From Bdellovibrionales bacterium (GTDB lineage Bacteria > Bdellovibrionota > Bdellovibrionia > Bdellovibrionales > UBA1609): a DNA stretch of 64,000 bases. The stretch lies in assembly GCA_041690295.1 (NCBI GenBank), contig JAWLHR010000008.1, forward strand, positions 1-64,000, given 5' to 3'. The first letter of the stretch is position 1. The number at the start of each line of letters is the position of its first letter. A model generated the notes under the pieces. It ran no database searches, was not told where the DNA came from, and saw nothing but the letters and a program-made list of their open reading frames with translations. The position numbers and the translations under genes were made by a program. Of this stretch, positions 1-64,000 are shown in pieces.

Positions 1-76
1 CTCCTTTTTTCACGATTCCAATTTGCTCTTAACTTATTGAAATCATGGATTGGTTGAACCACTCAATCTTCAATTT

Positions 77-604
77 TCAACAGAGCTGTGGGCGAGCCCG
101 TAGCTGCAACGTTTCTTCAGAAAAATTCGCCGACATTCGACAAGTGGTTTCGTTAATGATCGTCTTTCGATCTTGCTGAACCGAAACCGAAGCTTCCGGT
201 AATAGACTCATTAGCGCCTGTTCGGCTTGCAGGATTGTTTTGCGTTCAATCACTTGAACGACTTTCTCTTTTTGATCAGGTCTCATTTTTCCGGTCGCGC
301 TTTCTTGAGCGCGAATCATGGCTTGTGCCTTGGCCAAGGTCGTTAAATTCACTTCTCCAGTTTTAATTTTCTGCTCCACCTGGGGAACCGCGCGCAAAAG
401 TCGGGCGGCCTGAATCCGCCGATTGGCGGCGGCCTCGGAATACCCATACCGGCCGACCAACCAGGCGAACAAGCTCGGAAATCCTCGCTCCAGATAAAGT
501 TTTCGATCCTCAGCCAGATTAATCAGTTTCAAAATCTCATTCGTGATTCGTCTCTCTTCGCGAACCAAATCCGACAATCTCATTTCAATTTGCAGGTCTG
601 TCAT
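77..604 (-). pseudogene. DUF222-like N-terminal part of an HNH-endonuclease family protein, apparently truncated
   Basis: LVREERRIT...LYLERGFPSLF...YSEAAANRRI resembles the N-terminus of HNH-family proteins common in Bdellovibrionota. The ORF stops at 175 aa with no HNH motif. RBS GGAGGGG lies upstream. Confidence 0.55.
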
Positions 605-1336
605 ACACCCCTCCGAATCTTTGATTGCAAAATAGCATGGCTTTAAAGACGCGAGTTTTTCCCGTCAGAATGCCTTCAGTCGCACGATCTAAGGTGACAC
701 GCGAAGGACCGCGAAGAGATCTAAAGAATGGTTTTAAACCGATTTACATGCGAATGACGGGCTCAGGAATTGTCATTACAAAACTTATTCTCGTCATCGC
801 GATTTTCGCTGAAAAAGATGTCAAGTATTTTTCATTTTAAAAATCTTTTTGCAGCGTCCGTTCCCGTTGGAATTTTGCGCGCTGAACGAAGAGTGTGAAT
901 CACTTCAATGATCGATCGGTATTCATTTTTAACGAACAGGTCACGAATCGGCAGTTGTGCGAAACGCACCCGATTCAATTAAACCGCAAAAATTAAAACG
1001 CGATTCGACGCCCCGCTTAGCCGCTGCGAAGTCATGGATACGCAAGACTAAGGCGAGTTCGCACAGGGATGAGCAACTGCGCTGATGTGCCGAATGACCG
1101 ATCTAGTTAATCGGGGAAAGGGTTTCGCGAGCAAGCAACGGAATGGGAAAAGTATTGATTTGGCCGAAATCAGTTTGTAATCAGGGCCGATGATCAACCA
1201 ATTTTTAAGTATAGCCGTCCTAGATGTGCGGCTTTATCTCGGGCTGGATGCAAAAACGCCGGGTTGGATGGCCGGTCAGGCTTTCTTGGATCGCGCGCTG
1301 ACCGTTTGGTCCGGCGTTCGTGTGGGAGTTTTTTAA

Positions 1337-2086
1337 ATGAAGGAAATTGAAAAATTCCTCGGTGGACCCACCAAGAATTCCGAATTCCTTGCCCGCTACA
1401 TCGGCGCCCGAAATCCAAAGGACCGGCGGCCGGACGAGCAGAGCCGGTTGACTTACTGGGGGCTGCCCGTACCCGCGCAAAGGAAATGCGCGAAGGCGAA
1501 GTTTTCCTTCTCCCACCTTTCGGACGACGAGCAATGGCCCATTTGGCATTCCATCTGGCGCGAGTCGCCCATCTATGACGTTAAAAGTGTGGCGATGTTT
1601 TGGATCTCCGATCCCAAACGCAAATCGCTTCGACTGGAGCGGTATAAAGATGTGACCGCGATGATAAGTGAGGTGGACAATTGGGCCCACAGTGATTCAC
1701 TTTCGGCGATCTTGGCCGAAATTCTTGAAGTCCGTCCGTCGCTCTTTGATCTATATTTGAAATGGAATCGTTCGAAAAATCCCTGGTGTCGGCGGCAATC
1801 CATCGTGGGCATATACAACTATGCGCGCTTAAGAAAGAACCCCATGCCGGCGGAAAAATCGATCCCGCTTGTCGAGAATCTTCTGGAAGATCCACATTTT
1901 TACGTCCAGCGCGGTGTGGGATGGACGTTGAGAGAGATCGACCGGGTGAATTCAAAACTCCAGCGCGCCTTCGTGCGGGAAAACGTGCGAAGGATTCATC
2001 CCATCGCCTGGTTCGCCACCACGGAACTTTATCCGACCGAATTGCGCAAAAAACTGGTGCAATTGAGGAAAATCGGGCGGGGCTGA
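1337..2086 (+). CDS. DNA alkylation repair protein (AlkD-like HEAT repeat)
   Basis: Motifs VDNWAHSD, W..S.NPW.RR and D.HFYVQRGVGWTLRE; RBS GGGAG. Confidence 0.85.
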   Translation: MKEIEKFLGGPTKNSEFLARYIGARNPKDRRPDEQSRLTYWGLPVPAQRKCAKAKFSFSHLSDDEQWPIWHSIWRESPIYDVKSVAMFWISDPKRKSLRLERYKDVTAMISEVDNWAHSDSLSAILAEILEVRPSLFDLYLKWNRSKNPWCRRQSIVGIYNYARLRKNPMPAEKSIPLVENLLEDPHFYVQRGVGWTLREIDRVNSKLQRAFVRENVRRIHPIAWFATTELYPTELRKKLVQLRKIGRG

Positions 2087-2107
2087 GCCGCCGCCCGGGT
2101 CAACAGG

Positions 2108-3910
2108 CTATTTAATTTGCAGGGTCACTTTCTTGGGAATCGCATAGCGTCCGTTCGGAAAACGGGTACCGTAACGGATCACCTGGCCATCGATCATGAT
2201 GACTGTTCCCGGTTTGAGTAAATTCAGGTCCGCCGGCGAAACGCCGAAGGCTTCCACGGCGGAAAGGGGAATCCGGCCATCGGCGCCGACCACTAAATCA
2301 GCGCGATGAAAAACGTTTTCCGCCAAAACCCGGCCGTTGAGGCTCACCCGGTAGTGATACTCGGTTCTCACTTCAGGAATGTTTTTGGTTAAATCCCTGA
2401 AATAAATGATGAGGCCCGCGCGATTTCCGCCCAATGAGAATTTACCGACCTGATTGGGATCCATGTAGGGCTTCGCGTCGTAATACGGTTCCGGAGCCAC
2501 CTGAACCACTTCTTCTTTAACGAAGGCGACGGGAGTCGAAATCACGATGCCGTTACGACGAACATCCAACACCACGATCACCGGGCGACCGACGGGTAAA
2601 GCCAATCCCATGTCGATGGCCACGGACGGTTGCTTTTGCTCCAATACCGTCAAGGCCACCAGCTCTTGGCGGGTGTTCGGATCCAGCAGGCGCACTACAT
2701 AATCCGTCCGCGTTTTGGGAACAATGCCTTTGTCCTCGAAACTGAGCTGCAGGCCGCCGGCCCTCAACACGAGCTTCATCGGTGAAATGGTTTGCTCGCC
2801 AAGTTCCGCGGCGTCGTAAGTGGGTGCCAGTCGCATTTGCACCAAAAACTCCTCCTCACTCACTTTTTGAATGAGCGGTTGGTAACTATAGATGGCGTTT
2901 TTGGCGTGGACCGAAATGTCCGAATGGCCGCTGACTTCATTCAGCTCAACCACAAAACTTTCCCGTTCCCCTTGGGTGAGAATGGCCTCGGGCGGGAACT
3001 GCAGTTCAACCCGGGCGCGGATGGTGCGATCAAACACCTGGCGATCTTTGGTGATGCAGCAACGGACTTCATCCCGATAGCGGGTCACCCAGCGCGTGCG
3101 CCGTTCGGTGCGGTACCGGGTCACCCATCGGGTCTTGGTGACCGGGCGGGTTTTGCGCACTTGTTCCCATTCACACTTGCGCACGTCTTTGGGAACTTTC
3201 TTACATTCGCGATCATTTCGGCAGGTTTCACCGACTTTGACGTTCTTGCACTCTTCTTTCCAACAGCGGCGTTCGCGCTCTTCCCGTTCACGACGTTCAC
3301 GTTCTTCGCGTTCGCGTTTTTCTCTTTCACGACGATCGCGCTCCTCACGCTCGCGCTTTTCGCGTTCGCGACGATCTCGTTCCTCGCGCTCCCGTTTTTC
3401 TTTTTCACGGCGTTCGCGGTCTTCGCGCTCGCGGCGCTCGCGATCACGATCGCGATTCACCTCCTGCGCCACGGCCGAATCCGAGGCGAGGATCAAACCC
3501 AGAGCTTGCAAAAAGCCCGGCACGACCACCTGGCAAACCCGCTTTTTCTCGCAACGGCGCTCGTATTTGGGTTCGCAGCGGCGTTTGGTTTCGCACTTTT
3601 CCTCGTAGGTCCGGTGGTTTCGACAGATATATTCCCGGTCCCAGTAGTCCTCGTAGTCTATATATGTCTCGAGCTCCTCATACGGGACCTCTTCGTAATA
3701 AACTTCCTCTTCCTGGTAGGGCACCTGAACGGTGTACTCGGCCTGATAGGTTTCCGTGCGGTAGATGTCCCGCTCCAAAATTGTAGTCAGTGGTGCCGTG
3801 GTTTTTTCGGTTCGTTCAAGTTCAACCCTGTAGCCGGGCTTCGCGAAAGCTGAAGTGCCTAAAGAAATGGCCGTGATCACTCCGATCACTGGCCTCCAAA
3901 CTGGTGTCAC
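2108..3910 (-). CDS. Secreted hypothetical protein with Cys-rich beta-ribbon region and E/R-rich repeat
   Basis: GTG at 3910 follows an AGGGGGGAG RBS. Signal peptide ends SAFA|K. Internal ERERRERE repeats. Confidence 0.8.
   Translation of the reverse strand: MTPVWRPVIGVITAISLGTSAFAKPGYRVELERTEKTTAPLTTILERDIYRTETYQAEYTVQVPYQEEEVYYEEVPYEELETYIDYEDYWDREYICRNHRTYEEKCETKRRCEPKYERRCEKKRVCQVVVPGFLQALGLILASDSAVAQEVNRDRDRERREREDRERREKEKREREERDRREREKREREERDRREREKREREERERREREERERRCWKEECKNVKVGETCRNDRECKKVPKDVRKCEWEQVRKTRPVTKTRWVTRYRTERRTRWVTRYRDEVRCCITKDRQVFDRTIRARVELQFPPEAILTQGERESFVVELNEVSGHSDISVHAKNAIYSYQPLIQKVSEEEFLVQMRLAPTYDAAELGEQTISPMKLVLRAGGLQLSFEDKGIVPKTRTDYVVRLLDPNTRQELVALTVLEQKQPSVAIDMGLALPVGRPVIVVLDVRRNGIVISTPVAFVKEEVVQVAPEPYYDAKPYMDPNQVGKFSLGGNRAGLIIYFRDLTKNIPEVRTEYHYRVSLNGRVLAENVFHRADLVVGADGRIPLSAVEAFGVSPADLNLLKPGTVIMIDGQVIRYGTRFPNGRYAIPKKVTLQIK
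3270..3460 (-). repeat. Low-complexity coding repeat (EREERDRREREKR-type units)
   Basis: Imperfect tandem repeats seen in both DNA and protein. Confidence 0.85.
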
Positions 3911-3945
3911 AAACTCCCCCCCTGTTCGAGTCGCGACCAACGTCC

Positions 3946-3961
3946 AGCAAGGTTTGGACCA
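3946..3961 (-). promoter_or_regulatory. Putative sigma54 promoter
   Basis: Minus strand TGGTCC-AAACC-TTGCT, with correct GG-N10-GC spacing. Confidence 0.55.
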
Positions 3962-4031
3962 GCGGTTTCAGGGTTAAACTGACACCTGCGCTTGCTTGCC
4001 ATAGCCGCCACTTCATGACGCAACGTGCCCC

Positions 4032-4060
4032 TTGCCCAAGGCGGTGGTTTCCCGTAGAGT
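4032..4060 (+). promoter_or_regulatory. Putative sigma70 promoter for leaderless guaA
   Basis: TTGCCC-N17-TAGAGT, then 6 nt to ATG, with no SD sequence. Confidence 0.55.
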
Positions 4061-4066
4061 CGGTCC

Positions 4067-5590
4067 ATGGTTGAAAATGGCGTCGTTATACTGGATTTTG
4101 GCTCGCAGTACACTCAACTGATCGCGCGTCGATGTCGTGAATTGGGTGTCTACTCGGAGCTTGTAACTTTCGACACAAAACTGGCGGAGATCAAAGCCAA
4201 AAAGCCGGTGGCGATCATCCTCAGTGGGGGCCCGAGTTCGGTGATGGATCCGGAATCGCCCAAACGCGAGGTTCGCGAACTGCTCGAAGTCGCGCCGGTT
4301 CTGGGCATTTGTTACGGCATGCAGCTCTTGGCCCATCAATTAGGGGGCCGGGTCGAGCCCGCCCATCGCCGCGAGTATGGTTACGCCCAGGTGGAGTGGA
4401 AGGAAAATCTCTTCGACGGTCCATCCGAGCAGAAGGTATGGATGAGCCATGGCGACGTGATCACCAAAGCCCCCGCCGATGCGAAGATTGTGGCGTACTC
4501 TGAAAACAATCATCCCGCCGCCATTAAAGGTGATCGTTACTGGGCCGTGCAATTTCATCCGGAAGTGGCCCACACCGATCAGGGCACGGAATTTTTGAGC
4601 GCGTTCCTTTTTGATTTTTGCAAAGCCAAGAAAAATTGGACCACCGAGAAAATCGAAAATCATTTGCTCCAGGATATTAAAGACAAAGTAGGCTCCGAAT
4701 CCGTGTTGTGCGCTTTGAGCGGCGGCGTGGATTCCACGGTGGTGGCCACTTTGCTCACCCGGGCTCTCGGGCCGGACCAAGTGAAATGCGTCTTCGTCGA
4801 CACAGGACTTCTTCGCAAGAATGAATTCGAAAACGTTCAAGCGATGTATAAAGAAATCGGCTTAAACGTGCTCGGCGTGGATGCGAAGGCGGATTTTCTT
4901 TCGCGATTGGCCGGCGTCGAAGATCCGGAGGCCAAGCGAAAAATCATCGGGCACACCTTCATTGACGTGTTTAAAAAGGCGTTCAATCAGGTGGGAAATT
5001 GCCAATGGTTGGCCCAAGGCACGCTTTATCCGGATGTGATTGAGTCGGTGAGTCCGAGGGGCACAAGTGTCACGATCAAATCCCATCATAACGTGGGCGG
5101 GCTTCCCAAAGATCTTGGGCTGAAATTGATCGAACCTCTGCGTGAATTGTTCAAGGATGAAGTGAGAAAGATTGGGGCGGACCTGGGAATCCCCAAAAAA
5201 TTCCTCTGGCGGCATCCGTTCCCTGGGCCTGGATTGGCCATTCGCCTGATCGGTGCGGTCAACGAGCAGGACTTGAATATCCTTAAAGAAGTGGACGCGA
5301 TTTATATCGAGGAACTTGAGAAAAGCGGACTTTATGAAAAAATCTGGCAGGCGTTTTGTGTGTTGCTGCCGGTCAAAACCGTGGGTGTGCAGGGTGACAA
5401 TCGCACCTATGACCGGGTGGTGGCACTCAGAGCCGTCACGTCAACCGATGGCATGACCGCGAACTGGTATCCGTTCGATCCGCAATTCATGAGCCGGGTT
5501 TCGAATCGCATCACCAATGAGGTTCGTGGCGTCAATCGGGTGGTTTATGATGTCACATCAAAACCACCTGGTACCATTGAGTGGGAATAA
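4067..5590 (+). CDS. guaA: GMP synthase (glutamine-hydrolysing)
   Basis: LDFGSQYTQLIARR, GICYGMQ, QFHPEV, SGGVDS and KPPGTIEWE. Confidence 0.99.
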   Translation: MVENGVVILDFGSQYTQLIARRCRELGVYSELVTFDTKLAEIKAKKPVAIILSGGPSSVMDPESPKREVRELLEVAPVLGICYGMQLLAHQLGGRVEPAHRREYGYAQVEWKENLFDGPSEQKVWMSHGDVITKAPADAKIVAYSENNHPAAIKGDRYWAVQFHPEVAHTDQGTEFLSAFLFDFCKAKKNWTTEKIENHLLQDIKDKVGSESVLCALSGGVDSTVVATLLTRALGPDQVKCVFVDTGLLRKNEFENVQAMYKEIGLNVLGVDAKADFLSRLAGVEDPEAKRKIIGHTFIDVFKKAFNQVGNCQWLAQGTLYPDVIESVSPRGTSVTIKSHHNVGGLPKDLGLKLIEPLRELFKDEVRKIGADLGIPKKFLWRHPFPGPGLAIRLIGAVNEQDLNILKEVDAIYIEELEKSGLYEKIWQAFCVLLPVKTVGVQGDNRTYDRVVALRAVTSTDGMTANWYPFDPQFMSRVSNRITNEVRGVNRVVYDVTSKPPGTIEWE

Positions 5591-8500
5591 TGTCCTTCGT
5601 CCATCTCCATGTGCATTCGCAATATTCGATGCTTGAGGCCACTTGCCGAATCAAGGCGCTGGCCAAAAAGGCCGCCGAATTCAACATGCCGGCGGTGGCG
5701 CTCACCGATTACGGCAATATGTTCGGCGCCATCGAATTTTATTTCGCCTGTAAAGACGCCGGCGTAAAACCGCTTGTCGGACTCGAAGTTTTTATCGCGC
5801 CGAAATCGCGGTTGGTGAAGGGCGAGGATCGCGAAGCCGCCAGCCAGCCCTCAAGGCGGTTGGTATTGATCGCGCAAAATGTGGCCGGCTACCGCACACT
5901 CTGTAAGCTTTCGACCATCGGTTATCAGGAAGGCTTCTACTACCGGCCGCGGGTCGATTACGAAGTGTTACATAAGTTTTCGAATGATGTGATCGCTTTG
6001 AGCGGTGGGTTGATGGGTGATGTGCCTTGGACGTTCAAGAATCACGGCCCCGATGCCTGTTTGCAAAAAATCAAAGATCTGAAGGCCATTTACGGCGATC
6101 GTTTTTATCTGGAAATCAACCGCACCGGGATCAAGGACTGGGAGACGATCAATCCCTTTCTGTTGCAAGCGGGTCGTGACTTGGGTGTTCCCGTGGTGGC
6201 CACCAACGACGTTCACTACATGAGTCCGTCGGATCAGCTGGCACAGGAAGTTTTGATCTGTATCGGCAGCAACAAAACCCTGCAGGATGAAACCCGATTC
6301 CGATTGGGAAGCGATCAGTTCTATTTCAAGTCCCCTGAGGAAATGCGCGGTTTGTTTCACGACTGCCCGCAAGCCTGTGATGAAACCTTGGCGGTGGCGG
6401 AACGTTGCGACCTCAAGTTCACCTTGAAGGACGCGAACGGATCCCCCATTTATCATTTGCCGAGTTTCCCCACCGAAAAAAAATCTTTGAAAGAAGAAAT
6501 CCGCGACCTGGCTTTGCAAGGGCTGGAACGCCGGTTTGAAGAGGCGGAAAAACGCGGTGAAGGGATCAGTCCCGAAAAACGCGAGAAGTATCTGGAGCGC
6601 TTGAAATATGAGCTGGAAGTCATCGATAAGATGGACTTTAACGGGTACTTTCTTATCGTCCAGGACTTCATCGGTTGGGCCAAGAAGAACGGCATTCCCG
6701 TCGGTCCCGGACGGGGCTCGGGCGCGGGCTCACTGGTCGCGTACAGCTTGCGGATCACCGATCTTGATCCCATGCCTTATAACCTGATCTTCGAGCGTTT
6801 CTTGAACCCCGAGCGCGTGAGCATGCCGGACTTCGATGTGGACTTCTGTCAGGAGCACCGGGGCCGGGTCATCGAATACGTGATTCAAAAATACGGCCGG
6901 CAATCGGTTTCGCAAATCATCACCTACGGACGACTTCAGGCGCGGGCGGCGATCCGAGATGTGGGTCGTGTGATGGGCATGAGCTATAGCGAAGTGGACA
7001 CGGTGGCCAAACTGGTGCCCGAAAAGCTCGGTATCCATTTGAAAGAGGCCATCGAAATGGAGCCGCGCTTGCGCGAGTTGATGGAGATGGATCCTAAAGT
7101 CCAGACCCTGATGGATATCGCGCAAAAAATCGAAGGATTGGTGCGCCACGCGGGGATCCATGCGGCCGGTGTGATTATCGCCAATGGAAATATCATCGAT
7201 CACGCGCCTCTTTATCGCGGTGTGGATGGTGAAAACGTCGTCCAATACGACATGAAGCACGCCGAAAAAATCGGCCTGGTTAAATTCGATTTCCTGGGAT
7301 TGAAAACCCTCACTCACATTCAAGAGGCGCTCAATCTCATCCGCAAGAACCGGGGGAAATCCTACACCGTCCAGGACATCTCGCTGTCGGATCCGGGGAT
7401 TTACGAAATCATGTGCCGCGGGGATACGGCGGGAATTTTCCAGTTCGAGGGTGAGGGAATTACCGACCTGATCCGCAAAGCCAAACCGTCCTGTTTTGAG
7501 GACATCGTGGCCATCAATGCGCTTTACCGGCCTGGTCCGATGGACATGATCCCCGATTATCTGGCCCGTCGTAATGGCGAAAAACCGGTGAACTATTATT
7601 TTCCGGAACTTGAAGAAGTTCTTAAAGAAACATTCGGTGTGATTGTTTACCAGGAACAGGTGCAGCTGGTGGCGGCGCGAATCGCCAACTACTCCCTGGG
7701 TGAAGCGGACATGCTCCGCCGAGCGATGGGTAAGAAGATCGCCGAAGAAATGGCCGTGCAGAAATCACGCTTCCTGAAAGGCGCGCAAGAGACCAATCAC
7801 GACTTAAAGAAATCAGAGGAACTTTTTGACCTGATGGCGGAGTTCGCCAAGTACGGATTCAATAAATCCCATGCGGCGGCCTATTGTGTGGTCGCGGCGC
7901 ACACCGCTTGGCTTAAGAATTATTACCCGGTTGAGTTTTACGCCGCTCTTCTCAGTACGGAGATGAGCGATACCGATAAGATCGTCAAGTACGTTAAAGA
8001 CGCGCAAGCCCACAATATCGAGATCGTTCCACCTCACGTAAATCATTCGGAATACAAATTCTCAGCGGTGGGCGAAAAGATTCTCTTCAGTTTGGGCGCG
8101 ATCAAAGGTGTGGGCGAAGGAGCCGTCGAAGCCATCGTCTCGGCCCGCGAACGGCTGCCGGAAAAGAAATTCGCAAACCTCGAGCAGTTCTTCAGTGAAA
8201 TTGAAATCAAGAAAGTGAACAAAAAAACCATCGAAGCCTTGATCAAAGCGGGAGCGTTGGATGGATTCGGTTACAACCGACATGAACTGATCAATGGGTT
8301 CACTAAATTCATTGAGCGTAGTGAAGGGCTTCGTAAAGATCGCGAAATCGGTCAAACCTCGCTTTTTGATCTGGATGAATCGGCCAACGAAGCCCAGGCC
8401 GTCAGACTGGATCGCCTTGAGCCGTGGAGCCGTTCGGCCTCTTTAGCCTTTGAGAAAGAAGTGCTTGGGTTTTATTTGACCGATCATCCTCTGGCCGGTC

Positions 8501-9054
8501 TCGAAGTCCTGGGTCGTCAGTATGGCGCGATTCCGATTAACGAGTTGAGCAAGGCGCAACACAAAAGCAAAGTTCATCTTCTTTGTTTGGTGTCCAGTTT
8601 ACGTGAAATCATCACCAAAAAGGGAACTCGCATGGCCTTCACCCGCATCGAGGACACTTCGGCGGCGGTGGAGATGGTGGTGTTCCCGGACACCTACGCG
8701 CAGTATGAACGGGTTTTGAAGTCCGAGGCGCCATTGTATGTGACCGCCGTGGTGGAAAACGGTGAGGGCGGCGTCAAAGTGATCGCGGAACAAATCAAAG
8801 TCGCGGAAGACCTGTTTAAATTGGTTAAGAAGGTGACGTTGAATCTCACCGAATCCCTGGATGAAGCGAAGATCGCGCTCATTAGGCAGTGGGCTGAAAA
8901 ACATCCCGGTGACGCCGGATTGTCGTTCCGACTGGAACTCGCCGACATTAAGAAGGCCGTGGAACTTGAAGTGAAGGACCTTGCCGGGGTAAAACTTTCG
9001 GGTGAAGCGATGGACGGATTACAACGCCTCGGCGTTGAAATGAGGATAAACTGA
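5590..9054 (+). CDS. dnaE: DNA polymerase III alpha subunit
   Basis: PHP domain FVHLHVHSQYS, GRGSGAGS, MPDFDVDF, YGFNKSH. The ATG overlaps the guaA stop (TAATG). Confidence 0.99.
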   Translation: MSFVHLHVHSQYSMLEATCRIKALAKKAAEFNMPAVALTDYGNMFGAIEFYFACKDAGVKPLVGLEVFIAPKSRLVKGEDREAASQPSRRLVLIAQNVAGYRTLCKLSTIGYQEGFYYRPRVDYEVLHKFSNDVIALSGGLMGDVPWTFKNHGPDACLQKIKDLKAIYGDRFYLEINRTGIKDWETINPFLLQAGRDLGVPVVATNDVHYMSPSDQLAQEVLICIGSNKTLQDETRFRLGSDQFYFKSPEEMRGLFHDCPQACDETLAVAERCDLKFTLKDANGSPIYHLPSFPTEKKSLKEEIRDLALQGLERRFEEAEKRGEGISPEKREKYLERLKYELEVIDKMDFNGYFLIVQDFIGWAKKNGIPVGPGRGSGAGSLVAYSLRITDLDPMPYNLIFERFLNPERVSMPDFDVDFCQEHRGRVIEYVIQKYGRQSVSQIITYGRLQARAAIRDVGRVMGMSYSEVDTVAKLVPEKLGIHLKEAIEMEPRLRELMEMDPKVQTLMDIAQKIEGLVRHAGIHAAGVIIANGNIIDHAPLYRGVDGENVVQYDMKHAEKIGLVKFDFLGLKTLTHIQEALNLIRKNRGKSYTVQDISLSDPGIYEIMCRGDTAGIFQFEGEGITDLIRKAKPSCFEDIVAINALYRPGPMDMIPDYLARRNGEKPVNYYFPELEEVLKETFGVIVYQEQVQLVAARIANYSLGEADMLRRAMGKKIAEEMAVQKSRFLKGAQETNHDLKKSEELFDLMAEFAKYGFNKSHAAAYCVVAAHTAWLKNYYPVEFYAALLSTEMSDTDKIVKYVKDAQAHNIEIVPPHVNHSEYKFSAVGEKILFSLGAIKGVGEGAVEAIVSARERLPEKKFANLEQFFSEIEIKKVNKKTIEALIKAGALDGFGYNRHELINGFTKFIERSEGLRKDREIGQTSLFDLDESANEAQAVRLDRLEPWSRSASLAFEKEVLGFYLTDHPLAGLEVLGRQYGAIPINELSKAQHKSKVHLLCLVSSLREIITKKGTRMAFTRIEDTSAAVEMVVFPDTYAQYERVLKSEAPLYVTAVVENGEGGVKVIAEQIKVAEDLFKLVKKVTLNLTESLDEAKIALIRQWAEKHPGDAGLSFRLELADIKKAVELEVKDLAGVKLSGEAMDGLQRLGVEMRIN

Positions 9055-9055
9055 T

Positions 9056-9598
9056 ATGAAATACTTAATGATCCTTTTGGGAGGACTGCTCATGCAACTC
9101 GAATCGGCCGCAAAAACACAATCGATTTATGATCTCACGGTGAAAGACATTGACGGTAAAGAAGTGGCGCTTTCCACCTATAAAGGAAAAACGCTTCTCA
9201 TCGTAAATTCCGCGTCAAAGTGTGGGTATACAAAACAATATAAGGGGCTTGAGGAGCTTTATTCCAAATATAAAGACAAGGGATTGGTTGTCCTCGGCTT
9301 TCCCAGCAATGATTTCGGCGGCCAGGAGCCGGGTAGCAATGAAGACATCAAAAAGTTCTGCCAAACCAATTTCAATGTGAAATTTCCGCTTTTCGCCAAG
9401 GGGCCGGTGAAGGGCCCGGAAAAACAGCCATTGTTTGAGATTCTCACGAATTCCGCTCCGCAGACCGGCGAAATCAAATGGAATTTTGAGAAATTTCTGG
9501 TTTCAAAGGATGGTCGCGTCATCGGCCGATATGAATCCAAGGTGACACCAGATGATCCGGGATTGATGCGAGCCATCGAAGCTGATCTGGCAAAATAG
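9056..9598 (+). CDS. Glutathione peroxidase family protein, possibly exported
   Basis: NSASKCGYT, GFPSNDFGGQEPG, WNFEKFL; hydrophobic N-terminus. Confidence 0.95.
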   Translation: MKYLMILLGGLLMQLESAAKTQSIYDLTVKDIDGKEVALSTYKGKTLLIVNSASKCGYTKQYKGLEELYSKYKDKGLVVLGFPSNDFGGQEPGSNEDIKKFCQTNFNVKFPLFAKGPVKGPEKQPLFEILTNSAPQTGEIKWNFEKFLVSKDGRVIGRYESKVTPDDPGLMRAIEADLAK

Positions 9599-9717
9599 CG
9601 AGTGTAGAGCCTAATTAACACCACCTTCATGGTGGTATGCGACTTGCTCCTTATCCTTTACAACGGGGTGGCCGGTGTCATCAGAACACCACTGCCTGAA
9701 AAGGAAGGGGAGAGAAT

Positions 9718-9939
9718 ATGCAAGACGAAACAATTGGACCGCGTGTCGCGCAATTGGCTAGCCGGCTAAAGGTGAAACAAACGCGTATCGCGCAAGACTG
9801 CGACATCTCGCGTATCTCGGTTAACCGGTTTTTCCGTGGACGCAGCGAAATTCGTGCGACGGATCTGGTTAATGTTCTTAAAGTTCTCGGGATTGATCTC
9901 GAGCAAGAGATTGAACGCCGGCTCAGTCCTGGCATGTAA
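9718..9939 (+). CDS. Small XRE-type helix-turn-helix protein
   Basis: QTRIAQDCDISRISVNRFFRG HTH pattern; strong RBS. Confidence 0.8.
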   Translation: MQDETIGPRVAQLASRLKVKQTRIAQDCDISRISVNRFFRGRSEIRATDLVNVLKVLGIDLEQEIERRLSPGM

Positions 9940-9995
9940 ATCAAGGGGCTGCTGCAGGGACCGCCAATTGTGGCGGCCGCTGCAGCGGCTTGATT
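9939..9995. terminator. Long imperfect hairpin after the HTH gene
   Basis: AATCAAG...GCTGCTGCAG..CCGCCA-ATTG-TGGCGG..CTGCAGCGGC-TTGATT. No U-tract, so function is uncertain. Confidence 0.45.
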
Positions 9996-10065
9996 GCCTC
10001 TCATTGCCGGCCTAATCTGACAATATGATGGAACTCCGTCGATCTTCTACAAGGGCCAGGCATTC

Positions 10066-10971
10066 ATGCGAATTTTGATGACTGGAGGCACGGGGCTGAT
10101 CGGCAATGCCGTAGGCCGCCGGCTGGCCCGGCAGCATCAACTTCTTGTGTTGTCACGTGAAGGTCGTGAGGCCCGCTCCCGGGTCAGTTATCCTTGTGAA
10201 CTTCTCCAATGGGATGGCGTTTCCGACATTTCGCCGCGGTGGTTGGAAGGCGTTGAAGGTATCATTCATCTGGCGGGCGAAAGTATCGCCGTTGGTAAAT
10301 GGTCAGCCGCTCGTAAAGAGGAACTGCGCCATTCCCGCATCCAAACCATTGAGATCATCGGACGAGCTCTTAAAACCTACGGGCGTGTGCCGAAGGTTTT
10401 GATCTCCGCCTCCGCCGTGGGAATTTACGGCGATCGGGGCGATGAAGTGCTTACGGAAGAATCCAATCCCGGATCCGGATTCCTGGCGGATTTGTGCGTG
10501 GATTGGGAAAAGGCCGCGCGGGAAGCGGGTGCCCGCCGCACGGTGATCTTAAGGTTCGGCGTGGTGATGACTCCCGAGGGCGGATTCATCAAAGAAATTC
10601 TTTCTAAATACAAAATGTTTGGCGCGTCCCGGCTGGGTTCCGGCCGCCAGTATTTAAGCTGTATCGCCATCGATGATCTGGTTCAGATTTTAGCGACGTC
10701 CTTGACCAAACCGGAATTTCACGGGGCCTTCAATGTGGTGGCACCGGAACCCGTGACCAATTCGGAGATGACCAAAATTTTGTCGGCGGCTTCAGGAAGC
10801 TTTCGCGCGCCGCCTGTGCCGGCCTTTTTGTTGAGGCTCATTTTTGGAGAGAAAGCGGATTTGTTTCTCAGTTCACAAAGAGTGAAACCTGATCGGTTGC
10901 TTCGAATGAAGTGGAATTTTCAATACCCTTCATTCGAAGTTTTCGCCAAAAAGTTTATCTCGAAGGGCTAG
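10066..10971 (+). CDS. TIGR01777/YfcH-family NAD-dependent epimerase-like protein
   Basis: TGGTGLIG, IHLAGE, SASAVGIYG, FLADLCVDWE. Confidence 0.92.
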   Translation: MRILMTGGTGLIGNAVGRRLARQHQLLVLSREGREARSRVSYPCELLQWDGVSDISPRWLEGVEGIIHLAGESIAVGKWSAARKEELRHSRIQTIEIIGRALKTYGRVPKVLISASAVGIYGDRGDEVLTEESNPGSGFLADLCVDWEKAAREAGARRTVILRFGVVMTPEGGFIKEILSKYKMFGASRLGSGRQYLSCIAIDDLVQILATSLTKPEFHGAFNVVAPEPVTNSEMTKILSAASGSFRAPPVPAFLLRLIFGEKADLFLSSQRVKPDRLLRMKWNFQYPSFEVFAKKFISKG

Positions 10972-11482
10972 ATTCGTTAACCGGAGCCCACGATTGAAAA
11001 TCCACGACGCTTAATTCAAGCAACGCATTCAGCGTGTTTTGCGCCTGATAAATCATGTTGCCCAAACTATCCAGCCTCGCGGGATAAATGGACGCCCGTA
11101 AAAGTGTGTCCCGACTTAACGACGATACCATTTTGAAACTGCTTTCCGTACGGGCGAGCATTTTCTTTTCGCGCCGTCGCAGAATATTCAAAATCACGTC
11201 GAGGACATTCGGATTGGCGACATAAGTCTGCGTTCCGCGCGCGGACTTTTTCGATTCCAGAATGACATTGTTCCGCAGGAGATCGTTGATCGACAGGCTG
11301 ATCAACGCCTTGGAAACTTTCAGTCTTTGCATTAATTGGCCGGCATCCAACCCCTCTTCAGAAAGATAAAGATGGGTCCAAAGCCGGCCATGAATTTTTT
11401 TGAATCCCCAATAACAAATGAAATCCCCGATTTCATTCGCCAACTCTTCCAACTCTGGAAGTACAATTGCGTGTTCGCTCAC
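10955..11482 (-). CDS. GbsR/MarR-family transcriptional regulator
   Basis: WGFKKIHGRLWTHLYLS and VSKALISLSINDL winged HTH. Confidence 0.8.
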   Translation of the reverse strand: MSEHAIVLPELEELANEIGDFICYWGFKKIHGRLWTHLYLSEEGLDAGQLMQRLKVSKALISLSINDLLRNNVILESKKSARGTQTYVANPNVLDVILNILRRREKKMLARTESSFKMVSSLSRDTLLRASIYPARLDSLGNMIYQAQNTLNALLELSVVDFQSWAPVNESSPSR

Positions 11483-11513
11483 TTAAAACCACCACATCAG
11501 CATCAGAAAATTG

Positions 11514-11540
11514 AACTACAACAACTACAACTACGACAAC
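11514..11540. repeat. (NAC)9 trinucleotide repeat in an intergenic region or 5' UTR
   Basis: aac tac aac aac tac aac tac gac aac. Confidence 0.8.
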
Positions 11541-11550
11541 GCAGGCTTTT

Positions 11551-11578
11551 ATTCTAGGCCCTATCTGCTACGCATCAA
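11551..11578 (-). promoter_or_regulatory. Putative sigma70 promoter for the GbsR-like gene
   Basis: Minus strand TTGATG-N16-TAGAAT. Confidence 0.5.
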
Positions 11579-11827
11579 TTTATCGCGCAACAGTTTCTTC
11601 TGGCTTTCTAGAATTATCTTCACAACCGACTCAGGGTTGATTTTGTAAAGTTGTACCATTTTGGCCAGAGTTTTTAAGGGAATTACAGATATCCCACGTT
11701 CAATGTTTGAAATGAACTGTGGGCTTGTGTACCCGAGGCGACTCGAAACATCCGCTTGAGTCAGATGCGCCTGCTCACGCACGTTTCTCAGATAGTCACC
11801 GAGCTTTTTGCGATCATATTCTAACAT
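11561..11827 (-). CDS. XRE-family HTH regulator
   Basis: LTQADVSSRLGYTSPQFISNIERG. Confidence 0.9.
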   Translation of the reverse strand: MLEYDRKKLGDYLRNVREQAHLTQADVSSRLGYTSPQFISNIERGISVIPLKTLAKMVQLYKINPESVVKIILESQKKLLRDKLMRSR

Positions 11828-11935
11828 TTTGATCCCTTTCCAATTATCCAGTCCTGATGATTCTTTTATGACAAACCAGAGTTATATGGAAACAAAAAAT
11901 AGACGATTCAACGGGATTTCGCTTACCATTCAAGG

Positions 11936-13108
11936 ATGACCTCAACATTGAAAATGTCCGGAATTGCCCTACTCATATTTTACTTATTGACACCGCTCCA
12001 ACCGCACGCGCGGGAGTTAGTGGATGTTTCTTTGACCGTCGAAACAACAAAAAAGGGAAGTGAAGCCCGGCAAGAGGCTTTCGATCAGGCAATCGAATCC
12101 GCCACCCGATCCCTGGCTGAAAATATTGTCGGCACCGAACGAGTGGCTAAATCCTGGGATCAGGTAAAGCCAAAAATTCTAAAGAATTCGACTAAATATG
12201 TTGTTTTTATAAAGGGCAAGCCGGAGGGCGATGGAAAATTCAATGTCCAAATGCGGCTTTCACCGGACCATCTAGAGTATTCACTCAGGGAAGCGGGTTT
12301 GATCGGGGGCGGACCCGTCCGTCTTTTGCCGCTGGTCATGATCAATGACAGTCTCGGCCACCGGTATCTTTGGTGGGCGGATCACGGGGACACCAGCCCG
12401 TCCAACTCCGCGCAAAAGTATTTCGCGCGTTTCCACAAACAACTGGCTGGTCAATTTAAAGGCAAAAATGTTTCCGTTCTGGATCCCACGAACAAAAGTT
12501 TTCGCATGAGTTTGCCGGCCAGCTACCGGGTGGAAAACCTTCGCAAAGAAGATCAGCTGCTTCTCGCGGAATACCTGAAAGCGGACGTTGTTTTAAGCGG
12601 GCGAGTGAATATCACGCGGCTTCGCTCCGACGGGCAGGATCAGCGAATCGACTATCAGCTTGAACTTTGGCAAACCAAGGGCGGGCGCACGTTGGCGGAA
12701 GCCAAGGCGTCGCGGGTGGTGAACAGCTTGAACGCCAAAGCCGTGCAAGCGCTCATGGACCAAATGCAGCCGGAACTCTTCACTGAAATTTCGCAAAAAC
12801 TTTCAACCGTGATCGCCAACGGAAATTTAAATCTGTCCGTGGTTAAAATCATGATCGAAGGCAATTTGAATCCGCGCCAGCACAGTGAGGTGAAGCGCAT
12901 CCTGGGCACGGTTCGGGAAATCCGGCTGTTGCGGGAACGGCTCTTCGAGCCGTCAAGAATTCTTTATGAAACCGAGTCCACGGTGAGCGGGGAAGATCTG
13001 GCGAAGGCCATACAAAGAACCAGGTTTTCCCAGTATCACGTGAGCGTTTCAAGCGCTCAAGACGATCGGCTGGTTCTCAAGGTGAAAGCGTCCGGATCTG
13101 GCCGATAA
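11936..13108 (+). CDS. Exported hypothetical protein
   Basis: Signal peptide ending PHA|R; 390 aa ORF. Confidence 0.8.
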   Translation: MTSTLKMSGIALLIFYLLTPLQPHARELVDVSLTVETTKKGSEARQEAFDQAIESATRSLAENIVGTERVAKSWDQVKPKILKNSTKYVVFIKGKPEGDGKFNVQMRLSPDHLEYSLREAGLIGGGPVRLLPLVMINDSLGHRYLWWADHGDTSPSNSAQKYFARFHKQLAGQFKGKNVSVLDPTNKSFRMSLPASYRVENLRKEDQLLLAEYLKADVVLSGRVNITRLRSDGQDQRIDYQLELWQTKGGRTLAEAKASRVVNSLNAKAVQALMDQMQPELFTEISQKLSTVIANGNLNLSVVKIMIEGNLNPRQHSEVKRILGTVREIRLLRERLFEPSRILYETESTVSGEDLAKAIQRTRFSQYHVSVSSAQDDRLVLKVKASGSGR

Positions 13109-13134
13109 CGGCGGATTTGGTTTAATCTTAAAAT

Positions 13135-14055
13135 ATGCGTTTCTTGATTCTCATGGCGGCCTTTCTTTCGGGTTGTAGCGTCCTTTCGCCGCGACGATCA
13201 CAATCGCAGGTCGATGTCCGTGATGTTCCCGTCGTGGCGCGCGGTGAAGATGAGGCGCCCCGACACCGGATTCTGGTTCTTCCCTTTCTTGATGAACGAT
13301 TCGGGGGTTCGCGCACGGCCACGGAAGTGGCCCGGCAAACGGTGATTCGCGAACTGGTGAAAACGCGGCAATTCGTGATCGTGGCGTTGGAAGATTTTCC
13401 GCAAGATCCGAAGAAGTTCATCACCGAAGACGGGGATTACGATCTGGCCCAAATCGCCAAACTGGCTTCGAGCATGGGGGTCGCGGCCGTCGTTGAAGGA
13501 AAAGTCTTAAACATCCGCGCCAAGCGCATCGGCGATTCCATGGGATTGATCCGCTCCACCAAAGCGGAAGTTTCCGCGCAAGTTCGTGTGCGGATTTTCG
13601 CTGGCAAGAACGGCAAAGAAATTCTTAACGAAGTCAGATCCGCGGAGACGGAAGCCACCACCACACGCGTTGGTCAGCGCGGTGAAAGCACCCAGTTGGC
13701 GGAGGATCCGGAGTTGATAAAACTGGCCGTTCGCAAAGCGTTCGTAAGTTCGGTGCCCAATGTACTGCGGGCGGTGGAAAAGCTCAGTTGGGAAGGACGC
13801 GTGGCCATGGTGGCCGGTGAGCGGATCTTTGTTAATGCGGGGCGTTTATCAGGATTACAAATCGGCGATATTCTTAAAGTGACGGAAGAAGGGGAGGATG
13901 TTTACGACCCGGAAACCGGTCGCTTTATCGGAACGGCGCCCGGCCGCCTCAAAGGAACCATCGAAGTGGTGACTTACTTCGGAAAGGACGGCGCCATTGC
14001 CGTTATCCATTCCGGTTCGGGATTTCAGGAAAACGATCGCGTCGAACTCTATTAA
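13135..14055 (+). CDS. Lipoprotein, CsgG/FlgT-like
   Basis: Lipobox LSGC, RILVLPF, C-terminal VNAGRLSGLQIGDIL. Confidence 0.75.
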   Translation: MRFLILMAAFLSGCSVLSPRRSQSQVDVRDVPVVARGEDEAPRHRILVLPFLDERFGGSRTATEVARQTVIRELVKTRQFVIVALEDFPQDPKKFITEDGDYDLAQIAKLASSMGVAAVVEGKVLNIRAKRIGDSMGLIRSTKAEVSAQVRVRIFAGKNGKEILNEVRSAETEATTTRVGQRGESTQLAEDPELIKLAVRKAFVSSVPNVLRAVEKLSWEGRVAMVAGERIFVNAGRLSGLQIGDILKVTEEGEDVYDPETGRFIGTAPGRLKGTIEVVTYFGKDGAIAVIHSGSGFQENDRVELY

Positions 14056-14084
14056 TCCCCGCTAAATCATCGTAAGAGATAGCC

Positions 14085-14744
14085 ATGAGCTATCATGGCC
14101 GGATTCCCTTTGAGCAGGCGCTTGCGCTGGAAGAACTGGCGTGGGCGGCGGTGAAATCGGGGGCCTGTCACCATCAGGTGATTGGATTTGAGTCCGAGCC
14201 GGTGGTCACCTTCGGACGGCGAGGCGATCCCGCCCGCGATTTGATTTGGCCGAAGTCCCGATGGGAGGAATTAGGCTACCGGTTTTTTGATGTCCCCAGA
14301 GGCGGTCAGGCCACGCTCCATGGGCCGGGGCAGTTGGTGATTTTTCCGATTTTTGATGTGCGCGAGATCGGGGCCCGGAGGTTCGTGGACCTGTTGGCCA
14401 AGGTGACCAGCGAATTTCTAAAAAGGCAGGGGCTAAATACGGAATGGCGATGTCAAGATCCCGGCCTCTATTCTCCGACGGGAAAAGTGGTCTCGATGGG
14501 TCTTCGTATCCGCCAAGGCGTATCGACCCACGGGTTGAGCCTCAATGTGAACAATGATTTGGGGCATTTTGAGGGGATTCGGGTGTGCGGAGAGGCGGGC
14601 CGAAAAGTGGATCGCCTGACGACTCGCAAGAGTCTTAGGGAACTCTTTTCCGAATGGCACGAGGCCTGGAGTGCGGAGTTGACATCAGTGCCAATCTCGC
14701 GGAATTTAGACCCTTCAACATGCGCTCGTAGCTCAGTTGGTTAG
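14085..14744 (+). CDS. lipB: Lipoyl(octanoyl) transferase
   Basis: RGGQATLHGPGQLVIFPI, KVVSMG, HGLSLN. Confidence 0.93.
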   Translation: MSYHGRIPFEQALALEELAWAAVKSGACHHQVIGFESEPVVTFGRRGDPARDLIWPKSRWEELGYRFFDVPRGGQATLHGPGQLVIFPIFDVREIGARRFVDLLAKVTSEFLKRQGLNTEWRCQDPGLYSPTGKVVSMGLRIRQGVSTHGLSLNVNNDLGHFEGIRVCGEAGRKVDRLTTRKSLRELFSEWHEAWSAELTSVPISRNLDPSTCARSSVG

Positions 14745-14798
14745 AGTACTACCTTGACATGGTAGGGGTCCCCCGTTCAAGTCGGGGCGGGCGCACCA
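14722..14798 (+). tRNA. tRNA-Val(GAC)
   Basis: Acceptor stem GCGCTCG/CGGGCGC, D-arm AGCTCAGTTGGTTAGAG, anticodon arm CTACC-TTGACAT-GGTAG, GTTCAA T-loop, encoded CCA. Confidence 0.98.
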
Positions 14799-14814
14799 TT
14801 CATCAATGGCTTGA

Positions 14815-17205
14815 ATGCTAAGAAGTTTCAGCCCGGTTTTTTCAGTTCTCCTTTTTTTCCTTTGGATGTGTTTTTTGGGATGGGGAGTCGGTTCCTTGCC
14901 GGCGCTTGGCCCCTTGCTCGCGGTCTCCGGTGGCATCTGGGATCATCAGCGGGTTGAACTCAGCGATCAAAAACTTCCGGGGCTGCGACAGCCAGTGACG
15001 GTGATCTGGGATCAAAACCGAGTGCCACACTTCTTCGCCGAAGAGGAGTCGGATCTCTATCGAGCCCAGGGTTTTGTGATGGCGTCACAGCGTCTCTTTC
15101 AGATGGACGTTTTGACCCGGGTGACCGCAGGGCGATTAAGCGAGTTGTTTGGCGAAAAAACCGTCGCCCGCGACCGGTTTTTCATCAAGTTCGGAATGCG
15201 GGAGTCGGCGCGAAGAACTTTGGCGCGGTATCAAAGTGATGAGCGATCACGAAGCGCGATGAAGGCCTTCGTTGAAGGAGTAAACGCGTTCATTACGAGC
15301 CGAAATTATTGGGGGCCTGAGTACAAGATTCTCGGCGTCAAGCCCGAACTGTTCGATGAACTGCGAATCATCCACATGGCCAAACAACTCACATTTAATC
15401 TCGCGGGCCGCAGTTACGATACTTATCTTTCAAAAATCAAACAGGACATCGGCGTTGAACCGGTCCTTGATTTGTTTCCCCTCTTCGATCCGGCGGATCT
15501 GGGTGATTACATCGTTTCCTCCGATTCAAAAAACCAAGTGCACGTGGAAAGCGCCGGCGATTTTCCGTTCGTCACCCGCTTGCAAAATGTACCTTATTTT
15601 CCTTTGCCGGGCGCGGGCCAAGGGAGCAACAACTGGGCTGTGAGTGCCAAGAAGTCCGCGAATGGATTTTCAATTTTCGCCAACGACACCCATCTCTCAC
15701 TCACATTGCCGAACATTTGGTTTGAATCCCAGCTTGTGATCCCGGAGTTCAATGTTTACGGCGCGAGTCTGGTGGCCATACCCGGTTTGATCAATGGTTT
15801 TAATCCGTTCATCGCCTGGGGACCGACCAACGGCACCACCGATGTTTTTGACTTTTATGAAATGGAATTTGAAAGCGCGAGTTCAAACCGCTACCGCAAC
15901 GGTGAAGAATGGTTGGAGGCCGAAGTTCAAAGTGAAGTTTTAAAAATTCGCGGCGGGCGTGAAGAAACGCTTGAAGTGGTTTGGACGAAAAAAGGTCCGT
16001 TGCTTCATCGCGAAAACGAGCTGGCGCTGGCCGGAGCCTGGATCGGGCATCAACCGGATCAGGAATTGCGCGCGGTGCGCGGACTTTATCAGGCCAAATC
16101 CATCGATGAATGCCTGGAAAGTTTTAAGTCATGGGCCGTGCCCATCCAGAATTTCATATGTGCCGATGCCAAAGATGTGGCCATTCAGCACACGGGCTTT
16201 ATCCCTAAGCGTTCGCGCGGACAAGGACGCTTTATCATGGACGGAAGATCCGATGAAATCCCGTTTCCCGCGTCCGCGGAAAGACCCAAAGTCGTGCGCC
16301 CGGAATCGGGCTTCGTTCTTTCAGCCAATCAAAAAGTGGTTGGTCCCGGTCATCCCCTTTACCTCGGCTGGGATTTTGAGCCGCCGTTTCGGGGAATGAG
16401 AATTCGCGAACTTTTAATGAAGAAAGAAAAACATTCGCCCGAAAGTTTCATCGAGATTCAAAACGACATCTTCAACACCGTGGCCAAATTGACGCTTCCG
16501 CTGATGTTGGCGGCGTTGGATCCGGATTCGTTAAATGAACAACAACGAGAAATCATTGATGAGCTCCGAAGCTGGGATTACCAAGATCGGGCGCTCGACC
16601 GCGCGCCCGCCGTCTTTTGGGCCTGGTACGGAAGGTTGAAAGCCGCGATTTTCGGCGACGAGTACCAATTGCCAGCGCGTGAATTTTTCCCCAGGGATCC
16701 CCGCGTGATCGCCTTGTTGCGGAATATTTCTCAAGATCCAAATCATCGCGATTCAGTTTGGGTGGATGATAAACTCACGCCGCAAAAAGAATCGGTGAAG
16801 GAAATGGTCGCGCGGGCGTTTCAAGAGGGCTGGTCGCGCCTTGAAGAAAAGCAAGGTAAAGACCCCAAACAGTGGTCGTTTAAAGATTGGATACAAACCC
16901 GTCTGCAGCATATCGCGTTCTTTCCCGGGTTCGGCAGCGAAGTATTGCCCATGGACGGCGGTTATCAGGGGCTTCGCGGCAACAAAGGGCGCCACGGCGC
17001 GGTTTATAAAATCGTCGTGCAACTGGGTGAGTGGCCTGAAGCGTGGATCCAGATTCCGGGTGGCTCCACCGGTGATCCGTTTGATCCGGATTATGAACGT
17101 CATGTCGGCGATTGGGTCGAAGGACGTATGAGGAAAGCTTTTTATTTCAAAAACATTGAGGAAGGGAAGGAGCAGGCGGCCAAGGTGGTCGTTTTCTCTC
17201 CTTAG
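14815..17205 (+). CDS. Penicillin acylase family Ntn-hydrolase
   Basis: RLFQMD, GSNNWAVS nucleophile, ANDTHL; N-terminal membrane anchor. Confidence 0.95.
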   Translation: MLRSFSPVFSVLLFFLWMCFLGWGVGSLPALGPLLAVSGGIWDHQRVELSDQKLPGLRQPVTVIWDQNRVPHFFAEEESDLYRAQGFVMASQRLFQMDVLTRVTAGRLSELFGEKTVARDRFFIKFGMRESARRTLARYQSDERSRSAMKAFVEGVNAFITSRNYWGPEYKILGVKPELFDELRIIHMAKQLTFNLAGRSYDTYLSKIKQDIGVEPVLDLFPLFDPADLGDYIVSSDSKNQVHVESAGDFPFVTRLQNVPYFPLPGAGQGSNNWAVSAKKSANGFSIFANDTHLSLTLPNIWFESQLVIPEFNVYGASLVAIPGLINGFNPFIAWGPTNGTTDVFDFYEMEFESASSNRYRNGEEWLEAEVQSEVLKIRGGREETLEVVWTKKGPLLHRENELALAGAWIGHQPDQELRAVRGLYQAKSIDECLESFKSWAVPIQNFICADAKDVAIQHTGFIPKRSRGQGRFIMDGRSDEIPFPASAERPKVVRPESGFVLSANQKVVGPGHPLYLGWDFEPPFRGMRIRELLMKKEKHSPESFIEIQNDIFNTVAKLTLPLMLAALDPDSLNEQQREIIDELRSWDYQDRALDRAPAVFWAWYGRLKAAIFGDEYQLPAREFFPRDPRVIALLRNISQDPNHRDSVWVDDKLTPQKESVKEMVARAFQEGWSRLEEKQGKDPKQWSFKDWIQTRLQHIAFFPGFGSEVLPMDGGYQGLRGNKGRHGAVYKIVVQLGEWPEAWIQIPGGSTGDPFDPDYERHVGDWVEGRMRKAFYFKNIEEGKEQAAKVVVFSP

Positions 17206-17562
17206 GTGAATTTGTTTTACGCGGGTTTAATTTTATATTGTTTGATCGTGAGTTTTCTCCCCTGGTGGGGAATGGGCATGGCCGCATTTGTTTTTGGCGT
17301 TTTCCAGCCCGGCGATAAAAAGCGTGATCTTCAGCTCGCCTTCAGCGCCGCAATCGCCCATGCGGCGCTCGCGTTTTACAAAGACGGGCGGAATCTGGGT
17401 TTGATTTCAAAACGCATGAGCGGCTTGTTTGGTTTACCGCAACCGGAGTTGATTTTTCTTGTCATGGCCGTTTTGGCCTTCGTGACCGTTTGGCTGGGGC
17501 TTCGAGCTGGGAAGATTCCGGAGGCGATTCGAAAATCGCCACCGGATCGCACGGAACATTAG
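17206..17562 (+). CDS. Small membrane protein
   Basis: Several hydrophobic segments; directly follows the acylase stop. Confidence 0.7.
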   Translation: MNLFYAGLILYCLIVSFLPWWGMGMAAFVFGVFQPGDKKRDLQLAFSAAIAHAALAFYKDGRNLGLISKRMSGLFGLPQPELIFLVMAVLAFVTVWLGLRAGKIPEAIRKSPPDRTEH

Positions 17563-17959
17563 GCGGCGCGACGGAAAGTCGTGCGCTCAGTGCGCGCGGG
17601 CCAATTGCGCTTGATGCTTGTGAACTTGCGTTCCATCTTGCGGCAGGTTTTGGCGTAATTGCGATTGTATTTCGAGAATTCGCGATCCAAAAACGTGTAG
17701 TACGTTTTATAGATGTGATTGCCCAAAAACTTGCAGAAGAAAGTGGGTGAGGCGTTTTTCGGGGAGCGTAGCGTTTGGAGAACTTGCGCACTTCCGCGTT
17801 CATTTTGCTCCACCAAGCGTTGGCTTCCTTGGCGTGAATGAAATTACCGACGAAAATCTGCGTTCCGCCGAAGGTGAATCCCACTTCCCAGCCTTTACCG
17901 ACTGGCTTTTTATAGGCCTTGCACGTGTGCTTTCCGTACTTGTACGTCGTTGTCGTCAT
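17559..17959 (-). pseudogene. Basic hypothetical protein split by a -1 frameshift near 17760
   Basis: Strong RBS GAGGAGG. MTTTTYKYG...KRYAP continues with matching composition in the -1 frame (KNASPTFFCKF...RRAA*). Confidence 0.65.
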
Positions 17960-18040
17960 TAAGACCTCCTCTTATTTCGCTTTCTATCGGTTGGCGCCGA
18001 TACCACGCATAAGGATTTTTTAGCGATCTGGTCGAACGTC

Positions 18041-18589
18041 CTAGCGTTCGGCGATGGTGGAAAGATGGTGGAGAGGATCCACCGGCTGGCGATCCCGTAA
18101 GAGTTCGAAGTGCAGGTGAACGCCCGTGGCGGCTCCTGTTTGTCCCATGGTGCCGATGGCGGCTCCGGCTTTCACCACTTGCCCGGTCTTTATAAGGATT
18201 TTATCCAGGTGGGCGTAAAGCGTGGCCCACTCATTCGAATATTCAACGAGAACCATGTTTCCGTAACCGCGAAACTCATTACCGGCATAGATCACCACGC
18301 CGTCATGAGCCGCGAAAATCGGCTCGCCCCTTCGCCCGCCAAGGTCGACACCGTGATGATTGGGGTCACTGTCCGGTCGATAGCCGCGATTCAGTTTGAC
18401 GTGATCCACCGGCCATTTGAGACGAAAACTGGAGTTGGAAAAAGGCGGGGGTTCGCTGGCCGTCTCGCGGGAATAATCGCTGCCCACCCGGTAGCCGCCG
18501 ATGCCCCGATATCCCGTGTGATTCGAGCGATAATGGCTGCAGCCCAAGAGAAAGCTAACAAGTGTGAGACCGTAAAATAACCGCCTCAT
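18041..18589 (-). CDS. M23 family peptidase lipoprotein
   Basis: Lipobox LLGC, HHGVD, YAHL, HLHFE. Confidence 0.93.
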   Translation of the reverse strand: MRRLFYGLTLVSFLLGCSHYRSNHTGYRGIGGYRVGSDYSRETASEPPPFSNSSFRLKWPVDHVKLNRGYRPDSDPNHHGVDLGGRRGEPIFAAHDGVVIYAGNEFRGYGNMVLVEYSNEWATLYAHLDKILIKTGQVVKAGAAIGTMGQTGAATGVHLHFELLRDRQPVDPLHHLSTIAER

Positions 18590-18598
18590 ACCTTAATT

Positions 18599-19831
18599 TT
18601 AGCGCTGGTAAATGGGAAATTTCAAACAGAGCTCTTTCACCTGAGCTTTGATCTTGTTGAGGAGAGATTCGTCACTCGTGTTATTCAACACTTGCGCGAT
18701 CCAACCCGCGATTAAACGCATCTCACTTTCTTTCATTCCGCGCGTTGTAAGAGCGGGTGTCCCAATTCGAACTCCCGATGTCACAAAAGGAGACCGTTTC
18801 TCATTTGGAACCGTGTTTTTATTGACCGTGATTCCCGCGCGATCGAGCGCTTGTTCCGCGTCTTTGCCGGTGATTTCACGATTAGAAAGATCGAGCAGAA
18901 TGAGGTGATTGTCCGTGCCGCCGGTCACCAGATCAAAGTCTTGCTCTATAAGGCCCGCCGCCAAAGCTTGCGCGTTCTTCACCACCTGCTGAGAGTAAGT
19001 TTTGAATTCCGGCTTCAGCGCTTCACCGAAAGCCACCGCTTTGGCCGCGATCACATGTTCTAATGGACCGCCTTGAATGCCTGGAAAGATTTTTGAATTC
19101 AAGGCCTTGGCGGATTCATTTGAACAAAGAATTAAACCACCGCGCGGCCCCCGCAAAGTTTTATGGGTGGTGGACGTCACGTAATCCGCGAAGCCGATCG
19201 GTGAGGGATGAACACCGCTGGCCACGAGGCCCGCGAAATGAGCCATGTCCACCATCAGTGTGGCGCCCACTTCATCGGCGATTTGCCGAAAAAGCGAGAA
19301 ATCCAGCACCCGCGGGTAGGCGCTATATCCGGCGATCAATAACTTGGGTTTATGTTTTTTGGCGGCATCGCGGATCTGATCGTAATTCAAACGGCCGGTT
19401 TTCGGATCGAGCCCGTAATGTACGGCGTTGAAGAGAAAACCGCTGAAGTTCACGGGGCTTCCATGGGTGAGATGTCCGCCATGGGCCAAATCCATTCCCA
19501 TGATCGTGTCACCGGCTTTGCAACAGGCCAGGTAAACCGCCATGTTGGCCTGAGAACCGGAGTGAGGTTGGACATTGGCATGCTCGGCGCCGAAAAGGGC
19601 TTTGGCGCGATCGATGGCCATCTGCTCGATGTGATCCACGAACTCACAACCACCGTAATAACGTTTACCGGGATAACCTTCGGCGTACTTGTTGGTGAGA
19701 ATCGATCCTTGCGCTTCCAGAACGGCCTTGGAGACGTAGTTTTCGGAGGCGATCATTTCCAGGCCGTATTCCTGGCGGTCGGTCTCCTGACGGATCAGTT
19801 TGTAAATTTCCGGATCTTGTTTTTCGAGCAT
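18599..19831 (-). CDS. glyA: Serine hydroxymethyltransferase
   Basis: [31 protein letters not shown]. Start reassigned to MLEKQ after AAGGAG. Confidence 0.99.
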
Positions 19832-19841
19832 GAAAGTCTCC

Positions 19842-20288
19842 TTAACAGCGTAATTTATCCACGCGACCGGCATGCCGGCCGCCACTGAATTGAGTCGCGA
19901 GGAAAACCTCAAGGATCTTTTCGGCGGTCTGGTTATCCATCAGGCGCGCGCCCATGCAAAGCACATTGGCGTCGTTGTGCTCACGGCTTAACCGCGCCAC
20001 TTCCGTGTTCCAGCATAAAGCCGCGCGAATGAATGGGTAGCGATTGGCCCGCATGGCCATTCCCTGACCGCTGCCGCAAATCAAAACTCCGCAAGCCTCG
20101 GGTAAATGCGGTTCAAGTTCCTCGCAAAGCCGTTTGGCATAATCCGGATAATCGACGGAATCGCCACTATGCGTGCCGAGATCCACGAAATTCAGATCGC
20201 TAAAGCGCTCGATCAGATGTCGCTTGAGTTCCACCCCGGCATGATCACTGGCAATGAAGATTTTTTTAAAGAGTGATTTGGTGCTCAT
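19842..20288 (-). CDS. rpiB: Ribose-5-phosphate isomerase B
   Basis: ASDHAG, DYPD, CGSGQG, HNDANVL. Confidence 0.97.
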
Positions 20289-21559
20289 TAAATACGTCCG
20301 AACAACAAGCTACAGTTTGTTCCGCCAAAACCGAAGCTATTGTTCAGTACGTAATTCATTTTTTTCTCGCGAGCGGTCTTGGGAACGTAATCGAGATCGC
20401 AATCGTCGCTCGGATTGTCCAAGTTAATGGTCGGGGGCACGACGCCGGTGACCAAAGCCTGGATGGAGATGACGCTCTCCACGGCGCCGGCCGCACCCAA
20501 AGTGTGGCCAATCATACTCTTCGTCGAAGAAACCCAAAGTTTCTTGGCGTGATCGCCAAACACTTTCTTGATGGCTTCAGTTTCAATTTCATCGCCCGCG
20601 GGTGTGCTGGTTCCGTGGGCATTGATATAGTCAACCACATCGGGATTCACCCGGGCGTCTTTTAAGCTCAAGCTCATGGCCATGGCCGCGCCCGCGCCAC
20701 CCGGTGAGGGCAGAGTCATGTGGTGGGCGTCACTGGAGACGCCGTAACCGCAAAGTTCGGCGTAAATCTTCGCGCCCCGCTGGGAAGCATGCTCATAGTC
20801 TTCAAGGATCAGGATGGCCGCGCCTTCGGCAAGCACGAATCCATCACGGTCACGGTCCCAGGGGCGGCTCGCCGCTTGGGGATTGTCATTTCGTGTGGAG
20901 AGCGCGCGCATGGAATTAAATCCGGCGATCGCCATGGGAGTCACCACCGCTTCGGCGCCGCCGGCGATCATCACATCGCAAACGCCGTCGCGAATGTATC
21001 CCGCCGCCTCGCCGATGGCGTGAGCCCCCGAGGCGCAAGCTGAGGAAATCGCGAAGTTGGGGCCTTTGAAACCATAGTTAATGGTGATTTGGCCGGCCGC
21101 CAAATTGGTGATCACCGCCGGGATAAAAAACGGAGAAACCCGGCCCGGCCCGCGCTCAGTTAAAATTTTATTCTGGGCTTCAATGTAGGGCAGGCCGCCC
21201 ATTCCCACGCCCACCAAAGAACCGATTCGTTCTTTGTCTTTTTCAGAGGGCTGAAGTTGGGCGTCGTCCATGGCCATTTTGGTGGCGGCCAAGGTGAGGT
21301 GGATAAAGCGATCCATCTTTTTTTGTTCTTTTTTCTGAATATAAAGATCAGGATCGAATCCTTTAATCTCGCCCGCGAATTTAGTGTCGTACGTGCCGGC
21401 ATCAAATTGAGTGATCGGTCCAATTCCGGATTGACCGGCGATTAAACCTTTCCAGCTCTCCTCCAGGTTTAAACCAAGAGGAGTGATCAAACCCATTCCT
21501 GTAACCACCACACGACGCTGAGGAGGTGTGGTGCGAACAAAGATGTTACCGGCGCTCAA
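20288..21559 (-). CDS. fabF: 3-oxoacyl-ACP synthase II
   Basis: SACASG, NAHGTST, KSMIGHTLGAAG, NSFGFGG. Confidence 0.98.
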   Translation of the reverse strand: MSAGNIFVRTTPPQRRVVVTGMGLITPLGLNLEESWKGLIAGQSGIGPITQFDAGTYDTKFAGEIKGFDPDLYIQKKEQKKMDRFIHLTLAATKMAMDDAQLQPSEKDKERIGSLVGVGMGGLPYIEAQNKILTERGPGRVSPFFIPAVITNLAAGQITINYGFKGPNFAISSACASGAHAIGEAAGYIRDGVCDVMIAGGAEAVVTPMAIAGFNSMRALSTRNDNPQAASRPWDRDRDGFVLAEGAAILILEDYEHASQRGAKIYAELCGYGVSSDAHHMTLPSPGGAGAAMAMSLSLKDARVNPDVVDYINAHGTSTPAGDEIETEAIKKVFGDHAKKLWVSSTKSMIGHTLGAAGAVESVISIQALVTGVVPPTINLDNPSDDCDLDYVPKTAREKKMNYVLNNSFGFGGTNCSLLFGRI

Positions 21560-21571
21560 GGTGCGACCTTC

Positions 21572-21808
21572 TTAGGCTTTGCCCTTGGTTTGGAGGTAGG
21601 CCATGACGTCTTTCACCGTGCGAAGCTTTTCAGCGTCTTCATCGGGAATTTCGATTTCGAATTCCTCTTCCATGGCCATCACGAGTTCCACGATGTCGAG
21701 GCTATCGGCACCGAGGTCATCAATGAACGAAGACTCGGGTTTCACGCGTTCCGGATCCACGCCCAATTGCTCTTCAATGATCTTCATTACCTTAGGTTCC
21801 AAAGACAT
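21572..21808 (-). CDS. acpP: Acyl carrier protein
   Basis: [14 protein letters not shown]. Confidence 0.99.
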
Positions 21809-21895
21809 GTTCTCTCCTTACTCATTACTTTTTTATCTGAACTCTTATTCGCAAACGGAAAATAATTCTGCCCTAACAAATTCCATATGTACAGG

Positions 21896-22642
21896 TCACA
21901 TGTAAAGCCCGCCATTCACCTGTATGACCTGGCCCGTTATATACGCGGATTGATCGCTTAATAAGAAAGCCACGCAGGCCGCGATATCGTCCACGCTACC
22001 CAACCGACCCATGGGGATGCGGCTTTGGATCGCTTCTTTTTGCTTTTCATCCAAAGCTTCCGTCATGTCAGTGACGATGAATCCGGGGGCGACCGCATTC
22101 ACGCGAATGCCGCGGCTAGCCACTTCCAACGCCACAGAACGCGTGAAACCCTCAAGGCCCGCTTTACTGGCACAGTAATTCGCCTGGCCCGGATTGCCCA
22201 TTTGTCCAACCACGCTGGAAATGTTCACGATGGACCCGCCCCGTGCTTTCAACAAAGGCCGAAGAACCGCGCGAGTGCAAAGGAAGGCCCCTCGCAAATT
22301 GGTGGTGAGGACAGCGTCGAAATCCTCGTCCTTCATTCGCATGAGGAGTTGATCACGGGTAATACCGGCGTTGTTCACCAAACCATCCAGCCCTTCAAAG
22401 CGCGCGAACACTTCTTCAAAACATTTATCCACGGATGCGGAATCGGACACATTCAGCGGTAAGCAAAGATGCCCTTCGCCGGGAAGCTCTTTGAGAACTT
22501 TCTCGGCCGAGGCTTGCGAAGAGGAATAGGTGAGAGCCACACGGGCGCCCTGGGCCGCCAAGGACTTGGCGATCCCTGCTCCGATACCGCGACTACCGCC
22601 TGTGATCACAACTCTTTTGTCTTTGAGCATCTGCATATTCAC
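21896..22642 (-). CDS. fabG: 3-oxoacyl-ACP reductase
   Basis: TGGSRGIG, NNAGITRD, YCASK. Confidence 0.98.
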   Translation of the reverse strand: MNMQMLKDKRVVITGGSRGIGAGIAKSLAAQGARVALTYSSSQASAEKVLKELPGEGHLCLPLNVSDSASVDKCFEEVFARFEGLDGLVNNAGITRDQLLMRMKDEDFDAVLTTNLRGAFLCTRAVLRPLLKARGGSIVNISSVVGQMGNPGQANYCASKAGLEGFTRSVALEVASRGIRVNAVAPGFIVTDMTEALDEKQKEAIQSRIPMGRLGSVDDIAACVAFLLSDQSAYITGQVIQVNGGLYM

Positions 22643-23595
22643 CCTTTCAGAGCACTCTCTGCGGCGCGAAGATCATCCATACTGTTAATATTGAACATCT
22701 CAATTTTCGGCGTGATTTTTTTAACCAGACCCGAAATCACTTTGCCGCAGCCCACTTCAATGCCGCGGGTGGCGCCCCTTCGCGCCGCGGTTTCCACACA
22801 TTCAATCCACCGCACGGGCGCGCAAACCTGCTGAATGAGATTTTCCCGAATTTGTCCGGCTTCGGTGACCGGTTCGGCGGAAACATTTTGAATCACCGGG
22901 AAGCGGGCCTCGCGGATGGGCATATCATTCAAGACCTGTCTCATGGTTTCTTCCGCCGGTTTCATCATCGCGCAATGAAACGGCGCCGAGACTTTGAGCG
23001 GAATGAATTTCACCCGACCGGAAACACCGAGAACTTCGGGTTTAAAATTTTCGCCGATCCAATCGAGCAGACTTTTTCGGCCGCTGATCACGATCTGTCC
23101 CGGGGCATTGATGTTGGCGGCTTGCACCGGCGATTCGCCGGTGGATTTTTCCGCCCAGGCGCAAAGTTCATTCACTTTCGCCGGTTCAAGCCCCATCACC
23201 GCCGTCATTCCGCCCTGACCGACGGGTACGGCGTTTTGCATGGATTGCCCGCGCGCGCGGACGGCGCGAATGCCGGAGGTCAAATCCAGGCTTTGCGCCG
23301 CGACCAGCGCGGAATATTCGCCGACCGAATGGCCCGCGCCCATGGCGGGTTGAAAGCCGAATTCATTCGCCAGAACTTTGAAAGTGGCCGTGCTCACCAG
23401 CACCAGCGTGGGTTGCGTGTTTTCGGTCAGCGCCAAATCCGCTTCACTGCCTTCGAAACATAATTTTTTGAAGTCCACGCTGACCGCGTCGGAGGCTTCT
23501 TCAAAGCATTCCCGCGCGACTTTGAATTCGTCGTACAGGAATTTGCCCATACCGGAATGTTGTGAACCTTGGCCGGGGAAAAATGCCGACCACAT
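22639..23595 (-). CDS. fabD: Malonyl-CoA-ACP transacylase
   Basis: FPGQGSQ, GHSVGEY, VSAPFH. Start reassigned to MWSAFF after GAGGT. Confidence 0.97.
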   Translation of the reverse strand: MWSAFFPGQGSQHSGMGKFLYDEFKVARECFEEASDAVSVDFKKLCFEGSEADLALTENTQPTLVLVSTATFKVLANEFGFQPAMGAGHSVGEYSALVAAQSLDLTSGIRAVRARGQSMQNAVPVGQGGMTAVMGLEPAKVNELCAWAEKSTGESPVQAANINAPGQIVISGRKSLLDWIGENFKPEVLGVSGRVKFIPLKVSAPFHCAMMKPAEETMRQVLNDMPIREARFPVIQNVSAEPVTEAGQIRENLIQQVCAPVRWIECVETAARRGATRGIEVGCGKVISGLVKKITPKIEMFNINSMDDLRAAESALKG

Positions 23596-23597
23596 AA

Positions 23598-24590
23598 TCA
23601 ATACCTCAATAAGAGAGAACCGCTGGTGATGCCGGCACCGAAAGCGGTGAGCAAGATGTTTTGTCCACGCTGGATGCGTCCGTCGCGAATCGCGCGGTCC
23701 ATGGCAATGATGATCGTGGCCGCTGATGTATTTCCGGTGTCTTCGATTTCCACGACAACTTTGTCCATGCCAATGCCGAAGTGTTTGGCCACGGCTTCCA
23801 TGATGCGAAGATTCGCCTGGTGGGGAATGATCCACGAAACTTCCTGCGGGGAAACATTGTTCTGTTTAAGCGCCTCTTCACAGGATTCCGACATCGTGCG
23901 GACCGCGTGCTTGAAAATTTCCCGGCCTCTCATCCTCACGTACTGAAGATTTTCGTCGATGACTTTTTGGCTGATCGGAACTTTCGAGCCGCCGGCCGGC
24001 AAAACAAAAAGATCCGAAATTTCACCGTTGGCGTGCAGATGGGAGCTGTAGATTTTCGAGTCCTCATTGTCTTTGGCGCGGGTGACAAGAGCGGCTCCGG
24101 CGCCGTCACCGAAGAGAATGCAGGTCTCGCGATCCTTGTAATTGACGAAGTTATGGAGAATCTCGGCGCCCACGACCAAGATGTTTTTCATGGCGCCCGA
24201 ACGGATGAACTGATCCGCGATGGACAGCCCATAAACAAAACCCGAACAGGCCGCGGAGATGTCCAGCGCCCCGCAGTTTCCGGCGCCGAGTTTGGCCTGT
24301 AAAACACAAGCCGTGTTCGGCATCGGCTGATCCGGTGAGGCGGTGGCCACTAAAATGAAATCAAGTTCAGTCGGGGAAACGCCCGCTTCTTTGAGGGCGA
24401 TTTTCGAAGCTTCAAGGGCGAGATCACTGGTGTATACGCCCTCGTCGGCGATTCGGCGGCAGCTGATCCCGGTGCGTTCACGGATCCATTGGTCGTTGGT
24501 ATCGACCATTTTCTCCAAATCGTGATTGGTTAACCGGCGCTCAGGTAAGTAAGAGCCGGTGCCTGCGATGCGAGATCGATACTCAGCCAC
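23598..24590 (-). CDS. fabH: 3-oxoacyl-ACP synthase III
   Basis: AACSGF, FGDGAGA, PHQAN, GNTSAA. Confidence 0.98.
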   Translation of the reverse strand: MAEYRSRIAGTGSYLPERRLTNHDLEKMVDTNDQWIRERTGISCRRIADEGVYTSDLALEASKIALKEAGVSPTELDFILVATASPDQPMPNTACVLQAKLGAGNCGALDISAACSGFVYGLSIADQFIRSGAMKNILVVGAEILHNFVNYKDRETCILFGDGAGAALVTRAKDNEDSKIYSSHLHANGEISDLFVLPAGGSKVPISQKVIDENLQYVRMRGREIFKHAVRTMSESCEEALKQNNVSPQEVSWIIPHQANLRIMEAVAKHFGIGMDKVVVEIEDTGNTSAATIIIAMDRAIRDGRIQRGQNILLTAFGAGITSGSLLLRY

Positions 24591-24592
24591 GG

Positions 24593-24772
24593 CTATGCTT
24601 GCGCGGTGACGACTTCGCGCCCTTTATAATATCCGCAGCTCAAACAAACATGATGGGGTTTGGAAAGCGCCCCGCAGTTCGGGCACGTTTGCACGCCCGG
24701 AGCGGTTAAAAAGTCATGCGCACGGCGCATATCACGGCGGGAACGCGAAGTTTTCTTTTTCGGTGTCGGCAT
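24593..24772 (-). CDS. rpmF: 50S ribosomal protein L32 (zinc-binding type), missing from the ORF track
   Basis: Translated by hand: [59 protein letters not shown] (59 aa). Confidence 0.97.
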
Positions 24773-24829
24773 ACCTTATCCTATTGAAAACAGAAGAATT
24801 CTAACTTTTAAGCGGAACCGCCCCTGAGA

Positions 24830-25405
24830 TCAACTCTTTAATTTAACTTTTTCCAGGACTTGGAAGGGATTATGGGCTTTAAAGGCGTCGTCAGTCCCAA
24901 TGGACAGCCAGGAGCGCTGTACACCTTCCGCTAAGTTTTCGCAGTTTTCGTCGCAATCCGGGCGGCCAAGGGGGCGAATGGGCTCGGCGAGTGCAATCAT
25001 TTCATGCACATAGTCCACCACGCTAAATTGATGGTTTTGCAAAACAATATAGTCGGGCCCTTCCGCTTCCCACTCATGGGCGTGGTTGGCCCGGGACTGT
25101 TGATCACCCTTTCCCATCGGTGGGGTCATTACAATCATCTCGTGAAGGTCGATTTGAATGGGATATTTGAAGTCTCCGGCGCACCGTGAACACTGCAGGT
25201 CCATCACCGTTTCCAGACGTCCGCGGAGATCATAGCTGTTGCCGGTGGGGGTGATACGAAACTCGATTTTGTAGGGGTTCGAGCCAATCAAATCCGCAAG
25301 ATAGGGGCTGAGCTCTCCGCTTTCGCGGCTGTAATTATAGTCCTGGCCCTCAGCGGATAACTCTTTGAGATTAATGGTCAGTGGATTCGTCCGGCGATTT
25401 GTCAT
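24830..25405 (-). CDS. yceD: YceD/DUF177 family protein
   Basis: LQCSRC motif, NPFQVLEK C-terminus, position upstream of rpmF. Confidence 0.85.
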   Translation of the reverse strand: MTNRRTNPLTINLKELSAEGQDYNYSRESGELSPYLADLIGSNPYKIEFRITPTGNSYDLRGRLETVMDLQCSRCAGDFKYPIQIDLHEMIVMTPPMGKGDQQSRANHAHEWEAEGPDYIVLQNHQFSVVDYVHEMIALAEPIRPLGRPDCDENCENLAEGVQRSWLSIGTDDAFKAHNPFQVLEKVKLKS

Positions 25406-25486
25406 GATTTGTGAAACATAAGGCTTATGGCGCGTTGCAGTCAATAAATTGTCCGCCCTTGGATTCTCCCTCTAGAATGATCACAA

Positions 25487-26323
25487 GTGACAAAACTGCT
25501 CTTGTTGATTTTCGCCCTGACGGGAGTGCCGGCCCAGGCCCAGTCCCAAGGGGTTAATACGATCCGTCTTGGCCGCTCATTAGTGGTTTATAAGCGGCCG
25601 GATTTCCGCTCAGGTGTGGCCTTTACCGTTCCTTCAGGCAGCGTGATCGCCGTGAGCCGCAGGGATTTTCGGGGCTTTAAAAAAATCAGGTTTCGCAGCG
25701 GTGGTAAGAACCGCTATGGGTATGTCCCCAGCTCGGATTTGACCCGGTCCGGTCCTTCCTCGCAGGTTGTACGAACCCACTATGGACCGCTCGCGAGTTA
25801 TTCGATTCTGCAGCAAAAAACCAAAACCTTCTCCACCAGTGATCAGGTGACTTACAAGACCGGAGATTACGAAAGCCGGAACTTCAATTACGGAATTCTG
25901 ATGCAAAGGGGAGCTCGTCATTTTTGGCGTCTCTATCTTGGGCATCGAACGATTGAGTACACCGGCAAGGCCACTTTGAATGTGAATGGGGCTCCGGCTC
26001 AGGATGTTTTTATCCGCTATAGCATGTTGAATTTCGGCGGGCAGATGGCTTGGTCGATTTATTCGGATTTCTGGTATGCGGGATTGGGTTTTGAAGTGAA
26101 TAAGGCCTTAAGCGGAAAAGCCCGATTGGGGGGACAGGATCTGACCGGGTACTCGGATCTACCGGATTATCTCGGTGGTCATGTGATGAGCGGAATTCAA
26201 TATTCGTTTTCACGACAAATCAAATCCATGGCGGAGTTCCGTTGGGGCCTGGTTCCTAACCAGGATCCCAGCGTCACTGTCATGGAATTGGTCTTTTCTT
26301 TGATGTATTCGCCGGGCGATTAA
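25487..26323 (+). CDS. Exported protein with SH3b-like N-domain and probable outer-membrane beta-barrel
   Basis: Signal peptide AQA|Q, RYGYVPSS, alternating aromatic strands. Confidence 0.65.
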   Translation: MTKLLLLIFALTGVPAQAQSQGVNTIRLGRSLVVYKRPDFRSGVAFTVPSGSVIAVSRRDFRGFKKIRFRSGGKNRYGYVPSSDLTRSGPSSQVVRTHYGPLASYSILQQKTKTFSTSDQVTYKTGDYESRNFNYGILMQRGARHFWRLYLGHRTIEYTGKATLNVNGAPAQDVFIRYSMLNFGGQMAWSIYSDFWYAGLGFEVNKALSGKARLGGQDLTGYSDLPDYLGGHVMSGIQYSFSRQIKSMAEFRWGLVPNQDPSVTVMELVFSLMYSPGD

Positions 26324-26454
26324 ATCGGCGGTATCACTTAGATTCATGGAATCCGCCTGTTCAAAGTTTGGACAGCTGTGAACCGTAACAGGGCCTGTGA
26401 AAAAACTTTGGACAGGCTCAGCTCGTAATCTCCTGGATTCTGGATCGGTGGCGG

Positions 26455-26470
26455 TGGCACCGGCGTTGCA
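26455..26470 (+). promoter_or_regulatory. sigma54 promoter
   Basis: TGGCAC-CGGCG-TTGCA, a perfect consensus. Confidence 0.8.
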
Positions 26471-26497
26471 ATCCTGAAGAGCAAAGGAGGGAGAACC

Positions 26498-26869
26498 ATG
26501 AAACAATTAATTAAGCTTGGAATCATCACGCTCGTCATGATTTCCACCTCCGCTTACGCTGATCCCGCGGATGTGAATCTTTCGAAGGAAAGCTTACATG
26601 TTGATTTCAACAAAATGATCGATGAAGGACACCAAGCGAAAGCCAAAATTCAAAAGCACCTCGATCAAGCCATCACGGAAATCAGCGAAGAAGAAGATTT
26701 GGAGCGAAGCCGCGTGTTGGATTTTGTTGATGTGGAGATCGGTTGGGGCGACACCCCGAACACGATCGTCGATCGACGCTTCAACAGCGTGGAGCTCAGT
26801 TCGGAAACCCCGATTTACACCATCGATTTGGATAAATTGGTTCCGAACATACTTGATTTTAAAATTTAA
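26498..26869 (+). CDS. Small acidic secreted hypothetical protein
   Basis: RBS AAGGAGG; signal peptide AYA|D. Confidence 0.85.
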   Translation: MKQLIKLGIITLVMISTSAYADPADVNLSKESLHVDFNKMIDEGHQAKAKIQKHLDQAITEISEEEDLERSRVLDFVDVEIGWGDTPNTIVDRRFNSVELSSETPIYTIDLDKLVPNILDFKI

Positions 26870-26910
26870 TTTCCATAGACCCCCATACCCCCTATGGATG
26901 ACCCCACTCG

Positions 26911-26943
26911 AGCCGGCTGGACCCCACCCGCCGGCTTTTTTTT
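26911..26943 (+). terminator. Rho-independent terminator
   Basis: AGCCGGC...GCCGGCT stem followed by a T-run. Confidence 0.85.
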
Positions 26944-26967
26944 GAGCCGCAGGGGCCGCCTTGTGGC

Positions 26968-28146
26968 CTACTTTTTAAGAAGGGATTCGCAGCGGCGCAA
27001 CTCGCGGTTGCGGAACCACAGGCTTTTTTCGAACTTTGCCAGCTCGCCACTGGAAATCCACTGTGGCCATAGATAATCGCGATGATCAGCCCAATCGGCA
27101 CCGGCCTCGGTCACATAGATGTAAAACGCTTTGAGGGCCTCCTGGGGCTTTACAGGCGGATTTAATAGGTGGTTCACGTCAGGGCTGAAATCCAGCTTGG
27201 CCACTTTGACCCGCGGGCGGATGGGAATCGGGCTCTTTAACTTTTCCAGGAGGAGCAGGCGCTTGTGGAGGAGATCAATTTGCCGCACCCACATGTCCAT
27301 GCTGGTCTGGGGGCGCACGGCACGGAACTCAATCCGTGAGGCCTCACCGGCACTGTAATGGGAGAGATTGACCGCGAAATAGCACTGGCGCGTGCCGCCG
27401 GTACGCCAGTGCTCAAAGCATTCATCCGTCTCCAGATTCATGGCGACGTGAAGGTCTTGCAGAAACTTTTTGGACCCGTCTATTCCGGTGTAATCGCCTT
27501 CATCGAATCCCTTGATAATATTGCGGACCACCCGCTGAACCTTATCCGATTGCACGTAAATCGAGGCGGCATTGTGAGTGTCGTAATTGAACACGCCGAG
27601 AAAAAGCTCGTTGTGGTTTAACATGGTGTCGACGATGAAATTGCGTAGAAGAAGGGGATTGCCGTCAAAAGCCTCAAGGCCCAGATTGATGTGTCCGCCG
27701 CCCATGAACATGGCGGGCCACAGACCTTCGTTCCCGGCGGAAACGAAAATCGCATCCTGCATATCGCTCATATAGCGGCGGTAGTATTCGGGGCTTTCCG
27801 GTATGGTTTTGATTTCCAGAACGCTGTCGTCGTAACCGAACTCAAACCACCAGCCGTTGGGTGAAGTGAAGCGACCGTTGGATTGGCGGGTGTCCAGCCG
27901 GGGCGGGCCAAAGGTGAATTTAGCGCCGTCCGGTTGCCCGTCGATCAGGTGATCCTTCATGCGTTGGATGACGCGGTCACCGCCGGGAACGATCCGCTTC
28001 TTGGGATCTTCGTCCTCGATGGGACCGACTTCGGGATTATAGAACGTGAATTCCGCGCCGAAACGGACAGGCCCAAGCGGCCATCCGGTCACGGGGGCGA
28101 GCAGGAGCAAGAGCAAAAGAACGGCGCGGTCGAAAATTCTCCCCAT
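26968..28146 (-). CDS. Secreted putative amidoligase (COOH-NH2 ligase, glutamine-synthetase-like fold), C-terminal CESLL
   Basis: FGAEFTF, D.SVLEIKT.P, GGGHIN, YFAVN and RIEFR match the order of Amidoligase_2 motifs; signal peptide. Confidence 0.65.
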   Translation of the reverse strand: MGRIFDRAVLLLLLLLAPVTGWPLGPVRFGAEFTFYNPEVGPIEDEDPKKRIVPGGDRVIQRMKDHLIDGQPDGAKFTFGPPRLDTRQSNGRFTSPNGWWFEFGYDDSVLEIKTIPESPEYYRRYMSDMQDAIFVSAGNEGLWPAMFMGGGHINLGLEAFDGNPLLLRNFIVDTMLNHNELFLGVFNYDTHNAASIYVQSDKVQRVVRNIIKGFDEGDYTGIDGSKKFLQDLHVAMNLETDECFEHWRTGGTRQCYFAVNLSHYSAGEASRIEFRAVRPQTSMDMWVRQIDLLHKRLLLLEKLKSPIPIRPRVKVAKLDFSPDVNHLLNPPVKPQEALKAFYIYVTEAGADWADHRDYLWPQWISSGELAKFEKSLWFRNRELRRCESLLKK

Positions 28147-28150
28147 CAGA

Positions 28151-31100
28151 TTAATTCATCAAAGCCGCTTCGCAGGCTTTCGCACGGATCGCAGCGGGTT
28201 CAATGTCCAAAGTCTGCTTGCCCTCTTTCACGGCTTCAGCCCACTCTTTTTCGAGGACGCTGAACTCTTTGGCGTTCATGGTTCCGCCCATTTCCATGAG
28301 AAACTTCACGCCGGCTTCGATCAGGCCCCAGTTGGCTTTGATGTGCGAGACGGCGAGATCACGTGCCTCATCAATCGCCTTTTGCACCAGACGATCGAAC
28401 TTCGCCTGAAGATCGGCCGGCAGATTGGTCACGATGTCACCTTTGGAATCCTTGTAAGCGTGGGCGGCATCGAGTTCCGGCATCAGGTGGGCATCCAAAA
28501 TCATGCGGCGGGCGAGTGAGCCAGCGCGCTCCACATCATTGCTTCGGCCCACGTTATGGGCGTTGTCTTTGCCAACGAAAAGCGTTTCCGCCTCGGAACC
28601 GGCGAGCAGTCCCGCGATGTGTTTCACCATCCATTCCCAATCCGGCGGACCTTGGCGCGGTACATTTCTGTACTGAACATATCCAAGGGCCGAGAAATCG
28701 CCGCCGAAGCTTTCGGGCACGATGGTGATCTTTACCACTTTCTTGCCGGTCACTTTGGTGAAGGCGGTGATGGCGTGACCCATTTCGTGGTAGGCCGTGG
28801 CCATCGCGTTGTCGATGTGCACTTGCGGGATGAACGAAGCTTTATCGGTGAAGTCCGCCTTGGATTCTCCGACTTTTTCTTCGCCCATGTACGTCTCGGC
28901 GTGGATCACGGCTTTACGCGGATCCGGTTTGCTTCCGCTATAGAAGGGATTGGTCGGCTTGATGGTGTGCAGGCGCACCTTGATTTTCAAGCGCGTTCCT
29001 TCTTCGAGAAGCGCATCCCAGCTGTGAGTCAACGCCTGGTCGGTGACCAAGGGGCCGAGGGTGTTCTTAACGAATTCGTTGATCGAGCGCGCGCCGGTTT
29101 TCGGCGAGAACATCAATGCGCCGATTTCTTTGTAAATGTCTTCGGGCAGCTCGATATCGATCGGCTGATTCTTCTCGACTTTTTGTTTCCACTCGTTGAT
29201 CAGCTTTTTCGCGATCAATGTCTTCACGTCTCCCAAAGTCGGGCGCATGAAGTGCGAGAAGGCGAGCCGGCCGATGAAGGCGTCGGTGAATCCCGCTTGG
29301 CTCAAAAGATTCTTAACGAACTGGGGATCCTTCATGACGTCGTTGTAGGTTTCTTCAAGCATGCTGTCGCTGGTCAATCCGCGAAGAATTTCTTCGCCGT
29401 CGTTACCGGTGAAGATCATGACGTGATTGTTCAGCGGATAAACCTTGCCGCTCGGCGAACGGTAAAAACCTTCTTCGAGCATGGTGTAGAACTGCATGGC
29501 CACCGAACGCTTGAAAACGATGTTGTTACCGCCGACGTTGCTCATTTCGTCAAAGAGCAAGACGCCGCCATCCGGATACTGAATCAAAAACTGCTCAAGT
29601 TCGCCCGGCTGGTCGGAACCGATGATGCCTTTTCCGGGAGAAAGGATGGTGTTGAGGTCGCTTTCATGTTGAATGCGGCCCATGTCGAACAGTCGGATGG
29701 CTTCTTTACGCCCGAAAAGATGCTTGGCCAAGACTTTGGCCAGTTCGCTCTTACCGGACCCGGTCACGCCGAGCAGGAAGCCCGCGACCGGGCGACCCTC
29801 TTCACCTTCGAGGAAGCGGGCCTTCACGCCGGAAGCGATGGCGCGGATGGCTTCGTCCTGCCCGAAAATTTCGGACTTCATATTGGCCTCAAGATCCACC
29901 AGGCGCTGGCGGAATTCGGCGTCGAGAAGTTTGTTCTTCACCGGAATCCGAGGGCCGTCGATGGTGAGTTCGTTCTTTCCATCGGTGATGGTCACATAAG
30001 AGACAGTCTTCAACGACTTGTGAAGCTTGGCCGAAATCTTCAGCTCTTTCGACTTGAAGCCGTGCTGAAGTTTGAATTCGTTGATCGCGCGGGAAAGATA
30101 CTGCTGCACATTGGTGCGGATTTGACGGGCGCCCAAGGCTTCGTTGTAAAACGCCGAAGTCATGACTTCGGCCAGGGAATCATCCACCACGATGCGGGTG
30201 TCGCTCTGTTTGTGGTAGTCGCGGACGAATTTGTTGATTTCCAAATGGGCGATTTGGACAGCCTCATCCTTCAAGAGCGGGGAGGCGAAATAAATCCGGT
30301 CCACGCGCTCAAGAATCGCCGACTTCACTTGTTTGCTGGCGTCTTCGGTGTACGATGCTTTTTCCGTGAACGCTTTCTTCAATTGTTCTTCGGTGATCCC
30401 CGCGATCCGGCGATCAAGTTCGGCGCGGGTCATGCCTTTAATGGCATCGTAACTCAGGATCCGGTCGGAATTCTTATTGGATGTCAAAATGAAAAGCGTG
30501 CGGCCCACGTAACGGAGCTTGCCGTCACCGCCCGGGAAAGAGCCTTTGTCCCACATTTCCATGAAGCGAGTCAGGGCATCAGCGGACATCTCCTCAATCT
30601 CGTTCATGATCACGATACCGCCGCCTTTACCGCGGCCGTCGAAGAAATCACAAAGAACGCCTTTTTCTTTATCCGATGAAACATAACCATTGTTCGCCCC
30701 GAACAAGCTGGTCATGGTGTGGGCGTCTTTGTACTGGGTCATATCCAATTCGATGAGGCGGCTCTTATCGCCATAGAATTCCTCAGCGAGAATTTCACCG
30801 AGAAGGGATTTACCGACGCCGGTGGGTCCCATCAGAAGAGCGATATTGTGTTGACGTGAACGGGAAGTGAGAGCGGCGATGAATTGGTCAACGACACCGT
30901 CCACCATGGCTTTTTGGCCGATGATCCGTTCCTTCATCCGCTCTTTCACGCCTTGCATGTAATTGGCGAATTCCTGTTCATTTTGCGGGATGACGGGCAG
31001 GCCGAGTTGGCTGGCGACGAAACGGAATAGATCCGCGCGCTTCGGCGTCACCGCTTTTCCTTTGGCCTTGCGGTTCTGATGGACCATGAAATCTTCGATC

Positions 31101-32008
31101 AGCTTTTCCGAGCGCCGCGGTTCCGCCACGTCTTTGCGGTAATCCGGAGAAACGTCGATCAACGCGTTCAGTACATCTTCGGTAATGCGGACGTTGGTGC
31201 GGGGAGTGAGTTCATCTTTGATCAATTCGCCGATGATGTCTTTCACCTGATCCGGTCTGAATTCCCGGATCATCACCGGCTCGGCGATGCTGGTGAAGCT
31301 CGGATGGCCCTTGATGCTGTTGCCATAGGACTTGCTGTCCACTTCTAGAATGATCGGAAGAGGATTATCCGAATCGGCTTCTTCACGCAGGACGCTCACG
31401 ATGTAATCGTTCGCGAAGTGGCTCTCCTGAAAAACAACCAGGATTTTCCGGTTCAGGTTCTCCTGAATGAACTTCACAGTATCGAGGTACGCCGAGATGT
31501 CGGCTCCGCCAGGTATGAATCTGCGCATCGAGGTCCTGAAAACCACCATGCCGCGAAACGTATTCTTGTAAAGGTCCGAGGGGGGAAACTCCCGAAAAGC
31601 GATTCGCAGAACTGTTTCCTTGATGACGTCCGTTTTGCCGACGCCCGTATCGCCGACCACGATCGGAAATTTGTTTTTCTTACGTTGGAGCAGATCAAGA
31701 ATTCGGGAGATTTCGTCTTCACGATGGAGTACGCCACGGACTCCGTCCTGATTGGCCTCTTGGACCAAGAGATCGCTCCAAACCTCAGAGAGATGAGCGA
31801 CCATACCGGGAAGCTTGTTGCCGCGCCTGGCTTGCTCTTCGGCAAATGTCCAAAGATCGTTCGTGAAATACCTGTATCGTTCATTATTATTGTTCGAATT
31901 GGTGGACGTGGTGTTGTTGTTACTGGAGTTGCCCTCATGCGCGGCTGCGAAGGACGACGTTAAGATACACGTGGCGACTATGCAGACGAAGCCTACCCAT
32001 TTTGACAT
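28151..32008 (-). CDS. Signal-peptide-bearing ClpA/B-like protein with three AAA+ modules fused to an M41 (FtsH-type) peptidase domain, C-terminal CEAAL
   Basis: Walker A GDTGVGKT, GPTGVGKS, GVTGSGKS; AYHEMGH...LAGSEAE...GRSNDVERA; N-terminus MSKWVGFVCIVATCILTSSFAAA|H. Confidence 0.85.
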   Translation of the reverse strand: MSKWVGFVCIVATCILTSSFAAAHEGNSSNNNTTSTNSNNNNERYRYFTNDLWTFAEEQARRGNKLPGMVAHLSEVWSDLLVQEANQDGVRGVLHREDEISRILDLLQRKKNKFPIVVGDTGVGKTDVIKETVLRIAFREFPPSDLYKNTFRGMVVFRTSMRRFIPGGADISAYLDTVKFIQENLNRKILVVFQESHFANDYIVSVLREEADSDNPLPIILEVDSKSYGNSIKGHPSFTSIAEPVMIREFRPDQVKDIIGELIKDELTPRTNVRITEDVLNALIDVSPDYRKDVAEPRRSEKLIEDFMVHQNRKAKGKAVTPKRADLFRFVASQLGLPVIPQNEQEFANYMQGVKERMKERIIGQKAMVDGVVDQFIAALTSRSRQHNIALLMGPTGVGKSLLGEILAEEFYGDKSRLIELDMTQYKDAHTMTSLFGANNGYVSSDKEKGVLCDFFDGRGKGGGIVIMNEIEEMSADALTRFMEMWDKGSFPGGDGKLRYVGRTLFILTSNKNSDRILSYDAIKGMTRAELDRRIAGITEEQLKKAFTEKASYTEDASKQVKSAILERVDRIYFASPLLKDEAVQIAHLEINKFVRDYHKQSDTRIVVDDSLAEVMTSAFYNEALGARQIRTNVQQYLSRAINEFKLQHGFKSKELKISAKLHKSLKTVSYVTITDGKNELTIDGPRIPVKNKLLDAEFRQRLVDLEANMKSEIFGQDEAIRAIASGVKARFLEGEEGRPVAGFLLGVTGSGKSELAKVLAKHLFGRKEAIRLFDMGRIQHESDLNTILSPGKGIIGSDQPGELEQFLIQYPDGGVLLFDEMSNVGGNNIVFKRSVAMQFYTMLEEGFYRSPSGKVYPLNNHVMIFTGNDGEEILRGLTSDSMLEETYNDVMKDPQFVKNLLSQAGFTDAFIGRLAFSHFMRPTLGDVKTLIAKKLINEWKQKVEKNQPIDIELPEDIYKEIGALMFSPKTGARSINEFVKNTLGPLVTDQALTHSWDALLEEGTRLKIKVRLHTIKPTNPFYSGSKPDPRKAVIHAETYMGEEKVGESKADFTDKASFIPQVHIDNAMATAYHEMGHAITAFTKVTGKKVVKITIVPESFGGDFSALGYVQYRNVPRQGPPDWEWMVKHIAGLLAGSEAETLFVGKDNAHNVGRSNDVERAGSLARRMILDAHLMPELDAAHAYKDSKGDIVTNLPADLQAKFDRLVQKAIDEARDLAVSHIKANWGLIEAGVKFLMEMGGTMNAKEFSVLEKEWAEAVKEGKQTLDIEPAAIRAKACEAALMN

Positions 32009-32174
32009 TTTGCTTTTTCCCCACCGTTTACGAGCGACCCTCGACGCCCGAAAAAGTTTACCCTTTTGCTTGAAAGCATCCGTTATGGAAGACGAGCGAG
32101 GGAGCGTCAATTGGCCATTGGTGCCGACACGGGGCCAGTAAAAAAGTTTCTTACCGTTTTGAAAAAAGTAACGA

Positions 32175-33590
32175 CTAGCGAATCAGGCGACCTTCGCAGG
32201 CCGCTTTAAGTTTGCGCAACTTTCGCACATTCGGCTTTTGAAAATCCGCCGAGAACGGTTTTTGTGAGATCTCAACCGAGATGACATCCGTCTCATTGAA
32301 CCGGAGTTCTCTTCCATGGCTGTTCACCTCGGGACTGTCATAATCCAGCGTGCTGCCGTTGGCCGCGATGATTTCGCGGTAATGGTGATCCAGAAAGCGC
32401 ATGGGCCGAGGCGGCTCTTCCGCCACGGCCTTCAGCATGGTTCTGATGATGGGGAAGAAATTCATGTTGGCGCGAATGCTGTGATCGGGACCGAGCACCA
32501 CAAGATCCGTACGGAAGATCTTCGGTGCCGCGGTCTTGATCGTCCGCAGAATCAAATCCGTTTGCGCGGCCGTGAGATCCGGGCCTTGAACGGTGTGCAC
32601 GAAGACGGCTTTACGTCCGGCTATTTCGACAAGAGTCAACCCCAGGTAGCCCAGGGAGTGGCCATCTTGGTCAAAAATGTAATAGTAGCGGTCAAAGGGA
32701 TTCAGAGCGAACCCGGGGGAGAAGGACGTGGAGCAGTCATTGCCCACATAACCTCGAAAAATTCCCACATTCGGATGCACTTCCTTGATGTGCAATTGAT
32801 CACCCACATTCAGTGTCTGGTCGATTGGTTCGGAAAATACATTTTCACTGATGGCTTTATGGACCTTGTCCAAAGTGTCGGTTGTGATTTTAACTTTCAA
32901 CCGGGACAGCAGCGGCTTGTAAACCTGGGCGTCTTGCATGAAATCCAGGGCCCCGACTTCAAGGTCCCGCAGCCGCGACATTAAGACCGCGGCCGGCCGT
33001 CTTTGCTTGGGCGTGTTCAGGATCCCACCGATGATCAGATAACCGCTGAGAAGCGTATGGAACTCCTGCATGGCGCGGAGAGAGGGCAACGCACGGTGCA
33101 CGGCCGCCGCTTCCAGTTCCGCGGCCAGGCGATCGAGGATTTGCTTTTTTGATGAGCGATGGCTTGCGACCTGTAAAGCCAGCGATTGCCACTTGATCTT
33201 CCACATGTTCCAGCGTCGCTTGTTGAGCTGGATGGAGTTCTCGCTTTCAATGGGACGAATCACCGTGACCGAGATGTCGGTGAGCGGCTCGCGCTCGGAC
33301 CAATCCTTGTAAAATTCCGGATGTTTTGAAAGCTCAATTAAAAGCTTTTGTTGAATGTATGAAAGCTTGGAGAGCCCGGCGTAATAGCTCAGGTGTTCGT
33401 AGCGAATGGCTCCGGGGAAGGCGCGTTCATGCTCTTCGAGAAGGGATTTGATGTACGCATCGGCGTTTCGGTAATCCCTTTGCAAAACCGTGCTGGGAAA
33501 ACGGATGGTCTGTGGTTTGGAGGTGGTCGCGCGAAGCGGTTGGGGAACAACCAAAAGGCCGGCGGCCAAAACAAAAATATCGGTGATCAT
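32175..33590 (-). CDS. Secreted RGxVGxDCS-family protein, C-terminal CEGRL
   Basis: EVHPNVGIFRGYVGNDCST. Start and signal peptide are less certain than for its paralogs. Confidence 0.75.
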   Translation of the reverse strand: MITDIFVLAAGLLVVPQPLRATTSKPQTIRFPSTVLQRDYRNADAYIKSLLEEHERAFPGAIRYEHLSYYAGLSKLSYIQQKLLIELSKHPEFYKDWSEREPLTDISVTVIRPIESENSIQLNKRRWNMWKIKWQSLALQVASHRSSKKQILDRLAAELEAAAVHRALPSLRAMQEFHTLLSGYLIIGGILNTPKQRRPAAVLMSRLRDLEVGALDFMQDAQVYKPLLSRLKVKITTDTLDKVHKAISENVFSEPIDQTLNVGDQLHIKEVHPNVGIFRGYVGNDCSTSFSPGFALNPFDRYYYIFDQDGHSLGYLGLTLVEIAGRKAVFVHTVQGPDLTAAQTDLILRTIKTAAPKIFRTDLVVLGPDHSIRANMNFFPIIRTMLKAVAEEPPRPMRFLDHHYREIIAANGSTLDYDSPEVNSHGRELRFNETDVISVEISQKPFSADFQKPNVRKLRKLKAACEGRLIR

Positions 33591-33685
33591 GGACAGCCAA
33601 CCAATTAAAGGAAATTTATTTTTATTGCAAAGTCTTGATCGCCGAGCGACCGACCGATTGTAAAAGTTCATCATTCGCCAAGAGA

Positions 33686-34807
33686 TTAGTCGTCATCGCC
33701 AAAAAACAAACCCCATAATCCAAAGAATCCGGAACCGGGTTTTTCAGGCCGCTGATTTCGTTTTGGCGGCGCGGGGGGTGGGGGCGGCGCCGGCGCCGGC
33801 AGATTCTGTCCTTCGACGGCGAACCGGAAACTCAGATTCTCCTCGGCCAACGGTGCGGCGGTCATCCGCACCCGGGCCGAATAACCCACGACTTCGGTGA
33901 TCAGGCGCGCGGCCTGAACGTAGTAATCCCAGTTCATATTTTTGATCGTGTCTTTTGGCCCATGATTGTACGGATTCTCGAACTGCGAGCCGTAGGGTCT
34001 GGCCATTAAAATCGCCGGCTGATCCTCTTCCCAATAGACTCCGTGATCGGCCGCTTCCGGATCGATGCGATGAATTTCAGAAGCGACTTTCAGTCCGCGG
34101 TCCACGGGTAAGCGGCGAAGCTGATAGAAGATTTCCCGCGCGAGCGGAAGGTTGTCCTCGCGATCGCCAACTTCGGCGACGATCACCGGCTCGCGGTGCT
34201 TCGGAAAATAACCGATGGCATCGACAATGAGCACGCCGATGAGCTTTCTTGGATCATTCTCCAATTGTCGGGCATGGTGTCTCGCGCCCGCGCCGTCAAC
34301 TTCTTCCAGGTCATGAAAGATCAAGCGCACGGTCCGGCCGGGCGGGTGATGGCGAAACAGCTCCGCCAGATGCAACACAAGGGCGACGCCCGCGCCATTG
34401 TCATCGGCGCCGGTTTCAACCGCATCATAGTGGGCGCCGATTTCCAAAATCTCATCCGGGGTTTCGAGGCCGGGGATTTCAACCACCACGTTCGCCCCTT
34501 CAAGAAAAGTTTCAAAGGTGGCCGAATAGCCAAGCTGCCTTAAATGTTCCGCGATCGAGAGACGGGCGATCTCCCGGCTCAGTTTATTCGATCGCTCTTC
34601 AAGACGAACGCCACCCCATAAGGCCTTATCTCCGCTTATGAAGGCGATATGACTGCGCAATCGATCCGGATTCACTTTGTTGGCGAAGGCGTAGGCGGCA
34701 TGAACTTTTGGATCAGGCTGCTCCTGTACCAGGACCGGTTCACAGGGTTCTTCGATATGGGCCTGCGCCACGGCCACGAACAAAGACAAAAGTAAGTGAA
34801 GAACCAT
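33686..34807 (-). CDS. Secreted M28 family metallopeptidase, N-terminal CEPVL
   Basis: GAHYD, GADDNGAG, DLEE, DAIG, YNH..D; signal AQA|HIEEPCEPVL. Confidence 0.88.
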   Translation of the reverse strand: MVLHLLLSLFVAVAQAHIEEPCEPVLVQEQPDPKVHAAYAFANKVNPDRLRSHIAFISGDKALWGGVRLEERSNKLSREIARLSIAEHLRQLGYSATFETFLEGANVVVEIPGLETPDEILEIGAHYDAVETGADDNGAGVALVLHLAELFRHHPPGRTVRLIFHDLEEVDGAGARHHARQLENDPRKLIGVLIVDAIGYFPKHREPVIVAEVGDREDNLPLAREIFYQLRRLPVDRGLKVASEIHRIDPEAADHGVYWEEDQPAILMARPYGSQFENPYNHGPKDTIKNMNWDYYVQAARLITEVVGYSARVRMTAAPLAEENLSFRFAVEGQNLPAPAPPPPPAPPKRNQRPEKPGSGFFGLWGLFFGDDD

Positions 34808-34947
34808 TCCCGCTCCCGGTGGTAAGGCGGCCTTTATACTGGGAGCAAGGCAGGCATGCAACTTGGTACTATTTACCAGTTTCTGTAGAAATTGTAGGAA
34901 GCGGTCCGCCCGTTGCCCAAATTCAACCGCTTTGTTACCTGACTGAA

Positions 34948-36612
34948 ATGCGAAAAATCCTTCTCTTTGTAACCTTGTGGTTCTCGTTTGCCGCCGTCGC
35001 GAATGAAAAAACATGTGAAGATCAACTGACCGGTGTCACGGACGAAAGAGTCTTGCAGGCTCACGCCATCGCTTCCCTTCTCGATACTGGGGAGATGCGC
35101 GAGTACTTGAAATTGCTCACGGGTGAAAAACCACTGCCGACGGGTCTTCTGCTTCACGCCCGCAACACCCGAGAGACCCGCGCGATCGCCCGTTTACATC
35201 TCAAGCGCATGATCGAAGAGATGGGATACAAAGTTGAGATTGATAGCTTCGATAATGGCGCGAATGTGATCGTGGAGATCCCTGGAAAAAGCAGGAACCA
35301 CGAAATCATTGAGGTCACCGCTCATTATGATTCAGTTGTCACCGGCGCCGATGATAACGGCGGCGGCACCGTCCTTTTGTTGGGTATGTTGAAGCTCTTT
35401 AAGAATGTAGAGCACGAGCGCCGGCTGCGATTCGTTTTCATGGATCTTGAAGAGCAAGGGATGCAGGGAAGCCGTTATCATGCCGAGCGTGTGGCCCGAA
35501 CCATGAATGATGAAAACAAACTGGTGGGAGCCATCGTGGTGGACACGATCGGATGGGCGCATCCGGAGAGTCAAACTTATCTCGGTGTGATGGAAGTCGG
35601 ATGGGAGTTTGATCAGGACCATGCCCGCATCGAGTTCGCCAAGGACCTCAATTATGTCATCCGGCGTGTGGGATCCCGTGACGGTCTTATTATTTCGGTT
35701 GAAACGGATCAAGCGAAGCCATTCACGACCGATCTGGGATCGTACTGGACTCATAAACTGCCCGCGGTTTTGGTGGCCGCGCCCTATGAGTTGGGATTTG
35801 TTAATCCGTACTACCATACAGTGAGGGATACGATCGCCAATATGAACTGGGACTACTATCGACGAATGGCCATGACCATCGTCGAAATGACCGCCTACGT
35901 CTCTCATATGAAATTGAAGAATCCGGAATTGATTTCCCCCAAAGGGTGGGAGTTGCTGGCGGAGCTGGAACATAGAGACGTGGATCGGCGGACTTTCCAA
36001 TTGGATCCCTCGGTGGATCGCAGTGTATCGCTGAGTCCGGAGCTGCGTTTTGTGACCACCAAGGCGAAGAAAACCGAAAAGTCGAAAAAGCGGAAGAAGC
36101 GCAAAAAACAGGAAGTCATTAATCATGTGCCAGCTGACAGGCCGGTTTCAGATCCTGATTACACACCACCTCTTTATATAGAGCGGTATATCGATGAGAT
36201 TCGGAAAACTCCGGGTGAAGAACTTTTCTTCATCGTTTTCCCGGCGGATCAACAAAAGTATCTCCATGGCTTTGTCATGGCCGGATCGAAAATGCTGGAT
36301 TTGCATTACGACTCGTTTGCGACCTACAAGATGATCTACGACGAAGTTCGGGCGCGGAGAGGAACGGTTTACGGCGTAAAAACCCCTTTCACGGCAGCAA
36401 GACGTCGAATGGAGAACGAGGATTTCTTCCTGCGCACGTTGGAGATTTATAAAAGCGACGAATTCGACGGCGTCAAATTTATTTCAGGTATCGGGGAAGT
36501 GCAGTTTTATAGGATGTATCTGACAATGGATTTGTCGTGGGTGGTTTCAGGCAATGCCTTTGAGAAATTATCCGTTGATAAGCCGCAACTCCCGTTGCCC
36601 TTCGAAGACTAA
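34948..36612 (+). CDS. Secreted M28 family metallopeptidase with C-terminal extension, N-terminal CEDQL
   Basis: AHYD, GADDNGGG, DLEE, DTIG, YYH..RD; signal AVA|NEKTCEDQL. Confidence 0.88.
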   Translation: MRKILLFVTLWFSFAAVANEKTCEDQLTGVTDERVLQAHAIASLLDTGEMREYLKLLTGEKPLPTGLLLHARNTRETRAIARLHLKRMIEEMGYKVEIDSFDNGANVIVEIPGKSRNHEIIEVTAHYDSVVTGADDNGGGTVLLLGMLKLFKNVEHERRLRFVFMDLEEQGMQGSRYHAERVARTMNDENKLVGAIVVDTIGWAHPESQTYLGVMEVGWEFDQDHARIEFAKDLNYVIRRVGSRDGLIISVETDQAKPFTTDLGSYWTHKLPAVLVAAPYELGFVNPYYHTVRDTIANMNWDYYRRMAMTIVEMTAYVSHMKLKNPELISPKGWELLAELEHRDVDRRTFQLDPSVDRSVSLSPELRFVTTKAKKTEKSKKRKKRKKQEVINHVPADRPVSDPDYTPPLYIERYIDEIRKTPGEELFFIVFPADQQKYLHGFVMAGSKMLDLHYDSFATYKMIYDEVRARRGTVYGVKTPFTAARRRMENEDFFLRTLEIYKSDEFDGVKFISGIGEVQFYRMYLTMDLSWVVSGNAFEKLSVDKPQLPLPFED

Positions 36613-38798
36613 GACGCGGAAAGCAGCGATTCGCACTCAGACGATAAAATTCTCAAGACTTCAGAGATCTGGCCTTGCTCATCATTCGTTAACTGAGGAT
36701 CCTCGGCCTTGGCCTTCACCATGGGAATCAGATCTTTCAAATCGAGGTTCGAGAAGTTGATTCCCCGCGAGTGAATCAAAACCAGCTTTCGATAATCTTC
36801 GGGCGTTCCGTTAAGCAGCTGGACGATGAAATTTCTAAAGCTGGTTGAGGATTCAAAGAGAGACGGGTTCATGCCGATGGCGACCAAGGCCAAGTAAGGC
36901 CTGGGCCAGCGTTTAAGCATGGCGATGGTGAATTGGACGGTCTTCTTGAGCAAAGCCTGATTGGTGGTCGTGGTGGCGTCAGGGCTTTGCAGATGTCCTT
37001 CGTAAAACAGGTAAGGCCGGGATTCGATCAGGTCATCGGTGAGTTCGATGTCCAATTCTTGAAACGCTTGCCTGATCGTTTCGTAATAGGAGGCCAGCGG
37101 TTGCAAGTGCGGGTTTCGCAAGTGATCCTGGATGGGGAGCAACCGTCCCGACCTCAATTGGATGTTGTATGGCTGGAGAATCGCGGCGGCCACTTGTCGC
37201 CGGAAGCCGTAATTCAAGGCACCTCCGTTACCAAGGTGCGCGCGAATATCCATAATCACTTGCTCCAAGTGATTGTGCGCGGTGCTGTTTTCTTGGCTGG
37301 CCAAGAGATCCAATGCCGCGAGAATCGCTTCGCGAGGACCGATAGGCTTTTTGCGATCGACAAAACCACCCAGCGATGAGGGGCTGGTTTGAATCCGAAC
37401 GGAATCAAAAAATGATCGATCCAAGAGGACCTCGTGACCGACTCTGTTTTTGTCGGGACTGTCATAATCCGGGACGAACCTGATTTCTGACGTCAACTGG
37501 GCCAGCTGATCTCTTAAGGCGGCATCGGGATAATCGAGCTTATGAGTTTGGTCGCTCAATATCTCATAAAGAAGGTTATGAAGGGCCACGTAATTGATGT
37601 TGCGATAAATGACGGATTTTTGGGGTAAGAGAATTTCTCCGTAACCCAAATCCTTGGCGGCCTTTCGTAAACCATGGAGCGCCAAGAGCACGTGCCTTCG
37701 CGAAATCGAGGGTCCGCTAATGGAATGGATATAAAAGTATCTCCTGGAGTTTTCTTCGGTTCGAACCACTGTGCCTTGCAAATAGCCGAGCAGTTCTCCC
37801 TGGTGGGAATAAACAAAGAACGTGCGTTCCTGGGGCATGTAAACGAACGGGAAGGATGTTGAAGTAGAACAGTCCCCGCCCACAAGTCCGCGCCATACGC
37901 CGATCTGAGGAGGAACCTCAATGAGTTTGAGCGCGAGCCGCTGATCCTCTTTCGCCTCGCCGGTTTTACTATAGAATTGAGCGCGCAGACTTTCGCGCAC
38001 GGTTTGCGCATAGGCCAGAAGTTCCGGCGAGGCTTCGAGTTCGGCCTCGGTCAGCACTTCGGACCAAAGGGTCTCATCGTCGCCGAAAAGCTCTTCACAG
38101 TTCGTTGAACGGTGCCGCTCACCGCAGACTCTCATTAAATAGGAGGCAAACGCCAGTTGATTGTTGTTCCATTTCTTGGCCAATTCGATGGCTTCCGACC
38201 ATTCCAAAGATTCAAGGCCATAGCGTGAGGCCTTGAATTTCTGACGGAATGATTCCGCATTGACCGGATGTTTGCTCAGAAATTCCAGTCGCTCGTTAAG
38301 ATTTTTGATCCGAAAACCCTTGGTTTTGAGTTCGCCGGCGTAAAGACTCATCATTCCCGTGATCAAACCATTCAGTTTTTCTTGAACCAGGTTAGGGGCC
38401 TCAGCCCACCAGTCTCTATCCACTGGCCGCGGACCAAGCGCGCGGCGCAGCTCATCCGCGTCCACCCGCCGTCCCGATTCTTTGATCTTTATGGAAGTTG
38501 AGATGGCAATCTCCATAAGGGGCGGGCGCTTCGCGGCCAACACCACAAATTCGTGATTGTTCCGCAACCAATTCACCAGGCCGTTTTGACTATTGATGAT
38601 GGCCAGAAAATCGACATCGTATTCCGCGCCTTGTTCGAACAAAGTGGGAATCACCTGCTGTAGGTAGAGCAAATATTGAACCTGTTCGTCGATCGTGGTG
38701 ATGGGATTGGGTAAACGGTCTTTGGCGATGACGCATGTCGACGACAGGCTGGCAATAAAAATGGCGATCGAAATTAAAAATCGCAATAGGGGCTCCAT
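36609..38798 (-). CDS. Secreted RGxVGxDCS-family protein, C-terminal CESLL
   Basis: EVPPQIGVWRGLVGGDCSTSTSFPF; signal peptide. Confidence 0.85.
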   Translation of the reverse strand: MEPLLRFLISIAIFIASLSSTCVIAKDRLPNPITTIDEQVQYLLYLQQVIPTLFEQGAEYDVDFLAIINSQNGLVNWLRNNHEFVVLAAKRPPLMEIAISTSIKIKESGRRVDADELRRALGPRPVDRDWWAEAPNLVQEKLNGLITGMMSLYAGELKTKGFRIKNLNERLEFLSKHPVNAESFRQKFKASRYGLESLEWSEAIELAKKWNNNQLAFASYLMRVCGERHRSTNCEELFGDDETLWSEVLTEAELEASPELLAYAQTVRESLRAQFYSKTGEAKEDQRLALKLIEVPPQIGVWRGLVGGDCSTSTSFPFVYMPQERTFFVYSHQGELLGYLQGTVVRTEENSRRYFYIHSISGPSISRRHVLLALHGLRKAAKDLGYGEILLPQKSVIYRNINYVALHNLLYEILSDQTHKLDYPDAALRDQLAQLTSEIRFVPDYDSPDKNRVGHEVLLDRSFFDSVRIQTSPSSLGGFVDRKKPIGPREAILAALDLLASQENSTAHNHLEQVIMDIRAHLGNGGALNYGFRRQVAAAILQPYNIQLRSGRLLPIQDHLRNPHLQPLASYYETIRQAFQELDIELTDDLIESRPYLFYEGHLQSPDATTTTNQALLKKTVQFTIAMLKRWPRPYLALVAIGMNPSLFESSTSFRNFIVQLLNGTPEDYRKLVLIHSRGINFSNLDLKDLIPMVKAKAEDPQLTNDEQGQISEVLRILSSECESLLSAS

Positions 38799-38971
38799 CC
38801 GGCCGCGGGCTCGAAATCGTTTGTTTTTAATTGCCGTGGCTTATCAGCAACCGAGTCGGGTATCAATGTGAACTTCCCCCCAATCTTGCGAACATGAAAA
38901 AATTCACATTTTCCGATGGCCGCTAAGTGTGCTAGCGCTCGCCTATTCTCAGGGTATGGAGATCTAAATAA

Positions 38972-41389
38972 ATGCGGCTTGCTTCTTGCCTCCGCCTTTT
39001 GGTGCTGGGGTTTATTTTATCCATTGGCGTTTCTCTTCACGCCAAGATGGATTTACCGCCGATTCTGAACACTCAGGAAGAGTTTGCGGAATACGAGCGC
39101 ATGATTCGCACCTTGATTCCTGAAACCGGTGTGAAACGAAACTTTCCTATCAGTGTTATCGATTTGATATCAATGGAGCAAAACCTGCTGCGGCACCTGT
39201 TAGCGGATCCGGAATACGTCGCCGCGGCCGAGGCTCGCCCGCCGCTACAGACCTTGCGATTTCAAGAGATCAAAATGGAATCCGTGCGGGGAATGGGGGC
39301 CAATCCCCAATGGGATAAGTTTTTGGAAGCGCACGGATATGATCCTCAACTGAATGAAGAGCAAGCCCAAAAAGAGCTTCTTTCGCTGTTTCATAGATGG
39401 TCGACTTTTTCCGCCAATGGCTTTTTCTCCGGTTGGGCCGCGCTTCTCCGCGGTGAGATCAAGGAGATCCTTCGCGAACCCGATCTCATTGAGCGCTGGC
39501 GGAGACTCAAAGCCGTTTTGACCGAAAAAGATCCAGCGGTGGTGCGCAACTTCAAAGCTGAGCGCTACGGGATCACGTCGCCGGATTGGACATTAAATGA
39601 TCTTGATGCGGTTGTCGAAAGGCTCAATGAACTGGAATCCCGCATTCTGGTTTTGCTGCAGCGTCTGAACCAGGACCTTCCCTTTCGTGATCGTTTCACC
39701 ACTCACGGAATTGAACATAACGCCGGCAATCTGCTGAGCGGGCTTTCCGCGCGGGCTCTTCGCCTTTACGCCGATCCGGACATGGAGATCGTGCAGAGAA
39801 CCGTCACCAAGGAACTCATCTTGCGCGAGGTTCCTCCCACGCTGGCGATTTATCGGGGTGTCGTCGGTAACGACTGCTCAACCGAGCGTTCGTTCGCTTA
39901 CCCGTACAGTCCCTATGAGCGCGTGTGGTGGGTGGAGAAATCCGACGGCACTCGGTTGGGATACGTTTCGGGTAACATAACATTAGTTGAAGATAGGCCG
40001 TCGCTATTCATCCGCGATGTTCAGGTTCCAGGGCTGCACGGAGACGATGCGGCGATTGATCTGATCCTCGCCGGATTTTACCTCGCCCGTCCGTACTATG
40101 GCGTGAATCAGATGACCGTGATGAATACCAATTTCACCTTTCAGAATAATTTATCTAGCCACAGGGAGAAATTGGTTCAGCTTTTAGGGGCGACATCCGA
40201 GCCCGTCCAACAAAAATTCCAGGATGAAAGGTGGCGTGAGGGCATCTTGAAATCAATGGTCCGTGCGGACGGCTATGATGGGAGCAAAATCCACGCGCAA
40301 GTTCGTCGGGTGTTTTATTCGCCTGAAACGCTTGAGAAGTACCAGGTGCAAAGAACATCCGGTGGCGCGGTTGAAGCGATCGATCCACAGGAGTCGCCGG
40401 AACAATTTTGGGAGATTCTTGCATCAGCCACCATGAATCAGGATCCGTTCATTTTGCAAGCCGCGGTCAAAACGCCGGAGGAGATCTCCTGGAAAAACAT
40501 CATCAACTTGTTTTGGAACCGCGATCGGCTGCCGGTGGAACTTTTTTACGGCTCGGTGGAATTGGCTCTGCGGCAGGTGAATCTTCCGGTCAGCCGGAAT
40601 CTGATGCGCAAATTCGAATCCGTTTTCGCCAACGGCCACTTGGCGGCCCCGGATGCGTTCGAGGGCGAGAAGAACACCCGTCAAAGCATTCGGTTCGTCA
40701 TGGATGCCATTTGGCGCTCACGGGATATGAAGCGGGCCACGGAACTGGTTCAGAAGTACCTTGAGCCGCTCGAAGAGCATGATCTGATGGTCCGAAACGC
40801 CCGCAGCTTGTTTGAACGCCGGCAACCCGAGGACGTCGCGCGAATCGAAGCTCTGCTTGCCGCCGGTTATCGATTTCGTCGCCAGCTTCTCGGGCAACGG
40901 GACTGGTTGTGGCTGGCTCAAGTGGTTAACTCGGAAGAACATAAGCTTTGGGCGATTTCGCATTTAATACCAAACGAAAATTTCGTGAACGTGGGCGACC
41001 TCATTCCTGGGGTGATCGAAGTTTTGGCGCCACTGTTGAATAATGAAGACGAAGCGGTGCCGGAAGAGTTCAGTATCAAGGCCGCGGCGATTTTGTTTCG
41101 AATCGTCGGCGCCGGTGCGGTCTCGCCCGAAGTTCAGGCGGAAATGGAAGAGACAATTCAATTCGAAGAGAACTTGCAGATTCTATTCCCCATCGCCGTG
41201 GCGTACCTGCGGGATTACGTAACGACGCCGGAGCAAAGGGCCAATCCGAAATCGGTCTGGAATATGGCTTTTCAGGTCGTCCATAAGGAAGCCAAGAATC
41301 GAGAATTGGATAAAGTGTGGCGCGGGGAAGCCGCCAAAATTTTGCGACAATACAAATCCGAATGTGAAAATCTTCTGACTGGTGCGTGA
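38972..41389 (+). CDS. Secreted RGxVGxDCS-family protein with helical C-terminal extension, C-terminal CENLL
   Basis: EVPPTLAIYRGVVGNDCST; signal LHA|KMD. Confidence 0.85.
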   Translation: MRLASCLRLLVLGFILSIGVSLHAKMDLPPILNTQEEFAEYERMIRTLIPETGVKRNFPISVIDLISMEQNLLRHLLADPEYVAAAEARPPLQTLRFQEIKMESVRGMGANPQWDKFLEAHGYDPQLNEEQAQKELLSLFHRWSTFSANGFFSGWAALLRGEIKEILREPDLIERWRRLKAVLTEKDPAVVRNFKAERYGITSPDWTLNDLDAVVERLNELESRILVLLQRLNQDLPFRDRFTTHGIEHNAGNLLSGLSARALRLYADPDMEIVQRTVTKELILREVPPTLAIYRGVVGNDCSTERSFAYPYSPYERVWWVEKSDGTRLGYVSGNITLVEDRPSLFIRDVQVPGLHGDDAAIDLILAGFYLARPYYGVNQMTVMNTNFTFQNNLSSHREKLVQLLGATSEPVQQKFQDERWREGILKSMVRADGYDGSKIHAQVRRVFYSPETLEKYQVQRTSGGAVEAIDPQESPEQFWEILASATMNQDPFILQAAVKTPEEISWKNIINLFWNRDRLPVELFYGSVELALRQVNLPVSRNLMRKFESVFANGHLAAPDAFEGEKNTRQSIRFVMDAIWRSRDMKRATELVQKYLEPLEEHDLMVRNARSLFERRQPEDVARIEALLAAGYRFRRQLLGQRDWLWLAQVVNSEEHKLWAISHLIPNENFVNVGDLIPGVIEVLAPLLNNEDEAVPEEFSIKAAAILFRIVGAGAVSPEVQAEMEETIQFEENLQILFPIAVAYLRDYVTTPEQRANPKSVWNMAFQVVHKEAKNRELDKVWRGEAAKILRQYKSECENLLTGA

Positions 41390-42813
41390 TTGTGAAGCGG
41401 GCGCTAATCCTCATTTTGATCGCTCTTCACGCTCTCTTGGCCAACGCCAAGATGGATTTCCCTCCGGTGTTCGAATCCGAGATGGAGGTCCGTAACTACG
41501 CTTTTAAGATCGCCAGCCTTCTTCCGGAAACAAAAATTCCCCGACAATACAGCGCCGATGTTTTGTCGGTCGTCAAATGGGAACAAATGTTGTTGAAGGT
41601 TTTATTGGACGATCCGAGTTGGGTGGCCGCCACGAAAAAGCGCGAAGCCCTTCAATTGTTTCGTGTGCGTTACATTGTCAAACACCAGGTGAAAGAGCTG
41701 GAGCCGAACACCCGTTGGAAGGAACTCCTCGACCAGGCTCCGGATCTGGACGCCACCGCCGCTTATAAGGAATTTGAACAGCTTGTTCGGAGTTGGCGAG
41801 AAGTCAACTCTCAGCGATTTTTTTCGGGCTGGGCGTCGCTCTTTCCCTCGGAGGTTAGGGATATCTTGCGTGAACCGGATTTAAATCTCCGATGGCGGAA
41901 TCTGAAATCGTTTTTGAAGACGGCTTCTCCTCTTATTATCTCGCGATTTAAAGCGGAAATTTTCGGTGCTTCTCAGCGGGATTGGACCTTGGATGATCTG
42001 GATGACGTGGTGAAAAAACTGAATGACGTTGAAACTCGGATTCTACTTCTCTTGTATCAGCTGAATCATGGCCAAACATTTGAAAAACGGTTTTCGCTAC
42101 CCGATAGCTACTCGTATTTGAGTAAACACATGAACTCTCTTGTCTCACGCGCGCTGAGACTCTATTCAGAGGTCGCCAAAGTGACCGAGGAGCAAGAGCT
42201 TGTCTATGATTTCGTCTTGCGCGAGGTTCCTCCCACGCTGGCCATTCACCGGGGCGCGGTGGGCAAGGATTGCTCGAGTCTTTATTCGTTCGCTTTCCCG
42301 TACAGTCCTTTTGAGCGCGTCTGGTGGGTGGAGTCACCCGAGGGGCAACGCTATGGTTATGTCTCGGGTAACATAACTCTTGTGAATGGAACACCCAATC
42401 TCTACATCAGTGATGTCCAAGTGCCAAGTCTTCCGGGCGGGCAAGCCATAGAGTTCATTCTCAAAGCGTTTTATATGATAAAGTCCCATTACGGCGCGAC
42501 TCAAATGACCATTATGCATGAGGACTTCACCTATCAAAATCACATCCCGTTTCATCGCAAGTTCCTCGTGGAAGCCAAAGGCGCCCACAGAACCTATGTC
42601 CGTCAGTCCTATCAGGATAGCGGTTGGCGGGGGGGTGTTCTCAAGGAGTTCAGCCAGAAAGCGGCTCAACGGTTCGATGTGAACTATGACAGTGCCGAAC
42701 GCCACGAACTCGTGCGTCAGGTGTTTTATCCGGGAAGCGAACTCGAGGGACTGGAAGTCGAACGAAAAATTCTAGATTCCCAGTCTTGCGAGAATCTTCT
42801 AGCGGCCAGCTAG
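41386..42813 (+). CDS. Secreted RGxVGxDCS-family protein (tandem paralog), C-terminal CENLL
   Basis: EVPPTLAIHRGAVGKDCSS; signal ANA|KMD; GTGA overlap with the upstream stop. Confidence 0.85.
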   Translation: MIVKRALILILIALHALLANAKMDFPPVFESEMEVRNYAFKIASLLPETKIPRQYSADVLSVVKWEQMLLKVLLDDPSWVAATKKREALQLFRVRYIVKHQVKELEPNTRWKELLDQAPDLDATAAYKEFEQLVRSWREVNSQRFFSGWASLFPSEVRDILREPDLNLRWRNLKSFLKTASPLIISRFKAEIFGASQRDWTLDDLDDVVKKLNDVETRILLLLYQLNHGQTFEKRFSLPDSYSYLSKHMNSLVSRALRLYSEVAKVTEEQELVYDFVLREVPPTLAIHRGAVGKDCSSLYSFAFPYSPFERVWWVESPEGQRYGYVSGNITLVNGTPNLYISDVQVPSLPGGQAIEFILKAFYMIKSHYGATQMTIMHEDFTYQNHIPFHRKFLVEAKGAHRTYVRQSYQDSGWRGGVLKEFSQKAAQRFDVNYDSAERHELVRQVFYPGSELEGLEVERKILDSQSCENLLAAS

Positions 42814-43931
42814 GGCAATAGAGCGAATTCACAGGCGCGTTTCTTCTCCAGATCAGCGAAGCGCTTGCTTTTTTCATATTTCTCGACTTCTCCGTCGGTG
42901 ATCCATTTCGGCCAGAGATAATCGCGATGATCTTCCCATTTCTCGCCGGCCTCACTCAAATAACGATGGAACGATTCCAGGGCTTTTTGCGGATTCACCG
43001 GTGGTACGAGTAAGGCGTCGTTCGGGTCCGATATAGGTAAAACGGGGGTTTCGAGCTTCAGGGGAATTGGTTCGTTTAAACGGGAAAGGTAGTTGAGGCG
43101 GGCTTGGAGCAAGCGAATCTGCGCGAGCCAGGTGTAAATGGATTGTTGCGGGCGAACACCTCTAAGTTCAAGACGTCCGCGCGGAAGCGAATCAGCATTT
43201 AAGAAATTGATCGCCACCCACCGAGTTCGAGAAATGTAGTATTTCCCCCACATGTGGAGATAAGGATCATGCATTTCCCAGAAGGCTTTCTTGATATCTT
43301 TGAGAAAGCGGAATGTCCCGGCCGCGACAGGTGCGTAGGCGCCCGCATCGAAGTCTTCGATCACCTTTATGAATTTAATTTTATGGCTTTCGGGAAACAA
43401 AGGGTAAGGGAGCGCGTTGTGAGTGTCATAGTTGAAAATGCCCATGAAAAGTTCGTTATGATTGTGAAGATCGACAATGAAGTTGCGAAGGAGAAGGGGA
43501 TGCTCCATCAAGTCATGGATATCGATGTTGATGTGTCCGCCGCCCAAGAATAGGGCGGGATAACTTTGTTCGTTCCGCGCGGAAACAAATATCGCATCTT
43601 CGATATCGGCGGCGAAACGGGTGAAGTCGTAAACAGTCATCGGCTTCATCTTGATTTCGACCACACTCAAATCGACGGACAGCTCGTATTCCCATCCGTT
43701 CGGTGAGATAAAGACGCGCTTACCGATGGTCCTGAACCTAGCTCCCGGTAACTGGCCATAAACCAGGTGATCCCTCATTCGATGAAAGAACCGCTCAAGA
43801 TAATCATGCTGTCCTTCGGGCGGCGTTTGAAAGGTGAACTCCGGCCCGAACAGAAGTTGGACCTCTGGTGGCTTGGCATGGACGAATCCAGCCAAGAAAA
43901 TGAGAATTATAAAAATTGCATCCTTACCCAT
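42810..43931 (-). CDS. Secreted putative amidoligase, paralog of 26968-28146, C-terminal CEFAL
   Basis: FGPEFTF, SPNGW, GGGHIN, NHNELF.G.FNYDTHNA, RLELR; signal VHA|K. Confidence 0.65.
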   Translation of the reverse strand: MGKDAIFIILIFLAGFVHAKPPEVQLLFGPEFTFQTPPEGQHDYLERFFHRMRDHLVYGQLPGARFRTIGKRVFISPNGWEYELSVDLSVVEIKMKPMTVYDFTRFAADIEDAIFVSARNEQSYPALFLGGGHINIDIHDLMEHPLLLRNFIVDLHNHNELFMGIFNYDTHNALPYPLFPESHKIKFIKVIEDFDAGAYAPVAAGTFRFLKDIKKAFWEMHDPYLHMWGKYYISRTRWVAINFLNADSLPRGRLELRGVRPQQSIYTWLAQIRLLQARLNYLSRLNEPIPLKLETPVLPISDPNDALLVPPVNPQKALESFHRYLSEAGEKWEDHRDYLWPKWITDGEVEKYEKSKRFADLEKKRACEFALLP

Positions 43932-44040
43932 GGAAATAACGCGGATTACACCTAAATGACTCGAAGCTTCCGTGCAAGCAGGCCGAAAGTTTTTGCCAAA
44001 TTTTCTTGGAATTTTCTGACGCAATCTGCAATAAAGTGCC

Positions 44041-47000
44041 ATGCGAAAAATTTGGCTCGGCCTTCTCCTGTTTTGGTGGCTGCCCGCTTACGCGCACGAC
44101 ACCAACTGCGAACGAAATCTTTTAGCGGAGTTAGTGACCGCGAACTTCAAAGAACATTTGGTCGAAGTGCCTGATATCCGTGGCCAAGTCGTTAAATTGC
44201 TGGCCGACCAGGAAGTCTCCCGCCGGATGGAATTGGATGCCGACCTGACGGCCCGGCATGAGGCCCGGGAGATGTCCTTTCAAGTCAAAAACGGAATCAC
44301 CGGGCTTTACGATAAATTTGTCGCGGTTGAAGTGAATAGTTTTGTGGCTCCGATTCTCAAATCGGATTTTGATCGCATGGTCGCATCAACCGGACCCTTG
44401 ATGCGGCTGTACCGGCAACTTCTGCAGAAGATTTACTCCATCCCGAACGCCGGAATTGAAGATCTGGGATTCGGCGACCTTCCGCGCGAGGAGGCCGAGC
44501 TGGCGCTTCATACGATCCGTGACTCCATATATCTGGAGCCGGCGCTGATTCACCCCAACATGGCCGAATATCCCTTTTTGGCGGTGGCGGGCTTTGACGG
44601 CGCGGTCGTGGATCCCAAAAGGCCCGCCACGGAATTTTTTGAAACCAATCTCGGCACACCGAGCGGACTCAGCAATAACGTTCAACTCCTTCATGATCTG
44701 TTATGGCTCAACGAGCCCTTGAAAAAGCTGGTCGAGCCTTACCTGCCTAAAGACGACACGTTTCAGATTTTACGTAAAGCCATCGAAAGCAATGCCCGCG
44801 CCTGGACCGGAAAAGAGGGGCTGAGCGTTGTGATCTCGCCAGGGATTTATAACGGCGCCCATCCGGACGTGGCCTCCATCGCACGGGCTTCGGGCATGCC
44901 GCTGGTGAAAAGCAGCGACCTTTATGAGGACCGTGATGGATATATTCGGTTGAATACGGGAAAAGGAGAGGAGGACCCTCTTGTCACCGGTATTTATGGA
45001 CGAATGGAAGAATCCTTTTTTCTCCAGTCCAACGCCGATAAAATTCCACTGATCAGTCCGAATTTCCAAGACAATCAGGCTTTATCCGAGAGGCTGGGGG
45101 TCGACCTTCGCCCGGGCGCGATTTATGACTTCATCTATGACGACGGGGGCAAAATCGTCGGCGTTCACCGTGACGAAAACGGCGAACCCAAATTTTTGGA
45201 AGTCTGGGATACGATCAGCGAAGATCCTTCGCGGCCGGGTCATAGGGGGAGCTTCGCCAAAGCCATCATCAATCGCAAACTTTATTACAGCAATATCGGC
45301 GGTCGGGTGGTCGATGACAAACGCCTGTTTCGGATCCTGACCAGTTACCTGCTTCCGCAACTTCCGGATATGGCCCGGCCCATCCGGGGCCTGGCCCAGG
45401 ATCAATTCGATCTTTTCTACGCCAACCCATCGAGCTTCGTGGTGAAAGAGCCTGGCAACTCCGGCGGAGTGGGAATTTACTTTCCCCGCGCGATGAGCGA
45501 GAGCGCGGTGGCCGAATTGGTCGAGCGCGTCCGCGCCCGGCCGACGGAATTTGAAATTCAATATCTGAGTGCCATCGCCACTTTGCCGGCGGTGAGCCAA
45601 TCGAAAAGCGGCCGGGAAGTCCATAGTGAGGTCCCCATTGATTTGCGAATTTTCGTGATGATGGATGCGGACGGAAATGTCGACGCCGGACCTAATTCAA
45701 TTCTCTTACGAACCGGCGCGCGGGGCGGGTTGTACACCAACACTTCCCGCGGCGGCGGTTACGGGATCGGCTTGATCCTTGAAGACCAGCCGGGGGTCCG
45801 TGAGACGAAGCCTTTTCAATGGGCGAAAATGCAAGTTGGTCAGTGGCCGAAAAGCCGCGAAACAGAGCTGGCCACCGTGCTCGAACAGGGCACCGCTTTG
45901 ATCAAATGTCTCTTTTCTTTGCGCTTCAATCAGGATGATAAAAAATGGAACGAGTGCCGAAGCCAGGCACTCGACCTTTCCTTCGCTTACCGGCAGGTCA
46001 TGGACTTGATCAGTCCTTGGCATTTGCAAGTGATCGCGACGTTAAGGAACTTCGCCCATGGGCGGGACCGCAACCTGGTTCAAAGCACCGAACTGGCCCG
46101 GCGAATGATTCAATCCTTCCGCCGCATGCGGCAGTCGGAGGGCGCGCTCGCGAACGTGGCCGCTCCCTTTTTCGCGAAGCACGCCCGCGAGTTGGGCCGC
46201 TTGGACCCCGTTGATCTTCAACATTTAAGGCTTCCCACCAAAGCCAAACTTCGCCGATTGGATCCGCCGGAGGTGAGCTATCGCTATGCGCCGGAAGGCA
46301 AGCTTCGCTCGCGGAAAATCGAGTTCGCCGAGTACATTTGGGTCGACAATCCCGAAGTGCAGGAAGTGATCGACGAGGTGAAGGCGTTCGGCGGCCAGGT
46401 GAGATTGCTCATTCGCGAAGTGGCGATCGAGAATCCGGAAGGCGTCGATAAGTGGTTCGGTCGCGAGTCCGCTTATTTCTGGGTGAATCTCAATCCCAAG
46501 TCCCCGTCCTATCTAATGCCCGTGATCGGCATTGATCTGGCCCGGGAGATGTCACTGGCGGCCCTTCATCATGAGCGGGAACATTTCCGGATGTTGCGCG
46601 AACTTTATGCCAATTACCGGCGGCGCGGCTTCGGTCATGAAAAAGCCATGCTCCGAGCCTATGCCGAAACCGAGACGGAAGAGAAAATCGTCGAAGCCGA
46701 ACGGCGTGCGGTGAAGGCTGAGATCAATGCCGAAGTCGAGTATGCCGACCATCCCTATAACCGGTTTTTCGGTAAATCCTGGGAAGCGAATCATTTTTAT
46801 GAAATCGGATTTGTGAACCGGATGACCTATCCGGAGTTTGAAGGCCTGCGCCGGCATTTGCGCCAGGTGAAGTGGGACCGGGTGCCGGTGAAAGAGGATT
46901 TCATCCGTAAAACCTTCTCCGCCGCGATTGATTTCGCGCTAAAGACCCGGGACCAGGCCTTTCTCCACTTTATGGAAAAAGATGATTTAGCCTCCATCCG

Positions 47001-47160
47001 GCTGTGGCGTGAATCCAATGTGTTCCTGATGCTCACCCAGCCCTATGGGCATGAGCGGCTGGAATTAGATGGCATTCGCGATGATTTTAAACTCTGGCTG
47101 TCCAAGGTCTGCGCCGAAATGGGCGTGAGTGCCGAAGATTGCGGAGTTCCGGTCCACTAA
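44041..47160 (+). CDS. Secreted circularly permuted ATP-grasp (type 2-like) protein fused to an HExxH domain, N-terminal CERNL
   Basis: GFD...FETNLGTPSGL, VVKEPGNSGGVGI, IDLRIF, NTSRGGG; LHHEREH; signal AYA|HDTNCERNL. Confidence 0.75.
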   Translation: MRKIWLGLLLFWWLPAYAHDTNCERNLLAELVTANFKEHLVEVPDIRGQVVKLLADQEVSRRMELDADLTARHEAREMSFQVKNGITGLYDKFVAVEVNSFVAPILKSDFDRMVASTGPLMRLYRQLLQKIYSIPNAGIEDLGFGDLPREEAELALHTIRDSIYLEPALIHPNMAEYPFLAVAGFDGAVVDPKRPATEFFETNLGTPSGLSNNVQLLHDLLWLNEPLKKLVEPYLPKDDTFQILRKAIESNARAWTGKEGLSVVISPGIYNGAHPDVASIARASGMPLVKSSDLYEDRDGYIRLNTGKGEEDPLVTGIYGRMEESFFLQSNADKIPLISPNFQDNQALSERLGVDLRPGAIYDFIYDDGGKIVGVHRDENGEPKFLEVWDTISEDPSRPGHRGSFAKAIINRKLYYSNIGGRVVDDKRLFRILTSYLLPQLPDMARPIRGLAQDQFDLFYANPSSFVVKEPGNSGGVGIYFPRAMSESAVAELVERVRARPTEFEIQYLSAIATLPAVSQSKSGREVHSEVPIDLRIFVMMDADGNVDAGPNSILLRTGARGGLYTNTSRGGGYGIGLILEDQPGVRETKPFQWAKMQVGQWPKSRETELATVLEQGTALIKCLFSLRFNQDDKKWNECRSQALDLSFAYRQVMDLISPWHLQVIATLRNFAHGRDRNLVQSTELARRMIQSFRRMRQSEGALANVAAPFFAKHARELGRLDPVDLQHLRLPTKAKLRRLDPPEVSYRYAPEGKLRSRKIEFAEYIWVDNPEVQEVIDEVKAFGGQVRLLIREVAIENPEGVDKWFGRESAYFWVNLNPKSPSYLMPVIGIDLAREMSLAALHHEREHFRMLRELYANYRRRGFGHEKAMLRAYAETETEEKIVEAERRAVKAEINAEVEYADHPYNRFFGKSWEANHFYEIGFVNRMTYPEFEGLRRHLRQVKWDRVPVKEDFIRKTFSAAIDFALKTRDQAFLHFMEKDDLASIRLWRESNVFLMLTQPYGHERLELDGIRDDFKLWLSKVCAEMGVSAEDCGVPVH

Positions 47161-47162
47161 GT

Positions 47163-47705
47163 TCACAGAATCAATTTTCGCAGCTCTTCCTGGGTGTAGG
47201 CGTAATCCGCATAGACCATGGTGTTCGTGATGTTTCGATGACCAAGAGCCACTTGGACTAAACGAAGGTCCTTGGTCTTTTTGTAAAGCCTTATGGCGAA
47301 AGTGTGCCTTAGGGCGTGGAGTTTCTTATGGACGGGACGGTAAAGCTCCCAGACCTGGCGCAAACGATTGTACGAGATGGGAAAGAGTAACTGATTTTGA
47401 GCATTGGGGATTTCGCTGACCAACCGGCGGAACAGCCAGCTGGGGACGGGGAGCTCCCGATCGTTGCTGCCCTTAAGACCATGGATGAACACCGACTCAT
47501 CGAACGTATTTAGATCATCGATGCGAAGATTGAGGACCTCTTGGGCTCGGGCGCCGGTGTGCAAGAGCAGCCAAAGAAGGGTGCAGTTGCGTGGATCCTT
47601 GGCCTTGAATGAGTTGAGGATGTGAACCAGCCGATCGTATTCGGGATCCAAGAGGTACTTATTCTTGTTTAATGCGTATCGAACTTTAGTCCGAAACTGT
47701 GCCAC
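47163..47705 (-). CDS. Tyrosine recombinase, catalytic domain only
   Basis: TGARAQE (R), GLKG (K), HALRH, LGH, MVY (Y); 180 aa. Confidence 0.92.
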   Translation of the reverse strand: MAQFRTKVRYALNKNKYLLDPEYDRLVHILNSFKAKDPRNCTLLWLLLHTGARAQEVLNLRIDDLNTFDESVFIHGLKGSNDRELPVPSWLFRRLVSEIPNAQNQLLFPISYNRLRQVWELYRPVHKKLHALRHTFAIRLYKKTKDLRLVQVALGHRNITNTMVYADYAYTQEELRKLIL

Positions 47706-47964
47706 ATCGTTCCAATCTGGCGAGCGAAATTTTTATATATAAATTCAGTTTAGACGCGAAAAGTAAATTCGAATTCTGCTCACTCACCGTTGCTTATAGC
47801 TCAATTTTCGAGAGTGAAATCAGGTAATGTCAACAACTTAGTACTGTGACTTATAGTTATAATACGAAGTCGATTTTGAATTTGCGCATACCGCGTATAG
47901 GGTTTGGATTTGGGTTCATTGATACATAATTACCAAGCTACCAGCTGGACCCTCTAAAAATTTA

Positions 47965-47989
47965 TTTTACATCGAGTAAGGATGTAAAA
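47965..47989. promoter_or_regulatory. Perfect 9-bp inverted repeat with 7-bp spacer (operator or recombination site)
   Basis: TTTTACATC-GAGTAAG-GATGTAAAA. Confidence 0.6.
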
Positions 47990-48035
47990 CACAATTAAAT
48001 AACGTGAAATACAACATTGAGATGGGCAGGACGGA

Positions 48036-48515
48036 ATGGACTTTGAATTAGAGAATCATCAGTTCCAGGAACCCGAAAGGAAGACAGGTCGCCAAAAGAC
48101 CTCTTTGCGTTTGAAATATGAGGCAGAAGCGCGGGTGATTCGCGAGCGCTATGGAGGTCTCGAATCCATACGAAAAACCCTGGGTTTTTCGCAAAGAAAA
48201 ATGGGGCAATTATTGTTGGTCGATCCGTCGGCCTGGTCCCGTTGGGTTAAGGACGAATCCAAGGTGCCGCCCCATATTTATCGTTCGTTGGAATGGCTCT
48301 TACTGCTTCAAGATAAGAATCCTGACCTGGTTCGGGTGGTTTCCCAGGGCCTTTTAGGCCCGTCCGCGAACTCGAAGGAACTCAATGAAAAACTTCAGTT
48401 CATGGAGCACGAAATCGAGGCTCTGAAACGGCAGAAAATGGTGGAGATTTCCCGAGTGATGCTGGTCTTGATGGGTCTCTTCGTATTCGCCCTATTTTAC
48501 ATCTTAATAGGATAG
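48036..48515 (+). CDS. HTH protein with coiled coil and C-terminal transmembrane helix
   Basis: LGFSQRKMGQLLLVDPSAWSRW; VMLVLMGLFVFALFYILIG. Confidence 0.8.
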   Translation: MDFELENHQFQEPERKTGRQKTSLRLKYEAEARVIRERYGGLESIRKTLGFSQRKMGQLLLVDPSAWSRWVKDESKVPPHIYRSLEWLLLLQDKNPDLVRVVSQGLLGPSANSKELNEKLQFMEHEIEALKRQKMVEISRVMLVLMGLFVFALFYILIG

Positions 48516-48594
48516 GTTTAGGCGCGTAAAACGGCATTCATGGCCGATAAATGCCGACTTAGCGACCGAACGTTCAGTAAAATCTAGCTTAATC

Positions 48595-48610
48595 TGGCAT
48601 TTCCCTTGCA
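48595..48610 (+). promoter_or_regulatory. sigma54 promoter
   Basis: TGGCAT-TTCCC-TTGCA. Confidence 0.75.
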
Positions 48611-48631
48611 ATTCATTATATTTAATAAATA

Positions 48632-49420
48632 TTGTTCAAGGAAATGGATACGTTGATGAAAGCCACTGATTTAGTTTCGAAAAGCCGCCGACCCGATGGA
48701 TTTTCCCTGGGTTCCCGTTTTAAGTGGCTCAGTGAGCGCATTTCGGCGCTGGGCGAAAAGGAAGGTTTCAAGATCATTCCTTATCGGGACCCGAGCTTGC
48801 CGATTTTTTCGAAGAAAACCGAGCCAGAGCAGTGTGAGATCGTTCGCCAGCTGGAAACCTATCTTCAGATCTGCCAACTCACTCTGTCCAATGGGGGCAA
48901 TGTCTGCGATCCCACGGCGATCAGCTGGGCGGCCATCAAACACATGGGTTTTCGTCCTTGTTCGGATCTGTTTTCCTATATCCGGCAGGATGATGTGATT
49001 GAAATCCATGATCCGGTGGGCATTCAGATCTTCCGTAACTTCAATTTCTACCATTACTGCAGTTATTCCCTTGAGGAACTCTACTCAAGTCCGTGGAGCC
49101 AGCTGTACACACGTAATGAGGAGGTTTTCCGCGGTCTCATGATGATCGCCACCCGGGTCTATAACGGCGAAATTAAATCCACCATCGCCACCGGGTTGCC
49201 GAAACACATCATCGAAGAGCTTTATTCCCCCTTCAAATACAAGATTTCGGCCGAAGTGAAATACGTTTCGCCTCTCTTTGATCATCACAGTCGCCCCGTG
49301 TCCACGGTGGCCATCGAAAAGGGTGAGCTGGCCGGAGGCGAGCTTTCTTCCGGCGAGGAAGAAAGCCGCTTTAAGAAATATCTTGAAGATCTGAATATCT
49401 CGGGTCTGGATCTGAACTAA
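48632..49420 (+). CDS. Hypothetical protein, possible PAS-like sensory fold (start uncertain, 48632-48656)
   Basis: DVIEIHDPVGIQIFRN..F...SYSLEEL....W..LY resembles a PAS core. Confidence 0.6.
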   Translation: MFKEMDTLMKATDLVSKSRRPDGFSLGSRFKWLSERISALGEKEGFKIIPYRDPSLPIFSKKTEPEQCEIVRQLETYLQICQLTLSNGGNVCDPTAISWAAIKHMGFRPCSDLFSYIRQDDVIEIHDPVGIQIFRNFNFYHYCSYSLEELYSSPWSQLYTRNEEVFRGLMMIATRVYNGEIKSTIATGLPKHIIEELYSPFKYKISAEVKYVSPLFDHHSRPVSTVAIEKGELAGGELSSGEEESRFKKYLEDLNISGLDLN

Positions 49421-50067
49421 GCCGCCATTTTTTCGCTATCCCTGAAGGCATTGGCATATTCTTGGCTTTTGATCAGCATTTCACGATAAATATCGCTTGA
49501 AAGAAGCATGTTCTCGCGCGCGAGTTCAGCTTCCTCGGGGGTCAGCTTATCAATGACTTTATAAGCTTCCTCAAGGTGGCCGACATCCGCGTCACTGTGG
49601 AGCTTCAGAAATTTCGCCGTTTGCGGGCCATGGGCTTTAACCACGCGCTGATAAATTTCCGGTCCGAATTTCTCGGCCAACGCTTCAAGCGCCAGCGTGT
49701 AACCAAAGAAAGACGCCGCTCCCCGGTGCTGAACCCAGTAATACTGCACCTGATACATGGTGGCCGAAGGGGTCAAGCAGGGGAGATCTTTGATGTTGAA
49801 TCCCAAGAGTTTTAAATCCGAGATGGCGATCAACTGGTGACCGCGTTCTTCCTTGGAGTGGTCCACGAAGCGGTCATGAAGGAGTGAGCGATCGAGCGGG
49901 GCATGGGCGCCCGCGAGCGCCACCAAGCGGGTGGAGTGGTTCACCATGTAATAGGTCTGGCTGAGCCACATGGCGTAGCCCAGTTTTTCCTCCCACGGGT
50001 AATTCAAAATGACGGGAGCGGTTTTTTCCATTTGTTCATTGGTTAGCTGGCGAAAATCGATTTTCAT
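49417..50067 (-). CDS. Heme-oxygenase-like diiron (iron-containing redox enzyme) family protein
   Basis: HSKEERGH, ALE and LH..ADVGH metal ligands in a helical bundle; RBS AAGGAGG. Confidence 0.8.
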   Translation of the reverse strand: MKIDFRQLTNEQMEKTAPVILNYPWEEKLGYAMWLSQTYYMVNHSTRLVALAGAHAPLDRSLLHDRFVDHSKEERGHQLIAISDLKLLGFNIKDLPCLTPSATMYQVQYYWVQHRGAASFFGYTLALEALAEKFGPEIYQRVVKAHGPQTAKFLKLHSDADVGHLEEAYKVIDKLTPEEAELARENMLLSSDIYREMLIKSQEYANAFRDSEKMAA

Positions 50068-50077
50068 TGCTTCCTCC

Positions 50078-50746
50078 TTAAGCGGCCGCTTCTTTTTGTT
50101 GATGGGCCTTCCAGAGATACTCCACCCAAAGTCGTTCCTGACCCGGGACAGGTTTCACTTTATCTCTTCGGCAGATCAGGAGATCGACTGGAACATTATT
50201 TAATGTCACTTCCCTTTGAATGGGTTCGAATCCGATCTCGTAGGCGACGTTCGACACCTTATTGTCATTACGGGCCGGAGCGATGATGGCGTGAGCGTCG
50301 GTGTAATTGAGAAAAACCCGCTGACCCAGCGAGCCCAGCACATGAACCATGCTAATGCCCGTTTTCGACTTTCGATAGGCCGGATTGACGAAGAGCGATT
50401 CCATGCTCATGACTTTCTCTATGTTCTTGCGGCGAAGATCCTCAAAATAAGAATGGTTGAAATTGTGCGAAAGATAAGAATGCTCAAGGCTTACGTCCGA
50501 GCGAATGTCATAGAGCGAATACAAATGAATGGCCACGATATTTTCTTCGTGAACGATGACGGGTATGAAATCCTGTTTAAAAAAATCATCGGGATTGACT
50601 TTGAAACCGGCGTTCAATTCTTTGTAAACAGCGTCCCAATTTTCGCGCCAAAATCGGTACGCCTTCTCAAATAACGGCTTCTCTTCGTCTTTGTAGAAAC
50701 GTCCGGGCAATATGACATACGAGAAATCGGACATTTGCATACCCAT
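50078..50746 (-). CDS. GNAT-fold protein, LuxI/FeeM-like acyltransferase
   Basis: MESLFVNPAYRKSKTG (GNAT motif A-like), DDF, GFEP; RBS AAGGAGG. Confidence 0.6.
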   Translation of the reverse strand: MGMQMSDFSYVILPGRFYKDEEKPLFEKAYRFWRENWDAVYKELNAGFKVNPDDFFKQDFIPVIVHEENIVAIHLYSLYDIRSDVSLEHSYLSHNFNHSYFEDLRRKNIEKVMSMESLFVNPAYRKSKTGISMVHVLGSLGQRVFLNYTDAHAIIAPARNDNKVSNVAYEIGFEPIQREVTLNNVPVDLLICRRDKVKPVPGQERLWVEYLWKAHQQKEAAA

Positions 50747-50915
50747 TCACGTGCCTCCTTGTGTGATAATTGTCGCGTTGGAATACTGTCGTGTCGGTAA
50801 ACTAATTCCAGATAATAAACTATTTCTTGTTTATTTATATTTCGCCGTGAATTTCTTTTGAGACCTGGATGCTTGTCCGCGATGATTCGCCCTTTGTCTC
50901 GCTTTGAGGCACGCC

Positions 50916-50943
50916 TAAACCGGCCCCGCGAAAATTCCGATAT
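50916..50943 (+). promoter_or_regulatory. Putative sigma28 (FliA) promoter
   Basis: TAAA-N16-TCCGATAT. Confidence 0.55.
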
Positions 50944-50973
50944 ATAAAGGTCACAACCAAGTTTGGGGGACGT

Positions 50974-53622
50974 ATGCGGAAGTCACTGGTTATTGCAACC
51001 GTGTCTTTGCTGGCCTTGTTGGGCTGCACAAGAAAAACAACGACGACGCGACTGAAGGTCAACGTTCCAATTCAACATAAAGTTGGCGGTCTTTCAGGAA
51101 ACTACTATCTCAACGCAGCGATCGCGAATATCCAAATCGCCGGGCGCTCGCCCATTGTTTCCAAAATCGATATGCATGACAGTGAAACCCGGCTGCCCAT
51201 CGGCCAAGGGGTCACATTCGACGTTCCCAATGTGCCCAATGGGGCCTCGGTGCTTGTTCAAGCCCTGATGGTTTTCACCGGCGAAGATCAGGGGGATATG
51301 CGTTTTTATTACGGTGATGCTTCCGCCACGATCAGCGGCAATATGACCTTGTCGGTGACGGCCAAAGCCTCGGCCGCGAGCGCCGGCAAGGAAGCCAGGA
51401 TCTTCGGTCGATACTTGACCGACTTCACGTCAGGACCAACCGGCACATTGACAACGAAATACAAGGTCGGAAACGGCAAGCCGGACATGGAGGTCGAGGA
51501 AGGCAGTATCTTGAATGGCTGGTTCGAGGCCTTTGCCATCGAGGGTGTGAATTTCGATATCGTCGTCAAAGACTCGACCGGCGCCACCCAAACTCTCTTC
51601 AACAATTTGACCATCAGTGGCGGGCAATTGGAGTACACGGTGAATGGAAGCCCGCAGTCCATCGCTTATGGCACTCACCTTCTGAATGTCACCAAGCCAT
51701 CCAGTTATCGACGTGAATTCCGGGGGGACTCTGTTCGCATTCGGCCCGAACCTGAAACCCAGATGATCCTGGGATTTTTCGGGGATCCATCGTTTATGAG
51801 CGGGCGAAAAGTCATATACCCCGAGGTCCAGCAAGGTGTCCCGAACGTTTTCTTCGATTCCGCGGCCACGATTCCCGTGGATTACATGGGCTCATCCGGG
51901 GGCGCGACCAAGATTCGTCGGGTCGCGGGCGGTGAATCGTCAAGTTTAATGGCGGTTTACACCCATGATGCTCCCGGTTGCACGCCGTCTTCATTTGATT
52001 CGGGACTCTGCCTCGCTTTTTATCACAATAAACTGGAGAACGGGGTTCACTCATTTAGCGGCGTGCGCATGCCCTTCAGAGGAATCGATCTCCTCTCGAA
52101 TCGTCATGTTTATGCCCGTGCCACATTCAAGAATGACGGATGCTCGGGCGCGGATTGCACGCAGTTGGAATGGAAGCTTCTTCCCGGTGTTGACGAGGTG
52201 GTGAGTGAAATTGAGATTTGGCATCGCTTTACGCCATCGGGTGGCGGCTATGATGGGAGCTTGGATACCTGTGAGGATCTGACCCGATTGGGCTACACCA
52301 AACACGCTACCACGAGCTCTTCCAACACAACCTACGACTTCATGGGGGTCGAGGAAAACAACTACTACATGCACCAGTTTTATCTCTGCGCCAAAGCCGA
52401 AACCGATGGGCAAGCCAAGTATGTGGGCGAGCCGGTCTGGGTGGACTACTCCTGCACGGGCGGCTGCAACAACGACATGGATCATTTCGGATGGGCCTTA
52501 AGTTCATACTCAACGGTCGTACCCTCGGACCAATATAATACGGACTTTTACCGTGTAACAGATGTCGTCGTCGCTCCCAATTACGTCGAGGCCATGGGCG
52601 TCGTCACCGGATCGTGGGCGGATGGTGATGAAGCCTTGATTCACGTCAGCGCCATGGCCGAGGACGGTGATTGCGGTTCTTCGCCGGAGTTCGGGCCGAA
52701 TCGAGTGGGAAGTTACAGTTTCACTCGTGTTCTCAGTCAGCAGTCGGACCGCTTGGTCTTACCGAGGGGCACGATTTTGGACTCTATAGACGCGGGTTAT
52801 CTGGATGCCGGCGGTCTGGATAGCAACTTCTGCGTGGTTCAGATTGTAAAGGTTAAACACTATCATGATCTTACGATTGAAACCTCGACCAAGCTCACCA
52901 CCAATCCCTTCGACTTCATGATCGGTGGCGGTATTTTGCCGATTCGTGTGAGCGGTACGCTCACCATGCAGAGCGGAGCTGAGATCAGCGCCAACGGCAA
53001 AGGTTTCGCGGGAGGTATCGCGGGCTATAATGGCGCGGGAATGGATAGGGATACCGATCCATCCATGTTCTCCACAAACGGGGGAATTAAAGGTTCAACT
53101 GTGTCCGGCCGCGGAGGTGGCGGCGGTGGTTTTGGAAACGGTGGTCAGGCGAGTACTGTCGACGATGGCCAAGGTGGCGCGGGTGCGATGTTTGGCGCTG
53201 GAAGTCGCCGCATGCTCTTTGGCGGTGGCGGCGGTGGAGCGGGAAGCGCGGACCCTGGAACCCACGGTGGCGGTATTGTTTTCGTAGTGGCGAATCAAAT
53301 TAGTGTGACATCCGGAGCCGCGCGAATCGCGGCTTCGGGGGATTTCGCTTCGGGTAACGGCGGCGCGGGCGGCGGCGGAAGCGTTTTTATCATGACCAAG
53401 AAGTTGATCGGAAGCTCAACCACGCTCATGGGTGAGGCGGTCGGCGGAAGTGCCAGCTCCGGCGGCGTTGGGGGCGGTGGTTCCGTCGAGAGCTTGATTT
53501 GTGACGCTACTGGCATGTTCACGTCGAACGTGGCTATGGGCGTGACCGGAGCCTCCACGGGAGCCCAAGACGGCTGGTCAAACATTCTAAATCCAACTGA
53601 TTATAAATGGACCTGCCAATAA
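50974..53622 (+). CDS. Large lipoprotein with glycine-rich C-terminal domain
   Basis: Lipobox LLGC; repeated GGGGG/GGGS tracts separated by beta strands. Confidence 0.85.
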   Translation: MRKSLVIATVSLLALLGCTRKTTTTRLKVNVPIQHKVGGLSGNYYLNAAIANIQIAGRSPIVSKIDMHDSETRLPIGQGVTFDVPNVPNGASVLVQALMVFTGEDQGDMRFYYGDASATISGNMTLSVTAKASAASAGKEARIFGRYLTDFTSGPTGTLTTKYKVGNGKPDMEVEEGSILNGWFEAFAIEGVNFDIVVKDSTGATQTLFNNLTISGGQLEYTVNGSPQSIAYGTHLLNVTKPSSYRREFRGDSVRIRPEPETQMILGFFGDPSFMSGRKVIYPEVQQGVPNVFFDSAATIPVDYMGSSGGATKIRRVAGGESSSLMAVYTHDAPGCTPSSFDSGLCLAFYHNKLENGVHSFSGVRMPFRGIDLLSNRHVYARATFKNDGCSGADCTQLEWKLLPGVDEVVSEIEIWHRFTPSGGGYDGSLDTCEDLTRLGYTKHATTSSSNTTYDFMGVEENNYYMHQFYLCAKAETDGQAKYVGEPVWVDYSCTGGCNNDMDHFGWALSSYSTVVPSDQYNTDFYRVTDVVVAPNYVEAMGVVTGSWADGDEALIHVSAMAEDGDCGSSPEFGPNRVGSYSFTRVLSQQSDRLVLPRGTILDSIDAGYLDAGGLDSNFCVVQIVKVKHYHDLTIETSTKLTTNPFDFMIGGGILPIRVSGTLTMQSGAEISANGKGFAGGIAGYNGAGMDRDTDPSMFSTNGGIKGSTVSGRGGGGGGFGNGGQASTVDDGQGGAGAMFGAGSRRMLFGGGGGGAGSADPGTHGGGIVFVVANQISVTSGAARIAASGDFASGNGGAGGGGSVFIMTKKLIGSSTTLMGEAVGGSASSGGVGGGGSVESLICDATGMFTSNVAMGVTGASTGAQDGWSNILNPTDYKWTCQ

Positions 53623-53638
53623 TCTGATCATTTCATTC

Positions 53639-53662
53639 GGCCCCATGCGCCAATATGGGGCC
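53639..53662. terminator. Hairpin after the lipoprotein gene
   Basis: GGCCCCAT-N8-ATGGGGCC. Confidence 0.5.
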
Positions 53663-53718
53663 TGAACCGCTTTATTAGTGCTTGAACCCTAGTTCAGTTG
53701 AACCTATTCTTCCCACCT

Positions 53719-54840
53719 ATGCTTACATTTGAACTTATTGAAAAACATGGTGATCACGAACAAGTCGTGTTTTGTAACGACAAGGACAGTGGTCTTAAGG
53801 CAATAATCGCAATCCACAACACGACGCTCGGCCCGGCATTGGGCGGTACTCGCATGTGGCCCTATAAAAGCGAGGAAGACGCTCTGGTCGACGTGCTGCG
53901 GTTGGCTAAGGGGATGACTTACAAGGCCTCCGCCGCCGGATTGAATTTGGGCGGGGGCAAGGCCGTTATTATTGGGGACCCCAAAAAAGATAAATCAGAA
54001 GCGCTGTTTCGGACCTTTGGCGCCTTCGTGAACTCTCTGAATGGAAAATACATCACGGCTGAGGATGTCGGAACCTCGGTGCACGACATGGCCTACGTCT
54101 TCATGGAGACGCCCTATGTCACGGGTATCCCCATGTCTTTTGGGGGATCGGGTGATCCGTCTCCATTCACCGCCCACGGCGTGCTGATGGGGGTTAAAGC
54201 TTCAGTGAAGGAAAAACTGAAAACGGATTCATTGAAAGGCATTCGGGTCGCGGTTCAGGGCCTGGGTAATGTCGGCGGAAACCTGGTGGAATATTTGGTG
54301 AAAGAAGGCGCCGAGGTTACGGTGGCGGACATCGATAAAGAGAAGGTTTCCCGCGTTGCCGAGAAATTCAACCTGCAAGTGGCCGATCCGGATGGGATTA
54401 TCATCAGCGAATGTGACGTATTGGCGCCGTGCGCGCTGGGTGCGATCATCAATGATCAAACGATCGGCAAATTAAAATGTAAGATTGTGGCGGGTGGCGC
54501 TAACAACCAATTGGCGGAGCATCGTCATGGTGACGCGCTTCTTGAGCTGGGTATCCTCTACGCTCCCGATTACGTGATCAATGCCGGTGGATTGATGAAC
54601 GTTTTTGTGGAGTTGGAAGGTTATTCCCGCGAGCGTGCCTTTGAAAAGACCAAGCAAGTTTACGATAATTTGATGCAAGTCTATAAGATTTCGCGTGAGC
54701 AAAATATAGCCACGCACCGCGCGGCGGATCGTATGGCGGAGCAACGAATTGCCTCGATCGGGCAATTACGGCAACATCTACATGGCCGTATGGCTCGACC
54801 GTTCTCCACGTTGAAAGAGATGTCGAACCGGCAGAAGTAA
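53719..54840 (+). CDS. Leu/Phe/Val dehydrogenase
   Basis: [33 protein letters not shown]. Confidence 0.96.
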
Positions 54841-54856
54841 AAACAGCGAGGAATTC

Positions 54857-55639
54857 GTGAGCAAGAAAGATTTCAAAGACCAGGTCAAAGCGCCGGATGC
54901 CTTTATCTCCACATCCACGCGGGTCCTGAATTGGATCGAGAAACACGCCCGCGCCGTGGTGGCCGTCGTCGTGCTGGCCTGCTTAGTGGGCGCGGGTTTA
55001 ACCGGTTATTCCTATTGGCAAAGCTCGGTGGAATCGAGGGCGGCTGAAGCCATATATAAATATGAGGCCGAACTGAAAGCCGTGGAGGCGCGCATTCGCG
55101 AGGAACGCGGCGAGCTCATGCGCGAAATGTCTAAGAAGAAATCGAATCCCAAGGATCCCATCCGCCCGGTGGATTACGAGAAAGACTACGCGCAAATCGT
55201 TGGAAAGCTTAAAAACGAGATCAAAGCTCACCGCAAAACCCGCACGGCTTTGATTTCAGCGTTGAACCTGAGTTATTTTCTGGTTCAGCAAAAACGATTT
55301 GAAGAAGCTCTTGAAGTGATCTCGATTCCGTCTTTTGAGCCTTCGCGTTCGGATCTTCTGGCGGGATTCACTCTCATGCACAAAGGTCTAGTGTTGATCG
55401 AAAACGGTAAGGCGGATGAAGCCATCGAGACCTATCAGCGGCTCTTGGACTCGTCGGCCCTTAAAGCTTTTCATTCGGAAGCTCTTTTAAAGCAGGGCAT
55501 CGCTTGGGAATTGAAAGGCGATCTGGCCAAAGCCAAAGACACTTATGAAAATGTGGCTCGGAGTTATCCCAATACCGATGCTTCGACGTCCGCCTCGCAA
55601 TTTCTGCGATTGCTGGAACTTAAATCCAAACCGGGATGA
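54857..55639 (+). CDS. YfgM-like membrane-anchored TPR protein
   Basis: N-terminal transmembrane helix, TPR-like repeats, position upstream of the bamB-like gene. Confidence 0.8.
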   Translation: MSKKDFKDQVKAPDAFISTSTRVLNWIEKHARAVVAVVVLACLVGAGLTGYSYWQSSVESRAAEAIYKYEAELKAVEARIREERGELMREMSKKKSNPKDPIRPVDYEKDYAQIVGKLKNEIKAHRKTRTALISALNLSYFLVQQKRFEEALEVISIPSFEPSRSDLLAGFTLMHKGLVLIENGKADEAIETYQRLLDSSALKAFHSEALLKQGIAWELKGDLAKAKDTYENVARSYPNTDASTSASQFLRLLELKSKPG

Positions 55640-56766
55640 GAATGCGGTTTACAATCGGAGCCTTACTTCTCCTCAGTGCCTGTTCAACGGTAAAGCCAAG
55701 GCCCAATCAGTTCGTGGTTGAAAAGCGTTGGGTGCGTGACACTCTGACTCAGGAATACCTGGGTGGCCGCCGCATTCATCGCTTCACTCCCATCCTTACC
55801 GAAAAGCTTGTGATCGTCGCCAACTCCATTGATGGACTTACGGCTTATGACCGCAAGAGCGCCCATAAACGCTGGCACTTGCGAATTAAAGACGGCGTGG
55901 AAGCTGGAGCTCAGTTGATCGACAACGTCCTTTATTTCGGGGCTGGTGACGGTCTGCTTTACGCCTTGAACCCTGAAACCGGTCAACCACTTTGGACCTA
56001 TCCTTTAAAGGCGGAAGGCATCGCGAAACCCCTGGTTAAAAACGGCGTGGTTTACGTGCTTGGCGGGAACAATGTTGTTCATGCCCTTAACGCCAGAACG
56101 GGAAAGTTGATCTGGACCTATAATCGCCGGGAAGCGGGGAATATTTCGGTTCGTGGAGGGTCACAGCCGGCTTTGAGCGGGAACCTATTGCTTGTTGGTT
56201 TTTCCGATGGAGCATTGGTGGCCTGTAATAAAAGTTCGGGCGCGGTTGTTTGGGAAGTGAATTTGAATCGCAACAAACGCTTTCGCGATGTGGACGCCAC
56301 ACCGGTCGTGGATGGCGATATCATTTACATCTCAAGCTACGATGGCGCGCTTTACGCTCTTCATCGCGACGATGGCCGAATCCTTTGGTCCGTGGATGAG
56401 GGCGGCTATGATGAAGTCCTTTTGCAAGGCTCGACTCTTTATTTCTCGTCGACGGGCGGAAAAACCATGGCCATCGACAAAAAGACCGGAAAAACGCTCT
56501 GGAGTCAGAATAATCCGGCGGGAATCGCCACCGGACCGGTTTTATATAAGGGCGTGTTGATGGTGGGTGAAATGGAAGGCGCCCTTCGTTTCATCGACGC
56601 CCGCACTGGTGAATTAATAAAGCAATTTGAACCGGGGCGGGGAGTGACTTCGCGGGCCGCGGTGGATCCGGAAACGGGCGAAGTTTACTTCATCTCCACG
56701 GATGCGATTCTTTACGCGCTCCAAGTGAATTGGAAAAGGTACGCCAAGGAGTGGCCATGGGAATAA
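55636..56766 (+). CDS. BamB-like PQQ beta-propeller lipoprotein
   Basis: Lipobox LSAC; repeated LYAL...TG...W blades. Confidence 0.85.
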   Translation: MRMRFTIGALLLLSACSTVKPRPNQFVVEKRWVRDTLTQEYLGGRRIHRFTPILTEKLVIVANSIDGLTAYDRKSAHKRWHLRIKDGVEAGAQLIDNVLYFGAGDGLLYALNPETGQPLWTYPLKAEGIAKPLVKNGVVYVLGGNNVVHALNARTGKLIWTYNRREAGNISVRGGSQPALSGNLLLVGFSDGALVACNKSSGAVVWEVNLNRNKRFRDVDATPVVDGDIIYISSYDGALYALHRDDGRILWSVDEGGYDEVLLQGSTLYFSSTGGKTMAIDKKTGKTLWSQNNPAGIATGPVLYKGVLMVGEMEGALRFIDARTGELIKQFEPGRGVTSRAAVDPETGEVYFISTDAILYALQVNWKRYAKEWPWE

Positions 56767-57152
56767 GATCCGCGGTTTCTTTGGTGGTTCTTTGTGGGTT
56801 GATCGTGGGCTGCGCCCAAGGTCATTGCCGCCGCAAACAGGAAGCCCCGCAAGCGCCGGTGGCGATTGATGCGCCTCCGACTGAATCGAAAACCACAGAG
56901 CGCACTTCGGACCGGGTTCTGGTTTATAAGTATGACGGAAGTCTGCAATGCGGAGCGGGTAAAGCCATCCCCCTTGATGTGATGGCCAAAGAACTCAATG
57001 GGATTAAAATTTTCTCGATGGTGAAAAAGCCCGATGGATTGATGCACATTCAAGTTTGTGGATCCAATACCGGTATGGCGAACGTTTATGAGATTCCCGC
57101 GAAGGATTTAAAACGGGCTGAAGCCAAAGGTTTTAAAAAGTGGGAGTTTTAA
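56757..57152 (+). CDS. Small lipoprotein, hypothetical
   Basis: RBS AAGGAG, lipobox VGC, DGSLQC. Confidence 0.8.
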   Translation: MGIRSAVSLVVLCGLIVGCAQGHCRRKQEAPQAPVAIDAPPTESKTTERTSDRVLVYKYDGSLQCGAGKAIPLDVMAKELNGIKIFSMVKKPDGLMHIQVCGSNTGMANVYEIPAKDLKRAEAKGFKKWEF

Positions 57153-57153
57153 G

Positions 57154-57681
57154 TTGAGTGATGTTTTGTCCGTGAATGAAGTCAAAAGTCTGATCCGGGA
57201 TGTTCCTGATTTTCCCAAACCGGGCATTCTTTTTAAAGACATCACTCCGGTTTTAAATCATCCCAAGGCGTTTCAATCGCTGGTTATTCATCTGGCGGAG
57301 CTGGTTCCGCCGGGCACGACCCGTTTGGCTTCCATCGAGAGCCGGGGATTCATTCTCGGCGCGGCGGTTGCTCACAAGCTCGGTCTTGGCATGACTTTGA
57401 TTCGAAAGCCGGGGAAACTGCCGTCAAAGACGATTTCTTATTCCTATCAACTGGAGTACGGCAGTGACACTCTTGAAATCCACGCCGACGCTTTGGATTC
57501 GACGGACAAGGTCTGTATCATCGATGACGTGCTGGCCACGGGTGGAACGGCCTCCGCGGCCGAACTTCTTTGCGCCAAGGCCGGTTCAAAAATTTCGGGC
57601 TTCGCGTTCATGATGGAGCTTGGCTTTCTCAAAGGGCGCGAAAAATTAAAAGCGCCGGTTCAGAGTTTAATCAGTTTGTAG
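57154..57681 (+). CDS. apt: Adenine phosphoribosyltransferase
   Basis: PDFPKPGILFKDIT, ESRGF, IDDVLATGGT. Confidence 0.98.
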   Translation: MSDVLSVNEVKSLIRDVPDFPKPGILFKDITPVLNHPKAFQSLVIHLAELVPPGTTRLASIESRGFILGAAVAHKLGLGMTLIRKPGKLPSKTISYSYQLEYGSDTLEIHADALDSTDKVCIIDDVLATGGTASAAELLCAKAGSKISGFAFMMELGFLKGREKLKAPVQSLISL

Positions 57682-58552
57682 CGTTAGATTTTGACGCTTC
57701 CGATGTCTTGGATTTCGCGGGCTGCTGGCGAAGCTTGTCGGCCTGTATGGCGATGGTTCCCGAAATGTCTTGTAATCGATCAAACGCCTCCAATTTTTTA
57801 ATGTCTTCCGTGCCTTTCAACTCGATGGTCAGCACGGGAACATTTCGGTCCACCCACATATAGCGTCCAAGGCTTCCCGGAAAATTCCCCAGCGAAGTCC
57901 AGGGCAGGGGTCTAAACGGCGGGGGATTTTTCATTTTCGGCCCGTCCAGGTCCAAAACTCCAAGCGGCGTGTGCACGGAGATCAATAAATCCGGATTGAA
58001 TTCTTCAAAATGTTTAATCAAGCACTTAGTTTCAATTTCACTGGCGGCGGAAGGGCCGGGATTACGCCTCGGATCCCCTTTTCTTTGCACCTTCCAATAA
58101 TTGAGCGCTTCTTTGTCCCAATCCTTCGTGGGGAAGTTACGGTTTAAATCCACGCCATTGGCATTCATTCGCGTTTTCAGCTTCCAGCCATCCGGATTGG
58201 CGATGGGAATGATGCGCCAGGTGTTGCGCGGCTCGATTTTTTCCAACCGTTCAATCCAAGCGCGGGCGACGATTCCGCTCATCTCTTCATCGCCATGGAT
58301 CAATGATTTGGCGAAAATTCTTTTGCCGTTTTTCGCCGTGCCCAATTTATCATAATGAAAGATGGGCTCACCCTTGACGCTCGTGCAGCCTTCAAGAACC
58401 TGGACTTTCGCGCAGGCGCTCTTGAGGTCAGTGAGATCCTTGTTACCCTTGATTTTCTGCATTTGAGTTATGCAGTACTCCGATATCGAAGTTTCGGGAG
58501 CCTTTTCCTCGGCGAAGGCCGTCAAGGCCATGAGTAGAAACAAAAAATGCAT
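57671..58552 (-). CDS. Secreted M14 zinc carboxypeptidase (MpaA-like)
   Basis: IHGDE, NPDG, NANGVDLNRNFP, SVH, TIEL. Confidence 0.9.
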   Translation of the reverse strand: MHFLFLLMALTAFAEEKAPETSISEYCITQMQKIKGNKDLTDLKSACAKVQVLEGCTSVKGEPIFHYDKLGTAKNGKRIFAKSLIHGDEEMSGIVARAWIERLEKIEPRNTWRIIPIANPDGWKLKTRMNANGVDLNRNFPTKDWDKEALNYWKVQRKGDPRRNPGPSAASEIETKCLIKHFEEFNPDLLISVHTPLGVLDLDGPKMKNPPPFRPLPWTSLGNFPGSLGRYMWVDRNVPVLTIELKGTEDIKKLEAFDRLQDISGTIAIQADKLRQQPAKSKTSEASKSNATN

Positions 58553-58592
58553 TTCCCCTATTGTTATGGTTCAGCGGGCTTGAGTCAATGTT

Positions 58593-60161
58593 TCAAGGAC
58601 ATCCGAATGAGGACAAATCGGTCGATTGCGCGCCCTTCGTGAGCGGATACTCTTCATTGATTTTTTGCACTAAGCGATGGAGATCCAAGCGGTTTCCATC
58701 TTTGAAGAAGGGCGCGAGGTCCTGGCTTTTGGCGGCCGACGCGAGAAGCAGTCTCTCCACTTCCTGAGGCGTTGGCGCGATTTTGTACGCTTCTCGAATC
58801 AAACCAATGGTCAAACCCGCGGCGGCGGTCACCTGCGGTCCCGCCTGTGAGGTGCCGGCGAGCCGGCCATACGAGGAGAGGCGAGTGGGGAGCGTGGAGT
58901 AAATCCCCGTCAATCCCTGCTCGGCGCCCGGCGCTCCGATTTCCGCGTACGTGGTGCTGAAGTGACTGAACAGGCTTTTCTGACCTGTGCGCACGTCAAA
59001 TGAGCCGACTCCGATCACGCCCGCCTTGGTGGAATAAATCGCGGGAATTGAGGTTAATGTGGTGCCGTTCACTTCACGTCCGTTTTCGCCCGGATCCGAA
59101 TTGCCGATCACGGTGATCACGGTCACGCCGCGATTGACCGCCTCCGTCAGCGCGGTTTCGGCCAAGGCGTCAGTGGCCGATCCATTCACGATTCGGCCAA
59201 GACTTAAATTGATGACATGGGCGCCGTTCAGATAAGCAAACTGGATCGCATTATAAACATGCTGAGAAGAGGTGAACTCCTCGCCGGTCAAAGGATCCGT
59301 TTCGAAAACCTTGATGCTCATGATTTGCCCGCGAAAAGGCATGGTGCCGGTGATACCGATGGTGTTGTCCGAGGCGGCCGCGATGATTCCCGCCACATGG
59401 GTGCCATGACCGATGGCCGAGGGATCCGTCGGATTATAATCCACGTTTCCGCCCAGCGTGGTGATGTCGATGCCGATACCTTGATTGTGGCGCCACATGT
59501 TCGCCTGCAAGTCCAGGTGCGCATAATCCACGCCCGTGTCGATCACCGCCATGATGACCGGATCACCGGTGCGTTTCATTCCCGCCGATTCGCCGTAGGC
59601 GAGGGAATAGGCCGCCGAAGCATTAATGGCTTCAAGATGGGATTGGTTAATGCTTTGGCTGTCGTTAAAGGCATGCAAGCGGTAACTTTGATTCCACGAC
59701 AATCCGATCACGCAAGGATCGGCGTCCGCGAGAGCTTCAATTTCCGAAATGGAGTATTCCCGATCCAGGTTCCATGCGTAGATTTGGCGTTCCAGCGCTT
59801 CGAGCTTCTGTTCGCTTAAAGAGCCGATCCATTCCGAGGGGCAGGAATTCAGCGCGAGAACACCCAATTCGGCGCCTGGAGGAAGAGTGGAATCCGATTC
59901 GAGAGTTTTTTGCGATTGGGTGGACAGACCTTGCGGAAGAGTGTCGAGAATCACCTTTCGCTCGGAAAAAGGAGTGTGTTTCGCGAAAGCCTCGAACGGA
60001 GTGACCTCGCCCTTGTATAACCCGGCTTTGCATTGGGTCTGGCTTCGGGCGGACATGAAGCCCTTGCTGCTCAACAGGCCGGCCTGACAGGAGTTATAAA
60101 CCAAAGGGATCAAAAGCGATAGGGCCACGGGCGCTACAACTTTTGAAAGCGAACGACTCAC
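58593..60161 (-). CDS. S8 subtilisin-like serine protease, probable lipoprotein
   Basis: VIDTGVD, HGTHVAG, GTSQA; N-terminal VYNSC. Confidence 0.95.
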   Translation of the reverse strand: MSRSLSKVVAPVALSLLIPLVYNSCQAGLLSSKGFMSARSQTQCKAGLYKGEVTPFEAFAKHTPFSERKVILDTLPQGLSTQSQKTLESDSTLPPGAELGVLALNSCPSEWIGSLSEQKLEALERQIYAWNLDREYSISEIEALADADPCVIGLSWNQSYRLHAFNDSQSINQSHLEAINASAAYSLAYGESAGMKRTGDPVIMAVIDTGVDYAHLDLQANMWRHNQGIGIDITTLGGNVDYNPTDPSAIGHGTHVAGIIAAASDNTIGITGTMPFRGQIMSIKVFETDPLTGEEFTSSQHVYNAIQFAYLNGAHVINLSLGRIVNGSATDALAETALTEAVNRGVTVITVIGNSDPGENGREVNGTTLTSIPAIYSTKAGVIGVGSFDVRTGQKSLFSHFSTTYAEIGAPGAEQGLTGIYSTLPTRLSSYGRLAGTSQAGPQVTAAAGLTIGLIREAYKIAPTPQEVERLLLASAAKSQDLAPFFKDGNRLDLHRLVQKINEEYPLTKGAQSTDLSSFGCP

Positions 60162-60225
60162 GCTTACATTCTCCGCGATACTAAGAGATTAACACGGGCG
60201 GAGGTGAGTTTCGTAGGGGGGCGTC

Positions 60226-62283
60226 TCAATTTGAATCACTTCCAGTGGGTTTAGTGGCGGTCAGCTCGATATCTTCTTTCAGGCGGTTCTCGGAAATCGT
60301 TTCGATGAAAATACCAAGGTCCATGTTTTGCACCAGGATCTGCCAGAACGAATCCGCTGAAATGCTGAACAAGACGCTGGGTTCGCGGGTGGTGATCGTG
60401 GCGGTTCGGGCGATGTTGGAAATCAGAGCGATTTCACCAAAGAAGTTGCCCTGGCCGAGGGATTTCACTTTCTTCCCGTTCACCAGGATATCGACCGACC
60501 CCCGAAGAATCATATAAAGGCTATCGCCGCGATCCCCCTGGTAAAAAACCGTCTGATTGGCGTTGTAATATTCCAAGGAGCCGCGGCTGGAAATAAAGTC
60601 CACCGCTTCGGCGTTCAAGCTTCTAAACACGGGTGAGGCGGCGAAAAATTGGTTCACCAGGATGGCGTTTTTGAAATCCTCGATTTGGCGAATGGTCTGG
60701 GCTTCTTCCGCCACTTTGCGAAGCAGATGAACCGGAACTTTTAAAAGCGTGGCCTCGGATTCAGTGACCACGCGACTGGGCGAGGGCGACCCGTCGGCCA
60801 GGGCCGATTCGCCGAGAACCGAGTTGGGGCCCAGCTCAAGCACCCATTCCTCGGTCTCATCTTCATTGGACCGGATCACTTCAACTGAACCTTCAAGCAA
60901 CACATATAAGTCGTTGGAAACTTCATTTTGCCGAACCACTTGGGCGCCCTCGCGGAAGGTGAGGACTTCCGATCCGGCGATGATTTCGTCCATGTATTGA
61001 CCATGGAAATGAGAAAAGAGCGGTAAGTTTTCAAGAACGTTCGCGATGTCGGAGGTGGACCACTGTTTTTCGCGCGACAGACGTTGAAAACGAAGTTTTA
61101 TCGGCTCCAAATAGGGATGGATCAGATTCAAAAAGACCTTTTCCAAAGCCGTGCGGGTGACGTAGAAAACACATCCGATCCAAGCCAGAGCGGAAATCAG
61201 ATGGGTCCAGGAATTGGAACTCCAGTGCGTTAAGCTTTCCAAGATCGGGCCGCCGAAATGAATCAGGAATTCATGGAGCACGACCATGGCCATGGTCAAC
61301 CAAAGCGCCCCCCAGACCGAACAAATCACGGAAAAACGGCGATCCTGCGCTTTCAATTCGGGGCTCATGGTATTGAAAAGAACGCTTTTTTCAAAGTGCC
61401 AGGACATCACTTCACGATCGTTGGGGATCAAAAAGTGACGGAGAAGTTTTCGCCCTTCCGTGTTGAAGAAGGGATTCAGTTCCCATCCGCTTGCGATCAA
61501 AGCGGTGATTAATAAGCGGGTGAAGTTGTCTTGATCCAGAAAATAAGAGGAAGCGTAAACCAAGGCCCAGGGCGAAAGAATCTGGCTGATATGGAACATT
61601 GCCGTGTAGAGCCGGTTTTCCGGAGAGAAGTTCGCCTCATCGCCGACGTGCAAGTGCACGCCCCAAAGACTTAAACGCAAGGACACGTTGTACGCTTTAC
61701 CGGTCAAAAGCAGGAGTTGAATTCCGCAAAGAATGAAGCGGATCGTGAGAACCACGGAGCTGAACGCGAATAATGAAAGCAGCGCCGGCCAAAATGAAAT
61801 TTCGCTTGACCAGGCCTTGAGTAGACTCACCGGGGCGCTGGGAAAATGTTGAAGCCCCAGAATGGAGAGCACCAGTGTGGCCAAAGTCAGCGCATAAAAA
61901 CCCACCGGGGATTTTTGATCGGTGACAATCCGTTGTCCGAACCGCCAGGATAAATGCCATTTGCTCCGCCGGGGAGCCACCCACGAATCAAGATGGGAAC
62001 TCAGAGTGAGATCGTCACCGTTTTCAAAAAAACCGCCTTGATGAAAGCTATGAATGGCGGAAAGAATCCACTTGAACGGGACGGCTCCTTGCTTGCGATA
62101 AATCTTTTCAACGATTTCGCGAACCGTGAATTGGCCGCTGCACAAAAGAACCAGATCGGCGAGAGCCATCGGCAGGACGATTTGATTGTACGGGTTATCC
62201 GTCTCGAAAATGATCCGTGAGCCTTGCGGGATCACGCGGCCGGGGCGCAGTCGCGGTCGGAAATTCTCCAATCCGGTCTTCAT
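60226..62283 (-). CDS. Membrane protein with two cyclic-nucleotide-binding domains and a degenerate M50-like region
   Basis: LYVLLEGSV...GESAL; LYMILRGSV...FFGEIALI...RTAT; WELNPFFNTEG. Confidence 0.85.
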   Translation of the reverse strand: MKTGLENFRPRLRPGRVIPQGSRIIFETDNPYNQIVLPMALADLVLLCSGQFTVREIVEKIYRKQGAVPFKWILSAIHSFHQGGFFENGDDLTLSSHLDSWVAPRRSKWHLSWRFGQRIVTDQKSPVGFYALTLATLVLSILGLQHFPSAPVSLLKAWSSEISFWPALLSLFAFSSVVLTIRFILCGIQLLLLTGKAYNVSLRLSLWGVHLHVGDEANFSPENRLYTAMFHISQILSPWALVYASSYFLDQDNFTRLLITALIASGWELNPFFNTEGRKLLRHFLIPNDREVMSWHFEKSVLFNTMSPELKAQDRRFSVICSVWGALWLTMAMVVLHEFLIHFGGPILESLTHWSSNSWTHLISALAWIGCVFYVTRTALEKVFLNLIHPYLEPIKLRFQRLSREKQWSTSDIANVLENLPLFSHFHGQYMDEIIAGSEVLTFREGAQVVRQNEVSNDLYVLLEGSVEVIRSNEDETEEWVLELGPNSVLGESALADGSPSPSRVVTESEATLLKVPVHLLRKVAEEAQTIRQIEDFKNAILVNQFFAASPVFRSLNAEAVDFISSRGSLEYYNANQTVFYQGDRGDSLYMILRGSVDILVNGKKVKSLGQGNFFGEIALISNIARTATITTREPSVLFSISADSFWQILVQNMDLGIFIETISENRLKEDIELTATKPTGSDSN

Positions 62284-62978
62284 AGCCGCCCCTCGAAGTA
62301 AAGGGATTGAAGTCGTTTGAGAAGCTCACGGCAGCGCTCGCTCGCTTGCGGGATATTGGCCATGAAAATCAAAATGGCTTCGAACTCAAGGGGGGACACG
62401 TAATACTTCTTTTCGATCTTCGGCCAAAAGTGGCGCGTGATCGTGTACTCGCGGCCGAGCAGATTCAAGCCGGCGATGATCGTTCCCGCCTTGTTGATAA
62501 CCAATGAGTCGCCGTGCACGGATGTGTAGATTTCCTCGGCATCCAGTTGAATCCGTTGATGGGGGTGATCCACCGGCCGCATGGCGGTTCCCCGAATGCC
62601 CGGGACAATGGCTTTGCTGATGGCTTCGGCGCGATCCGGATTTAAATTCAAAAACTGAACGTGCACTCTGGGATTCACACGGGCCACGATTCGCGAGCGC
62701 ACGATTTGTTCACCGTCGGGCCAGATCAAACGGAATTCAACTTCATTTCCGGTTTGTTGCTCAAGACGGTCCTCGACATCGAGTAAGCAAACTCCGCCCA
62801 CACTGACGTCTTGAACGGGAACGGAATAAGAGCCATAGAACACGCTGGGTAACGAGGAAAGATTTTGGCTTGGATACTTGGCGCGCGGATTTTTACGGCG
62901 TTCAACACCAAGTTGTGACGCGTACTCGTGCACCTGGTACACGGATCCGTGTTGTTTCCGGCGAAGGCTCCAAGACAT
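62280..62978 (-). CDS. PilZ domain protein
   Basis: RRKNPR and DVSVGG motifs. Confidence 0.85.
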   Translation of the reverse strand: MSWSLRRKQHGSVYQVHEYASQLGVERRKNPRAKYPSQNLSSLPSVFYGSYSVPVQDVSVGGVCLLDVEDRLEQQTGNEVEFRLIWPDGEQIVRSRIVARVNPRVHVQFLNLNPDRAEAISKAIVPGIRGTAMRPVDHPHQRIQLDAEEIYTSVHGDSLVINKAGTIIAGLNLLGREYTITRHFWPKIEKKYYVSPLEFEAILIFMANIPQASERCRELLKRLQSLYFEGRL

Positions 62979-63054
62979 AGATTTTTTTCGGGTTTTTTAA
63001 AGCCGAGATTTAGAGCCGGGGCCGGCAATATGGACTTACGTCGGAACCTCGGAT

Positions 63055-63414
63055 ATGCAAAAAAGGATGTGGCTGCTTTTGGGATGGCTCTTTCTTGGTA
63101 TAGGTGTGATCGGCGCGTTCGTGCCGGTCATGCCCACGGTGCCGTTCCTGTTGGTCGCGGCGTTTTGTTTTGAACGGGGCTCCCCGAAACTTCATCGCTG
63201 GCTCATGTCGCATCCTCGTCTGGGGCCGCCTCTGCAGGACTGGCGTAATCGGCGTGTGATCCGGCCCATGGCGAAACTTCTGGCCGTCACCGCCATGGCC
63301 ACCAGCTGCAGCTACGTACAGTTTTTTACCGAAACGCCTGAACCTTTGCGATGGACGATGTTTTCGGTTATGGCCTTGGTTGCGGCTTTTATTTTGACCC
63401 GAAAGAGTTCATAG
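63055..63414 (+). CDS. YbaN/DUF454 membrane protein
   Basis: GAFVPVMPTVPFLL...SPKLHRWL..HP.LGP. Confidence 0.92.
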   Translation: MQKRMWLLLGWLFLGIGVIGAFVPVMPTVPFLLVAAFCFERGSPKLHRWLMSHPRLGPPLQDWRNRRVIRPMAKLLAVTAMATSCSYVQFFTETPEPLRWTMFSVMALVAAFILTRKSS

Positions 63415-63996
63415 ATGGCGTTTAATCCAAAGGATCGTTTTTTTCACAAAGCCAAAGCGGAAGGTTATTTGGCGCGTTCGGCTTACAAACTGGAAGAGCT
63501 TCAGCGCAAATACAAACTGATGCGGGCAGGGGATTTGGTTTTGGACTTAGGAGCCGCCCCTGGGGCCTGGAGCCAGGTGGCGCTCAAGCACATCGGGTCC
63601 AACGGCATGGTGATCGGCCTGGATTTAAAAGTTGTTTCGATGAAAGATCCGCGCGCCACTTTTTATCAGATGGATGCGTTTAACTTCGATCCCGCGATTC
63701 TCAAAGGCCGCCAGGTGGATTGTCTGCTCAGTGATATGGCGCCCAACACCACCGGCGCGCGATCCGTGGATCAGGCCCGAAGTCTCGCCTTGGCCGAACA
63801 GGTTTTGAATCTGGCACATCAACATTTGCGGCCCAAGGGCCATTGCGTATTGAAGATTTTCGAAGGACCTGACACCAAAACCATTGATCAACAGATGCGG
63901 AAAATGTTCGAAACCGTACAACGATCGAAACCCGAAGCGGTTCGTAAAGGAAGCTTCGAATTTTACCTGGTGGGGCTTGGATTTCGTCCTGCCTGA
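63415..63996 (+). CDS. rlmE: 23S rRNA Um2552 methyltransferase
   Basis: RSAYKL, DLGAAPGAWSQ, SDMAP. Confidence 0.96.
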   Translation: MAFNPKDRFFHKAKAEGYLARSAYKLEELQRKYKLMRAGDLVLDLGAAPGAWSQVALKHIGSNGMVIGLDLKVVSMKDPRATFYQMDAFNFDPAILKGRQVDCLLSDMAPNTTGARSVDQARSLALAEQVLNLAHQHLRPKGHCVLKIFEGPDTKTIDQQMRKMFETVQRSKPEAVRKGSFEFYLVGLGFRPA

Positions 63997-64000
63997 TAAG

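Follow-up and report, generated by a model that had tools for sequence, protein, structure and literature searches.

A one-cysteine terminal tag shared by unrelated, predicted exported proteins of a Bdellovibrio-like predatory bacterium

The cargo-loading peptides of encapsulins and the encapsulation peptides of bacterial microcompartments are short, lie at the N- or C-terminus and load unrelated enzymes onto a common receiver. They are cytoplasmic, have neither a Sec signal nor a cysteine, and bind the shell non-covalently. In AB toxins such as diphtheria toxin, ricin and the clostridial neurotoxins, one interchain disulfide joins the catalytic cargo to a translocating partner, the chains being derived from a single precursor or a fixed pair. 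This disulfide is reduced in the target cytosol, freeing an enzyme that requires cytosolic cofactors. Amidoligase systems, said to have been described by Iyer, Abhiman, Burroughs & Aravind in 2009, reportedly combine ATP-grasp, GS-like and GNAT-like ligases with peptidases. Here we analysed a block of ten genes (26968-47160) in a window of 64,000 nucleotides, the whole stretch of DNA under study, from a Bdellovibrio-like predatory bacterium in which unrelated exported enzymes by the dozen share a one-cysteine terminal tag. A sequence-only reading of the same DNA had known of no description of the tag, and our literature searches found none either.

All ten ORFs were present with the coordinates and termini reported by that reading (Table 1), and each carries C-E-x-x-L at the end where it had been placed. 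The motif is C-terminal in seven genes, with the cysteine seventh or eighth from the end, and N-terminal in three, at residue 22-23 counted from the signal-peptide Met. The predicted signal peptide on every gene was also upheld, since 10/10 have a signal-peptide-like start by a hydrophobicity heuristic and reading of the sequence; gene 3 has the least typical one, and four genes require an internal start codon. Such in-house heuristics also defined which proteins count as exported, where their signal peptides lie and where the genes start. The block adjoins a recombinase gene.

Table 1. Genes of the block and positions of their tags (export predicted; positions are those of the window).
Gene	Product	Coordinates	Strand	Length	Tag	Tag position (nt)	Tag placement
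1	exported GS/GCL/PafA-like carboxylate-amine ligase	26968..28146	(-)	392 aa	CESLL	26977-26991	C-terminal, Cys 7th from end
2	exported ClpB/ClpV-like double AAA+ ATPase fused with FtsH-type M41 metalloprotease	28151..32008	(-)	1285 aa from signal-peptide Met	CEAAL	28160-28174	Cys 7th from end
3	exported GNAT-like protein, short form	32175..33590	(-)	471 aa from Met preceding hydrophobic segment	CEGRL	32184-32198	Cys 7th from end
4	exported M28 peptidase (Pfam Peptidase_M28, 83.6 bits)	33686..34807	(-)	373 aa	CEPVL	34730-34744	N-terminal, precursor residue 22
5	exported M28 peptidase (Pfam Peptidase_M28, 100.7 bits)	34948..36612	(+)	554 aa	CEDQL	35014-35028	N-terminal
6	exported GNAT-like protein, long form	36609..38798	(-)	729 aa	CESLL	36621-36635	Cys 8th from end
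7	exported GNAT-like protein, long form	38972..41389	(+)	805 aa	CENLL	41363-41377	Cys 8th from end
8	exported GNAT-like protein	41386..42813	(+)	475 aa	CENLL	42787-42801	Cys 8th from end
9	exported GS/GCL/PafA-like ligase	42810..43931	(-)	373 aa	CEFAL	42819-42833	Cys 7th from end
10	exported circularly permuted ATP-grasp protein	44041..47160	(+)	1039 aa	CERNL	44107-44121	N-terminal, residue 23

The proposed division into five non-homologous families was borne out by Pfam, alignment and structure-model comparisons: two GS-like ligases, a protein with two AAA+ domains and an M41 protease, four GNAT-like proteins, two M28 peptidases and a circularly permuted ATP-grasp protein. A Pfam search with gene 1 gave no match; its fold was assigned via the model of gene 9, to which it is 45% identical, and its Atlas neighbours are Amidoligase_2 clusters. 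The gene 9 model has a pLDDT of 69, with an average of 48 for the last block. Its best 17 rows in VIA-align are all GS, glutamate-cysteine ligase, YbdK, Dop or PafA (Z 7.4-11.2), Foldseek matched GS (prob 0.98), and a profile search gave 885 relatives. Gene 2 matched Pfam AAA_2 (111.9 bits), ClpB_D2-small (60.3) and Peptidase_M41 (58.4), together with partial NCBIfam matches to TssH, ClpB and FtsH. Gene 3 aligns with genes 6-8, D-C-S and other columns being invariant, and genes 7 and 8 are 43% identical. The AlphaFold model of gene 8, whose family is very rare, has a pLDDT of 85.3 and values below 50 for the tag tail (residues 469-475); Foldseek matched only GNAT acetyltransferase folds (prob 0.99-1.00, E ~3e-3), and all 50 rows listed by VIA-align are GNAT acetyltransferases (Z 6.2-8.4). 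Gene 10 matched Pfam CP_ATPgrasp_2 at 63.2 bits (cut-off 32) and PDB 3n6x at E 5e-13. Neither its long C-terminal part (the last 439 aa) nor the 230-aa C-terminal extension of gene 5 (at E<=1) had a Pfam match. Neither a substrate nor a small tag protein turned up in the analysis of the block.

The tag had been taken as a property of the block, no exported protein outside having been seen to carry it at a terminus. Within the window this held (0/12 signal-peptide-like ORFs), but genome-wide it failed. About 41 predicted exported proteins in the 2.88-Mb genome are tagged, with the tag just behind the signal peptide in 24 and close to the C-terminus in 17, although paralogues raise several of the tag counts; 7 further C-terminal and about 21 further N-terminal cases lie on other contigs. 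Hence the block is one cluster among them, consisting of ten cargo genes, and is not the sorting machine itself. C-E-x-x-L was enriched 12- to 18-fold at both termini. It occurred within the last 10 aa of 14/2762 ORFs, compared with a mean of 0.76 (max 3) over 29 other ten-residue windows, a mean of 1.15 (max 6) in 1000 shuffles, and 1/5159 rejected, non-coding-frame ORFs. In the first 25 residues past the signal peptide it was found in 19/901 proteins, and in 0-2 in later windows. The C-terminal matches without a signal peptide are those at off-peak positions. Since the codons of the motif vary from gene to gene, it appears to be selected at the protein level and not to be a DNA repeat. All excess terminal motifs of this genome have Glu at +1. 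In the C-terminal form the cysteine is at minimum sixth from the end, and the tail behind the motif is short (about 1-15 residues). Internally, one Ig-repeat lipoprotein holds ten CE.GL motifs.

Orthologues across Bdellovibrionota families retain a near-terminal cysteine and a hydrophobic residue at +4, i.e., C-x-x-x-[L/F/I]. The conserved core is thus broader than the C-E-x-x-L of the sequence-only reading, Glu(+1) being a local flavour specific to this genome and genus; it is found in just 13/105 ligase relatives and 2/18 AAA-M41 relatives. The cysteine and its position are conserved in orthologues. The alpha/beta-hydrolase has the tag in 22/23 loci within the family and a post-signal cysteine in 6/6 loci of two other families, and the M3 peptidase has it in 7/9 evaluable C-termini. 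For AAA-M41 homologues across the phylum, C-x-x-x-[LFIMV] falls within 30 aa of the end in all 18 complete C-termini. Among metagenomic relatives of the GS-like ligase, the tag is present in 62/63 top and 105/131 full-length representatives (control windows 0-4), with the cysteine at minimum fifth from the end among the 131, and 16/16 complete C-termini at genome loci have the cysteine. The suggestion that the tag is portable and can sit at either end was supported both by its presence on unrelated Sec-exported families and by one M3-peptidase orthologue (L073), in which it lies behind the signal peptide, whereas relatives have it at the C-terminus. Elsewhere, the three closest exported homologues of gene 10 combine a signal peptide with the cysteine tag, a combination not seen in the 16 distant ATP-grasp homologues. 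A cytoplasmic Leu/Phe-transferase lacking both signal peptide and tag is encoded in every genome of the same genus, and 4/5 of these genomes encode an exported, CE..L-bearing copy as well. In a complete sister-family genome, of which the first 1.2 Mb were covered, no bulk enrichment of the tag was observed and only four signal-peptide proteins had a terminal C-x-x-V-F; cultivated Bdellovibrio may therefore carry the tag rarely or not at all. Across 200 phylum genomes, the overlaps between block families amounted to 4, 3 and 2 genomes, where chance would give about 2-2.5, so that their co-occurrence was not above chance.

The tagged class of about 40 exported proteins is accessory and fast-evolving, and many of its enzymes need cytoplasmic cofactors (ATP, GTP, acyl-CoA or aminoacyl-tRNA). 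They include the AAA+ protease, ATP-grasp, GS-like and GNAT-like ligases, a DNA-ligase domain, a dynamin-like GTPase and the Leu/Phe-tRNA protein transferase. The tag cysteine is the only cysteine in 15/41 tagged proteins and, in the block, the sole one in the mature proteins of genes 4, 5 and 9. The total is odd in 26/41; 12/41 have exactly one other cysteine, and an intramolecular disulfide may form in these. The exported proteome is otherwise of the disulfide type, with a bias to even cysteine numbers: odd-to-even ratios are 139:255 for signal-peptidase-I type proteins and 19:65 for lipoproteins, compared with 831:621 for cytoplasmic proteins, and the genome has three DsbA-like genes, one a VKOR-DsbA fusion. 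When the tag cysteine is left out, the tagged proteins (n=26) divide 15 odd to 11 even, which resembles cytoplasmic proteins (902:706, p=1) and differs from untagged exported ones (129:283, Fisher p=0.009).

The comparisons above show the tag itself, its enrichment, conservation, portability and lone-cysteine character, and the kind of cargo that bears it. The tag consists of a lone cysteine with a hydrophobic residue at +4 and is placed on a flexible terminus of a Sec-exported protein, 2-15 residues past the signal-peptide cleavage site or 5-20 residues ahead of the stop codon. We tentatively propose, as a plausible rather than a probable reading, that C-E-x-x-L represents in this species a terminal tag common to the phylum Bdellovibrionota that is read elsewhere, acts via a disulfide and is directed at prey. 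The sequence-only reading had suggested a post-Sec sorting signal or attachment site, plausibly serving delivery into prey. In our proposal the reader of the tag would be a factor whose gene lies elsewhere in the genome and whose specificity may drift among lineages. In the oxidising periplasm, the cysteine would form an intermolecular disulfide with a carrier, translocator or partner protein, which would tether the cargo or route it past the periplasm. A reducing compartment, for which the prey cytoplasm is the most plausible candidate, would then undo the bond. The case for recognition by another factor is fairly strong; we hold the disulfide chemistry with moderate confidence, and delivery into prey with weak to moderate confidence. 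The data indirectly favour a cysteine-mediated bond to another molecule and action in a reducing, nucleotide-containing compartment, although the ATP-dependent enzymes could instead act in a leaky bdelloplast or be inactive relics. The genome and phylum comparisons made identified no partner, carrier, enzyme or other machinery for the tag. Among neighbouring genes, only one is suggestive: a gene for a DsbA-like lipoprotein that immediately follows a tagged gene pair. In the two genomes with close orthologues of it, these do not adjoin tagged genes.

Alternatively, the cysteine might be covalently modified, e.g., S-lipidated, the tag anchoring cargo to the predator outer membrane or to prey-bound vesicles. 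The N-terminal form resembles a displaced lipoprotein signal, with a cysteine soon after the Sec signal and often a Pro-rich linker next. Two Lgt matches are present here, as in the majority of the 119 phylum genomes that have any, and the part of the Haft preprint used here considers the cysteine modified in C-terminal sorting signals of other phyla. However, the lipobox does not match, with D, T, N, R or K at -1 and an A-x-A type cleavage site upstream, and tags occur in genomes with one Lgt match (e.g., G115, G128 and G173). The same motif serves at the C-terminus with just 1-6 trailing residues and no membrane helix; by the known route it would be inaccessible to intramembrane enzymes like Lgt or CPBP proteases. 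We regard such modification as unlikely. A non-covalent secretion signal, read by an outer-membrane translocon or adaptor (type II-like or unknown) with the cysteine as recognition surface or metal ligand, seems quite unlikely. It would suit a short linear motif on flexible ends, the genome-specific flavour, and confinement to the accessory, effector-like part of the exported proteins, but the cysteine alone is invariant among very divergent lineages while all else drifts, which is unusual for a purely non-covalent motif, and the exported proteome otherwise avoids a lone thiol.

Equally doubtful is a redox latch, in which the tag cysteine, by linking two copies of the protein or by forming a disulfide with another, sometimes catalytic cysteine, would keep harmful enzymes inert in the predator periplasm until reduced. 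The cargo does appear harmful and cytoplasm-directed, the AAA-M41 protein has two cysteines, and GNAT-like genes 7 and 8 have exactly two each, namely the tag cysteine and the family's invariant D-C-S cysteine. The 15/41 proteins that miss a second cysteine do not fit, however, and a flexible-tail tag that is able to switch terminus is ill placed to block diverse active sites; the +4 hydrophobic residue and genome-wide Glu(+1) favour a common reader over at least 25 private latches. That the motif has no shared function, arising by chance, by common descent of a terminal module or from a DNA-level element, is extremely improbable. The Ig-repeat lipoprotein shows that unrelated structural causes can also produce the pentapeptide, but the enrichment at both termini, the varying codons, the unrelatedness of the tagged families and the retention of the tag in hundreds of divergent relatives rule this reading out as far as computation can.

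Since the tag is conserved phylum-wide yet unlike described sorting signals, it probably marks a shared delivery or tethering route. The cysteine-containing C-terminal sorting signals are likewise, in the part of the Haft preprint used here, short lineage-wide signatures with one invariant C-terminal cysteine on dozens of unrelated Sec-exported proteins per genome. They are described there as tripartite (motif, transmembrane helix and Arg cluster) and never N-terminal, whereas the tag is followed by 1-15 residues and the end, without a helix, and is found at both termini; the main text of that preprint has 0 occurrences of "Bdellovibrio". The lipobox signal (Lgt, LspA, Lnt) shares an invariant cysteine just past a Sec signal peptide and a flexible tether, but the tag cysteine lies 2-15 residues beyond a signal-peptidase-I-type site, its positions -1 to -3 are unfit, and the motif is also C-terminal. 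The CaaX box (a prenylation signal) resembles the tag in its near-C-terminal cysteine, the aliphatic residues behind it and, often, basic residues before it; the tag cysteine, however, is never fourth from the end, and the tag is also N-terminal and on exported proteins. Like encapsulin and microcompartment peptides, the tag is short and sits at either terminus of unrelated enzymes, but these have a Sec signal and a cysteine, and a receiver or shell is hypothetical here. In contrast to AB toxins, one tag would serve about 40 separately acting cargoes, again with a hypothetical partner. In content the block resembles amidoligase systems, in that all three ligase classes adjoin M28 and AAA+-M41 peptidases. 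The gene 9 GS-like model aligns with the Pup ligase/deamidase pair (Dop Z 10.1, PafA Z 9.7) and, at a lower score, with the GS-fold actin cross-linking (ACD) toxin domain of Vibrio MARTX/VgrG (Z 5.7). What distinguishes the block from the amidoligase, PafA/Dop and ACD systems is that each of its members has a predicted signal peptide and the cysteine tag.

The analysed genome comprises 2.88 Mb in 30 contigs, and the block in the window consists of ten consecutive genes from five families. A signal-peptide-like segment was found at the start of all ten proteins, with an internal start codon needed in four; all start codons are inferred. Each protein carries a near-terminal cysteine motif, C-E-x-x-L (CExxL), which we call the tag. 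It is C-terminal in seven proteins, with the Cys seventh or eighth from the end, and lies at residue 22-23 in the other three. The sequence-only reading had listed seven C-terminal and three N-terminal motifs in these genes, and its positions were correct.

Genes 1 and 9 encode putative GS-like ligases that are 45% identical to each other, and gene 2 a double Clp-type AAA+ protein fused to an M41 protease. The products of genes 4 and 5 are M28 peptidases, that of gene 10 is a circularly permuted ATP-grasp protein, and those of genes 3, 6, 7 and 8 form a rare family in which D-C-S is invariant. The assignment of gene 10 comes from Pfam PF14403 (63.2 bits, cut-off 32) and PF04174 (42.9 bits, cut-off 23.1), and the protein matched PDB 3n6x at E 5.3e-13. 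Genes 4 and 5 scored 83.6 and 100.7 bits against PF04389 (Peptidase M28; cut-off 21.3), and neither gene 5 nor gene 10 had a Pfam match at E<=1 in its C-terminal part. Gene 2 scored above the gathering scores for AAA_2 (111.9 bits), ClpB_D2-small (60.3 bits) and Peptidase_M41 (58.4 bits); it was rejected as a ClpB, TssH or FtsH orthologue because its scores fell far under the equivalog cut-offs.

Genes 1 and 9 had no Pfam or NCBIfam match at E<=0.01. The model of gene 9, with a pLDDT of only 69, gave VIA-align Z scores of 7.4-11.2 to GCL, YbdK, GS, Dop and PafA among the best 17 matches and a Foldseek probability of 0.98 at an E of about 1e-3, and PF12224 (Amidoligase_2) was present on 29 of 30 Atlas neighbour clusters of the ligase, at scores of 0.92-0.93. 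No Pfam match was obtained for genes 3, 6, 7 and 8. The model of gene 8 (pLDDT 85) matched GNAT folds with Foldseek probabilities of 0.99-1.00 but an E of about 3e-3, and all 50 VIA-align matches listed were GNATs, with middling Z scores of 6.2-8.4; the Atlas search for this GNAT-like family stayed at scores below 0.9 and gave no lead. The block thus appears to contain the three ligase classes reportedly grouped as amidoligases by Iyer and co-workers, together with M28 and AAA+-M41 peptidases.

The tag is concentrated at protein ends throughout the genome. Among 2762 ORFs from a simple greedy caller, CExxL occurred within the last 10 residues of 14, several of the counts given here including paralogues, and 29 windows further in averaged 0.76 (maximum 3). 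In 1000 shuffles of the tails the mean was 1.15 and the maximum 6, and only one of 5159 discarded ORFs had a C-terminal CExxL. The distance of the tag Cys from the C-terminus peaks at 7 and 8. At the other end, CExxL was found within the 25 residues that follow the hydrophobic core in 19 of 901 signal-peptide-like proteins, a set defined by a heuristic rule, with 0-2 in each later window. A looser signal-peptide rule gave 41 tagged proteins, 24 N-terminal and 17 C-terminal. In the whole proteome CExxL occurs 105 times where 60 would be expected, and the surplus is made up of the 41 tags and ten internal copies in one Ig-repeat lipoprotein. The motif codons vary between genes, which argues that selection acts on the peptide and rules out a DNA repeat or recombination site as the source of the motif.

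Seven of the 14 C-terminal CExxL ORFs lie outside the block. The sequence-only reading had not seen the tag on exported proteins there; this holds within the window, where none of the 12 signal-peptide-like ORFs outside the block is tagged, which is why the tag was taken as local, and fails genome-wide. A complete genome of the sister family (G157, 45% G+C) showed no bulk enrichment of the tag over its first 1.2 Mb. Four signal-peptide proteins in that stretch have a terminal C-x-x-V-F, two at each end, among 20 C-x-x-V-F motifs in 370,722 residues. For cultivated Bdellovibrio this amounts to a hint that the tag is present.

By sequence comparison, orthologues retain the tag Cys and its position, not the Glu. 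The 1004-aa alpha/beta-hydrolase, which is tagged at the N-terminus, has a post-signal Cys with L/F/I at +4 (the fourth residue after the Cys) in 22 of 23 same-family loci from at least 12 genera, the 23rd being cut by a contig end, and the Cys is kept in all six loci of two other families of the phylum. Of nine evaluable orthologues of the C-terminally tagged M3 peptidase, seven have C-x-x-x-[L/F] near the end. In another the Cys is third from the end, and one (L073) lacks a C-terminal Cys and carries the tag after the signal peptide instead. The exported Leu/Phe-tRNA protein transferase has a copy with CE..L in four of five same-genus genomes, and both signal peptide and tag are missing from the cytoplasmic copies. 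All 18 complete C-termini of gene 2 relatives across the phylum are tagged, and the Cys is present on all 16 complete C-termini of GS-like ligase loci from about ten families. A profile search with this ligase returned 885 representatives among 1.84 billion proteins, almost all of them starting with a signal peptide. C-x-x-x-[LFIMV] was found in the last 25 residues of 62 of 63 full-length ligases in the top 75 and of 105 of 131 in the top 150, compared with 0-4 in control windows.

Among these 105 tagged relatives the residue at +4 is L in 70, F in 22 and I in 9, and that at +1 is S in 20, A in 19 and E in 13. Glu is likewise rare at +1 in AAA-M41 relatives (2 of 18). On a contig (L009) of the MAG "uncultured Pseudobdellovibrionaceae bacterium", the source of the closest named relative of a block gene, an ATP-grasp gene, an AAA-M41 gene and three ligase genes stand side by side, all tagged and none with Glu at +1. 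In the analysed genome the entire terminal C-x-x-x-L excess is CE..L, other C...L tails being at background, and Glu was found in 7 of 13 tags examined in same-genus genomes. Since the 41 tags fall in more than 25 unrelated families, the Glu is not shared by descent, and the simplest cause is a common reader with a local preference for Glu. In two GNAT-like homologues of the same-genus genome G012 (L002 and L005), the tails contain Cys without the +4 Leu and have Ser/Arg/Lys-rich ends; they may represent a different tail variant.

The cargo is diverse: 43 proteins were scanned, ten from the block and 33 from outside the window, and 26 of them, including 20 of the 33, matched no Pfam family. 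Besides the signal-peptide-bearing proteins listed in the table, the tagged cargo outside the window includes four alpha/beta-hydrolases, PhoD, an M3 peptidase, a trehalase and a solute-binding protein. The exported Leu/Phe-tRNA protein transferase stands beside a normal cytoplasmic copy and has same-genus counterparts (L087-L090); it was not found in five sister-family genomes. By secreting an enzyme that adds N-degrons, a predator would, strikingly, turn the proteases of its prey against the prey's own proteins. Several of the cargo enzymes need ATP, acyl-CoA or aminoacyl-tRNA, which are not expected in the periplasm, and it is mainly for this reason that we place their putative action in the prey cytoplasm.

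Features with coordinates (G000, analysed genome; C, contig; positions without a contig are in the window, C8:1-64000)
Feature	Position	Strand	Description
Block, genes 1-10	26968-47160		ten consecutive tagged genes
Phage-integrase-family gene	47163-47705	-	180 aa, catalytic domain only, Pfam 81.4 bits; directly abuts the block
Weak MqsA/HTH-like gene	48036-48515	+	next after the integrase gene
tRNA-Val (GAC)	14722-14798	+	only tRNA in the window, far from the block
Tagged gene pair	G000:C8:105207-108472		followed by L115
L115	G000:C8:108509-109219		DsbA-like lipoprotein
L111/L114	G000:C25:21237-22430		397 aa; multi-pass membrane domain with Cys pairs and DsbA-like domain, CGHC site
L275	G000:C4:141469-142464		Lgt homologue, 332 aa matched
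L276	G000:C1:51788-52471		Lgt homologue, 228 aa
L014	G000:C4:52896-53609		tagged, signal peptide, ATP-dependent DNA-ligase domain
L018	G000:C4:99475-101475		tagged, signal peptide, dynamin-family GTPase with C-terminal membrane segment
L022	G000:C7:119307-120392		tagged, signal peptide, papain-like protease
L036	G000:C20:19282-20130		exported tagged Leu/Phe-tRNA protein transferase, Pfam 176.7 bits
L277 and L278	G000:C4:81510-86635	-	very large lipoprotein, about 15 tandem 89-aa Big_13/Big_6 Ig-like repeats, each holding C-[ET]-x-G-L, whose Cys pairs within the domain with a second one 20 residues downstream; a stretch of Ns in the assembly breaks the gene
ORFs with F-Q-N-C-type lipobox (examples)	G000 C9:3229, C12:38873, C17:8092, C20:4771		ORF starts

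Distribution of the cargo families is patchy. The GNAT-like family was found in 2 of 40 related genomes, with one partial outside match among 5.8 billion clusters, and the dynamin-like protein in none of five same-genus genomes. Ligase, ATP-grasp and AAA-M41 genes overlap at about chance level across 200 genomes of the phylum. The GNAT-like distribution and the chance-level co-occurrence lend no support to the block as one conserved multi-gene system, but the L009 contig does cluster three of the families. Together with this patchiness, the adjoining integrase gene and the weak MqsA/HTH-like gene next to it suggest that the block is a genomic island of cargo genes. No att-like direct repeats flanking the block were found, the only similarity being that between paralogues.

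An even-cysteine bias is said by Dutton and colleagues to mark an oxidising periplasm. In the analysed genome the ratio of odd to even Cys counts is 139:255 for proteins of the signal-peptidase-I type and 19:65 for lipoproteins, compared with 831:621 for cytoplasmic proteins. There are three DsbA-like genes, one of them (L111/L114) fused to a membrane domain that is VKOR-like by appearance, and this protein is probably a periplasmic oxidation system. Of the 41 tagged proteins, 15 have no other Cys and 26 have an odd total, which excludes a structural intramolecular disulfide as the general role of the tag. When the tag Cys is set aside, the remaining parity is 15 odd to 11 even, which is cytoplasmic-like (p=1) and differs from the 129:283 of untagged exported proteins (p=0.009), the numbers being small and the paralogues non-independent.

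The thiol is the only invariant residue of the tag, in a compartment where thiols are otherwise avoided. Either terminus can carry the tag, which can also move from one to the other, as in L073. The tagged ends have low confidence in the models, often with Pro-rich stretches between tag and body, suggesting that they are probably flexible. A short, flexible and portable tag with an invariant thiol favours a reader that forms mixed disulfides. A soluble or outer-membrane reader would form a mixed disulfide with the tag Cys, a link that would hold the cargo or direct its path until reduction sets it free. We favour this whole chain over the other readings, though tentatively. Its broader form, a general and programmable cargo-loading system of Bdellovibrionota in which any Sec export bearing the five-residue lone-Cys tag at one end or the other would be coupled by a disulfide to a common carrier or translocator and released reductively in the prey cytoplasm, we consider rather doubtful.

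Other roles of the tag Cys were weighed against the same observations. Covalent modification, e.g., lipidation, appears unlikely to us; in its Lgt-type form, the enzyme acts within the membrane and could not get to a tag at the C-terminus where no membrane helix is present, and the N- and C-terminal tags are taken to share one reader. A non-covalent secretion signal is improbable in our estimate, given the invariant thiol, and we hold a redox latch, in which that thiol would have a part, to be equally improbable. That the tag has no function is scarcely credible with such enrichment and conservation.

Machinery for a mixed-disulfide reader or for modification of the tag was sought among the DsbA-like neighbour, the second Lgt and lipoproteins with odd Cys counts, and none was found; in the last screen, for a carrier, nothing stood out. 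The DsbA-like lipoprotein L115 was rejected as a dedicated oxidoreductase because the neighbours of its close orthologues differ in two genomes. These orthologues (L116 and L117), from two other genera, are 59-69% identical to it, and the best match in one same-genus genome is about 33%; the gene looks horizontally mobile. The second Lgt was rejected as the tag enzyme since the Bdellovibrionota genomes with any Lgt match, 119 in number, as a rule have at least two, tags also occur in one-match genomes, and a C-terminal tag lacking any membrane helix is unsuited to it. Proteins with multiple CE..L were considered as a multi-site carrier and dismissed, both matches being the one Big_13/Big_6 lipoprotein with its Cys paired 20 residues on.

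We know of no account of how the very large exported enzyme sets of Bdellovibrio-like predators are routed beyond their own periplasm, and no linear signal for such routing was found described. The tag marks a defined subset of exported proteins and tracks the host genome. It gives a direct experimental handle and, from sequence by itself, yields a catalogue of candidate effectors across the whole phylum, with about 40 proteins in this genome. The catalogue covers exported versions of enzymes thought strictly cytoplasmic, i.e., the Leu/Phe-tRNA protein transferase, a DNA-ligase domain, Pup-ligase-like and GNAT-like ligases and the Clp-FtsH fusion. Should the disulfide-release idea hold, the system would represent a new principle by which bacteria deliver proteins to one another; should it fail, the tag would still be a very widespread sorting or modification signal, undescribed as far as we found. 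The general cargo-loading system, if true, would amount to an AB toxin built from separate parts and serving dozens of ATP-, GTP- and tRNA-dependent effectors, would explain how predators living in the periplasm move enzymes through the inner membrane of their prey, and would provide a minimal tag for protein delivery into Gram-negative bacteria.

No description of the tag was found in full-text searches covering the main text of openly accessible papers. The nearest described signals are Haft's Cys-containing C-terminal sorting signals, each of which combines a transmembrane helix with an Arg cluster and is recognised by CPBP proteases within the membrane; the tag has neither helix nor Arg cluster and is also found at the N-terminus. 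It likewise differs from the tripartite C-terminal sorting signals (LPXTG, PEP-CTERM, GlyGly-CTERM, MYXO-CTERM and relatives), since 2-3 residues follow the tag Leu in the block and 1-12 elsewhere in the genome, with no hydrophobic segment. The lipobox, [LVI][ASTVI][GAS]C, closes the hydrophobic core and is cleaved immediately ahead of its Cys, whereas the Cys of the 24 N-terminal tags is 2-15 residues past an A-x-A-type site and is mostly preceded by D, T, N, R, K or P. Many predicted lipoproteins of this genome have a lipobox ending in F-Q-N-C or similar, with no small residue before the Cys. In a CaaX box the Cys is exactly four from the C-terminus; here it is at 6-11 and in the ligase relatives at 5-22 (mostly 5-9 residues from the end in the 105 tagged ones), never at 4. 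In type IX secretion the C-terminal domain is folded and of about 80 aa, and in type I secretion the C-terminal signal region is of about 50 aa with RTX repeats; the tag has five residues and can be N-terminal. Cargo-loading peptides work at either terminus, and AB toxins use a reducible tether. By analogy, it is these peptides and the AB-toxin tether that the tag would functionally most resemble.
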